Assembly (NCBI GenBank): GCA_050123495.1
Contig: JASFGZ010000003.1
Coordinates: forward strand, 1 to 34,227
Length of the DNA: 34,227 nucleotides
Direction of reading: 5' to 3'
From: Desulfobacterales bacterium
GTDB lineage: Bacteria; Desulfobacterota; Desulfobacteria; Desulfobacterales; JAHEIW01
Part shown: one piece after another, positions 1 to 34,227 of the stretch
Layout of the letters: each line of letters opens with the position of its first letter
Numbering within the stretch: position 1 is the first letter of the stretch
The notes under the pieces: model-generated
Databases searched by the model: none
What the model was told of the DNA's origin: nothing
Seen by the model: the letters and a program-made list of their open reading frames with translations, nothing else
Made by a program: the position numbers and the translations under genes

Positions 1-327
1 GCTGACGTCCCGCATCCTGTCCACCCGGTTGTTGTCTACATTGTCTCGCTCTGCCCGATAATTGTATACCGGCCCCAAGCGCCACATGGTGCTGGGAATC
101 AGGTTGGCTCTGAGATTCAACCCTAATAATTTCACAAACATCCCGTTGCCAAATCTGACATCGGCAAAAGGGACAGGGACCGCTTCGTAGTAATCTGAAC
201 CTTCATAGTCGGGTTTGAATCCGATACCGCCACCGACAGAGACATCTGCGGCCTGTGCTGTGGGCGCTATTAAGCATATCGCCGCCAGCAATAAAAAAAA
301 TTCGATGAATCGCTTTCCTAATTTCAT
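1..327 (-). CDS. MipA/OmpV family outer-membrane protein, 5' part (runs off the window)
   Basis: Not in the ORF track. Manual translation from ATG at 327 (AGGAGGAG RBS upstream): MKLGKRFIEFFLLLAAICLIAPTAQAADVSVGGGIGFKPDYEGSDYYEAVPVPF... Signal peptide ending AQA and the P-x-YEGSD-Y---P-P motif typical of MipA/OmpV. Open to position 1. Confidence 0.8.
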   Translation of the reverse strand, partial: MKLGKRFIEFFLLLAAICLIAPTAQAADVSVGGGIGFKPDYEGSDYYEAVPVPFADVRFGNGMFVKLLGLNLRANLIPSTMWRLGPVYNYRAERDNVDNNRVDRMRDVS

Positions 328-447
328 CTGTGCTCCTCCTTTTAATGGTTTCATTAAATTATTATGAATAACGTACCCCTCTCTCACCTGCAAACTATGA
401 ATTATTAAAGCCGCCACCGTATATTCGGCCCCGCCTTAGTGGGCGCT

Positions 448-1266
448 CTATTCTGCGATTAATTTATTGCGATGCTCGACATAGGCGTCGCGAACCGCAA
501 CGTAAGGATCAAGGGCTGCTTCTTTGAGGGCATCAATATCTTCATACTGCAGCGACAGTTCATTAAACTTGTCGTAGGCCGTAATGGCCAGTGTTGTCCG
601 CCAGCTATAACCCCCGAATTTATCGTATTGAAGCCAGCCGACCGGATCTAAAAAATACGAGTCGATAAAACGCGCACTGTCGCGTAAACTCGATGGACCC
701 AATATCGGGTACATGATGTAAAAACCATTGCCGGCCCCCCAAAACGCCAGCGTCTGCCCCAGATCCTCCGGACTGGGCTTCAGATCCCAGTGCGAAGCCA
801 CTTCCCCAAGTCCGGCTAAACCAATCGTGGAGTTAATCAAAAAAGCCCCTAATTCCTGGGTCGCCTTGGTCCCTTTAAATTGAAGCAGACTGTTCACAAA
901 GCGAATCGGAAAGCGCAAGTTATAAAAAAAGTTGCTGATCACGGTCCTGAATTCCACCGGGATGAAAAAATTGTAAGTCTGCGCGGCGGGCTTCATAATT
1001 ACGACATATAAAATGTCATTTAGATTATAAAATGCGTAATTGATAGGATAAAACGGATCGTTAATTTCCGCAACTTCATCCTCAAACTCTTCATCTTCTT
1101 CAAAATCCTCATCGTCTGCCGATCCCTCATTGTCTTTAGCAGATGATTCCGGACTCGTTTGGGCCCAATATACCCCCGACTCCCGGTCTGCTGCATAAGC
1201 AGGATTGCCAAAGCTGATTATTGAGCAAAAAGCCAAAATTACCGCTATCGCTAATAATTTCTTCAC
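448..1266 (-). CDS. mlaA: MlaA/VacJ family lipid asymmetry protein
   Basis: DPFYPINYAFYNLND, FLINSTIGLAGL, EDLGQTLAFWG, PILGPSSLRD, DPYVAVRDAY motifs. GTG start, acidic N-terminal linker, operon context. Confidence 0.93.
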   Translation of the reverse strand: MKKLLAIAVILAFCSIISFGNPAYAADRESGVYWAQTSPESSAKDNEGSADDEDFEEDEEFEDEVAEINDPFYPINYAFYNLNDILYVVIMKPAAQTYNFFIPVEFRTVISNFFYNLRFPIRFVNSLLQFKGTKATQELGAFLINSTIGLAGLGEVASHWDLKPSPEDLGQTLAFWGAGNGFYIMYPILGPSSLRDSARFIDSYFLDPVGWLQYDKFGGYSWRTTLAITAYDKFNELSLQYEDIDALKEAALDPYVAVRDAYVEHRNKLIAE

Positions 1267-1376
1267 GGATTGCGCTCCTTTCCTCCTCGACAGTTTGAAT
1301 CTCCGACCGTATTGCTGTTTGGTGCCCTGCAGCAGTCGGGAGATTTTGGATAAGAAGAAATCGTATTTGATGCGAT

Positions 1377-1414
1377 GCCGGCAAGACCAATGCCGAAAGT
1401 CTTCGGTTGCCGGC
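1377..1414. other. GC-rich stem-loop just after the mlaC stop
   Basis: GCCGGCAA (1377-1384) pairs with TTGCCGGC (1407-1414), with an inner CCGAA/TTCGG hairpin (1393-1406). No U-tract, so function is uncertain. Confidence 0.35.
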
Positions 1415-1416
1415 TA

Positions 1417-2013
1417 TTACTTGACTTTTTCCCTTAGGGTTTGCAGTAAATCTTCAGGTTTATTTTTGGAAAGGATCTGTCTGAACTGCCCGCGATAGTT
1501 CTTGATCATACTGACCCCTTCGATGACCACGTCATATACCCGCCATTGGCCGGTCCTGTTCGAGGTTCGGTAAAAAAGCGGTACTTTTTTGTTATCGATC
1601 GTAATGATATAACTTTCTACTTCGACCCGGCCCTCTTTGAGCTGGGTTTCTTTACCAAATTCGATCTTTTCATGGGTGTAAGCCAAAATTCGGTCGGCAT
1701 AAACATTTTCAAGGAGCTTACTGAAAAGATCGATAAATTCGGTTTGCTGTTCCGGTGTGAATTTTTTCCATTCCCGACCGAGTGTGCGTTGGGATAGCTC
1801 TTTATAATCAAATACTTCATTGATGATTTTGCGAATTTCAGCTAATTTGGCATCGCGTGGCAGCTCTTTAAACGCCGGTTCCTTCATTTTTGCCAGTATT
1901 TTGTTGATCTGCCCTTCAACGGTTGCTTTAGCGCCGTCGGCATGAACCTGCAACGGTAAGATCAACACAACAGCAAGCAGTATGATGTTCAGTCCGATAA
2001 ATTTCCTTTTCAT
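1417..2013 (-). CDS. mlaC: MlaC/Ttg2D periplasmic phospholipid-binding protein
   Basis: Signal peptide, FDYKELSQRTLGREW, WRVYDVVIEGVSMIKNYRGQF. Start moved to ATG 2013, which has a GAGGGGAG RBS. Confidence 0.92.
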   Translation of the reverse strand: MKRKFIGLNIILLAVVLILPLQVHADGAKATVEGQINKILAKMKEPAFKELPRDAKLAEIRKIINEVFDYKELSQRTLGREWKKFTPEQQTEFIDLFSKLLENVYADRILAYTHEKIEFGKETQLKEGRVEVESYIITIDNKKVPLFYRTSNRTGQWRVYDVVIEGVSMIKNYRGQFRQILSKNKPEDLLQTLREKVK

Positions 2014-2102
2014 ATCTTTTCTCCCCTCAAATTCAAAGTTTCTGCACACAAGATCCTTTAACTACAAAAACAAATCTTGTTGCTGAATTCTACGATTGAT
2101 TT

Positions 2103-2134
2103 AATCCGCAAGCTGCAATCCGAAACTCGAAATT
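2103..2134 (-). repeat. Heptamer array (ATTGCGG family), solo arm
   Basis: + strand AATCCGC AAGCTGC AATCCGA AACTCGA AATT. On the transcribed (-) strand this is an ATTGCGG-type arm about 20 nt after the mlaD stop. Confidence 0.7.
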
Positions 2135-2154
2135 GGGCAGTCCAATGCCCACCC

Positions 2155-2616
2155 TTATTTTTCCTCACCACCGACATCACCGAATGCATATTTGCTGACA
2201 AGTTCCATGATGTCTGTTGGAGATTCGGTATCGGTGATGGTATCACCGTTTGCCAGCAAATCACCGCCGCCGCCGGCATCGATGCTCACAAATTTGTCGC
2301 CGATTAATCCCTCGGTCTTGATGGAGGCAATCGCATCATCGTAAATTTCAATGCCGTTATTAATTTTTAATTCGACAATGGCCACCTGGTTTTCCTGGTC
2401 CATTTTAAAAGACTCCACCCGGCCGATCTCGAGACCGAGCATATTGACGGGATTGCCGACTCTGAGACCGGTCACGTTGCTAAACTTGGCATATAAAGAA
2501 TAGGTGTTTTCCCCGAGAAACCCGATATTGCCAAGTTTTACAGTCATGTAAGCAATGCAAAACAACCCGATGACCACAAAAAGTCCGACAACTGTTTCCT
2601 GAGTATACTTTTTCAT
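2155..2616 (-). CDS. mlaD: MlaD (MCE-domain) protein
   Basis: N-terminal TM (ETVVGLFVVIG), FSNVTGLRVGNPV, ASIKTEGLIGDKFVSI. Start overlaps the mlaF stop (TAATG). Confidence 0.95.
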   Translation of the reverse strand: MKKYTQETVVGLFVVIGLFCIAYMTVKLGNIGFLGENTYSLYAKFSNVTGLRVGNPVNMLGLEIGRVESFKMDQENQVAIVELKINNGIEIYDDAIASIKTEGLIGDKFVSIDAGGGGDLLANGDTITDTESPTDIMELVSKYAFGDVGGEEK

Positions 2617-3869
2617 TAGGTTTTACCTCCGCGTTCACATTGAAAGCGTGCAATCGGTTTTTGGTTAAATCTGGCGAATTCCATAACGGATTCTATCTCA
2701 ATTTGAGGTTTGCCCTGAGCCAGACCGGCAAGAATATTGAATTCGAAGCAGTCGTCCGGGACCTTTTCCCCCTCGACCAGGCTTTGAATATTCGGCAAAC
2801 CATGCTCCAGAAAATCTTTTTTAAAGTCCACCATAATGCGTTCGGCTTCCTCAAGGTCGGAATAGGGCAGCACGGTCGCATATTCATTAATGGTCTGCCG
2901 TGCGGAAAATCCGCCGACCGCACCAAAGTGCTTATTAATATAGGACCCCAGGGCCCTTATGATCTCCTGAGTGGCGTCGTGCCCCATGTTCTCACTGACA
3001 AGATCGATCTCTTCAAGCGCAAAGATGGCCACCGCATACATGGCATCCGGATGCCGCTTGCTCAAATCGGTTTGATAGCGGACTTTAAAGTGGCGCTTGG
3101 AGTACAGACCGGTAATGTCTTCCTGCAGGCTTTCGAGGCTGGTCAGGATTTCTTCACGGAACGGATGTTCAAATTCCTCGAACTCATCCGGGGTGCCCTG
3201 GAAAACGATCTTCTTGTCATAAAGGGCCAGAATGCGATTGGAGATAAAATACACATCCGGGATTTCATGGCTGATCAAAAGAGCGGTAAAACCAAACCGG
3301 TTTTGATATTCCGCCACCATACCCAGAATGGCATTTTTACGAATGGGGTCCTGGCCGGTGGTGGGCTCATCGAAGAGCACCAGAGAAGGATCGGTTACCA
3401 GCGCCCGGGCCAGAGCGGCCCGCTTCTGCATACCGCCCGACAGTTCAGACGGGTATTTATCAAACACCTCGGTCAGCTCGGTCTGCTCGATGCTGGCCAT
3501 GACCTTCTCCGCAATTTCCTTTTTGCCCAGACGGGTGGTCTGACGCAACGGGAGGGCCACATTTTCAAAAACCGTCATCGAGTCAAAAAGGGCGTTGTTC
3601 TGAAACATGTAACTGATCTGACCGATGTAGGCGTTCCATTCTTTTCTACTCATTTTATCAATGGGTTTACCCCGATACAGAACTTGACCCTCATCCGGTT
3701 TGAGCAGCCCGATAATGTGCTTGAGGGTCACACTCTTACCGGTACCGCTCAACCCGATTAAGGTGGTTACTTCGCCCTCATAAATTTTAAAGTCGACTTT
3801 ATCCAGAATGGTTCGCACGTCAAACGTCTTGGTCACGCCTTTAAATTCGATTATTGGCTCTTTTTCCAT
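2616..3869 (-). CDS. mlaF: MlaF ABC ATPase fused to a C-terminal degenerate GGDEF-like domain
   Basis: Walker A GLSGTGKS, signature LSGGMQKR, Walker B LFDEPTTG, H-loop ISHE. An extra ~165 aa begins DITGLYSKRHF and contains MGHDATQ and ARQTINEYATVLP. Confidence 0.9.
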   Translation of the reverse strand: MEKEPIIEFKGVTKTFDVRTILDKVDFKIYEGEVTTLIGLSGTGKSVTLKHIIGLLKPDEGQVLYRGKPIDKMSRKEWNAYIGQISYMFQNNALFDSMTVFENVALPLRQTTRLGKKEIAEKVMASIEQTELTEVFDKYPSELSGGMQKRAALARALVTDPSLVLFDEPTTGQDPIRKNAILGMVAEYQNRFGFTALLISHEIPDVYFISNRILALYDKKIVFQGTPDEFEEFEHPFREEILTSLESLQEDITGLYSKRHFKVRYQTDLSKRHPDAMYAVAIFALEEIDLVSENMGHDATQEIIRALGSYINKHFGAVGGFSARQTINEYATVLPYSDLEEAERIMVDFKKDFLEHGLPNIQSLVEGEKVPDDCFEFNILAGLAQGKPQIEIESVMEFARFNQKPIARFQCERGGKT

Positions 3870-3878
3870 AATAGGCCT

Positions 3879-4727
3879 TTACAAAATGAAAGAGGTTACA
3901 ACATAATCTGAAATCAGGATCATCACACATGATAGCACGACAGCGGATGTGGTCGACAGGCTGACGCTGCGGGCACCGTAACTGTCGGTGCGCATATGGG
4001 TGAAAAAACCCTGAAAGCAGCAAATGGTGACGACAAGAATTCCAAAAACCAGGGATTTCACAAAACCGCCGGTGATATCTTCCATTTGAGTGGCGGAAAT
4101 GACCCGGTAAAAATAAGCGCCGGAGTTAACTCCCAGCAAAACACAGCCGCTGATCCATCCGCCGATGATACCGATAAGATCAAAAAAGGCTGTTAAAATG
4201 GGAAAACTGATGATGGCAGCCGCAATCCGCGGGCTGATCAAAAAACCCACCGGATCGATGCGCATGGTGGACAGAGCATCGATCTGTTCGGAAATACGCT
4301 GGATGCCGATCTCGGCGGTCATGGCCGATCCGGCCCGGGCGGTAATCATAATCGCTGTCAGAACCGGCCCCATTTCTCTGATTAATGAAAGCGCAACGGC
4401 AGTACCCAGCACACCCACCGAGCCAAATTTAACCAGAACATGATACAGTTGCAGGCCCAGTACCATGCCGGTAAAAAAGCCCACCAGCATAACGATCTGG
4501 GCGGATTTGGCTCCGATAAAGTATATCTGTTGGATGATGGCAGGAATCTGCTTATAATGAAAAATCATGAAGAAGGACCGGAATAAAAAAATCGCAATGG
4601 CCCCCAGATTGCCGTTGATCCTCAATGTTTTTGCGCCAAAAGGATGAAAAATCCACGTAAATGGATTTCCCGGTTTTTCGACTGCGATAGCGTCGGACGG
4701 GTTTTGCTCGTTCGAATTTTCTGCCAT
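3879..4727 (-). CDS. mlaE: MlaE ABC permease
   Basis: REMGPVLTAIMITARAGSAMTAEIG, EQIDALSTMRIDP, TTSAVV motifs. Start placed at ATG 4727 (AAGGAAG upstream). Confidence 0.93.
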   Translation of the reverse strand: MAENSNEQNPSDAIAVEKPGNPFTWIFHPFGAKTLRINGNLGAIAIFLFRSFFMIFHYKQIPAIIQQIYFIGAKSAQIVMLVGFFTGMVLGLQLYHVLVKFGSVGVLGTAVALSLIREMGPVLTAIMITARAGSAMTAEIGIQRISEQIDALSTMRIDPVGFLISPRIAAAIISFPILTAFFDLIGIIGGWISGCVLLGVNSGAYFYRVISATQMEDITGGFVKSLVFGILVVTICCFQGFFTHMRTDSYGARSVSLSTTSAVVLSCVMILISDYVVTSFIL

Positions 4728-5051
4728 GGTGAATCTTCCTTCTTTTTTTTTTGCCGAATCTTCAAGTTCAATAGCTGAAACGCTATTTAAGGCATGAGAC
4801 ATTCATCGGGAAATCTAATCATTCTGCCCCACTGTTTATTATCACAAAAACTGCCAAGCGCAAGCATAAAATAGGAATACCTATTATTTTTAACTGAATA
4901 ATTAGACTTAAACCGTATAAATCCATTTTAAACTGATTTTCTTTATTTTGATGAATTTTCGGCAGAATTATCTCAAAAAAAGCAGATATTGACTTTAAAT
5001 TAACAGATGATAATGTTTTCGAACGGTTAGCGAATATATCAGGAGGAAAAT

Positions 5052-7157
5052 ATGGCAAACAGCCTTTACATCGCTGCAATGGAACCCGGTAGCGGCAAAT
5101 CGGTGGTCGCCCTCGGTATTATGGAAATGCTTTCAAGACGAACTCGCCGACTGGGTTATTTTCGACCCGTCGTGCCTTCCGCAAAAGAACCGGATAACAA
5201 TATCCGGCTGATAAAAACGCGATACCATCTGGATCTGGACTATGAAGACATGTTTGCCTGTGCACACGCTGATGCCCGGAATCTGGTTGCTGAAGGACGC
5301 GTTGAAACGCTTTTGAAAAACATTCTTAACAAATACAAGGCCCTGGAAGGTAAGTGCAATTTTGTTTTGTGCGAGGGTACGGATTTTACAGGTGTGGGCT
5401 CCGCCTTTGAGTTCGAATTTAACGCCGATGTAGCGAACAATCTGGGGTGTCCGGTTCTGGTGTTGGTCAACGGCCGCGGCAAATCACCCACTGAAACCGT
5501 AGAGGCGATGCAGGTCGCCCAGGAGTCATTTGAAGAAAAAGGGTGCACGGTCGTGGCGACCATTATTAACCGGGCGGATATCAATCGATTCGCGGACGTT
5601 AACGATCAAATAAAAAAAATGGGCCTGCAAGCAGAGCCAATTTACATTCTACCCGAAGAACCCACATTGGGGAAACCAACGGTGGGCGAAATCGCGCGGA
5701 ACCTTAACGCCCAGATTTTTCAGGGCGAACCCAAAAGTTTGAACCGGGAGGTACGTGATTTCAAGGTTGCCGCCATGCAGTTGCCCCATTTTCTGGAACA
5801 CGTCACAGACGGCGATCTTATTATTACACCGGGAGACCGTGCCGACGTGATTCTGGGAAGCCTGGCGACCACCGTCTCTGAGACCTACCCGAATATTGCC
5901 GGCTTGCTTTTGACCGGGGGATTGACACCTGAAAAACCGGTTCAGCGCCTGATTGCGGGCTTTAAAAAGTATTCACCGATTCCGGTTATCATGGTTGATA
6001 CCGACACCTATACCACTGCCATGAATGCCAGTGTGGTACGCCCGGCGCTGACACCTGAAAACGACCGCAAAATCGCCGCCGCCCTGGGTATTTTTGAAGC
6101 CCATGTGAATACAACCCGGCTCGAGGACCGCATCCAGGTGGTGCGTTCAAACCGGGTTACGCCCATCATGTTTGAATATAAGCTCATCGAGAGAGCCAAG
6201 GCCGATCCCCGGCACATCGTTTTGCCGGAAGGCGAGGAAGAACGCATATTACGCGCCAGTGAAATCCTTTTACGAAGGGGTGTGGCCGACCTCACCTTGC
6301 TGGGAAACCCGGATGAGATCAAAAATAAAATCGGCACCCTGGGACTCAACCTGGATGGAATTCAGATTATTGATCCGCTCACATCCGAGTGGCGCAGTGA
6401 CTTTGCCCGGACATATTACGAGATGCGCAAGCACAAGGGCATATCCGAAAAAATGGCCGCCGATACCGCCACCGATGCCAACTACTTTGGCACGCTGATG
6501 GTATACAAAGATCTTGCCGACGGCATGGTTTCGGGCGCCATCCACACCACGGGCGAAACGATTCTGCCGGCCCTGCAGATTATTCGCACCCAGCCTGGAT
6601 TCTCCGTCGTTTCCAGCGTTTTTATCATGTGCCTGGCAGACCGTGTCCTCGTTTACGGAGATTGCGCCGTCAATCCCGATCCGAACGCCGCACAGCTGGC
6701 GGAAATTGCGATCAGTTCTGCGGAAACCGCCGCCATCTATGGAATCGAACCCTGTATCGCAATGTGTTCCTATTCAACCGGCGAATCGGGCAAAGGCGCC
6801 GAAGTCGATAAAGTGCGAGAAGCCACCCGCATCGCCAGGGAACGCCGGCCGGATTTAAAAATTGAAGGTCCCATTCAGTACGATGCCGCCGTGGATGCCG
6901 GCGTCGCCAGGACCAAACTTCCGGAAAGCGAGGTTGCCGGCAAAGCCACTGTCTTTATTTTCCCGGATTTGAATACCGGTAATAATCTTTACAAGGCGGT
7001 GCAGCGTTCCGCAAATGCGGTTGCCATTGGCCCGGTTCTGCAAGGATTGAAAAAACCGGTCAACGATTTAAGCCGCGGCTGCACGATCCCGGATATCGTC
7101 AACACCGTCGCCATTACCGCCATTCAGGCACAGGCGGTCCATCGGCCCGGCAGCTAA
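5052..7157 (+). CDS. pta: Phosphate acetyltransferase, long form (BioD-like N-domain + DRTGG + PTA)
   Basis: GSGKS, ITPGDRADV/LLLTGG, IVLPEGEEERIL, YGDCAVNP, GPIQYDAA, FPDLNTGN, NDLSRGC. AGGAGG RBS. Confidence 0.97.
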   Translation: MANSLYIAAMEPGSGKSVVALGIMEMLSRRTRRLGYFRPVVPSAKEPDNNIRLIKTRYHLDLDYEDMFACAHADARNLVAEGRVETLLKNILNKYKALEGKCNFVLCEGTDFTGVGSAFEFEFNADVANNLGCPVLVLVNGRGKSPTETVEAMQVAQESFEEKGCTVVATIINRADINRFADVNDQIKKMGLQAEPIYILPEEPTLGKPTVGEIARNLNAQIFQGEPKSLNREVRDFKVAAMQLPHFLEHVTDGDLIITPGDRADVILGSLATTVSETYPNIAGLLLTGGLTPEKPVQRLIAGFKKYSPIPVIMVDTDTYTTAMNASVVRPALTPENDRKIAAALGIFEAHVNTTRLEDRIQVVRSNRVTPIMFEYKLIERAKADPRHIVLPEGEEERILRASEILLRRGVADLTLLGNPDEIKNKIGTLGLNLDGIQIIDPLTSEWRSDFARTYYEMRKHKGISEKMAADTATDANYFGTLMVYKDLADGMVSGAIHTTGETILPALQIIRTQPGFSVVSSVFIMCLADRVLVYGDCAVNPDPNAAQLAEIAISSAETAAIYGIEPCIAMCSYSTGESGKGAEVDKVREATRIARERRPDLKIEGPIQYDAAVDAGVARTKLPESEVAGKATVFIFPDLNTGNNLYKAVQRSANAVAIGPVLQGLKKPVNDLSRGCTIPDIVNTVAITAIQAQAVHRPGS

Positions 7158-7220
7158 ATAGGTCGTGGCAAACTCATTCTGGCAGAATAGTGGCCTTATA
7201 CGCTATTAAGACGCCTTTTA

Positions 7221-7252
7221 ATTGCGGATTGCAGATTGCAGATTGCGGATTT
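7221..7252 (+). repeat. Heptamer array, left arm of an inverted repeat
   Basis: ATTGCGG ATTGCAG ATTGCAG ATTGCGG ATTT. Confidence 0.92.
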
Positions 7253-7329
7253 ACTAATACGAAGAGCATGTGCATTATTGACAGATTGGGGGATTGGATA
7301 TTCAAAAGGAAAATAATGGGAGGAAGCAA

Positions 7330-7694
7330 ATGGGAAATGAAACAGCGATGAATCCAGAAGTAATGAAAGATCGGACAAAGAAATTTGCAAAACAGATTAT
7401 TCTCCTTTGCCGAAAACTGCCTAAAAATCGAGAAGGAAATCTGATTGGAAATCAAATTTTTAGGTCGGGTACCTCAGTTGCGTCCAACTATCGTGCAGAG
7501 CAAGATCTAGAGCCGAATTCATTGCTAAAATGGGTATTGTAGAAGAAGAGGCAGATGAAAAATTATTTTGGTTAGAGGTAATAGAAGAAATAGAAATCTT
7601 TAATAAAGATTTAATTTCATCCCTGATGCGAGAATGCAATGAAATTTTATCCATGGTGGTAGCCTCAATAAACACGGCCCGAAAGGGAAAGTAA
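7330..7694 (+). pseudogene. Four-helix-bundle protein (23S rRNA intervening-sequence protein/Avd-like family), frameshifted
   Basis: Frame 1 from ATG 7330 (GGGAGG RBS): MGNETAMNPEVMKDRTKKFAKQIILLCRKLP...QIFRSGTSVASNYRA. It continues in the -1 frame from 7497: RARSRAEFIAKMGIVEEEADEKLFWLEVIEE...ECNEILSMVVASINTARKGK* (TAA 7692-7694). This matches the family pattern RSGTSVGANYRAACRARSxAEFxxKxGIVEEEADExxYWLE. Confidence 0.88.
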
Positions 7695-7723
7695 TGTTAC
7701 GTTACAAATTGGATATTAAAATC

Positions 7724-7754
7724 AATCCGCAATCTGCAATCCGAAATCCGCAAT
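7724..7754 (+). repeat. Heptamer array, right arm (reverse complement of 7221-7251)
   Basis: AATCCGC AATCTGC AATCCGA AATCCGC AAT. Its reverse complement matches the left arm at 29/31 positions. It ends a few nt before the ackA RBS. Confidence 0.92.
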
Positions 7755-7769
7755 ACATAAGGTGTGCTT

Positions 7770-8990
7770 ATGAAGGTTCTCGTACTTAACTCCGGAAGCT
7801 CATCGATCAAATACCGGCTCTTCGACATGACCGGCAAAACCGTGCTGGCATCCGGCGTTATGGAAAAAATCGGGGAAGCCGAAAGCCGGCTTACCCACCA
7901 TACCCGCAACCGCAAAGGTGAAATGGTAGAAATCGTCAAAACCGAACCGGTTGCCGACCACCAGCAAGGCTTTCAGCTGATCGGAGCTGTTTTAGGAAAA
8001 TCAGGCGCTGTTCAGGATAATAAGGAACTGTTCGGTATCGGTCATCGGGTGGTACACGGCGGAGAAGAATTTAAGGAACCGACACTTATAGATAAAAAAG
8101 TAATCGACGCCATTCGCAGACTGATCCCGCTTGCCCCGCTGCACAATCCGGCCAATCTGCTGGGTATTGAAGTCGCCATCCAAAACGCCCCGCAGGTGCC
8201 CCAGGTGGCCGTGTTTGACACAGCCTTTCATCATTCGATTCCGGTGCATGCGTTTCGCTACGCCATCCCGCAGGATCTCTACGAAGCGCACCATGTCCGC
8301 CGCTACGGCTTCCACGGGACATCTCATCATTATGTCGCCAAACAGGCGGCAAAGTTAATGAACCGCCCCCTGGATTCGCTAAACCTGATTACCCTGCACC
8401 TGGGAAACGGCGCCAGCGCGACCGCGGTTAAAGAGGGTATCAGTATTGATACGTCCATGGGTATGACCCCCCTTGAAGGTCTAATTATGGGAACCCGCAG
8501 CGGTGATATCGACCCGGCGATTATCTTTTATCTCAAGAGGAAGACCGGTCTGGCCAGAGATGCGGTTGAATCCATACTGAACAAAGAAAGCGGCCTGAAA
8601 GGGATCTGCGGCGTCAATGATATGCGTCAAATTGAAGAGCTCGCCCGCGACGGCAATCCCCGGGCTAAGCTGGCCATCGAAATGGTTTGCTACCGTATCA
8701 AAAAGTACATTGGTGCCTACGATGCCGTCCTGGGCCGGCTTGATGCGCTGGTGTTTACGGCAGGCATCGGTGAAAAATCACCTCTGATTCGTGCGGGTTC
8801 CTGCCAGGGGCTCGCTCATCTGGGAATCGAGGTGGATCCTGATAAGAACAACCGCAGGTCGAAAGAGGCATTTGAAATTCAGGCCGAAAGCAGCACCGTC
8901 AAAGTCCTTGTTGTTCCCACCAACGAAGAACTCGAAATTGCCGAGCAGACGGTTGCGTGTGTCGAACACAATCGAGACCAGGGCAAATAA
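7770..8990 (+). CDS. ackA: Acetate kinase
   Basis: LVLNSGSSSIKY, GHRVVHGG, APLHNP, VFDTAFH, RRYGFHGTSH, HLGNGAS, MGTRSGDIDP, FTAGIGE, PTNEE. Confidence 0.97.
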   Translation: MKVLVLNSGSSSIKYRLFDMTGKTVLASGVMEKIGEAESRLTHHTRNRKGEMVEIVKTEPVADHQQGFQLIGAVLGKSGAVQDNKELFGIGHRVVHGGEEFKEPTLIDKKVIDAIRRLIPLAPLHNPANLLGIEVAIQNAPQVPQVAVFDTAFHHSIPVHAFRYAIPQDLYEAHHVRRYGFHGTSHHYVAKQAAKLMNRPLDSLNLITLHLGNGASATAVKEGISIDTSMGMTPLEGLIMGTRSGDIDPAIIFYLKRKTGLARDAVESILNKESGLKGICGVNDMRQIEELARDGNPRAKLAIEMVCYRIKKYIGAYDAVLGRLDALVFTAGIGEKSPLIRAGSCQGLAHLGIEVDPDKNNRRSKEAFEIQAESSTVKVLVVPTNEELEIAEQTVACVEHNRDQGK

Positions 8991-9007
8991 TGAAGGAGAC
9001 CGTGGGT

Positions 9008-9460
9008 ATGCTCATCGAAGAAAGCGTCGAAATCAACGCACCCCTGCCGGTGGTCTGGCGGATCTTTGCCGCTATGGAAGACTGGCAGAACTGGAATACG
9101 GTATGTGAAAATTGCTGCATCATCAGGGGCGACACCATGGCAGTAGATACCTGTTTTACGTTCACCATGCGGCCCTACTACCTGCCGATCAAGGTGATGC
9201 CCACCATAACCAAATGCGATCCGGGAAAAGAAGTCATCTGGGAAGGCCACCGTTTCGGGGTTAAGGCCGTGCATCGATTTATTTTCGAAGAAAAAGAGAA
9301 ATCGATTCGGCTGACCAGCAGTGAGGCATTTCGCGGTCCCCTGCTATGGCTCAGCAAACTCATTTTTATCCCCAGTCGGCTCCACCGCCTTACCCAGCAG
9401 CTGATGGCATCCATAAAAAGTCAAGCCGAAGCCTGCGCGCATCAACACGAATCAAACTAA
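9008..9460 (+). CDS. SRPBCC / polyketide cyclase-dehydrase family protein
   Basis: IEESVEINAPLPVVWRIFAAMEDWQNWN N-terminal motif, WEG...AVHRFIFE, C-terminal helix. AGGAG RBS before ATG 9008; alternative start 8990. Confidence 0.8.
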   Translation: MLIEESVEINAPLPVVWRIFAAMEDWQNWNTVCENCCIIRGDTMAVDTCFTFTMRPYYLPIKVMPTITKCDPGKEVIWEGHRFGVKAVHRFIFEEKEKSIRLTSSEAFRGPLLWLSKLIFIPSRLHRLTQQLMASIKSQAEACAHQHESN

Positions 9461-9616
9461 CTGGTCTTTTCCCTGGCCACTCGAAACTGATTTTACTATT
9501 CGATCCGCTTACGCTATGGAGAAAAAATCCTTGCTTCTAAAAACAAAAGAAAATATGAGTCGTAATGCGGGGATCTTTGCGCTAAAATAAGTGTTGAGAA
9601 CAGGAGATCAGGGTTC

Positions 9617-10066
9617 ATGACGAAGGGTATCATTCACAAATTCGAGCGCTTCATCGTTCTGGCCCTACTTTTGATGATGATGCTCGTCTTGTTGGCTTCA
9701 ACTATCGAACTCGCCATCATACTGGCTAGAGAGCTTCTGGCACCTCCAATGCTTCTCTTGGACGTTAAAGAGATGCTGACGGTATTTGCCTTTTTTCTCA
9801 TGGTCTTGATTGGTCTGGAGTTGGTTGAAACCGTCAAAATGTACCTCGACGAAGATGTTTTTCATGTTGAGGTGGTTGTCCTAGTGGCCATAATCGCGGC
9901 AGCTAGAAAGATAATCATTATTGACTACGACTCGGTATCATATGAGATTCTGCTCGGCATAGCCGCGCTGATGATCGCGCTTTCTGCAGGTTATTTCCTA
10001 TTGAAGCGAACTATTGCGCCTTCAAAGTCTGAAGAATTTGGCGACGATTCCGAACATACTCATTAG
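9617..10066 (+). CDS. Phosphate-starvation-inducible PsiE family membrane protein
   Basis: Four hydrophobic segments. FLMVLIGLELVETVKMYL and VAIIAAARKIIIID motifs. Confidence 0.85.
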   Translation: MTKGIIHKFERFIVLALLLMMMLVLLASTIELAIILARELLAPPMLLLDVKEMLTVFAFFLMVLIGLELVETVKMYLDEDVFHVEVVVLVAIIAAARKIIIIDYDSVSYEILLGIAALMIALSAGYFLLKRTIAPSKSEEFGDDSEHTH

Positions 10067-10264
10067 GCAAACCAGCCTGTCACTCTCGCCGATTATCAGC
10101 ACCGTCGGGCCAATGGGATACGATAACTCCCTGTCGCGGTTGGGAATGAAGGCAGCCTCACATTCAACGGTTTTTCATCGGCGCAGCAGGTCGGATTACC
10201 GGTTTAATTCACTATTCAAGCTTTGACCCCGATTTCTAAAAGGCATTTGTTGTTGGCGATCTTT

Positions 10265-11197
10265 TTAGGAAACGACCCACAGGACACAGCCGGAAATCTT
10301 ATTGATAACATGGTGTGACACGCTGCCCGTAAAAAACGATTTATTAATTCCGCGTCTACCAATCACCACAGTTCCAAAGTTACCTTTATCGGCGGTTTCG
10401 ATGATGATCCTGCCGGGGCGATTTCGTTGTTCCAGCGTTAGAATTTCAATCTGATTTTCCGAAATGCCGGCATCTTTAAGCTTTTTCACAGCTAATGCGT
10501 AAAATTGGTCGATCCGTTTTTTGTCGCAACTGGTTACGAGGTCCTCCAACTCCTTAGAAGGTTCTTCATCGAGACTATCTTCATAAAACTCTCTGGCTTT
10601 GCTCATTACATGCAAGAGTGTGATCTCTGCATTTGTATTGCCCATCAGCATAAAGCTGATATGGTCGACGGCTCGAAGTGAACTTTCTGAACCATCAACG
10701 GCAACCATTATTTTGTCGGAAGTCACCTCTCCGTCTACAATCCAGACCGGTATGAATTCAGAGTGCTCCAGCAAATTAGCCGATACACTGCCCATGAAGA
10801 CTTTCTGAAGACCCGACATTTTCCTGCTACCGACGACAATCGCGTCATAACGGCCCGCGTGACCGAAATCGATAATATCTTTGGCCAAACCCAATGTTCT
10901 CGGCTGGGTCACAATTTCGATCCGATCTTCGTCAATTCCCATGCGCAACATATTATTCTGGTGTTGCTCGAGTATTTTGCGAGCAGATGCGTCATTTTTC
11001 TTATTCAATTTATCCAATTCAGCCCTTGCTTGCTGACTTTTTTGGACCTCATCTAGAAGATAATGTGATATCATCGGCTGGACATGAAACAGAACATAAT
11101 GAAGATCTTTTACGGTTGAGGATATGGCAACTGCGTATTTGACAGCATATTTCGATTGAAGTGAATCATCAACCGCCAGCAGAATTTTCTTATCCAT
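10265..11197 (-). CDS. Universal stress protein with two tandem USP domains
   Basis: KKILLAVDDS...YDAIVVGSRKMSGLQKVFMGSVSANLL and KIMVAVDGSESSLRAV...VVIGRRG...FTGSVSHHVI. Confidence 0.92.
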   Translation of the reverse strand: MDKKILLAVDDSLQSKYAVKYAVAISSTVKDLHYVLFHVQPMISHYLLDEVQKSQQARAELDKLNKKNDASARKILEQHQNNMLRMGIDEDRIEIVTQPRTLGLAKDIIDFGHAGRYDAIVVGSRKMSGLQKVFMGSVSANLLEHSEFIPVWIVDGEVTSDKIMVAVDGSESSLRAVDHISFMLMGNTNAEITLLHVMSKAREFYEDSLDEEPSKELEDLVTSCDKKRIDQFYALAVKKLKDAGISENQIEILTLEQRNRPGRIIIETADKGNFGTVVIGRRGINKSFFTGSVSHHVINKISGCVLWVVS

Positions 11198-11375
11198 CAG
11201 TCTACTCTCCTTAGCTAAGAGACGGTGACGCCAAAATGTGAGTTATTAATCGGTTTCAGTCACAGAACACTTTGAAGAAACACCCTATCGGCAAAAAGGT
11301 TAGCACTTAAATATAGAAAGCCTGATGGGTTGTCAACAGCCATTTTTGAGACGATTGCCGGAATTTTCGGCGATA

Positions 11376-11403
11376 TTGACAATTAATTCTGAGGAAGTAT
11401 ATT
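11376..11403 (+). promoter_or_regulatory. Candidate sigma70 promoter for the V-ATPase operon
   Basis: TTGACA (11376-11381), 16-nt spacer, TATATT (11398-11403). Confidence 0.5.
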
Positions 11404-11462
11404 TAAGCCAAGTTTGCTTTTCTTCCATGCTTTTCCTTACGCTAATAGGCTGTGATCTTCGA

Positions 11463-11586
11463 GTCACCGACCACCCGCGTAGCGGGTGGCCTTGATTTTT
11501 CCGCTATAAGCGGGAAAATACAAAGGCGCGGCAGTGCCTTAATCGGTGCTAGTAACACTGTACAACCGGGTGCAAAACACCCGGTT
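11463..11586. other. Cluster of consecutive hairpins; possible IS200/IS605-type end remnant or structured leader
   Basis: CCACCCGC-GTA-GCGGGTGG (11471-11489); ATTTTTCCGCT-ATA-AGCGGGAAAAT (11495-11519); AAGGCGC-GGCA-GTGCCTT (11523-11540); AACCGGGTG-CAAAA-CACCCGGTT (11564-11586). Confidence 0.55.
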
Positions 11587-11769
11587 TGAGAACACCCAAT
11601 TAAATCTTTCGCTTGTGTCGAACTGTAAAATCATTGGTGGGTCAGGCTAAATTTTCATTTAAATGATGGCGAATGCTAAACACAAATCCAACTTTCCCCA
11701 AACAGCTGCTAAACAGGATTCCAACAACCATAAAACCATTCACGGACAGAGAAGAGGAGAACGCAAATC

Positions 11770-13089
11770 ATGTTCCCAGAGCTAACCCGTCACACACGTG
11801 TGCTGGAGATTGTCGGCGATACGATCCGGGTAAAGGCGGAGGGCGCCGCTTTTGGTGATCTGGCCATCGTCGAAAATGTCGACGGTGAAACCTCCCAGGC
11901 CAAAGTGGTCGAACTCGATCGTGATATCGTCAGCCTGCAGGTATTCGCAGGTAGCAAGGGACTATCCACCGAAGCCGGTGTGCGGTTCCTGGGTCATCCC
12001 CAGAATGTTACCTATTCTGATAATATTCTGGGACGGATTTTCAAGGGGTCGGGGGAACCTTTTGATGACGGCCCCGATCTATCCGCGGATCCGAAAATCG
12101 AGGTCGCAGGCCCCACCGTCAATCCCATGATGCGGGTGATGCCCGACAAAATGATCCAAACCGAAGTCCCCATGATCGATTTGTTTAACTGCCTGGTTGA
12201 AAGCCAAAAAATCCCGATCTTCTCGGTGGCCGGTGAACCCTATAACGAGTTGCTGGCGCGCATCGGTTTTCAGGCCGATGCCGACATCGTGGTTTTTGGC
12301 GGACTCGGGCTGATTTTTGACGATTACCATTTCTTCAGGACCGCTTTTGAGGAGCATGGCGTTTTTCACCGGGCGGTCATGTATATCAACTTAGCCGCCG
12401 ACCCGATTGTTGAACGCTTGTCGATTCCGGATATGGCCCTGGCTGTGGCTGAAAAGTACGCTGTTGAGAAAGATAAGCGAGTACTGGTGCTGCTGACGGA
12501 TATGACTGCCTATGCGGACGCTATGAAGGAAATCGGCATTTCTTTGGAGCGCATTCCGGCCGCCCGCGGCTACCTCGGCGATCTGTACACCCAGCTGGCC
12601 ATGCGCTATGAGAAAGCCTGTGATTTCAGAGGTGCCGGCTCGGTAACCATCCTCACGGTGACAACAATGCCCGGCAACGACGTCACCCATCCCGTACCGG
12701 ATAACACCGGCTATATCACCGAGGGACAGTTCTACTTGCATGATGGCTATATCGATCCCTTCGGCTCCCTGTCGCGATTGAAGCAGCATGTGGTAGGCAA
12801 AGCGACCCGCGAAGATCACAGCCAGATCATGAACACGATGATACGCTTTTATTCCAATGCACTGGAAGCCGAAAAAAAGCAGGCCATGGCCTTCGAGCTG
12901 TCCCCTTTCGATGAAAAATTGCTCAAGTTCGGGCGGCTTTTTCGCGAACGTTTTATGGATATCCGGGTTTCCATGCCGGTGATTGAGGCGCTGGATCGCT
13001 GCTGGGAAACATTGGCCGAATGTTTTGAATACCAGGAACTGCTTATGAAACAGGACTTAATTGATAAGTATTTTCCCACCGTTAGTTAA
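11770..13089 (+). CDS. ntpB: V/A-type ATP synthase subunit B
   Basis: SQKIPIFS, VLVLLTDMTAYADA, GYLGDLY, THPVPDNTGYITEGQ, PFGSLSRLK. GAGGAG RBS. Confidence 0.95.
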   Translation: MFPELTRHTRVLEIVGDTIRVKAEGAAFGDLAIVENVDGETSQAKVVELDRDIVSLQVFAGSKGLSTEAGVRFLGHPQNVTYSDNILGRIFKGSGEPFDDGPDLSADPKIEVAGPTVNPMMRVMPDKMIQTEVPMIDLFNCLVESQKIPIFSVAGEPYNELLARIGFQADADIVVFGGLGLIFDDYHFFRTAFEEHGVFHRAVMYINLAADPIVERLSIPDMALAVAEKYAVEKDKRVLVLLTDMTAYADAMKEIGISLERIPAARGYLGDLYTQLAMRYEKACDFRGAGSVTILTVTTMPGNDVTHPVPDNTGYITEGQFYLHDGYIDPFGSLSRLKQHVVGKATREDHSQIMNTMIRFYSNALEAEKKQAMAFELSPFDEKLLKFGRLFRERFMDIRVSMPVIEALDRCWETLAECFEYQELLMKQDLIDKYFPTVS

Positions 13090-13101
13090 GGGGCATTCGC
13101 C

Positions 13102-13707
13102 ATGGCAAAATTGGCATTGAGCAAAAGTGGGCTTCAGAAGCAGCGCGAAGATATGCGCTTATTTGAGCGGGTGCTGCCATCGCTGGACCTTAAACGGATG
13201 CAGATTAGCGGCGAATTAAAGCGCGCCCGTCAGCAGCTGGCCGAAGCAGAGGCCGAGGTGGAAAAATTGAATGATCGAGTCGCGGAACAGTTGCCGATGC
13301 TGGCGAATCGGGAAATCGATGTTTCCGGTCTGGTTCATGTGGAATCCTTCCGTATCGAGGAAGAGAATTTGGTGGGTGTCAAACTCCCAAAGCTGGTAGC
13401 GATTAAATGCCATGTTGCAGAATATTCAATGTTAGCAAAACCCCATTGGGTGGATATGCTGGTTGAACAGCTCAAGCAAATGGTTGAGCAGAAAACCAGG
13501 GTTCAGGTAGCGGCTGAACGGGTGCGTTTGCTGGAACAGGCCGAGCGCAGAATCACCCAGCGGGTGAATCTTTTCGATAAAATTTTAATCCCGACTGCAA
13601 AGAAAAATATCCAGAAAATTCAGATATATTTAGCCGATGCCGAACGCGCCGCCGTTGTACGGTCCAAAATAACAAAGAGAATGCGCAAGCAGGTAAGTGA
13701 CGGCTAA
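13102..13707 (+). CDS. ntpD: V/A-type ATP synthase subunit D
   Basis: LPSLDLKR, ENLVGVKLP, RITQRVNLFDKILIP motifs; coiled coil. Confidence 0.93.
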   Translation: MAKLALSKSGLQKQREDMRLFERVLPSLDLKRMQISGELKRARQQLAEAEAEVEKLNDRVAEQLPMLANREIDVSGLVHVESFRIEEENLVGVKLPKLVAIKCHVAEYSMLAKPHWVDMLVEQLKQMVEQKTRVQVAAERVRLLEQAERRITQRVNLFDKILIPTAKKNIQKIQIYLADAERAAVVRSKITKRMRKQVSDG

Positions 13708-13753
13708 AAGAAGATATCAAAAGTAGTATAGGTCAAATAAAGGATACAGCACC

Positions 13754-15535
13754 ATGAGCATCGTATCGCTGGTAAAAGTGACCTTTTACGGCCACACAGA
13801 TGACCGGCAGCAGATCTTATCTGATCTGCAAAAATTCGGATGTCTGCATCTGATTCCGCTGGCACCCCAGCAGGAGACCCTGCACAGCGCAGGCGGGCCT
13901 TCTTCGCGCTCGCGGGAAGCCTTGCGATTTCTCACAAGCTGTCCGAATCGGCGTCGGCAGGTGCGGGATTCCAAAAAATTTTATGCCCATGCGACCGAAC
14001 AGAAGGCGCTGGCGCTATTGGATAAAATTCAAGATATGGAGGCTGAAAGGGATTTCCTCATCGGCCGAATTGATAATTTAAGACCCTGGGGGGAGTTTTC
14101 TTTTCCGCCCCGCGAAGCGCTCAACAATCTGAGGCTGTGGTTTTATGTCGTCCCGCATAAGGACATGAAACAAGTTGAAACCACCGATCTCATTTGGGAG
14201 GTGATATTCCGTGACAATCGTTTTTGCTATGTTGCGGTGATATCAGAAAACCAACCGGAAGGCATGCCGGTGGAACGCGTTCGCACCGGCAACAAATCCC
14301 TTTCACAATTAGAAGATCGGCTGGAAGAGGTTGAACTTGAACTGGAGGATCTGCAGGCAGAGCGCGCCGGCCTGACCCGTTGGTGCACCCTGTTTGCCCG
14401 CAATATTGATCGACTGGAGGATCAAGCCGCCTTAAAGGACGCGGCGGATCAGACCTATGCCGAGGATCCCGTATTCGCGTTGCAGGCCTGGACGCCGGAA
14501 ATTACAATTGCCCGCTTGCAGAAATATGCCAGCGACCAGGGGTTGGTCTTTGAAACGGCAGACCCGCAACCGGCGGAAACACCGCCAACCTTAATGCGAA
14601 ATCCCCAGGGGTTGGCCGGCGGGCAGGATCTGGTTTCGTTTTACACCACGCCCCGCTACTGGCTGTGGGATCCGTCAATGATTGTGTTTTTTTCTTTTGC
14701 CCTCTTTTTTGCGATGATTTTCGCGGATGCCGGATATTCGGCCAGTCTGGGCCTTATCGTGGCCGCACTTTGGAAAAAAATGGGCCACTCAGATGCCGGC
14801 CGGCGCTTTCGCATTCTGCTGGTGACGCTGGTTGGTGCAGGCGTGATCTATGGCGTGATGGTGGGGAGCTATTTCGGGGTTTCCCCTGGTGAAGGCAGCC
14901 TGGCGGCCAAACTGAAAATAATCGACATGATGAATTTTAACGTCATGATGCAGCTTTCGATTCTTTTAGGCGTTTTTCATCTTGTCGTCGCCAATGCTGT
15001 AAGCGCCTGGCACTTTCGTCGCACGATACGGGCGGTGGTGCCCACCGCCTGGGTTTTTATTTTCCTGGGTGCGGTTGCCATCTGGCAGGCCGCCTCCCAT
15101 GGGGAAACATTGACCTTTTTGAAGCCGGCCGGCATTGCGACCATGGTGCTGGGATTGGTAGGCGTGGTGCTGTTTAACAGTCCCGAGGGACCGCTGTGGA
15201 AACGCCTGCTCAAAGGATTTGGCGGGCTTACCGGTCTTTCCAACGCCTTCGGGGATGCGCTGAGTTATTTGCGCCTTTTTGCCCTCGGCCTGGCCAGCGC
15301 GTCTCTGGCCGGCACGTTTAACGGAATGGCCGGACAGGTTAAAGAAGCGCTTCCGGGTATTGGAATTTTATTTGCGCTTCTGATTGCACTGCTCGGGCAC
15401 AGCCTGAATTTTGTGTTGTCTTTAAGCAGCGGATTCATCCATGGACTGCGGCTTAATTTTATTGAATTTTTTAGATGGAGCATTTCCGAAGAAGGGCAAC
15501 CGTTCAATGCCTTTGCAAGAAAGGAGAGGGAATAG
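13754..15535 (+). CDS. ntpI: V/A-type ATP synthase subunit I (a)
   Basis: Soluble N-half; WDPS, FFAMIFADAGY, FGDALSYLRLFALGLA (essential Arg), FIHGLRLNFIEFF. Confidence 0.94.
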   Translation: MSIVSLVKVTFYGHTDDRQQILSDLQKFGCLHLIPLAPQQETLHSAGGPSSRSREALRFLTSCPNRRRQVRDSKKFYAHATEQKALALLDKIQDMEAERDFLIGRIDNLRPWGEFSFPPREALNNLRLWFYVVPHKDMKQVETTDLIWEVIFRDNRFCYVAVISENQPEGMPVERVRTGNKSLSQLEDRLEEVELELEDLQAERAGLTRWCTLFARNIDRLEDQAALKDAADQTYAEDPVFALQAWTPEITIARLQKYASDQGLVFETADPQPAETPPTLMRNPQGLAGGQDLVSFYTTPRYWLWDPSMIVFFSFALFFAMIFADAGYSASLGLIVAALWKKMGHSDAGRRFRILLVTLVGAGVIYGVMVGSYFGVSPGEGSLAAKLKIIDMMNFNVMMQLSILLGVFHLVVANAVSAWHFRRTIRAVVPTAWVFIFLGAVAIWQAASHGETLTFLKPAGIATMVLGLVGVVLFNSPEGPLWKRLLKGFGGLTGLSNAFGDALSYLRLFALGLASASLAGTFNGMAGQVKEALPGIGILFALLIALLGHSLNFVLSLSSGFIHGLRLNFIEFFRWSISEEGQPFNAFARKERE

Positions 15536-15990
15536 TGGAAAACATGATCTTAGCGTTAGGCTGGTTGGGAGTCTTTGCCCCGCTGGCCCTGGGAGCCGTC
15601 GGCAGTATCATCGGCTGCTCGCGGGCCGGACAGGCGGCAATCGGTGCCATGCTCGAGACTGAAAGCGGTTTTGGCCGCTTTATCGGCGTGTCAGCGATGC
15701 CGTCTTCCCAGGTGATCTATGGGATCGTCGTTACATTGACTTTTGGCGGTGCCATCAAGCCGGAGTCAGCTCCGGGCATTTTCGGCATCGGTGTGTTAAC
15801 CGGATTGGCCTTGATGGCCAGCGCTATTTACCAGGGGTATGCTTGCGCATCATCCATCAGTGTTTCCAAAAGCAAGCCCGAGGTATTCGGTATTTCTTTA
15901 GCACCGGCGGCGGTGGTGGAAGGCTTTGCCGTTTTTGCCTTTGTGTTTGCGTTGGTACTGTTGGGCACCGTTACCGGAGGAGGAGGTTAA
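15535..15990 (+). CDS. ntpK: V/A-type ATP synthase subunit K (c), 4-TM duplicated proteolipid
   Basis: GTG start overlapping the ntpI stop (TAGTG), AGGAG RBS. AMPSSQVIYG, AIYQG, AVVEGFAVF. Confidence 0.92.
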   Translation: MENMILALGWLGVFAPLALGAVGSIIGCSRAGQAAIGAMLETESGFGRFIGVSAMPSSQVIYGIVVTLTFGGAIKPESAPGIFGIGVLTGLALMASAIYQGYACASSISVSKSKPEVFGISLAPAAVVEGFAVFAFVFALVLLGTVTGGGG

Positions 15991-15993
15991 ATC

Positions 15994-16671
15994 ATGGCAG
16001 AGACAACAAAAGCTGCATCGGGTGTCCAGGAACTCATCAGCCGGCTGCGGGATGAAGGGGTTAAAGCCGGCCAGGAAAAATCCGATCAGATTCTGCAAGA
16101 GGCCCAGGAGCAGGCTTCCCGGATTGTTGCTCAGGCCGAAGCTGAGGCCGAAGAAATATTATCGAAGGCCCGCAGCGAAATCGAAACGGAGAAAGCGGCT
16201 GCCATTGAATCCTTGCGCGTGGCGATTCGGGATACCGAGCTTAAAATGGAGGCGGAGGTGAAAGCCGATTTTGCGGCGCATGTCAGACGGCTGGTGTCCG
16301 TTGAATTGAGCGACAAGAAATTTCTGCGGCAGATTATTCTGGCTATCGCCGGCATGGCTGCCGGCGAAAAAGCTTGTGAAGATAAGCCTGTAGAGGTTCT
16401 GCTTCCCAAAGATCTGTTTGAGACCGATGAAAAGCGCACCCGGCTGACCAAAAAGGGCCAGGATCGCGTAAGGCACTTGGTGTTGGGTATCTCCGGCGAT
16501 ATGCTGCGGGAAGGTATTGATTTAAAACCCTCTGAGGATATCAGCGGTGGTATTCGGATACGCCTGGTCGGCGAAGATCTGGAGATCGATTTATCCGATC
16601 GAGCCATTTCCGATTTGCTGTTGCAAAATTTGCTCCCACGGTATCGGGCTATTGTCAGTGGGATGGAGTGA
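15994..16671 (+). CDS. ntpE: V/A-type ATP synthase subunit E
   Basis: GVQELISRLRDEGV, Ala/Glu-rich coiled coil, C-terminal ISGGIRIRL...EIDLSD. GGAGG RBS. Confidence 0.85.
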   Translation: MAETTKAASGVQELISRLRDEGVKAGQEKSDQILQEAQEQASRIVAQAEAEAEEILSKARSEIETEKAAAIESLRVAIRDTELKMEAEVKADFAAHVRRLVSVELSDKKFLRQIILAIAGMAAGEKACEDKPVEVLLPKDLFETDEKRTRLTKKGQDRVRHLVLGISGDMLREGIDLKPSEDISGGIRIRLVGEDLEIDLSDRAISDLLLQNLLPRYRAIVSGME

Positions 16672-16676
16672 GTTCA

Positions 16677-16707
16677 ATTGCGGATTTCGGATTGTGGATT
16701 TGGAATT
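16677..16707 (+). repeat. Heptamer array (ATTGCGG family), solo arm
   Basis: ATTGCGG ATTTCGG ATTGTGG ATTTGGA ATT, starting 5 nt after the ntpE stop. Confidence 0.8.
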
Positions 16708-16763
16708 ACCACTTGAAAGAACAGTGATGTAATTGAGTATAGAATTATGGAGTAACCGTTATT

Positions 16764-17471
16764 ATGGGCAATCAGCCATATTATACGCTTCTGGCAAGCT
16801 TACCGCCGTTGCCGCGCTTTGACCAGACCGATCGGCTGCCGATTACGCGGGAACGGCTGGAACAACGTCGCGGTATGCTCACCCCGGATGATGCGGAATT
16901 GTATGAACGTGCGGCCGAATTTCTGGCCTGGCAGCGGCAAAGCGCCACCCGCACGGATCAGGAAATGATTGCCAAGTTTAAAAAGATGGAAAAACACATT
17001 GCGCGCCCGACGCTTCAATCCATCTTTGATTTTCCCATTGATCAACGCACGATTATGGCAGCCCTGCGGCGTCGTTTTCGCGGTTTGCCGGTCCCGGCGG
17101 CCGGCGAGGCATGGGGTGTCGGCCGCTATGTCAAGCATATCGAACGCAACTGGGATCATCCGCATTTTAAACTCAGTGCCGTTTATCCTTGGATTCCTCA
17201 GGCACGCGCCCACCTTGAAGCCGGAGAAACTCTGGCGCTCGAACGACTGCTCAAGAACGCGCTCTGGGATCACGTCGATCGATCGGCCCCACCCTATGAG
17301 TTCGGATTCAGCGCGGTGCTGATATACATTATCAAATGGGACATCCTCGACCGGTGGCTGTCCTATAACATCGAAGAGGCCAAAGTGCGCTTTGAAGAAT
17401 TAATAACGGAGGTAACCGATGAGCAACCGAAAATCTTCGACGCTTCAGCCGAAAGCATCACAAGCAACTGA
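16764..17471 (+). CDS. DUF2764-family V-ATPase-associated protein (putative subunit C equivalent)
   Basis: N-terminal YYTLLASLPPL, C-terminal FGFSAVLIYIIKWDILDRW. Lies between E and A; overlaps the ntpA start by 53 bp. Confidence 0.78.
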   Translation: MGNQPYYTLLASLPPLPRFDQTDRLPITRERLEQRRGMLTPDDAELYERAAEFLAWQRQSATRTDQEMIAKFKKMEKHIARPTLQSIFDFPIDQRTIMAALRRRFRGLPVPAAGEAWGVGRYVKHIERNWDHPHFKLSAVYPWIPQARAHLEAGETLALERLLKNALWDHVDRSAPPYEFGFSAVLIYIIKWDILDRWLSYNIEEAKVRFEELITEVTDEQPKIFDASAESITSN

Positions 17472-19251
17472 GGACGTTAGCGCCCGGGTGTTGACCGTAC
17501 GCGAAAGTATGGTGAAGATCGATACGGGGGGTAAGGCCATCAAGAAAAATGAGGTGGGCTTCATCTGCGTCGGCAATGAACGCCTCATGGCTGAAGTGCT
17601 GCGCGTACACGGCAATACAGCCGATATGCAGGTGTTTGAAGACACCCGTGGCGTTCGGGTTGGCGATCCGGTTGAGATGAGCGATCAGATGCTTTCGGTC
17701 TTTCTGGGTCCTGGGCTGCTGGGACAGGTATTTGACGGGTTACAAAAACCTTTAGCGCTCCTGGCCCGCGATCACGGGTTTTTTCTGCCACGCGGTGTCG
17801 ATGTGTTCCCTCTGGACCAAAAAAAGAAATGGGATTTTACACCGACGGCTTCAATCGGAGACAAGCTTGTCGCCGGGCAATCCATCGGCACGGTCCAGGA
17901 AGGATTGTTCCGCCACAAAATAATGATACCGTTTAATGAACCTAAGGCGCTTGAGGTCACCTGGATTCAACAGGGAAGCTTTAACGTGAATACACCTATC
18001 GCCCGGATTCAAACTGCAGGTGGCGCAGAGCGTGAACTGACCATGGTCCAGTCATGGCCGGTACGCCGCCCGATTCCTGAGGCCATGATACGTCGTCGCC
18101 ATGCGGAACGGCTCTATCCTACCGAGCCCATGACCACGACCACCCGCATCGTCGATACGTTTTTCCCCATCGCACGAGGCGGAATGGCCTGTATCCCCGG
18201 ACCGTTCGGCGCCGGCAAAACCGTATTGCAAAGCCTGATCTCACGCTATTCGACGGTGGACATTGTGATTGTGACCGCTTGCGGCGAGCGAGCCGGCGAA
18301 GTTGTTGAGACCATCAAGGAGTTTCCGGAAACCAAAGATCCCCGCACCGGCGGTTCATTGATGGACCGCACGATCATCATCTGCAACACGTCCTCTATGC
18401 CGGTAGCTGCGCGGGAGTCTTCCATATATACCGGGATTACACTGGGCGAATACTACCGTCAGATGGGCTACAATGTGCTGATGATTGCAGACTCCACTTC
18501 CCGCTGGGCACAGGCCATGCGCGAGACCTCCGGGCGGATGGAAGAAATCCCCGGTGAAGAAGCCTTTCCAGCCTATTTAGATTCCTCGGTCAAGAACATT
18601 TACGAGCGGGCCGGCGTGATCAAATGCCCGGACCAATCAGTCGGCAGTCTCACGATGATTGGAACCGTCTCACCTGCCGGCGGCAACTTCGAGGAGCCGG
18701 TCACCCAGGCAACCCTTGCCACCGTTAAGACCTTTCTGGGCCTTTCTTATGATCGGGCTTACAAGCGTTTTTATCCGGCCATCGATCCATTAATTTCCTG
18801 GTCTCGTTATCTGGAACAGTTGAAGGACTGGTTTGCTGAAAATTTTGGTGCTGAATGGGTTAGCGACGTCAAAGCCATGCAAGAACTTTTGCGCCGGGGT
18901 GATTCCATCTACCAGATGATGCAGGTTACCGGCGAAGAGGGAATCAGTATCGAAGATTATATTGTATGGCAAAAAGCCACCTTGCTCGATATGGTCTTTT
19001 TGCAGCAGGATGCCTTCGACGATGTGGATGCATCCATGCCCCTCGAGCGGCAACATGAAAGTTTTCAGCTGATCAAGGACCTAATCCAGCACGCCTATCA
19101 GTTTAAGGATAAAGACGAAGCCCATGATATATTTACCCAAATTACCGGTCTATATAAAAATTTGAATTACAGTCCGGCAGAATCACAAGAATATCAGCGC
19201 TACCGGAAGGAAATTGAAGACCTCGCGGCCGAGTACGCCATCGGTGACTAG
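17419..19251 (+). CDS. ntpA: V/A-type ATP synthase catalytic subunit A
   Basis: Walker A GPFGAGKT, ACGERAGE, NTSSMPVAARE, ADSTSRWAQA, PGEEAFPAYL, VSPAGGNFEEPVTQ. GGAGG RBS. Confidence 0.96.
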   Translation: MSNRKSSTLQPKASQATEDVSARVLTVRESMVKIDTGGKAIKKNEVGFICVGNERLMAEVLRVHGNTADMQVFEDTRGVRVGDPVEMSDQMLSVFLGPGLLGQVFDGLQKPLALLARDHGFFLPRGVDVFPLDQKKKWDFTPTASIGDKLVAGQSIGTVQEGLFRHKIMIPFNEPKALEVTWIQQGSFNVNTPIARIQTAGGAERELTMVQSWPVRRPIPEAMIRRRHAERLYPTEPMTTTTRIVDTFFPIARGGMACIPGPFGAGKTVLQSLISRYSTVDIVIVTACGERAGEVVETIKEFPETKDPRTGGSLMDRTIIICNTSSMPVAARESSIYTGITLGEYYRQMGYNVLMIADSTSRWAQAMRETSGRMEEIPGEEAFPAYLDSSVKNIYERAGVIKCPDQSVGSLTMIGTVSPAGGNFEEPVTQATLATVKTFLGLSYDRAYKRFYPAIDPLISWSRYLEQLKDWFAENFGAEWVSDVKAMQELLRRGDSIYQMMQVTGEEGISIEDYIVWQKATLLDMVFLQQDAFDDVDASMPLERQHESFQLIKDLIQHAYQFKDKDEAHDIFTQITGLYKNLNYSPAESQEYQRYRKEIEDLAAEYAIGD

Positions 19252-19411
19252 GATAGATCGAATCGTTCCGCCTGAGTTGGTCATTAAACGCGAAACTACT
19301 TATTACCTGAATCTTGCATAAAAATTAATGAGAAGCTATTTTATAATTTAAATACCACGGATTCGCTAATTTTTCAGAGTTGAGTTTTGTACGAAAAGAA
19401 GAGATATCGCC

Positions 19412-19504
19412 ATGAAAATCGGAATTGTTGGTTGTGGTTTCGTGGGCAGCTCGGGGGCCTTTGCCATCGCGTTCGAAGGGAAAGCCAACGAGCTTAACTT
19501 CTAA
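19412..19504 (+). pseudogene. N-terminal remnant of an L-lactate/malate dehydrogenase-like gene
   Basis: Manual translation MKIGIVGCGFVGSSGAFAIAFEGKANELNF*. Rossmann GxGxVG followed by the LDH-type helix and 'EL' strand start, truncated after 30 codons. Confidence 0.72.
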
Positions 19505-19531
19505 ATTTATGCCATGCATATAGGAAGGATC

Positions 19532-21229
19532 ATGAAAATGACAAAAGCGGCTGCAAAAATGGAACCGCTTGAAAGGACAAAAAAATTCAAAGGCCCCCAG
19601 GGTCCGGTTGTTCTGGCGATTTTAGATGGAGTCGGAATCGGCACATGCGGAGAAGGGGATTTGGTTAGCCGGGCAAATACGCCGACACTGGATTGGCTTG
19701 CGCGAAATGCCCTGAGCGCAAAACTTAAAGCCCATGGAACGGCGGTGGGCATGCCCTCGGATGCAGATATGGGCAACAGTGAAATCGGTCACAACGCCAT
19801 TGGATGCGGCCGCGTTTTTGCTCAGGGTGCCAAGCTGGTAAATGAATCCATCGAGAACCGTGCGCTTTTTGATGGAACCGTGTGGAAAGAGTTGATCGAA
19901 AACGTCATCGACCATAATTCCAGGCTGCATTTTATGGGCCTTTTTTCAGACGGCAACGTCCACAGCCATATCCGCCACCTGGAAGCACTTCTGGCAGAAG
20001 CAAAAAACGAAGGCGTCCAAAAAGCCGGTGTTCATATTCTTCTGGATGGGCGGGATGTACCGCCAACCTCTGCATTAGATTATGTCGCGCGGCTCGAAAA
20101 CTTTCTCAGCGAGCTTAAAAAGGACAGCAAAATTGACTTTGCCATCGCTTCCGGCGGCGGCCGCATGCAAATCACCATGGACCGCTATCAGGCAAACTGG
20201 GGCATGGTTGAACTGGGATGGAAAACCCATGTCCTGGGCGAAGGCCGAAAGTTTGAATCCGCCCGCAAGGCGATCGAAACATTGCGCCGGGAAAACCCGG
20301 GTGTCATCGACCAGGATCTTCCGCCATTTGTCATCGCCCGAGACCAAGCGCCCCTGGGACCCATAGAGGAAAATGACAGTGTCATTTTTTTCAACTTCCG
20401 CGGTGATCGAGCCATCGAGATCAGTAAGGCTTTTGAAGCGGATGAATTTGACAAATTCCCCCGGGGCCCAAAACTGAATGTAAAATTTGCCGGCATGATG
20501 CAATACGATGGTGATGCGCTGATTCCAAAAAAGTATTTGGTAAATCCGCCCGGGATTGATCGCACCGTCGGTGAGTATCTTGTCAAAGCCGGCGTGAAGC
20601 AGCTGGCTATCAGCGAAACTCAGAAATTTGGCCATGTGACCTATTTTTTTAACGGTAACCGCTCCGGCAAGTTCGATGATTCTTTAGAGGATTACATCGA
20701 GGTGCCCTCTGACATCGTCCCTTTTGAACAAAGACCCTGGATGAAAGCGGCCGAGATTACCGACAAAGTCGTTGAAGCCATTACAGGCGGCCAATACGAA
20801 TTTATCAGACTCAATTATGCCAATGGCGACATGGTCGGGCATACCGGTATCCCCCAGGCAGTTGAAATCGCCGTTGAGACCGTCGATCTGTGTATCGGTC
20901 GAATTGTCCGGGCGGTAAAAAAAGTCAATGGCATTCTTGTTGTTTCGGCCGATCACGGCAATTCGGATGATATGTATGAGTGCAATTATGAAACGGGAGA
21001 AATCATTTATGATGAGAAAACCGGGGAGCCCAAGCCGCGAACGGCCCATTCACTGAATCCGGTATTTGCCTATGTGTATGAGCCGACCGGCAGTATAAAG
21101 ATGAAACTTTCAGCGCATGATGATCTTGGCATCAGCAGTCTGGCGGCAACCTGTTTGACGCTGCTGGGTTTTGAACCGCCAAAAGATTACACGCCGAGTA
21201 TCGTTGAGATTTCTGTGTCGTGTCATTAA
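19532..21229 (+). CDS. gpmI: 2,3-bisphosphoglycerate-independent phosphoglycerate mutase
   Basis: LAILDGVG, MGNSEIGH, SDGNVHSH, LDGRDVP, FNFRGDRA, SETQKFGHVTYFFNG, NGDMVGHTG, ADHGN. Start uncertain (19532/19538). Confidence 0.95.
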   Translation: MKMTKAAAKMEPLERTKKFKGPQGPVVLAILDGVGIGTCGEGDLVSRANTPTLDWLARNALSAKLKAHGTAVGMPSDADMGNSEIGHNAIGCGRVFAQGAKLVNESIENRALFDGTVWKELIENVIDHNSRLHFMGLFSDGNVHSHIRHLEALLAEAKNEGVQKAGVHILLDGRDVPPTSALDYVARLENFLSELKKDSKIDFAIASGGGRMQITMDRYQANWGMVELGWKTHVLGEGRKFESARKAIETLRRENPGVIDQDLPPFVIARDQAPLGPIEENDSVIFFNFRGDRAIEISKAFEADEFDKFPRGPKLNVKFAGMMQYDGDALIPKKYLVNPPGIDRTVGEYLVKAGVKQLAISETQKFGHVTYFFNGNRSGKFDDSLEDYIEVPSDIVPFEQRPWMKAAEITDKVVEAITGGQYEFIRLNYANGDMVGHTGIPQAVEIAVETVDLCIGRIVRAVKKVNGILVVSADHGNSDDMYECNYETGEIIYDEKTGEPKPRTAHSLNPVFAYVYEPTGSIKMKLSAHDDLGISSLAATCLTLLGFEPPKDYTPSIVEISVSCH

Positions 21230-21377
21230 TGGAACTAAAGCAGATCTGTTGTTGCCAATTATTTCAATCAGGGGGATTCCCTCCGATGGAAAATTTTCAC
21301 ATACAAGAATAAATTATAATTGCCGCATCAACTGAATTAATCTGAAACGTTTGACCAAGACAGCAAGGAGGTGAAGT

Positions 21378-22397
21378 ATGGCAACTACAGTCGGCCTAAT
21401 GGGCTTTGGAAGAATCGGAAGAAATCTATTTCGAATTCTTTACCAGAGTGCAGACATTAAACTGGCCGCCATCAGTGATATTGCCGATCATAAGGCCCTG
21501 GAATATCTCTTGCGCTTTGATACGATTCTGGGACCGTTCCCGGATGAGGTCAGCGTACAGGAAGGCAATCTCTATGTGGTCGGCCGCCAGATTCCCATGC
21601 TTTCTGAAAAGGAGCCCGGCGATGTGCCCTGGGGGGATTTGGGGGTGGACATTGTAATTGAAGCCACGGCCCAGTTTCGGACCCGGGATGATTTTGAAAA
21701 ACATCTGAAACAGGGCGCCAAACGCGTGATTCTATGTGTGCCCCAGAAGACACCGCCGGATATCACGGTGGTCATGGGGGTCAACGATGCACAGTTGAAG
21801 CCGGAACATCGGATTGTTTCCAATGGGTCCTGTACGGCCCATTGTGCTGCTCCGGTGGTCAAGATCTTACACGAGGCGTTCGGTATTCAAAGAGCGTTTT
21901 TGAGTACCGTTCATGCATATACCAACCAGCAACGTCTGGCGGATGTGCCCTCCGAAGATAAACGGCGTGGACGCGCAGCCGCCGAAAATATCATCCCCCA
22001 GGAAACCAATGCAGCTCAGGTGGTCACCGAGCTGATTCCGGATCTTGCCGGACGGCTGAGCGGGGCTTCCATGAATGTACCGGTTCCCAACGGGTCCGTG
22101 GTGGACCTGGTTTGCTGGCACGAAAAACCGGTGACGGATGTGGCCATTAACGAAGTTATCCGAACGGCGGCGGCTTCGGATCAGTGGAAGGGAATTCTGG
22201 TCTATGAGGACGATCCCATTGTTTCCAGTGATATTATTCGCAGCACCTATTCAAGCACTTTCGATTCCATGGCAACCATGGTCCAAAAAGATAATGTTTC
22301 CAAAACCCTGGCCTGGTATGACAATGGTTGGGGCTACGCCCATCGGGTGGTTGATCTTATTCGTAAGTTTATGGAAATAGACAAGGAGGCAGCATAA
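21378..22397 (+). CDS. Type I GAPDH-family paralogue with divergent active site
   Basis: GFGRIGR, SNGSCTAHC, TVHAYTNQQ, WYDNGWGY. Canonical IIPTTTGAA and MRVP are replaced by IIPQETNAA and MNVP. Confidence 0.88.
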   Translation: MATTVGLMGFGRIGRNLFRILYQSADIKLAAISDIADHKALEYLLRFDTILGPFPDEVSVQEGNLYVVGRQIPMLSEKEPGDVPWGDLGVDIVIEATAQFRTRDDFEKHLKQGAKRVILCVPQKTPPDITVVMGVNDAQLKPEHRIVSNGSCTAHCAAPVVKILHEAFGIQRAFLSTVHAYTNQQRLADVPSEDKRRGRAAAENIIPQETNAAQVVTELIPDLAGRLSGASMNVPVPNGSVVDLVCWHEKPVTDVAINEVIRTAAASDQWKGILVYEDDPIVSSDIIRSTYSSTFDSMATMVQKDNVSKTLAWYDNGWGYAHRVVDLIRKFMEIDKEAA

Positions 22398-23404
22398 TGG
22401 CTATTCAAGTTGGCATAAACGGCTTCGGCCGCATCGGCCGGAGTGTATTTCGGATCATCAGTGATCGAGACGATATGGAAGTTGTCGCGATCAACGACTT
22501 GTTTGACAATGAGCAACTCGCTTACCTCCTCAAATATGATACCGTGATGGGCATTTTTGATAAGGAGGTTACCGCTGAAGAAGATGCCATGACCGTCGGT
22601 GATCATCGGGTCGCCATGACCGAGCATCGCGATCCGGCTGAAATCCCGTGGAAGGATTTAGGCGCGCAGTTTGTGATTGAAGCCACCGGCGTATTCCGCA
22701 ATCGCGAACCCTTGGAAAAACATATGGCAGCGGGCGCAGAAAAAGTGATTCTGACGGTGCCTGCACGGGAAGAAATCGACGCTACCATCGTGATCGGAGT
22801 TAACGATGAAGAACTCAAGCCGGAACACCGCATTGTCTCAAATGCATCCTGCACAACCAACTGCCTGGCACCGATCGCTAAAATCCTCGATGATGTGTTC
22901 GGCCTCGAAGAGGGTTTCATCACCACGGTGCACGCTTACACCAATGACCAGCGCCTGGCGGATGTCCCGCATAAAGATTTTCGTCGCAGCCGCGCAGCCG
23001 GCGAAAACATCATCCCGACGACCACCGGAGCAGCCAAAGCCGTTGGCAAGGTGCTGCCCCAGCTGAAAGGGAAACTCGATGGGTTGGCCATGCGGGTGCC
23101 GGTGCCGGATGGTTCGATCGTGGACCTTGTCTGCAGGCTGGGCAAAAAGGCCTCCCGCAAAGATATCAATGCAGCGGTTCAGGAAGCTGCCGGTGGGCCG
23201 ATGCAGCGCGTTGTCGAATACAGTGAAGCGCCATTGGTTTCCAGCGATATTATCGGCAACACGCATTCGAGTATCTTCGATGCCCTATCAACAAGCTCCG
23301 AGGAAGACGGCTTTGCCCGCATTGTTTCATGGTATGACAATGAGTGGGGCTATTCTAACCGGGTCGTGGATTTAATCGAGATGTTAGCGGCATTCGGAAA
23401 ATAA
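22397..23404 (+). CDS. gap: Glyceraldehyde-3-phosphate dehydrogenase, type I
   Basis: INGFGRIGR, SNASCTTNCLAP, HAYTNDQ, IIPTTTGAAKA, MRVPVPDGS, WYDNEWGYS. Coupled to the upstream paralogue via TAATG. Confidence 0.96.
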   Translation: MAIQVGINGFGRIGRSVFRIISDRDDMEVVAINDLFDNEQLAYLLKYDTVMGIFDKEVTAEEDAMTVGDHRVAMTEHRDPAEIPWKDLGAQFVIEATGVFRNREPLEKHMAAGAEKVILTVPAREEIDATIVIGVNDEELKPEHRIVSNASCTTNCLAPIAKILDDVFGLEEGFITTVHAYTNDQRLADVPHKDFRRSRAAGENIIPTTTGAAKAVGKVLPQLKGKLDGLAMRVPVPDGSIVDLVCRLGKKASRKDINAAVQEAAGGPMQRVVEYSEAPLVSSDIIGNTHSSIFDALSTSSEEDGFARIVSWYDNEWGYSNRVVDLIEMLAAFGK

Positions 23405-23431
23405 ACTGGCATCAAGTGTGCGGACAACTGG

Positions 23432-23525
23432 ATTTCGGATTTTGGATTGCGATTAAATCAAACCGAAAATTCAGCCATTCGTTCAATCATTAAGATCAAA
23501 AATCTGAATTCTAAAATCCAAAATC
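23432..23525 (+). repeat. Degenerate paired heptamer arms without cargo (gap-pgk junction)
   Basis: Left ATTTCGG ATTTTGG ATTGCG ATT (23432-23454). Right AATCTGA ATTCTAA AATCCAA AATC (23501-23525), just before the pgk RBS. Confidence 0.65.
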
Positions 23526-23540
23526 TTTTAGGGGGAAAGT

Positions 23541-24737
23541 ATGAACAAGCTTACCGTTGAAGATTTAGATCTGAAGGGCAAACGCGTTCTGACGCGGGTT
23601 GATTTCAATGTGCCACTGGAAAGCGGCAGGGTTGCCAACGACAAACGCATTCGCGCCGCCCTGCCGACCATTAAATATATCACCAACGCCGGCGGCACGC
23701 TTATTCTGATGTCCCATCTGGGGCGCCCCAAAGGCAAGCGCGTTCCGGAAATGTCGTTGGAACCGTGTGTGACAGTGCTCAACGCCCTGCTTGGAAGAAA
23801 GGTAAAATTTATTGATGACTGCATCGGAGAAAAAGTTGAGACCGCAATCGATCATCTCAATGGGGGGGATATTCTCCTGTTGGAAAATTTGCGGTATTAC
23901 GCAGAAGAGACCGATAATGATCCGCACTTTGCAGCCAAGCTGGCCAGACTTGGCGATGTTTATGTAAATGACGCCTTTGGCACCGCGCACCGGGCCCATG
24001 CATCAACAGAAGGCGTCACCCATCATATTTCACAATGCGCCGCAGGGTTTTTGCTGATGAAAGAGCTCGACTATTTGGGAGACGTCATGGCAAATCCGCA
24101 AAGACCATTTGTTGCCATTTTAGGCGGTGCCAAGATATCCGGCAAAATTGACATTATTTCCAATTTGCTGCCCGCCGTCGACAACATCCTGATTGGCGGA
24201 GGAATGACGTATACATTTTTTAAAGCCCAGGGAAAGGAAATCGGTAACTCTTTGCTCGAAGAAGATAAAATTGCATTGGCTAGAGAACTGCTGAACCAGG
24301 GCGGTGAAAAAATTATCCTTCCGGTTGACTGTATGGTTTCAGAGACATTTGATTTCAATGCGCGTCAGGTCGGTGCACTAAAAGAAGTTGGCGCAGATGC
24401 GATTTCCGCAAATGAATTCGGTCTGGATATCGGACCGAATTCTATCGAAAAATTTCGAAGGATTATCGGCGCTGCCAAAACCGTTATCTGGAACGGCCCC
24501 ATGGGGGTTTTTGAAATTGAAGCAACCGCAAAAGGAACCTATGCCATCGCGAATGCCCTGGCCGAAGCAACCGCAAAAGGCGCCACAACCGTTATCGGCG
24601 GCGGCGATTCGGCTTCGGCAATCAACAATGCCGGAGTTACCGATCGCGTCTCGCATGTTTCAACCGGCGGTGGCGCGTCACTGGAATTTATGGAGGGAAA
24701 GGTGTTGCCGGGAGTGGCGGCGTTAACTGATAAGTGA
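23541..24737 (+). CDS. pgk: Phosphoglycerate kinase
   Basis: RVDFNVP, MSHLGRP, LLENLR, VNDAFGTAHRAHAS, WNGPMGVFE, GGGDS, HVSTGGGASLE. Confidence 0.97.
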   Translation: MNKLTVEDLDLKGKRVLTRVDFNVPLESGRVANDKRIRAALPTIKYITNAGGTLILMSHLGRPKGKRVPEMSLEPCVTVLNALLGRKVKFIDDCIGEKVETAIDHLNGGDILLLENLRYYAEETDNDPHFAAKLARLGDVYVNDAFGTAHRAHASTEGVTHHISQCAAGFLLMKELDYLGDVMANPQRPFVAILGGAKISGKIDIISNLLPAVDNILIGGGMTYTFFKAQGKEIGNSLLEEDKIALARELLNQGGEKIILPVDCMVSETFDFNARQVGALKEVGADAISANEFGLDIGPNSIEKFRRIIGAAKTVIWNGPMGVFEIEATAKGTYAIANALAEATAKGATTVIGGGDSASAINNAGVTDRVSHVSTGGGASLEFMEGKVLPGVAALTDK

Positions 24738-24772
24738 TCTAAAGTGCCTAAAGTGAACTAAAGTGAGCTAAA
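24731..24772 (+). repeat. 9-10 bp tandem repeat with core CTAAAGTG
   Basis: CTAAAGTG at 24739, 24748 and 24758, partial CTAAA at 24768, and a degenerate first unit TAAGTG(A) containing the pgk stop. Confidence 0.8.
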
Positions 24773-24776
24773 TTTA

Positions 24777-24848
24777 ATTGCGGATTGCGGATTTTGAACG
24801 GGCGATATGTTTGATATTTCAATCCGCAATCCGCAATCCGAAATTCAA
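24777..24848 (+). repeat. Paired inverted heptamer arms without cargo (pgk-fba junction)
   Basis: ATTGCGGATTGCGGATT (24777-24793) is the perfect reverse complement of AATCCGCAATCCGCAAT (24821-24837), with a 27-nt spacer. The right arm continues CCGA AATTCAA. Confidence 0.9.
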
Positions 24849-24864
24849 GTTAACGGAGGATAGC

Positions 24865-25845
24865 ATGGCGGACACAAAGCACTACAGTGAACTCGGTTTG
24901 GTAAACACCCGCGACATGTTTAAAAAAGCGATAGCGGGGGGCTACGCCATCCCGGCTTATAATTTTAACAATATGGAACAGCTCCAGGGGATCGTTCTCG
25001 GATGCGTGGAATCAAAATCACCGGTAATTTTGCAAGTGTCCGGCAGTGCCAGAAAGTATGCCAACCCGACATTTCTGCCCTACATGGCAATGGGGGCCGT
25101 ACAGATGGTAAAAGCGCTCGGCGCCACGATTCCGGTAGCCCTGCATCTGGACCACGGAGATTCTTTTGAGCTGGCGAAATCCTGTATTGATTCCGGATTT
25201 TCTTCGGTGATGCTCGATGGATCCCACCATCCGTTTGATGAGAATGCAAAACGGACCCGGCAGGTTGTTGAATATGCCCATGAACGCGAAGTTAGCGTGG
25301 AAGGTGAACTGGGGGTTTTGGCCGGGGTCGAAGATGAAGTCTCCCACGCGGTTTCCCATTATACCAAACCTGAAGAAGTTGAAGCCTTTGTCGAAAAAAC
25401 CGGCGTGGACAGCCTGGCAATATCTATCGGTACATCGCACGGCGCCTATAAGTTCAAGATAAAACCCGGGGAACAAGTCCCGCCTCTTAGATTTGATATT
25501 CTGGAAGAAATCGAAAAGCGCTTACCGAATTTTCCCATTGTTCTGCACGGCGCATCGACCGTTGTCCCGGAATATGTCAAGATGATCAACGCATTTGGCG
25601 GCAAAATGAATGATGCTGTTGGAATCCCCGAAACGCAATTAAGAAAGGCAGCCGGCTTGGCGGTATCTAAAATCAATATCGACTCTGACGGCCGGTTGGC
25701 CATGACGGCGGTCATTCGCAAAGTATTTGCCGAAAATCCGGCGGAGTTCGATCCGCGCAAATATTTAGGGCCGGCACGCGAAGAGCTTATTCAGATGGTG
25801 AAGTATAAGAATGCGCATGTCCTCGGCAGCGCCGGCAAAGCATAA
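24865..25845 (+). CDS. fba: Fructose-bisphosphate aldolase class II
   Basis: PAYNFNN, ALHLDHG, FSSVMLDGS, VEGELG, IGTSHGAYK, IVLHGAS, KINIDSD, FDPRKYL. Start moved to ATG 24865 (GGAGG RBS). Confidence 0.95.
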   Translation: MADTKHYSELGLVNTRDMFKKAIAGGYAIPAYNFNNMEQLQGIVLGCVESKSPVILQVSGSARKYANPTFLPYMAMGAVQMVKALGATIPVALHLDHGDSFELAKSCIDSGFSSVMLDGSHHPFDENAKRTRQVVEYAHEREVSVEGELGVLAGVEDEVSHAVSHYTKPEEVEAFVEKTGVDSLAISIGTSHGAYKFKIKPGEQVPPLRFDILEEIEKRLPNFPIVLHGASTVVPEYVKMINAFGGKMNDAVGIPETQLRKAAGLAVSKINIDSDGRLAMTAVIRKVFAENPAEFDPRKYLGPAREELIQMVKYKNAHVLGSAGKA

Positions 25846-25848
25846 TCG

Positions 25849-25880
25849 ATTGCGGATTGCAGATTGCGGAATGCGGATTT
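25849..25880 (+). repeat. Heptamer array (ATTGCGG family), solo arm
   Basis: ATTGCGG ATTGCAG ATTGCGG AATGCGG ATTT, 3 nt after the fba stop. Two mismatches to 7221-7252. Confidence 0.9.
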
Positions 25881-25967
25881 ATGAATGCACCGATTGGGAT
25901 TAACAAAATTTTCGTTTTTAACTTAATAATAGGTTAAGGTATATTAAGCGAACAATGAAAGGAACCG

Positions 25968-27263
25968 ATGATGCCTGATTTTAAAACCGAGGATATCGTT
26001 AAAAATGTGGGTTTTGTTTCCACACGGATTGCCGGTACGGATGGGGTGTCGCTTGAACTCGAAAAATGGGCGAATGTTTTTGAAAAGCTGGGACTGACCT
26101 GTTTTTATTTCGCAGGTGAGCTGGATCGCCCCCCGGAACGATCCTACCTTGTCGAAGAAGCCCATTTTACCCATCCTGAAGTAAAGGCGGTTTATAACAA
26201 ATCTTTCGGTACGATTACGCGTGACCGCGCTGTCTCCAAAAAAATTTATCATCTGGCCATAAAATTAAAAGACGATTTATACGAATTTGTCGACACGTTT
26301 GGCATTGATCTTATTATTCCTGAAAACGCCCTGACCATTCCGTTGAATATCCCCCTGGGGATCGCTTTAACCGAATTTATTGCAGAGACCAATATCCGTA
26401 CGCTGGCCCATCATCATGACTTTTACTGGGAACGGGACCGATTTATGGTAAACGCCGTGTCGGATTACTTAAATATGGCATTTCCTCCGGTTCTGCCTTC
26501 AATCGAACATGTCGTCATCAACTCGGTTGCTGATGCCCAGTTGAGTTTACGGACCGGTATTTCATCTCATGTTATCCCGAACGTCATGGATTTTGACAAT
26601 CCACCGCCGCCACCGGATGAATATACATTCGATGTAAGACAGGCCCTTGAAATCGCAGACGATGAGCTATTTGTTCTGCAGCCGACGCGCGTGGTTCAAC
26701 GCAAGGGAATCGAGCATGCCATCGAATTGATTCACCGGCTGGGCCGCAAAGCCAAATTGGTGATCTCGCATGCCTCCGGTGATGAAGGTTATGACTATGA
26801 ACAGCGACTGAAAGAATATTCCAAGCTGATGAAGGTCAACACGATTTTCGTTTCCGACATCATCAATGAGGAAAGAGGCACAACCAGCGACGGAAGAAAA
26901 ATTTACACGCTTGAAGACATTTATCCGTATGCGGACCTGGTCACCTATCCATCCACCTTTGAGGGCTTTGGCAACGCATTTTTGGAGACACTCTATTTTA
27001 AAAAACCCATCGTTGTGAACACCTATTCAATTTATCTAAAAGATATTCAGCCCAAAGGATTTAAGGTTATTGAAATTGATGGTTACGTCACAGATAATGC
27101 GGTCAAACAGACAGAACGGGTATTGGACAACCCAGAGCTTTGTAAAGAAATGGTCGATCACGATTATGCCTTGGCAAAAAAGTATTTTTCTTACACGGTT
27201 CTCGAACGCATACTCAGCCATTATATGATTGAACACAATTATATGGCGCCTGAATGCCGGTAG
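25968..27263 (+). CDS. GT4 (GT-B) glycosyltransferase, mannosylglucosylglycerate synthase-like
   Basis: STRIAGTDGVSLE, AHHHDFYWER, QPTRVVQRKGIE, YPSTFEGFGNAFLE (E-x7-E). Substrate assignment is inferred from motifs and neighbours. Confidence 0.8.
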   Translation: MMPDFKTEDIVKNVGFVSTRIAGTDGVSLELEKWANVFEKLGLTCFYFAGELDRPPERSYLVEEAHFTHPEVKAVYNKSFGTITRDRAVSKKIYHLAIKLKDDLYEFVDTFGIDLIIPENALTIPLNIPLGIALTEFIAETNIRTLAHHHDFYWERDRFMVNAVSDYLNMAFPPVLPSIEHVVINSVADAQLSLRTGISSHVIPNVMDFDNPPPPPDEYTFDVRQALEIADDELFVLQPTRVVQRKGIEHAIELIHRLGRKAKLVISHASGDEGYDYEQRLKEYSKLMKVNTIFVSDIINEERGTTSDGRKIYTLEDIYPYADLVTYPSTFEGFGNAFLETLYFKKPIVVNTYSIYLKDIQPKGFKVIEIDGYVTDNAVKQTERVLDNPELCKEMVDHDYALAKKYFSYTVLERILSHYMIEHNYMAPECR

Positions 27264-27276
27264 AAGGAGAGGCTAA

Positions 27277-28971
27277 ATGGAAAGCATGGATAAGGTAAAA
27301 GACCTGCTTAAGAAAATATATGGGCAAGCGACTGGAACGCTTGCCTTAGAACGGATTGCACCGGTAATTGAAAAATATGCCGTTAAAAAAAGCAAAAAGG
27401 AGTCCTATTTCTCCCAGAAAGACGTGGTACTGATCACATACGGCGACTCCTTGAAGAAAGATGGTCAAGCACCCCTGGCAACGCTGCATGCGTTTGCCAA
27501 CCAATACCTGAAAGGCGCTATTTCCAACATTCACTTTTTGCCCTTTTTCCCCTATTCTTCGGATGATGGTTTTGCGGTCATGGACTTTTTTCAGATCGAT
27601 CCCGAACTGGGCACCTGGCAGGAGGTCGCCTCCATCGGCCGAGACTTTGAATTGATGTTTGACTATGTCGTCAACCATTATTCCTCCAAGGGGCAATGGT
27701 TCCAGAATTATCTGGACGGTAAAAACGGATTTACCGAATTTGCCATGGAAGTCGATCCCGCGACCGATCTGTCGATGGTTACCCGGCCCAGATCTTTGCC
27801 GCTTTTATCGGAGTACCAAAAAAAAGACGGTCAAAAGGTTCATCTGTGGACGACGTTCAGTGCCGATCAAATCGATTTTAATTTCAAAAACCTGGATGTG
27901 CTTGAAAAAATGATAGATGTCCTGCTGTTTTATGCCGATCAGGGCGCGACTATTTTAAGGTTGGATGCGATTGCCTATTTGTGGAAGGAAATCGGCACCA
28001 CCTGCATTCACCTGTCTCAGACCCATGATATGGTAAAACTGTTCCGGGCCGTATTGGATCTGGTGGCTCCGGATGTCATCATCCTGACCGAAACCAATGT
28101 TCCACATGATGAAAATATCAGTTATTTTGGCGACGGTCGTGACGAAGCCCAGATGGTTTACAATTTTACGCTGCCGCCGTTGTTGTTTTATTCATTTGTA
28201 AAAGAAGATGCCACGGTTCTATCCAGCTGGGCCAAAGGTCTTTATCTGGAATCTGAACACAACACGTTTTTTAATTTCACGGCATCCCATGACGGCATCG
28301 GTGTCCGTCCGCTGGAGGGTATCCTGGATCCTGAAGAACTGGATGGACTTACCGAAATCGTAAAAGCCAATGCAGGGCAGGTTTCTTACAAGCAAAATCC
28401 CGACGGATCTGAAAGCCCCTATGAATTGAACATTACCTATGTCGACGCTATTTTAGCCGACACAACGTCAAGCAATGCAGAAAAATTTCTGGCGTCCCAA
28501 GCAATCCAATATGCCCTCCCGGGTGTGCCGGCAACATATGTTCACAGTCTGCTGGGCTCACGCAACTGGGTAGAGGGGGTAAAGCAAACCGGCAGGGCCC
28601 GGACCGTGAATCGCGAAAAACTGCAGATCGAAAAAATCATTCCGGAATTAAATGATCCTGAATCCTTTCGCTCGCGGGTCTTTTTCCCGTATCTGAATTT
28701 AATTAAAACGCGCAAGAAACAAAGGGCATTTCATCCCAATGCCGGGTTTGAAATTCTGCAAATCGACCCGAAAGTTTTCGGGATCAAACGATACAGCGAA
28801 AACCAGACGATTTATGCGCTCACCAATATTTCGTCTGAAACCATTTCCGTTTCGCTTTCGCAAACAGCGTCAACCGATCAAACAACCGATTTAATTACCG
28901 GCGAAATGTTAAATACGGCGGCACTTAATCTGGATCCTTATCAGTATGTGTGGCTTGAAGAAAAAAGTTAA
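27277..28971 (+). CDS. GH13_18 sugar phosphorylase, probably glucosylglycerate phosphorylase (YcjM-like)
   Basis: LITYGDS, HFLPFFPYSSDDGF, WTTFSADQID, RLDAIAYLWK, TETNVPHDEN, YNFTLPPL, ASHDGIG, PYELNITY (YExN rather than the YQxN of sucrose phosphorylases). Confidence 0.85.
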   Translation: MESMDKVKDLLKKIYGQATGTLALERIAPVIEKYAVKKSKKESYFSQKDVVLITYGDSLKKDGQAPLATLHAFANQYLKGAISNIHFLPFFPYSSDDGFAVMDFFQIDPELGTWQEVASIGRDFELMFDYVVNHYSSKGQWFQNYLDGKNGFTEFAMEVDPATDLSMVTRPRSLPLLSEYQKKDGQKVHLWTTFSADQIDFNFKNLDVLEKMIDVLLFYADQGATILRLDAIAYLWKEIGTTCIHLSQTHDMVKLFRAVLDLVAPDVIILTETNVPHDENISYFGDGRDEAQMVYNFTLPPLLFYSFVKEDATVLSSWAKGLYLESEHNTFFNFTASHDGIGVRPLEGILDPEELDGLTEIVKANAGQVSYKQNPDGSESPYELNITYVDAILADTTSSNAEKFLASQAIQYALPGVPATYVHSLLGSRNWVEGVKQTGRARTVNREKLQIEKIIPELNDPESFRSRVFFPYLNLIKTRKKQRAFHPNAGFEILQIDPKVFGIKRYSENQTIYALTNISSETISVSLSQTASTDQTTDLITGEMLNTAALNLDPYQYVWLEEKS

Positions 28972-28999
28972 CTTCTATCGATAAGTTGAGGTGGTATCT

Positions 29000-31120
29000 A
29001 TGGCTACAAACGTGTGGGTTGCAAAAGCAAAAGACGGTTTCAATACCCTGGATGTCTCTAAAAAATATATCAACTCCGCCTTGAAATGGCTCGAAGTCTG
29101 GTTAACCGATGAAGCATTTAGCGATTATGTCTCCCAGATTCAATATTTGATTGATACCGGCAAGTGGAGTTTTTTGCTGGATTCTTTTTATCAGGTCATC
29201 CCCTTCGGCACCGGCGGCCGCAGAGGCCTGGTCGGCATCGGTCCCAACCGGATTAATGCCTGGACCATCCAGGCATCCGCCCAGGGCCACTCCCAGTATA
29301 TGATCAAGGCGTTCGGGGCGGCGGCCCGACAACGGGGTGTTGTTCTCACATATGATGTTCGGAAATATACCCAAAAAGGCATTTATGATGATTCCTTGCC
29401 CAATCCCGTCATGGATTTAGACGGCACGCAACTGGCGCTTGCGGCCGCGGAGGTCTATGCAGCCAATAATATTAAAGTCTATATGTATGATGCGGTCAGA
29501 AGCACACCGCAGCTATCTTTCACTATCCGCCATCTTAACGCCGTTTCAGGAGACATGTTCAGTGCCAGCCACAATCTGCCGACCGATAACGGTAAAAAGG
29601 TCTATGATCAATACGGCGGTCAGCTCATTCCGCCCGATGATCAGAACCTGGTTGATGAGGTTACCCAGAATGTCAAAGAGATAAAAACAATGGATTTTGA
29701 TAAAGCCCGGGCACAGGGAATCATAGAGTTTATCGGCAAAGATGTTGATGAGGCTTATTATAAAGCTGTATGCCCGGTATCACTTTCTGATGAACGCAAA
29801 TTGAAAATCGTCTATTCTCCCTTGCATGGAACCGGGCTGACATCAACCTATCCGGTGTTTAAAAAGCTGGGTTTTGACGTCACTCTGGATCCGGCAACTT
29901 CTATTTTAAGCGGAGAATTTGAAAATGTAACCTTCCACATCCCCAATCCGGAAGTCATCGAATCTTTCGACCATTCCCTGCCGTTTGCCAAAGAAGTGGA
30001 AGCGGATATTTTAATCAATACCGATCCGGACGCCGACCGCATCGGCGTTATGGTGAAACACGATGGATCCTGGAAGTTTTTAAGCGGCAATGAAATCGGG
30101 ATCATCCTGACCAATTATGCCATTTCAAAATACAAATCCAAGGGCCGGCTGAACCCGGACAATGTCATCATCAAAACAGATGTCACCACGTCATTGATTC
30201 AAAAAATCGCCGAGAAAAATAAAATCCAATGCATCGGCGACCTGCTCGTCGGGTTCAAATATATCGGTGATCTGATGAATAAAATTGAAAGTGAAAATAA
30301 AATCGATCACTTTATTCTCGGTACCGAAGAAAGCCACGGATATCTGATGGGCAATTATGCCCGCGACAAAGATGCCGCCTGTGCGGCGGTGTGGATATGC
30401 GAACATGCAGCTGAACTCAAAAAGAATAAAAAAACCCTGTTAGATGATCTGGCCGATATTTATGCCAAATACGGCTATTGTCATAATTATTTAACTGAAA
30501 TCAGGCTATTGGGCGCCAAAGGCATGGAGCAAATTTCGTACATCATGAATCATCTGCGTGATACGAAGATTGATTCCTTCGGTGAATTCAGCGTCCGTAA
30601 AAAAATCGATCGCCGGGACGGCGAACCGCAACCGCATCTGTCGCGCACCGATTCGTCTGCGCGCAATATGCTGGTTTATCATATGGACAATCGTCCGAAT
30701 ATAACCGCCATGCGGGTAACCGTGCGCCCCTCCGGCACGGAACCGAAGATTAAAATGTATTTCGAGGTGTTCGGCAAACCATTTAAAATGGAAAATATTG
30801 ATTCCGAAAAGAAGAAAGTCATCAACATCCGCGAAGATTTGGAAAAAACATTCATGCAGTATTGCTATAACCTGCTCGACGTTGATTTTCCGGATAGAGG
30901 CTTTTTACTGTTCTGGCAACTACCCCTTGATGATAAATTAAAGTATTTTGAAATTGAAGACGGCATCACCCGTCTGAAACGCATCTCCGATCATGACGGA
31001 CGCAAAAAAGAATTATTCAAACTGCTGGAATTTCTCGGAGCCAATCCGATCGAGAAAGTGAATAAAGCGTTCCAGGAGAAGTATCAGGCGGGAATACTGG
31101 AGTACCTGGAGCTGTCTTAA
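29000..31120 (+). CDS. Alpha-D-phosphohexomutase (phosphoglucomutase/phosphomannomutase) with C-terminal extension
   Basis: FGTGGRRG, SASHN (phospho-Ser), DPDADR (metal loop), EESHG, RPSGTEPKIK. GAGGTG RBS before ATG 29000. Confidence 0.9.
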   Translation: MATNVWVAKAKDGFNTLDVSKKYINSALKWLEVWLTDEAFSDYVSQIQYLIDTGKWSFLLDSFYQVIPFGTGGRRGLVGIGPNRINAWTIQASAQGHSQYMIKAFGAAARQRGVVLTYDVRKYTQKGIYDDSLPNPVMDLDGTQLALAAAEVYAANNIKVYMYDAVRSTPQLSFTIRHLNAVSGDMFSASHNLPTDNGKKVYDQYGGQLIPPDDQNLVDEVTQNVKEIKTMDFDKARAQGIIEFIGKDVDEAYYKAVCPVSLSDERKLKIVYSPLHGTGLTSTYPVFKKLGFDVTLDPATSILSGEFENVTFHIPNPEVIESFDHSLPFAKEVEADILINTDPDADRIGVMVKHDGSWKFLSGNEIGIILTNYAISKYKSKGRLNPDNVIIKTDVTTSLIQKIAEKNKIQCIGDLLVGFKYIGDLMNKIESENKIDHFILGTEESHGYLMGNYARDKDAACAAVWICEHAAELKKNKKTLLDDLADIYAKYGYCHNYLTEIRLLGAKGMEQISYIMNHLRDTKIDSFGEFSVRKKIDRRDGEPQPHLSRTDSSARNMLVYHMDNRPNITAMRVTVRPSGTEPKIKMYFEVFGKPFKMENIDSEKKKVINIREDLEKTFMQYCYNLLDVDFPDRGFLLFWQLPLDDKLKYFEIEDGITRLKRISDHDGRKKELFKLLEFLGANPIEKVNKAFQEKYQAGILEYLELS

Positions 31121-31143
31121 GCCGGCAAGGCCTATAATTAATA

Positions 31144-31154
31144 ATTGCGGATTG
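31144..31154 (+). repeat. Minimal remnant of the ATTGCGG arm
   Basis: ATTGCGGATTG 23 nt after the phosphohexomutase stop. Short, so supported only by position and polarity. Confidence 0.4.
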
Positions 31155-31218
31155 ATTCTTAATAACCATTGTCTATAGCAATTAATCTACTTAACATAAC
31201 GCAGTACGAGGAAACCCC

Positions 31219-32649
31219 ATGCCTTTTCCTGCCAACAAAACTAAAATTGTATGCACCATCGGACCGGCCTCGGATTCCCCGGAAGTTTTGGAAAAAATGA
31301 TCCGTGCCGGCATGAACGTTGCGCGGCTTAATTTTTCCCACGGTGATTTCGCAAGCCACGGGGAGGCCATTCAAAAAATTCGGGCCGCATCCAAGGCTGC
31401 CGAAAAACGGGTGGCCATTATGGCCGATCTACCCGGTCCCAAAATGCGAATTGGAGAATTTGAAAAGGAGCCCATTGAATTAGAATCCGGTGATTCCTTT
31501 ACCTTGACAACCGAGGAAATTATTGGTGATGCAAAGCGCGTAACGGTTAGCTTTTCGCGCTTACCTAAAGCTGTCAAGGCGGGTGATACACTGTTTCTAA
31601 ATGATGGGCTCATCCAGCTTGCAGTGGAAAATGCGACGGGAAGCGATGTGAATTGTAAAGTTCTGGTGGGCGGCGAACTCCGCTCCCGCAAGGGGCTGAA
31701 TTTACCCGACATCGACCTGGGGATCAGCGCCTTCACAGACCGCGATCATGAATGCTTGAAATTTGCCCTGGAAAACGGCGTGGATGCCGTCAGCCAGTCT
31801 TTTGTTGAAAGCGGACAGGATATCATGGCTGTCCGTAAAGCGGCCGCGGATCTGGGTCAAGATCCTTTTATCATCGCTAAACTCGAGCGCATCACCGCAC
31901 GCAATTACATCGACGAGATCCTCGAGGCAGCCGACGGCGTCATGATTGCCCGGGGTGATCTGGGCGTTGAAATCCCCATCGAAAAAATCGCCATCGCTCA
32001 AAAGCTTATCATGGAAAAGGCCAACCTGGCGGGCAAACCGGTGATTACCGCCACCCAGATGTTAGAGTCCATGACACATAACCGCCGGCCCACCCGGGCA
32101 GAGGCCACCGATGTAGCCAACGCCATATTGGATGGTACCGACTGTGTCATGCTATCCGGGGAATCTGCCATGGGAAAATACCCGGTTGAAGCGACTGTGA
32201 TGTTAACTAGAATTGCAGGCGCCATCGAACCTTACCGCAGCATCAATCCCATCAAGGGAAAACTGACATCCCGCCGTGAAGATGACGACGTAAAACTTGA
32301 AAATTTGATTGCCTTAAGTGTTGAAACCACTCTGCAGCGCATCACACCACCGACGGTCATTGTACCCACCCGCAGCGGGGCAACGGCAAGAAATATTACC
32401 CGCTTTAGGCTGCCCGTATGGATTACTGCGTTCAGCCGTTATGAAAAAACATGTCAGGATCTGATGTTTTCCTATGGCGTGATGCCAATTTGTGAGCCAG
32501 AGCACCCGGATGACTGGAAACCATGGGCGCGAAACTGGCTACAAACCATTGGGGAGGTTGGAAACCTGGTCGTCTTGACCGAGGGACCGTCTAAAAGGCA
32601 TCCGCATCGCAACAACCGTATGGAGATACTGGACCTGAGCCGGACATAA
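31219..32649 (+). CDS. pyk: Pyruvate kinase
   Basis: KTKIVCTIGPAS, ARLNFSHG, DLPGPKMR, IAKLE, MIARGDLGVE, ATQMLESM, RPTRAEATDVANAILDGTDCVMLSGESA. Confidence 0.97.
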   Translation: MPFPANKTKIVCTIGPASDSPEVLEKMIRAGMNVARLNFSHGDFASHGEAIQKIRAASKAAEKRVAIMADLPGPKMRIGEFEKEPIELESGDSFTLTTEEIIGDAKRVTVSFSRLPKAVKAGDTLFLNDGLIQLAVENATGSDVNCKVLVGGELRSRKGLNLPDIDLGISAFTDRDHECLKFALENGVDAVSQSFVESGQDIMAVRKAAADLGQDPFIIAKLERITARNYIDEILEAADGVMIARGDLGVEIPIEKIAIAQKLIMEKANLAGKPVITATQMLESMTHNRRPTRAEATDVANAILDGTDCVMLSGESAMGKYPVEATVMLTRIAGAIEPYRSINPIKGKLTSRREDDDVKLENLIALSVETTLQRITPPTVIVPTRSGATARNITRFRLPVWITAFSRYEKTCQDLMFSYGVMPICEPEHPDDWKPWARNWLQTIGEVGNLVVLTEGPSKRHPHRNNRMEILDLSRT

Positions 32650-32670
32650 AAAAGCGCCATGGCGCTTTTT
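32649..32670. terminator. Perfect 22-bp palindrome, intrinsic terminator-like in both directions
   Basis: AAAAAGCGCCATGGCGCTTTTT at the pyk stop; GC stem followed by a T5 tract. Confidence 0.6.
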
Positions 32671-32673
32671 CGT

Positions 32674-32709
32674 TAATTGGTTGAATTTGTTAAATTGGTT
32701 TTATTGGTT
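32674..32709 (+). repeat. 9-bp tandem repeat x4 (nnATTGGTT)
   Basis: TAATTGGTT GAATTTGTT AAATTGGTT TTATTGGTT. Confidence 0.75.
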
Positions 32710-32725
32710 AGAACCGGAGGAGAAT

Positions 32726-34069
32726 ATGAACTCAAATACTGGAAAGATGCGGGAACATGCCATGCAGATCTTTCAGGCCGGCTTACAGGCAGTAGACCCG
32801 GTGGAGGCCATTAAGCGTCACACCAGATTAGAAAAAGATCTTCTTTTTATCGGCGACCGGCAATTCAGCCTTAAGGATTATGATAGAATTATAGTGGTGG
32901 GTGCCGGAAAAGCCGCTGCCCCCATGGCCAGAACCGTGGAAGAACTTCTGGGAGATCGCATTTCGAACGGGGTCGTTGTTGTCAAAGATGAACACGGCTT
33001 ACCTTTAGAGAAAATAAAGGTTTGCGAGGCCAGTCACCCAGTCCCGGACAAACGCGGGGTAAAGGGTACGGAGGAAATCCTCTCCCTGGTAGAAAAAGCA
33101 GGTGAACGCGATTTGATCATTTGCTTGATTTCCGGAGGGGGATCTGCACTTTTAATTGCGCCGGTTAAGGAAATATCGCTTGAAGACAAACAAAATGCCA
33201 CAAAACTTTTATTGGCAAGCGGTGCAACGATCCATGAGTTTAACACCGTCCGTAAACATCTTTCCCGGGCCAAGGGGGGCCGACTGGCACAGATGGCCAA
33301 TCCCGCTACCATTACCAGCCTGATCCTTTCAGATGTGGTGGGGGATGATCTGGATGTGATTGCATCAGGACCGACGGTTCCAGATTCCAGCACGTTTGAA
33401 GACGCCGAACAGATACTCAAAGGCTATGGCATCTGGGATCAGCTGGCGTCATCTGTCCGCAACCATATTGAGAAAGGATCCTCCGGCCAAATAGCGGATA
33501 CACCGAAATCAGATAATGCGGCTTTTTTAAAATGCTCCCAGGTGCTGGTTGGAACCAATCTGCACGCCTTGAAAGCTGCCGGCCAAGCAGCTCAGAGGCT
33601 TGGATATCGCCCTTTGATTCTTTCTTCCAAAGTAGAGGGTGAAGCCCGCGAGGTGGCCAAGTTTTATACCGCCATCGCCAAGGAGATCCTCGCATCAGCG
33701 CATCCAATGGAACCTCCTGTGTGCGTACTTGCCGGGGGAGAAACCACCGTAACCCTCCAGGGAGATGGCCGCGGCGGCCGCAACCAGGAGTTCGCACTGG
33801 CAGCGGCGCTGGCAATCGAGGGGTTAGACAAGGTCATCGTGCTGAGCGGCGGCACCGACGGGACAGACGGTCCTACGGATGCGGCCGGCGCTATCGCCGA
33901 CGGCACCACCATGGCACGCGCCCGTGAAAGCGGTCTGGATCCGAAAGATTTTCTTGAGCGCAATGATTCCTACAACTTCTTTCAGAAACTGGATGATCTC
34001 GTAATGACAGGGCCAACGCGCACCAATGTGATGGACCTGTACATGCTGGTGGTGGGCAGCGCTAAATAA
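32726..34069 (+). CDS. Glycerate 2-kinase, class II (GckA/TtuD; DUF4147 + MOFRL)
   Basis: VGAGKAAAPMA, ASHPVPD, LISGGGSALL, RKHLSRAKGGRLA, SDVVGDDLDVIASGPT, GGETTV, GGRNQE, GTDGTDG, TGPTRTNVMD. Start ATG 32726 after GGAGG. Confidence 0.92.
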   Translation: MNSNTGKMREHAMQIFQAGLQAVDPVEAIKRHTRLEKDLLFIGDRQFSLKDYDRIIVVGAGKAAAPMARTVEELLGDRISNGVVVVKDEHGLPLEKIKVCEASHPVPDKRGVKGTEEILSLVEKAGERDLIICLISGGGSALLIAPVKEISLEDKQNATKLLLASGATIHEFNTVRKHLSRAKGGRLAQMANPATITSLILSDVVGDDLDVIASGPTVPDSSTFEDAEQILKGYGIWDQLASSVRNHIEKGSSGQIADTPKSDNAAFLKCSQVLVGTNLHALKAAGQAAQRLGYRPLILSSKVEGEAREVAKFYTAIAKEILASAHPMEPPVCVLAGGETTVTLQGDGRGGRNQEFALAAALAIEGLDKVIVLSGGTDGTDGPTDAAGAIADGTTMARARESGLDPKDFLERNDSYNFFQKLDDLVMTGPTRTNVMDLYMLVVGSAK

Positions 34070-34175
34070 TTTCGAATTTAGGATTGCGGCCTGCGACACG
34101 TTCAGCGGAGTCGATTGTGGATGGGTTAAAAAAAATGCATCGCATTATTAAATCTGCAATTCGAAATCGATAATC
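34069..34175 (+). repeat. Degenerate paired heptamer arms without cargo after glycerate kinase
   Basis: Left ATTTCGA ATTTAGG ATTGCGG [24-nt insert] ATTGTGG (34069-34120). Right AATCTGC AATTCGA AATCGAT AATC (34151-34175). Confidence 0.7.
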
Positions 34176-34227
34176 ATGCGTCTGTTCGGCTATTGTTTCT
34201 GTTTCAAGACGGCCAACCGCCCGGCTG

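Follow-up and report, generated by a model that had tools for sequence, protein, structure and literature searches.

Selfish-looking palindromic repeats built from short tandem arrays fill gaps between genes in a sulfate-reducer-like bacterium

Results

Heptamer arrays at the gene junctions of the window

The window is the whole 34,227-nt stretch of DNA that was analysed from a Desulfobacterales bacterium (GCA_050123495.1, JASFGZ010000003.1:1-34227). The assembly is a metagenome-assembled genome of 600 contigs, 90% complete with 4.9% contamination, and genes were called with an in-house ORF and codon-usage caller with no curated annotation behind it. A scan for at least three tandem ATT[GT][CT][GA][GA] units (ATTKYRG), allowing at most one mismatch per unit, detected ten arrays. 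The initial annotation had placed ATTGCGG-type arrays at eight sites; seven of these hold ATTKYRG arrays of at least three units and the eighth, at 31144, is a true remnant. TRF reported period-7 rows at 7221, 7723, 16677, 23430, 23491, 24777, 24820 and 25848. All arrays in the window lie between called genes and past a stop codon, as had been proposed.

Three sites carry a single array of four units with no partner arm. The first (2106..2133, minus strand; ATTTCGA GTTTCGG ATTGCAG CTTGCGG) occupies the mlaD-mlaC spacer 21 nt past the mlaD stop codon and has no significant fold (z +0.62); the same junction in the congener G018 holds a different, CGAATAC-like array family. The second (16677..16704, plus strand) lies in a V-type ATPase operon, 5 nt past the stop of the gene that ends at 16671 (fold z -0.61). 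The third (25849..25876, plus strand) begins 3 nt past the fba stop (fold z +0.90). Arrays are present at this fba-gt junction in three of seven genomes; the orthologous arrays in G008 and G013 have other unit variants, and no array is found in the 50-65-nt spacers of G011, G012 and G020.

The remaining sites are hairpins or their remains. The gap2-pgk spacer contains a degenerate hairpin (23432..23524; left arm 23432-23452 on the plus strand, right arm 23490-23524 on the minus strand) whose fold is weak (z -0.92 for 23428-23528), and better-preserved orthologous copies with a common loop occur in G018, G011 and G014. The pgk-fba spacer holds two structures. An array of 9-10-nt units of the CTAAAGTGN family (24732..24772, plus strand) survives as the left arm of an older hairpin that has lost its right arm in the window, and the complete 9-mer hairpin stands at that junction in G018, G021, G009 and G004. 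Beside it lies a canonical short element of 68 nt (24777..24844), with arms at 24777-24797 (plus) and 24817-24844 (minus) around a 19-nt loop (24798-24816), whose fold of -30.7 kcal/mol (z -4.76) was equalled by none of 200 shuffles. Dispersed copies of this hairpin, 81-94% identical, are found across the genus at many other congener loci. In the pgm-pyk spacer, one exact and one partial unit remain (ATTGCGG ATTG; 31144..31154, plus strand), and since G018 has a complete hairpin at exactly this place, the earlier label of remnant was right. The last site (34069..34175) is another degenerate hairpin following the stop of the gene that ends at 34069. Its left arm (34069-34089, plus strand) is kept at the orthologous place in G018, and its right arm (about 34150-34175) is too degenerate for the array scan, yet pairs in the fold (-29.0 kcal/mol, z -1.98).

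A gene-bearing cassette between pta and ackA

The largest structure in the window is a cassette between pta and ackA. Its left arm (7221..7251, plus strand; 7221-7248 in the scan) reads ATTGCGG ATTGCAG ATTGCAG ATTGCGG ATT, and its right arm (7724..7754, minus strand; 7727-7754 in the scan) reads AATCCGCAATCTGCAATCCGAAATCCGCAAT on the plus strand, ending 9 nt ahead of the called ackA GTG start at 7764; the first ATG of the ackA ORF is at 7770. Of 31 arm positions, 29 are paired (score 25), and the MFE and centroid folds both contain the closing stem (z -3.85, 0/100 shuffles as good). The loop holds a broken four-helix-bundle gene (7294..7694, plus strand; S23p/23S_rRNA_IVP, TIGR02436) in two ORF pieces, 7294-7542 and 7530-7694, both of which match TIGR02436, with PF05635 matches at 7372-7491 and 7491-7658. 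Its ortholog in G018 is an intact ORF of about 126 aa, relative to which the window gene is missing 7 nt where G018 has CGTGCAG twice in tandem.

At this junction the congeners form a decay series. The cassette is intact in G018, G012 and G014; its gene carries the 7-nt frameshift in the window; in G015 the gene is internally deleted with both arms retained (285-nt spacer); and in G021 the spacer has shrunk to 37 nt, with a 14-nt remnant, CCGCAATCCGAAAT. A second four-helix-bundle allele, with ATTTTGG arms and nested within CCGCAAT remains, occurs in G011 and on a second G014 contig. Four genomes have a complete left arm within the DNA compared (G000, the genome of the window, G018, G012 and G015), and in each of them it consists of four units. 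Between G000 and G018 the left arms differ at one position and the right arms are identical, with flanking DNA about 82% identical. The near identity of these arms beside such flanks is a point against the copied-element reading given below.

Arrays and hairpins across the genome and its relatives

The window contains 19 exact copies of ATTGCGG; shuffles gave 9.3 +/- 3.3, and one of 100 reached 19. Genome-wide, 171 ATTKYRG arrays were found against 16 in a third-order Markov shuffle. These are tandem head-to-tail 7-nt units in at least three copies, far above chance, as in heptamer arrays of the Xanthomonas and Nostoc type. The window holds ten arrays where the genome average predicts 1.26 (Poisson P ~9e-7), and this eight-fold excess of the family is also a point against the copied-element reading. 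Of 21 congeners, 20 have the heptamer pattern, as do 23 of the 24 genomes in the family, but it appears in just 4 of the order's 16 other families; a control search with the reversed pattern gave 0.

The ATTGCGG family is one of many array families with units of 7-10 nt. TRF counts in the real and shuffled genome were 692 vs 77 for period 7, 518 vs 116 for period 8 and 473 vs 91 for period 9. An inverted partner within 700 nt was found for 228 arrays, compared with 2 in a reverse-only and 8 in a complement-only control, and the array families together yield 224 unique intergenic hairpins, with none lying deep within coding sequence. Within 100 nt, there were 26 pairs with ATTGCGG first (two of them self-overlapping detections) and three in the opposite order.

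The loop is exactly 19 nt long in thirteen hairpins, which have in common its sequence (TATCAAACATATCGCGCAT-like), the outer flanks and arm-specific unit variants. A profile built from them recovered 45 distinct loci in the genome. At about 100-130 nt, the full short copy forms an imperfect palindrome that runs from outer 8-mers (TTGGAGCA-like) through three to five ATTKYRG heptamers, the conserved 19-nt loop and complementary heptamers to complementary 8-mers. The copies agree in their loop and in the unit variants specific to each arm, which shows that the elements are copied as discrete units. They are also nested in one another, and their decay through frameshifts, internal deletions and loss of an arm leaves single arrays and remnants.

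Genes of two kinds occupy the loops of larger structures. PF05635 matches fall at four places in the genome (five matches, two of them in the broken window gene), all four within inverted arrays and each enclosed by a different unit family. All three PF13366 matches (GxxExxY genes or fragments) likewise lie within inverted arrays.

Position and polarity relative to genes

Intergenic DNA makes up about 20% of the genome and holds 145 of the 171 arrays. Since this enrichment is strong, the equal frequency inside CDS that the initial annotation had named as a refuting outcome is not what was found. The remaining arrays comprise ten lying at the 5' ends of ORFs that were called too long, and 16 deep in CDS, 12 of which are weak three-unit matches. 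Some arrays are in frame, in tolerant protein loops, which was counted in favor of a DNA-level origin. There are more hairpins than expected between co-directional genes (145 against 116) and half as many as expected between divergent genes (22 against 44; distribution p 4.6e-5). In 89 cases the hairpin is nearer the upstream stop and in 44 nearer the downstream start. The elements thus reside in non-coding spacers between co-directional genes, mostly a few tens of nt past a stop codon. Array-built spacers were present in 16 of 17 genomes at pta-ackA (as remnants only in G021 and G015) and in 16 of 16 at gap2-pgk, against 173 of 1757 spacers of at least 100 nt genome-wide; this high occupancy, a further point against the copied-element reading, fits functional retention and a nested-insertion hot spot alike.

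The initial annotation had also proposed that the leading arm on the sense strand is the ATTKYRG one, so that polarity follows transcription. In the window this is so for four of four singles (2106, 16677, 25849 and the 31144 remnant) and four of four pairs. Read on the other strand, [ATTGCGG]n...[CCGCAAT]n keeps its arrangement, and so the rule for pairs holds on either strand regardless of which way transcription runs; inverted pairs being symmetric, it is uninformative for them. The 74 single arrays between co-directional genes are divided into 39 sense and 35 antisense (p 0.73), and those with at least four units into 16 and 18. The random genome-wide orientation that had been set in advance as refuting is what was observed. 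In the window, the polarity of the inverted pairs reflects their symmetry and that of the four singles reflects sampling chance; the link to transcription units is positional, not strand-based.

The orientation of the full element can be measured because its loop and arm variants are asymmetric. At 31 loci between co-directional genes it runs with the genes in 14 and against them in 17, or 9 and 12 where orientation is clear (p 0.66). The sense fold is the more stable in 7 and the antisense fold in 10 of the 18 ATTGCGG-family hairpins, and in 68 and 65 of 134 hairpins of all families (p 0.65), although a perfect palindrome folds equally on both strands and such comparisons therefore have limited power against an RNA function. 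Consensus pairs included five G-U and five A-C. Judged by sequence, nothing shows selection on the sense-strand RNA.

Comparison with known element classes

CRISPR repeats are 24-48 nt long and separated by unique spacers of similar length; the units here are 7 nt, head to tail and without spacers, as had been noted before. The exclusion of classical REPs also held. The 12 Y1-transposase-like genes (PF01797) in the genome have their own non-array inverted repeats of 18-43 nt, ending in GTCCCC or GACCCC; only one (contig C10) includes a 10-mer doublet that is not of the ATTGCGG family. Intrinsic terminators were rejected, since stems are followed by a run of at least four T in 14 of 134 hairpins when read on the sense strand and in 19 when read on the antisense strand, and the terminator-like list includes none of the window hairpins. 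The pta-ackA cassette is not a 23S rRNA intervening sequence by site, as it lies between two protein genes and not in helix 25 or 45. The only 23S rRNA gene found among five genomes of the family (G018) has no tandem arrays, and none is assembled in G000. The one RNA run that includes the cassette region is stored as contigs and spans only a small part of it. Rfam gave no match at gathering score over the whole window.

Discussion

We propose that the ATTGCGG-type arrays are the arms, or surviving single arms, of genus-wide palindromic intergenic repeat elements, a selfish-looking family that fills the gaps between genes. Larger relatives would hold in their loop a small gene of intervening-sequence type, either four-helix-bundle (as at 7221-7754) or GxxExxY. 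Spread would be at the DNA level, by copying or recombination into spacers and existing hairpins together with slippage of the arrays, and the position past stop codons would be where insertions are tolerated. Intact copies, if transcribed, are predicted to fold into stems of about 20-30 bp that RNase III would cut, by analogy with 23S rRNA intervening sequences. We assign this account, including anatomy, spacer placement, nesting, decay and DNA-level spread, a probability of roughly 65%. A MITE would combine terminal inverted repeats with a target-site duplication and a related autonomous IS that encodes a transposase. The elements have inverted ends. A search for signs of transposition gave no target-site duplication and no array-linked transposase, which counts against the account: between filled and empty pgk-fba sites no duplication is visible and the element replaces half of the older hairpin, and no transposase was found, the loop genes being of the four-helix-bundle or GxxExxY type. 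With respect to the initial annotation, intergenic enrichment, the exclusion of CRISPR and REP, and the existence of such arrays in print stand; the polarity inference does not.

The fragmented and partly contaminated assembly, and the fact that a lone ATTGCGG unit such as that at 31144 is at chance level, might suggest low complexity or assembly artefacts. This is refuted by the shuffle and inversion controls, and these elements recur at orthologous junctions in other species whose genomes were assembled independently. Binding sites for a nucleoid protein or regulator, or slippage-prone switches for phase variation of adjacent genes, are also highly improbable. Evenly spaced tandem units are typical of binding arrays, the single arrays have no RNA fold, and unit number and variants differ among fba-gt orthologs (G000, G008 and G013). 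However, dozens of unrelated 7-10-nt units have one architecture, which a single DNA-binding protein cannot explain. The arrays are moreover depleted between divergent genes, where promoters lie, and follow the stops of housekeeping genes instead of occupying promoter or 5' regions of contingency genes; and the pta-ackA left arm keeps four units across the four genomes compared.

A stronger alternative, which we nevertheless consider unlikely, is that the hairpins are selected as RNA-level operon punctuation. Once transcribed, the stems would serve as RNase III cleavage sites or as barriers to exonucleases, giving neighboring cistrons such as pta/ackA or gap/pgk/fba different mRNA stabilities, and the sequence family would be free to vary as long as a hairpin stays. 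The co-directional excess, divergent deficit and closeness to upstream stops agree with this, as do arms better conserved than their flanks, near-universal occupancy of gap2-pgk and pta-ackA by array hairpins whose family differs between congeners, and the Coxiella 23S rRNA intervening sequence, which has the same design and is cut by RNase III at its first heptamer (PMC4990558). Against it, the sense strand gains no stability, G-U and A-C are equal in number and the asymmetric element is randomly oriented. The singles at 2106, 16677 and 25849 fold no better than shuffles, and several window hairpins are degenerate, as in the gap2-pgk spacer. The element has also been lost without replacement at fba-gt (G011, G012, G020) and pta-ackA (G021), and the cargo genes decay.

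Beyond the copied-element account, we tentatively raise a possibility that we hold to be less probable than its negation. The gene-less hairpins and orphan arrays may belong to one widespread class of mobile cassette as its decayed or non-autonomous members; the full forms would carry a four-helix-bundle (S23p/Avd-like) or GxxExxY (PD-(D/E)XK nuclease) loop gene. Intervening sequences of the classical 23S rRNA kind would represent only those cassettes that inserted into rRNA, and the tandem-array ends would be recognised by the loop-encoded proteins and, on RNA, by RNase III. If true, one such class would explain why heptamer repeats recur in distant phyla.

REP, BIME and REPIN elements are dispersed, intergenic, imperfect palindromes that often lie past stops in operons, often as inverted pairs, and are non-autonomous copied units associated with RAYT transposases. 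Here, in contrast, each arm repeats a 7-8-nt word in tandem and no RAYT association was found in the genome. The STRR heptamers of filamentous cyanobacteria form several intergenic families per genome, with small elements nested inside the repeats, and differ in phylum and unit.

Similar arrays have already been published for other phyla, with examples in Xanthomonas, Nostoc and Beggiatoaceae. According to the sections of Rehm et al. 2015 (PMC4692102) cited here, the GGGAATC repeats of Xanthomonas and GGGGA(C/T)T repeats of Nostoc PCC 7120 are 89-93% intergenic, with 70-75 "convergent" inverted pairs per Xanthomonas genome. They fall about equally on the coding and non-coding strands of aligned ORFs (30% vs 35%), lie on average 28 nt from the upstream and 160 nt from the downstream ORF, and are rarest between divergent ORFs. 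Tandem 7-nt units, intergenic bias, closeness to the upstream ORF and scarcity between divergent ORFs are common to both systems, as are convergent inverted pairs (26 vs 3 here) without coding-strand preference (39 vs 35 here). The present genome differs from that description in its many unrelated 7-10-nt families, nesting, conserved loop, outer 8-mers and gene-bearing copies, and the G-quadruplex idea raised there is inapplicable because the ATTGCGG-type unit is not G-rich. The TAACTGA repeats of marine Beggiatoaceae, some Cyanobacteria and Bacteroidetes, as presented in the cited parts of MacGregor 2015 (PMC4679880), are likewise short intergenic arrays of one heptamer (2-6 copies there), hundreds per genome, in operons of essential genes. 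However, they occur as 169 direct sets against one indirect, just upstream of start codons, with related heptamers rare, whereas here inverted pairs are common, arrays follow stop codons and many families coexist. The pta-ackA cassette resembles the 23S rRNA intervening sequence of Coxiella burnetii, for which the cited portion of its description (PMC4990558) gives an S23p/four-helix-bundle ORF, now decaying, in a loop closed by a terminal-inverted-repeat stem, three tandem GACAGAT heptamers on the 5' side that vary in number among strains, and demonstrated excision by RNase III. The cassette at 7221-7754 has the same layout of stem and S23p/four-helix-bundle ORF, but it lies in the pta/ackA mRNA spacer instead of 23S rRNA. 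The window arrays are a variation on known heptamer repeats combined with the 23S rRNA intervening-sequence design.

ATTGCGG arrays in the window and the genome

The window is an entire contig (C3) of an assembly of 4.63 Mb in 600 contigs, with a GC content of 47.7%, 90.1% completeness and 4.9% contamination. The gene content of the window is that of ordinary central metabolism and comprises an mla operon on the minus strand, pta and ackA, a V-type ATPase operon, iPGM, two GAPDH genes, pgk and fba, genes for a glycosyltransferase, an amylase-family protein and a PGM-family protein, pyk and a glycerate-kinase-like gene. The best named matches of the phosphoglycerate kinase are to an 'uncultured delta proteobacterium' MAG (73%), Desulfosudis oleivorans (70%) and a Desulfobacteraceae MAG (63%), which suggests a Desulfobacterales-like organism. 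Within the mla operon, 2616-3869 (-) encodes an unusual fusion, an MlaF-like ABC ATPase with a GGDEF-like domain at its C terminus (E 2.6e-6). The GAPDH genes are in tandem at 21378-23404 and overlap by one base, position 22397 being common to the first stop and the second start. The stretch 8950-19557, which includes the V-type ATPase operon, is without counterpart in the 54 kb fetched from the congener G018, which is syntenic elsewhere and has only about 2.4 kb at this place.

Period-7 arrays were found by TRF at 7221, 7723, 16677, 23430, 23491, 24777, 24820 and 25848, and a scan for at least three tandem ATT[GT][CT][GA][GA] units returned 10 arrays in the window, compared to 1.26 expected. 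The initial annotation had placed heptamer arrays at eight gene junctions, all intergenic and after a stop codon. Seven of the eight sites were recovered by the scan, while the eighth, at 31144, has one and a half units; since G018 carries a complete hairpin at exactly the same junction, 31144 is a genuine remnant. The position also holds, as every window array is intergenic and lies 3' of a stop codon. Genome-wide, 171 arrays of this family were detected versus 16 in a third-order Markov shuffle, and the ATTGCGG arrays are a real feature. The window is the densest contig for these arrays among those with at least four.

Orientation relative to transcription

The ATT arm had been claimed to come first on the sense strand at all eight junctions, and an RNA-level function or directional insertion had been proposed from this polarity. 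Reverse-complementing [ATTGCGG]n-loop-[CCGCAAT]n gives the identical arrangement. For the four inverted pairs in the window, either strand therefore satisfies the statement, which is uninformative on transcription. Pairs within 100 nt were ATTGCGG-first in 26 cases and the opposite in 3 (2 of the 26 were self-overlapping detections and later dropped), an asymmetry that copying of the pairs from a common template explains.

Polarity is testable on two classes alone, namely single arrays and the full element, which is asymmetric. The 171 arrays comprised 56 in pairs within 700 nt and 115 singles, 41 of which were left out of the orientation test (8 convergent, 5 divergent, 12 at contig ends and 16 deep in CDS). 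The 74 singles between co-directional genes were nearly evenly divided, with 39 sense and 35 antisense (p = 0.73), and those with at least four units gave 16 versus 18. A profile from the 13 best copies matched 45 loci. At the 31 between co-directional genes, the full element had the same orientation in 14 and the opposite in 17, or 9 versus 12 where orientation was clear (p = 0.66). The initial annotation had itself named random orientation as an outcome that would count against polarity, and random orientation is what was found. The stated polarity is not real: the seeming strand rule is an artefact of symmetry, and the agreement of all four singles in the window with the sense strand is chance.

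Many array families share a distribution in spacers

Short-period arrays with many unrelated units are abundant in this genome. TRF reported 692 of period 7, 518 of period 8 and 473 of period 9, compared to 77, 116 and 91, respectively, in the shuffle. An inverted partner within 700 nt was present for 228 of 1933 merged arrays (period 6-10), versus 2 in the reverse-only and 8 in the complement-only control. Single-linkage clustering of the units into families was dropped because nearly all heptamers chained into one cluster. The 224 unique hairpins of all families included none deep in CDS; 156 lay between co-directional, 23 between divergent and 20 between convergent genes, and 25 at contig ends. 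After adjustment for spacer length, hairpins were enriched in co-directional spacers (145 observed versus 116 expected) and halved in divergent ones (22 versus 44; p = 4.6e-5). Of the hairpins compared, 89 lay closer to the stop codon upstream and 44 closer to the start codon downstream; ORF starts were set as far upstream as possible, a choice that works against such an outcome. Together with the null strand tests, these positions indicate that the hairpins have a positional link to transcription units and no strand link.

The spacer after pyk carries a separate array family at 32675-32710, with four copies of the 9-nt unit AATTGGTTA. This array overlaps the TTG assigned as start codon to the ORF at 32681, which therefore probably begins further downstream. 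The canonical unit of the family, AAACCAATT, forms 22 arrays genome-wide. Arrays of the ATTGCGG family also occur in frame inside proteins of this genome (C494:2165-2192, C567:2146-2173, C541:1992-2019 and C286:5750-5784). Two are in hybrid sensor kinases, in a receiver-domain loop where they encode ...IRNLKSEIRN..., one is in a MutL-like protein, where it adjoins a second array family in the linker, and one is in a Mur-ligase-like protein.

Array hairpins as possible RNA elements

Intact hairpins fold strongly. The element at 24774-24848 has a predicted energy of -30.7 kcal/mol (z = -4.76), and the arms close the fold of the cassette at 7215-7760 (z = -3.85). For three clear single arrays, no fold was better than those of shuffles (z = +0.62, -0.61 and +0.90). 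A selected RNA role for the hairpins might be argued from the conservation of the arms, which exceeds that of flanking DNA, and from two junctions at which occupancy is complete or almost complete across the genomes examined, compared to 173 of 1757 spacers occupied genome-wide. We consider such a role unlikely. Eighteen of the 24 ATTGCGG hairpins with a gap of 1-100 nt lie between co-directional genes, and among these the more stable fold is on the sense strand in 7 and on the antisense strand in 10, with one tie (p = 0.59). The same comparison for hairpins of all families (n = 134) gave 68 sense versus 65 antisense (p = 0.65). The changes between arms that preserve G-U pairs, which had been suggested as a sign of RNA-level function, are not borne out either, as the consensus pairs of a 13-copy alignment contain 5 G-U and 5 A-C cells. 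Two Watson-Crick types occur at 1 of 11 consensus pairs, too few for an argument either way.

Terminator tests rejected an identity of the array hairpins as intrinsic terminators, and Rfam families had no matches across the window. On 21400-27600, an RNA run (X1; 0.11 of sampled words, stored as contigs) and a second run of unspecified kind (X2) gave short pieces only, many of which derived from other loci with the same repeats.

A copied unit and its decay at orthologous junctions

The loop is exactly 19 nt long in thirteen ATTGCGG hairpins. Their loops have the same sequence, and the hairpins also have in common their outer 8-mer units (TTGGAGCA-like on one side, the complement on the other) and arm-specific unit variants; for instance, the second unit is ATTTTAG in one arm and faces AATGCAG in the other. 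Slippage acting separately at each locus would not generate these common asymmetries, which argue for copying from a template. The 68-nt window hairpin has 81-94% identity to many other congener loci. Of 21 congeners, 20 carry the heptamer pattern, as do 23 of 24 genomes in the family, compared to only 4 of 16 other families of the order; a reversed-pattern control gave 0.

The pta-ackA junction was compared in 17 genomes. An intact cassette with ATTGCGG arms is found in G018, G012 and G014. In the window, a broken four-helix-bundle gene (PF05635 / TIGR02436) lies between arms at 7221-7251 and 7724-7754 and carries a 7-nt frameshift; G015 keeps both arms around an internally deleted gene, and G021 has a 37-nt spacer with CCGCAATCCGAAAT as its sole content. 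G011 and another G014 contig carry a second allele of the four-helix-bundle gene, whose ATTTTGG arms are nested in remains of CCGCAAT. Nine genomes have hairpins of other families (CAGGTGT, GGCTTCT, ATTGGTT and others), and the partial G020 locus has a non-array palindrome. At gap2-pgk (16 genomes), the ATTGCGG type with the common loop is present in four, GGACTGAG and/or CACAGAC types in nine, often with further nested palindromes (G003 with CACAGAC-type units only, G015 with a remnant only), and CTTCGTG types in three. At pgk-fba (15 genomes), four retain the 9-mer hairpin intact; in the window and G020, an ATTGCGG element occupies the centre of this hairpin, with its loop in opposite orientation in the two and the right 9-mer arm lost. 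Between fba and the glycosyltransferase gene (7 genomes), three carry a single ATTGCGG array just 3' of the stop with differing unit variants, three have no array and one has another palindrome. The decay series from cassette to hairpin, single arm and remnant explains the single arrays of the window. Non-array palindromes in or beside array hairpins, in the pgk-fba spacer of G020 (L105:1328-1552, one within the right arm of the hairpin) and the pta-ackA spacers of G016 and G020 (L125/L126), show further nesting layers.

The elements are copied as units, nest and decay. They are distributed in spacers only, where they favour positions after stop codons, and carry no signal specific to one strand. 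We propose that they spread at the DNA level into spacers and existing hairpins, and that the architecture of transcription units may decide where copies survive. Intact copies, when transcribed, would be RNase III substrates. Neither a transposase for the array elements nor a target-site duplication was found. A RAYT/REP model was rejected, the 12 Y1-transposase-like genes having unrelated inverted ends. These paralogues of about 315-360 aa, with an N-terminal Y1-transposase domain (contigs C1, C10, C15, C25, C128, C159, C170, C224, C389, C408, C484 and C540), belong to a separate repeat system; 11 of the 12 have inverted repeats of their own on both sides (18-43 nt), with ends GTCCC(C) or GACCCC in ten.

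Genes within large array hairpins

All four PF05635 places in the genome lie inside inverted arrays, each with a different unit family, as do all three matches to PF13366 (GxxExxY, TIGR04256). These places occupy 7 of the 15 hairpins with a loop of at least 250 nt. Three further large loops hold rpsS, an MvhD-like ORF and a 142-aa ORF without NCBIfam match, and the remaining ones no clear ORF. At the rpsS locus (C347:2096-2471), GTTAnTA-type inverted arrays bracket the ribosomal protein S19 gene within a ribosomal protein operon, so that two spacers around one essential gene carry matching arms.

Implications and comparison with known systems

If the link between gene cassettes and arrays proves more general, many of the 'regulatory-looking' repeats between genes of bacterial operons would be relics of one selfish cassette class, and annotators should not infer polarity or regulation from such repeats without RNA data. 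Array elements can also enter coding loops, and they break assemblies, the present one being in 600 contigs.

Catalogues of heptamer repeats go back decades in cyanobacteria, where STRR and small dispersed repeats are among the comparable elements, and in Xanthomonas and Beggiatoaceae. We know of no agreed origin or function for them. In the literature, supplements aside, we found no description of heptamer arrays in Desulfobacterales, nor of array-bounded GxxExxY or four-helix-bundle cassettes in operons. As far as the available part of PMC4692102 describes them, the Xanthomonas heptamers show the same positional but not strand-linked pattern, and the published repeats resemble the arrays here in distribution and pairing. 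In contrast, the TAACTGA repeats of Beggiatoaceae, according to the accessible portion of PMC4679880, are direct in almost every case and positioned 5' of start codons. No tie of GxxExxY or four-helix-bundle genes to repeat-array ends was found beyond the Coxiella 23S rRNA IVS, whose stem, in the part of PMC4990558 available to us, contains tandem heptamers and is cleaved by RNase III. The G018 23S rRNA gene, the only one found among five genomes searched, contains no tandem arrays. The cassette at 7221-7754 shares its design with ORF-bearing 23S rRNA IVS but lacks the rRNA location that defines them, and the genus provides a clean orthologous series that joins such IVS-like gene cassettes to gene-less hairpins and orphan single arrays.

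What the first reader, a model, noticed from the sequence alone, without database searches (positions are those of the whole stretch)
7221..7754. Four-helix-bundle (IVS/Avd-like) gene bracketed by inverted heptamer arrays and inserted between pta and ackA: candidate 'mRNA intervening sequence' cassette
Seen: a visibly AT-rich ~530-bp segment splits pta from ackA. It carries one four-helix-bundle gene and is bounded by 31-bp inverted repeats (29/31 match), each built of tandem 7-mers. There is no transposase or integrase, and I saw no target-site duplication. Established: this protein family was named from 23S rRNA intervening sequences, which are stem-bounded and excised by RNase III, and it is structurally related to Avd, the RNA-binding accessory protein of diversity-generating retroelements. 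Inference: in the operon transcript the two arms would form a ~31-bp duplex that loops out the gene, so this may be a repeat-targeted mobile or RNA-processed cassette whose protein recognises the heptamers.
Basis: partly seen in the sequence, partly recalled or inferred. Interest (0 to 1): 0.85.

Follow-up and report, generated by a model that had tools for sequence, protein, structure and literature searches.

The report
Operon-embedded IVS-type four-helix-bundle gene cassette

Summary
Arms 7221-7251 and 7724-7754 match at 29 of 31 positions and are built of tandem 7-mers. They enclose an AT-rich segment between pta and ackA that carries a PF05635/TIGR02436 four-helix-bundle (4HB) gene. A 7-nt deletion has broken that gene.

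The design is general:
- All 4 PF05635 genes of this genome lie between inverted heptamer arrays, each with a different unit. Only 1 other gene of 975 approximate small genes does.
- 21 of 32 loci in relatives show the same design, and 48 of 70 loci from many phyla and two archaea do (mismatched control 1 of 70).
- The purine-rich arm lies upstream of the gene.
- The gene is co-oriented with both neighbours in 50 of 64 loci (baseline 45%).

A paper on the Coxiella 23S rRNA IVS describes the same design: a stem, tandem heptamers and cutting by RNase III.

At pta-ackA the cassette is inherited vertically. It is intact in three relatives, internally deleted in one and replaced by other heptamer hairpins in others. 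The arms are its best-conserved part.

Best reading: a decaying IVS-type cassette, read through from pta, whose stem is probably an RNase III-type processing site. No RNA data were available, and binding of the arms by the protein is untested. My searches found no paper that links this gene family to heptamer hairpins.

The parts
5052..7157 (+). pta (phosphate acetyltransferase), the upstream host gene
   Evidence: Pfam PTA_PTB E 1.7e-126, plus DRTGG and AAA_26
7221..7251 (.). left arm: 4.4 tandem heptamers of the form ATTGCRG
   Evidence: the repeat finder I1; TRF period 7; 97% identical to the G018 and G012 orthologous arms
7252..7329 (+). inner 5' non-coding stretch. It resembles the loop of the gene-less hairpins of the same family. 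It holds direct-repeat copy 1 (7293-7306) and a GGGAGG Shine-Dalgarno-like site (7318-7323).
   Evidence: by inspection; only 58-63% identical to orthologues
7330..7542 (+). N-terminal part of the four-helix-bundle gene. After the break it runs into a premature stop at 7540-7542.
   Evidence: the ORF listing; PF05635 E 5.8e-5, profile positions 7-46
7492..7499 (+). site of the 7-nt deletion (frameshift) relative to the intact orthologues, which carry a near-tandem 7-mer here
   Evidence: comparison with G018, G012 and G014 (by inspection); orthologues translate to 123 aa; no indel variant in 4 DNA runs
7491..7694 (+). C-terminal part of the gene, in the other frame, with stop at 7692-7694
   Evidence: PF05635 profile positions 49-104, 26.9 bits; ORF 7530-7694; 80-85% identical to orthologues
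7708..7721 (+). direct-repeat copy 2 (13 of 14 identical to 7293-7306). It matches the 3' part of the loop of gene-less hairpins.
   Evidence: the repeat finder D2; loops shown
7724..7754 (.). right arm: inverted heptamer array
   Evidence: 94-100% identical to orthologous arms
7770..8990 (+). ackA (acetate kinase), the downstream host gene. Its ribosome-binding region starts 5 nt after the right arm.
   Evidence: Pfam Acetate_kinase E 1.9e-152
24777..24844 (.). gene-less short hairpin of the same heptamer family: array, 33-nt loop, inverted array
25849..25876 (.). solo array of the same family

Best explanation
The segment is a decaying copy of an IVS-type cassette. Such a cassette is a small PF05635/TIGR02436 four-helix-bundle gene placed in sense orientation inside a host transcription unit, here pta-ackA. 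It is closed by a stem of about 31 bp whose two arms are inverted arrays of tandem heptamers.

Shown:
- the architecture;
- its recurrence around genes of this family in this genome, in relatives, and in many phyla;
- its fixed polarity;
- vertical inheritance and stepwise decay at this junction;
- the arms being the best-conserved part.

Inferred: the cassette has no promoter of its own and is transcribed by read-through from pta. In that RNA the arms form a long duplex that a double-strand-specific RNase (RNase III, which this genome encodes) cuts, as shown for the rRNA IVS. That cut would separate the pta and ackA messages and release the cassette RNA. In this genome the gene is dead (a 7-nt deletion) and only the stem is still kept.

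What the protein does is not known. My guess is that the protein, whose nearest solved relatives are each deposited with five chains, binds the heptamer arms.
For: Architecture at the locus:
- Arms match at 29 of 31 and are built of heptamers.
- They pair in both the MFE and the centroid RNA fold, z -4.29.

Recurrence in this genome:
- All 4 PF05635 loci lie between inverted heptamer arrays with 4 different units.
- Among 975 approximate small genes only 3 have a flank repeat scoring 13 or more with period 7. Two of them are 4HB genes and one is rpsS.

Recurrence elsewhere:
- Relatives: 21 of 32 loci score 13 or more.
- Many phyla and 2 archaea: 48 of 70, against 1 of 70 for mismatched flanks and 7 of 70 for direct orientation. 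The best period is 7 in 42 of those 48.

Polarity:
- The upstream arm is purine-rich in 34 of 48 loci and pyrimidine-rich in 1 of 48.
- Both neighbours are co-oriented with the gene in 50 of 64 wide loci and 18 of 19 relatives' loci, against a 45.5% baseline for small genes of G000.

History at pta-ackA:
- Same arms and an intact gene in G018, G012 and G014.
- Arms kept but the gene internally deleted in G015.
- Only fused arm remnants in G021.
- Identity to G018, G012 and G014 is 0.94-1.00 for the arms (the G014 left arm, cut by its contig end, left out), 0.79-0.86 for the CDS and 0.45-0.67 for non-coding flanks.
- Identity of the 4HB C-terminal half (85, 81, 80%) tracks that of AckA (84, 78, 76%).

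Precedent and host enzyme:
- The Coxiella 23S IVS has a 28-bp terminal stem, tandem heptamers upstream of the S23p ORF, RNase III cleavage in vitro and RACE-mapped ends inside the stem (passages of PMC4990558).
- An RNase III gene is present in G000.
Against: - No RNA evidence: no listed run that holds this sequence is on record as RNA.
- Of 138 mismatch columns between arms in the wide set, 25 are G.U-compatible in the sense RNA, 50 in the antisense RNA, and 63 are transversions. The arms are therefore not tuned for sense-strand pairing by this test.
- Archaeal copies (L106, L114) have heptamer arms, although most archaea lack RNase III (recalled, not tested).
- 22 of 70 wide loci and 11 of 32 relatives' loci show no flank repeat at the threshold.
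- High arm conservation could come from gene conversion among the many genomic copies rather than from selection on an RNA stem.
- Gene-less hairpins show no polarity by purine content.
- No Rfam family matches.
Confidence: 0.5

Rival explanations
1. REPtron-like DNA element. The heptamer arrays are DNA-level (or single-strand DNA hairpin) recognition sites. The 4HB gene between two arrays is the autonomous copy. The many gene-less heptamer hairpins are non-autonomous derivatives that the 4HB protein spreads or maintains in trans, much as RAYT transposases do for REP/REPIN sequences. This reading is not exclusive of RNA processing.
For: - About 96 short inverted heptamer pairs lie in G000 (90 after merging overlapping arrays). 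Gene-less copies of the window's family share a loop of about 33 nt at unrelated loci, so they were copied as units.
- The arms of the 4 4HB genes belong to the 2nd, 3rd and 4th most abundant unit families and to one minor family.
- Samples of 4 relatives without a PF05635 hit (1.37 Mb) hold 0.3-2.2 period-7 arrays per 100 kb and 0 short inverted pairs. Carriers hold 5.5-15.3 arrays per 100 kb.
- The same junction carries different unit families in congeneric species, and G011 has a second cassette type beside an old arm.
- The RAYT-like genes of G000 show the analogous design with their own non-heptamer repeats.
Against: - A four-helix bundle has no known catalytic activity (recalled).
- No target-site duplication was seen.
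- The cassette at this locus is inherited vertically.
- Gene-less hairpins can arise in place by deletion (G015, G021).
- The co-occurrence rests on 4 genomes against 3, which are kin and only partly sampled. G028 (111 kb sampled) had arrays but no short pair.
- Protein distance and unit distance are only weakly correlated: rho 0.07, with 61 of 2000 permutations reaching it, and not significant between phyla.
- The most abundant family, CAGGTGT, has no 4HB gene in this 90%-complete assembly.
Confidence: 0.25
2. The paired arrays are binding sites of a host regulator, or a structural punctuation (terminator, attenuator or mRNA stabiliser) that serves the host operon. The 4HB gene would be an unrelated passenger that tends to land in, or survive in, such loops.
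For: - Paired tandem hepta- and octanucleotide sites in Geobacter metallireducens were annotated as putative sites of a global regulator (passages of PMC2700814).
- Gene-less hairpins lie mostly between co-directional (53) or convergent (17) genes and rarely between divergent ones (5).
- The arms outlive the gene (G000, G015).
- The fold pairs the region just before the ackA start with the left outer flank.
Against: - It does not explain why 48 of 70 genes of one family in unrelated phyla sit in such loops, always with the same polarity.
- It does not explain why other small genes almost never do.
- No terminator-like site lies on the + strand here.
- The outer pairing is not conserved in G018 (by inspection).
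Confidence: 0.15
3. Chance co-location. Heptamer hairpins are slippage-born repeats that fill many intergenic regions of this genome, and one of them happens to hold a pseudogene.
For: 640 period-7 arrays lie in 4.6 Mb. rpsS and an MvhD-like gene also lie between inverted arrays.
Against: - 4 of 4 4HB genes against 1 other gene of the 975 approximate small genes in G000.
- 48 of 70 against 1 of 70 in the mismatched control.
- The arms are conserved across species at this locus.
- At rpsS each flank holds a complete hairpin of its own, which is a different layout.
Confidence: 0.03

Closest known systems
23S rRNA intervening sequences (IVS) that carry an S23p / PF05635 ORF (Coxiella, Leptospira and others)
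   Same: Same protein family. The ORF sits in the loop of a stem of about 28-31 bp made by terminal inverted repeats. Tandem heptamers lie in the 5' arm; the Coxiella unit differs from the window's CAG-variant unit at 2 of 7 positions. The cassette is in sense orientation inside a host transcript, and the ORF is prone to decay while the RNA element persists (passages of PMC4990558).
   Different: The host transcript here is an mRNA operon (pta-ackA), not rRNA. Excision by RNase III is shown for the rRNA IVS and only inferred here.
Intergenic tandem heptamer repeats: GGGAATC pairs of Xanthomonas, GGGGAYT of Nostoc, paired hepta-/octanucleotide sites of Geobacter metallireducens, STRR of Calothrix (the last recalled and cited within PMC4692102)
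   Same: Tandem 7-mers of about 4-5 units in intergenic regions, often as convergent inverted pairs. They show length variation between close relatives and have no known function (for this genome).
   Different: The passages I read describe gene-less repeats and do not mention PF05635, S23p or four-helix-bundle genes. Here the repeats bracket such genes.
REP/REPIN sequences with their RAYT transposase (REPtrons)
   Same: A small gene flanked by inverted copies of a repeat that is dispersed genome-wide as gene-less hairpins, with one gene per repeat family as a possible rule. The layout is seen for the RAYT-like genes of G000 itself.
   Different: The protein is a four-helix bundle, not a Y1 transposase. 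The arms are tandem arrays, not a unique palindrome. The RAYT-like genes of G000 use other repeats.
Avd, the accessory protein of diversity-generating retroelements
   Same: Homologous four-helix-bundle fold (passage of PMC10053308). The nearest solved relatives by sequence are 2gsc and 2rld, each deposited with 5 chains.
   Different: No reverse transcriptase was found in the genome (the genome is 90% complete). No template or variable repeat is present.
23S_rRNA_IVP genes found inside cas operons (Zhang and Ye 2013)
   Same: The same family inserted between genes of an operon, for example between cmr3 and cmr2 of Pleurocapsa (passage of PMC3936711).
   Different: That paper reads the genes as a CRISPR-associated function and does not mention flanking repeats in the passage read.

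Membership tests
PF05635 / TIGR02436 four-helix-bundle protein (23S rRNA IVS protein) | profile match above the curated cut-off | tested here: met
   The window copy is split: 21.4 and 26.9 bits in two frames, each below the 33.8-bit cut-off. The intact orthologue at the same locus in G018 scores 64.6 bits on PF05635 and 91 bits on TIGR02436 against a cut-off of 24.
PF05635 / TIGR02436 four-helix-bundle protein (23S rRNA IVS protein) | conserved helix-2 motif GxxRxxxSxxxNxxE (as given in PMC3936711) | tested here: inconclusive
   R, S and N are present in the window copy and its orthologues. The final E is replaced in this sub-branch. S49, N53 and E79 are invariant in alignment A1.
PF05635 / TIGR02436 four-helix-bundle protein (23S rRNA IVS protein) | four-helix-bundle fold and pentameric assembly | not tested
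   Sequence-profile match only, to 2gsc (E 2.7e-31) and 2rld (E 1e-27), each deposited with 5 chains. No model was built.
rRNA intervening sequence (IVS) | inserted in a helix of a 23S (or 16S) rRNA gene | tested here: not met
   It lies between pta and ackA. No Rfam match in 6900-8000.
rRNA intervening sequence (IVS) | terminal inverted repeats that form a long stem around the ORF | tested here: met
rRNA intervening sequence (IVS) | tandem heptamers in the stem arm upstream of the ORF (reported for Coxiella) | tested here: met
   compared
rRNA intervening sequence (IVS) | excised from the precursor by RNase III | not testable with these tools
   No listed run that holds this sequence is on record as RNA. 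The rnc gene is present.
DGR accessory protein Avd | adjacent reverse transcriptase and template/variable repeats | tested here: not met
   No RVT_1 match in the whole assembly, which is 90% complete.
REPtron (RAYT with REP/REPIN) | a Y1 transposase gene flanked by the dispersed repeat | tested here: not met
   The enclosed gene is a 4HB gene. The 12 Y1_Tnp genes of G000 are flanked by other, non-heptamer repeats.
MITE | terminal inverted repeats plus target-site duplication, derived from a transposase-bearing IS | tested here: not met
   No duplication outside the arms and no transposase inside.
Intergenic tandem heptamer repeat class (STRR-like) | tandem 7-mers, intergenic, many copies, often in convergent pairs | tested here: met
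   640 arrays and 114 inverted pairs, 90 of them less than 150 nt apart. Position relative to genes.

The most novel reading that the evidence does not exclude
PF05635 four-helix-bundle proteins and tandem-heptamer hairpins form one widespread, so far unrecognised system. It would be an operon-embedded selfish cassette found across bacteria and in some archaea. The classical rRNA IVS would be only the copies that landed in rRNA. The gene-less heptamer hairpins that litter some genomes (STRR-type repeats and the 'global regulator sites' of Geobacter) would be its non-autonomous offspring. The protein ring, taken as a pentamer from the five-chain crystal entries, would read about five heptamers of the arm, whose modal length is 31 nt.
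Probability: 0.3. Interest if true: 0.9.

Novelty: new variant of a known kind. Interest (0 to 1): 0.8.

Why it matters
Two old puzzles would become one testable question.
- The function of the very common "23S rRNA intervening sequence protein" family (tens of copies in some genomes, and relatives of Avd) is unknown.
- The origin and role of intergenic tandem heptamer repeats, reported in cyanobacteria, Xanthomonas and Geobacter, are also unknown.

If the gene and the repeats belong together, IVSs are not an rRNA oddity. They would be a general class of cassettes that ride inside host transcripts and are cut out at a repeat-built stem. That would matter for operon mRNA processing, genome annotation and repeat evolution. 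It also names a candidate ligand, the heptamer arm, for biochemical work on the protein.

Tried and rejected
- **RNA evidence.** The look-up of sequencing runs listed no holder on record as RNA. Read laying on 4 DNA runs (contigs) confirmed the sequence. The 'joints' it reported carry other loops between the arms, so they are other hairpin copies and not an empty allele.
- **Rfam.** No match.
- **Promoter and terminator scan.** Nothing on the + strand.
- **G.U test for a sense-RNA stem.** Not supportive.
- **Mantel test of protein distance against heptamer-unit distance.** Run on 43 loci: the 42 period-7 loci scoring 13 or more, plus L070 at score 12. The result was weak: rho 0.072, with 61 of 2000 permutations reaching it. 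For different-phylum pairs, 250 of 2000 reached it.
- **Purine polarity of gene-less hairpins.** None found.
- **RAYT as mobiliser of the heptamer hairpins.** Rejected, because the RAYT-like genes have their own repeats.
- **DGR/Avd reading.** Rejected, because no RT was found.
- **Slips and limits of my own calls.** In one search my N-terminal query was one base out of frame, so I ignore its identities; the C-terminal query was correct. The mismatched-locus control was contaminated by repeat families shared among kin (6 of 32 score 13 or more). The cleaner controls are. The wide test sampled only the best 80 of at least 597 matches to one motif of one sub-branch of the family, and 10 of those 80 lacked 300-nt flanks.
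- **Literature.** Searches found no paper that links this family to flanking heptamer arrays. One search was badly framed and gave nothing. Of the papers, I read only the passages returned by 'find'. Supplements were closed. The additional files of PMC2700814 list the genes next to the paired repeats and could already show 4HB neighbours.
- **The search of earlier findings.** Closed.
Full report
**1. The observation**

The window has an inverted repeat at 7221-7251 and 7724-7754: 31 nt, 94% complementary, 472 nt apart. Each arm is a tandem array of 4.4-4.6 heptamers of the form ATTGCRG. A two-unit pattern of this kind occurs 14 times in the window against 0.14 expected from shuffles. The enclosed DNA has GC 0.35-0.38, against 0.52-0.56 in the flanking genes. 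Those genes are pta (5052-7157) and ackA (7770-8990).

**2. The gene**

Two adjacent reading frames match PF05635 (23S_rRNA_IVP):
- 7372-7491 matches profile positions 8-46;
- 7491-7658 matches profile positions 49-104.

Relatives carry an intact 123-aa gene at the same place. The G018 protein scores 91 bits on TIGR02436, 'four helix bundle protein'. A profile of 14 relatives finds the solved structures 2gsc (XCC0516) and 2rld, each with five chains. Compared with the orthologues, the window copy lacks 7 nt at about 7498/7499, where the intact genes carry a near-tandem 7-mer (by inspection). Contigs of two public DNA runs reproduce 7223-7749 without a difference, and no indel variant was listed in four runs. 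Those runs may include the sample the genome was assembled from. The gene here is therefore a pseudogene.

**3. The arms belong to a genome-wide repeat class**

The window is contig C3 of a 600-contig assembly of 4.63 Mb.
- Tandem Repeats Finder gives 640 merged period-7 arrays with at least 2.5 copies.
- 114 pairs of arrays with the same unit lie in inverted orientation within 2 kb. Of these, 90 are less than 150 nt apart. Only 17 pairs lie in direct orientation.
- The arrays fall into 53 unit families by greedy clustering. The window's family (83 arrays) is the third largest.
- Gene-less hairpins of this family share a loop of about 33 nt at unrelated loci, so they are copies of one another.
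- Arm length peaks at 31 nt.
- Short hairpins lie between co-directional (53) or convergent (17) genes and seldom between divergent ones (5).

**4. The other four-helix-bundle genes of the genome**

The genome has three more PF05635 genes, on C248, C72 and C151. Each lies between inverted heptamer arrays, and each has a different unit.

As a null I built an approximate gene set of 4146 ORFs (greedy longest ORFs). I scored the best ungapped inverted match (+1/-2) between the 300-nt flanks of the 975 ORFs of 90-200 aa. Fifteen score 13 or more. Only three of these have arms with period 7: the 4HB genes of C72 and C151, and rpsS. At rpsS each flank holds a complete hairpin of its own. A fourth non-4HB case, an MvhD-like gene with an in-frame TGA, lies between single arrays.

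**5. Relatives**

PF05635 is found in 36 of 41 genomes of the same order, counting G000. For the best locus of each of 29 relatives, plus the three further loci of G000, the flank score is 13 or more in 21 of 32. Most have period-7 arms of many unit families and a few have period 8. The mismatched-flank control of that call was contaminated by shared repeat families (6 of 32).

**6. History of the pta-ackA junction**

AckA was found in 30 of 41 genomes, and 28 upstream junctions were extracted.

| State of the junction | Genomes |
|---|---|
| Same ATTGCRG arms, intact 4HB gene | G018, G012, G014 |
| Arms kept, all but the last 23 codons of the gene lost | G015 |
| More divergent 4HB gene between GGATTTT-type arms, with an extra array of the old family to its right | G011 |
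| 37-nt spacer made of fused remnants of both arrays | G021 |
| 4HB gene with different, roughly 10-nt repeats (genome of another family) | G027 |
| Gene-less hairpins or arrays of other unit families | G017, G008, G007, G006, G001, G013, G009, G022, G023 |
| 18-nt spacer | G040 |

On an AckA tree the gene-bearing state is scattered. G000 is sister to G017, which has a hairpin of another family. The 4HB C-terminal half is 85, 81 and 80% identical to that of G018, G012 and G014, where AckA is 84, 78 and 76%. I read this as vertical descent of the cassette in the genus, with repeated loss and replacement.

Segment by segment against G018, G012 and G014:
- arms 0.94-1.00 identical (the G014 left arm is cut by its contig end);
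- coding sequence 0.79-0.86;
- non-coding stretches 0.45-0.67.

**7. Beyond the order**

A scan of one genome per species used an alignment of six proteins and the pattern [AS]VS[IV][PM][SA]N[IL][AV]E. It gave at least 597 confirmed stretches, of which the best 80 were kept. They come from Acidobacteriota, Bacteroidota, Planctomycetota, Chloroflexota, Verrucomicrobiota, Nitrospirota, Firmicutes, Elusimicrobiota, candidate-phyla bacteria, Alphaproteobacteria and two archaeal lineages.
- Seventy loci have 300 nt on both sides.
- The flank score is 13 or more in 48 of the 70. Flanks paired with another locus give 1 of 70, and direct orientation gives 7 of 70.
- At a score of 18 or more the counts are 33, 0 and 2.
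- Seven is the best period in 42 of the 48.
- I read two examples directly.
- The upstream arm is purine-rich on the gene's strand: median 0.68, above 0.6 in 34 of 48 and below 0.4 in 1 of 48.
- Both neighbouring genes run the same way as the 4HB gene in 50 of 64 loci with clear neighbours. The opposite arrangement occurs in 2 of 64. In relatives the count is 18 of 19. For small ORFs of G000 the baseline is 45.5%.

The cassette is thus a polar insert within transcription units.

**8. What is in print**

I read only passages returned by 'find'.
- PMC4990558: the Coxiella 23S rRNA IVS has a 28-bp stem of terminal inverted repeats around an S23p ORF. It has three tandem heptameric repeats upstream of the start, whose number varies among strains. 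RNase III cleaves it in vitro, its ends map inside the stem, and the ORF is decaying.
- PMC3936711: 18 genes of this family inside cas loci, one of them between cmr3 and cmr2.
- PMC4692102: intergenic heptamer repeats in Xanthomonas and Nostoc. In Xanthomonas there are 70-75 convergent pairs. Their function is unknown.
- PMC2700814: paired tandem hepta- and octanucleotide sites in Geobacter metallireducens, read as regulator sites.
- None of these passages connects the repeats with this gene family outside rRNA. My searches found no paper that does.
- Supplements were closed.

**9. Do the gene and the repeats go together across genomes?**

I sampled four relatives without a PF05635 hit (G029, G036, G030, G026; 1.37 Mb in all).
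- They hold 0.3-2.2 period-7 arrays per 100 kb and no short inverted pair.
- Carriers hold 5.5 (G040, 2 pairs in 311 kb), 15.3 (G028, no pair in 111 kb) and 14.3 (G000, 96 pairs) per 100 kb.
- This is suggestive only. The genomes are few and related, and the samples are partial.
- As a positive control for the method, the 12 RAYT-like Y1_Tnp genes of G000 are flanked by their own non-heptamer inverted repeats. Ten of 11 score 18 or more. The heptamer hairpins are therefore not the RAYT repeats.

**10. Mechanism**

Shown:
- the architecture, its generality and its polarity;
- its presence in rRNA IVSs;
- the decay series at this locus;
- the arms as the best-kept part.

Inferred:
- The cassette is transcribed from the pta promoter. 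No promoter-like site lies on the + strand.
- The arms form a 31-bp duplex in that RNA. They pair in the MFE and centroid folds, with z -4.29.
- RNase III, whose gene is present, cuts the duplex as in rRNA.

Against this reading:
- There are no RNA data.
- Arm mismatches favour antisense rather than sense G.U pairs, 50 against 25 of 138 columns.
- Archaeal copies exist.
- Arm conservation could reflect gene conversion among copies.

Evidence for and against it is listed under the rival explanations. A pure-chance reading is excluded.

**11. Verdict**

The finding is real, and its interpretation is largely on the right track. The element is best filed as a new variant of a known kind: an IVS-type cassette in an mRNA operon. 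It fails the defining IVS feature of lying in rRNA, but it shares the protein family, the stem and the heptamers. The wider result is that genes of this family are, as a rule, enclosed in tandem-heptamer hairpins inside operons across phyla. I did not find that in print, and it deserves a proper census and an RNA experiment.

Noticed in passing
L065-L144 (consensus units printed): By eye, 32 of 43 consensus heptamer units of the upstream arm contain TAG or CAG when read circularly on the gene's strand. A rough hand estimate from arm composition gives about 24%. The window's variant unit and the Coxiella unit also hold CAG.
   Followed up: partly
window 7492-7499: The gene-killing lesion is itself the loss of one copy of a near-tandem 7-mer inside the coding sequence, as seen against the orthologues.
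   Followed up: partly
G000 C347:2018-2546: Ribosomal protein S19 (rpsS) has a complete heptamer hairpin of the GTTATTN family in each of its two flanking spacers.
   Followed up: partly
G000 C206:4185-4655: An MvhD-like gene with an in-frame TGA (possibly selenocysteine) lies between single inverted heptamer arrays. It is the only non-4HB gene I saw in that layout.
   Followed up: no
G000, 12 loci (e.g. C1:6646-7626, C10:11244-12287): Twelve Y1_Tnp (RAYT-like) genes of 315-360 aa, each flanked by its own inverted repeats of a GGGG[AT]C-type motif. This is a separate REPtron-like family.
   Followed up: partly
G000 C10, C38, C191, C385, C577 and others: Many hairpins of the window's family are nested inside a second, outer pair of inverted repeats built of 8-nt units (TGGAGNAA type). 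The genome also has 370 period-8 arrays.
   Followed up: no
window 24777-24844 and 25849-25876: A gene-less hairpin and a solo array of the same family flank a gene that looks like class II fructose-bisphosphate aldolase, downstream of what looks like pgk. Both gene names are by eye and were not scanned.
   Followed up: no
L049 (G011) and L050 (G021), pta-ackA junction: G011 carries a more divergent 4HB gene between GGATTTT-type arms, with an array of the old family still present to the right. G021 keeps only 37 nt of fused array remnants. This looks like cassette replacement followed by collapse.
   Followed up: partly
window 7205-7220 with 7755-7770: In the predicted fold the stem extends outward and pairs the region just before the ackA start codon with the left outer flank. 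The complementarity is not kept in G018.
   Followed up: partly
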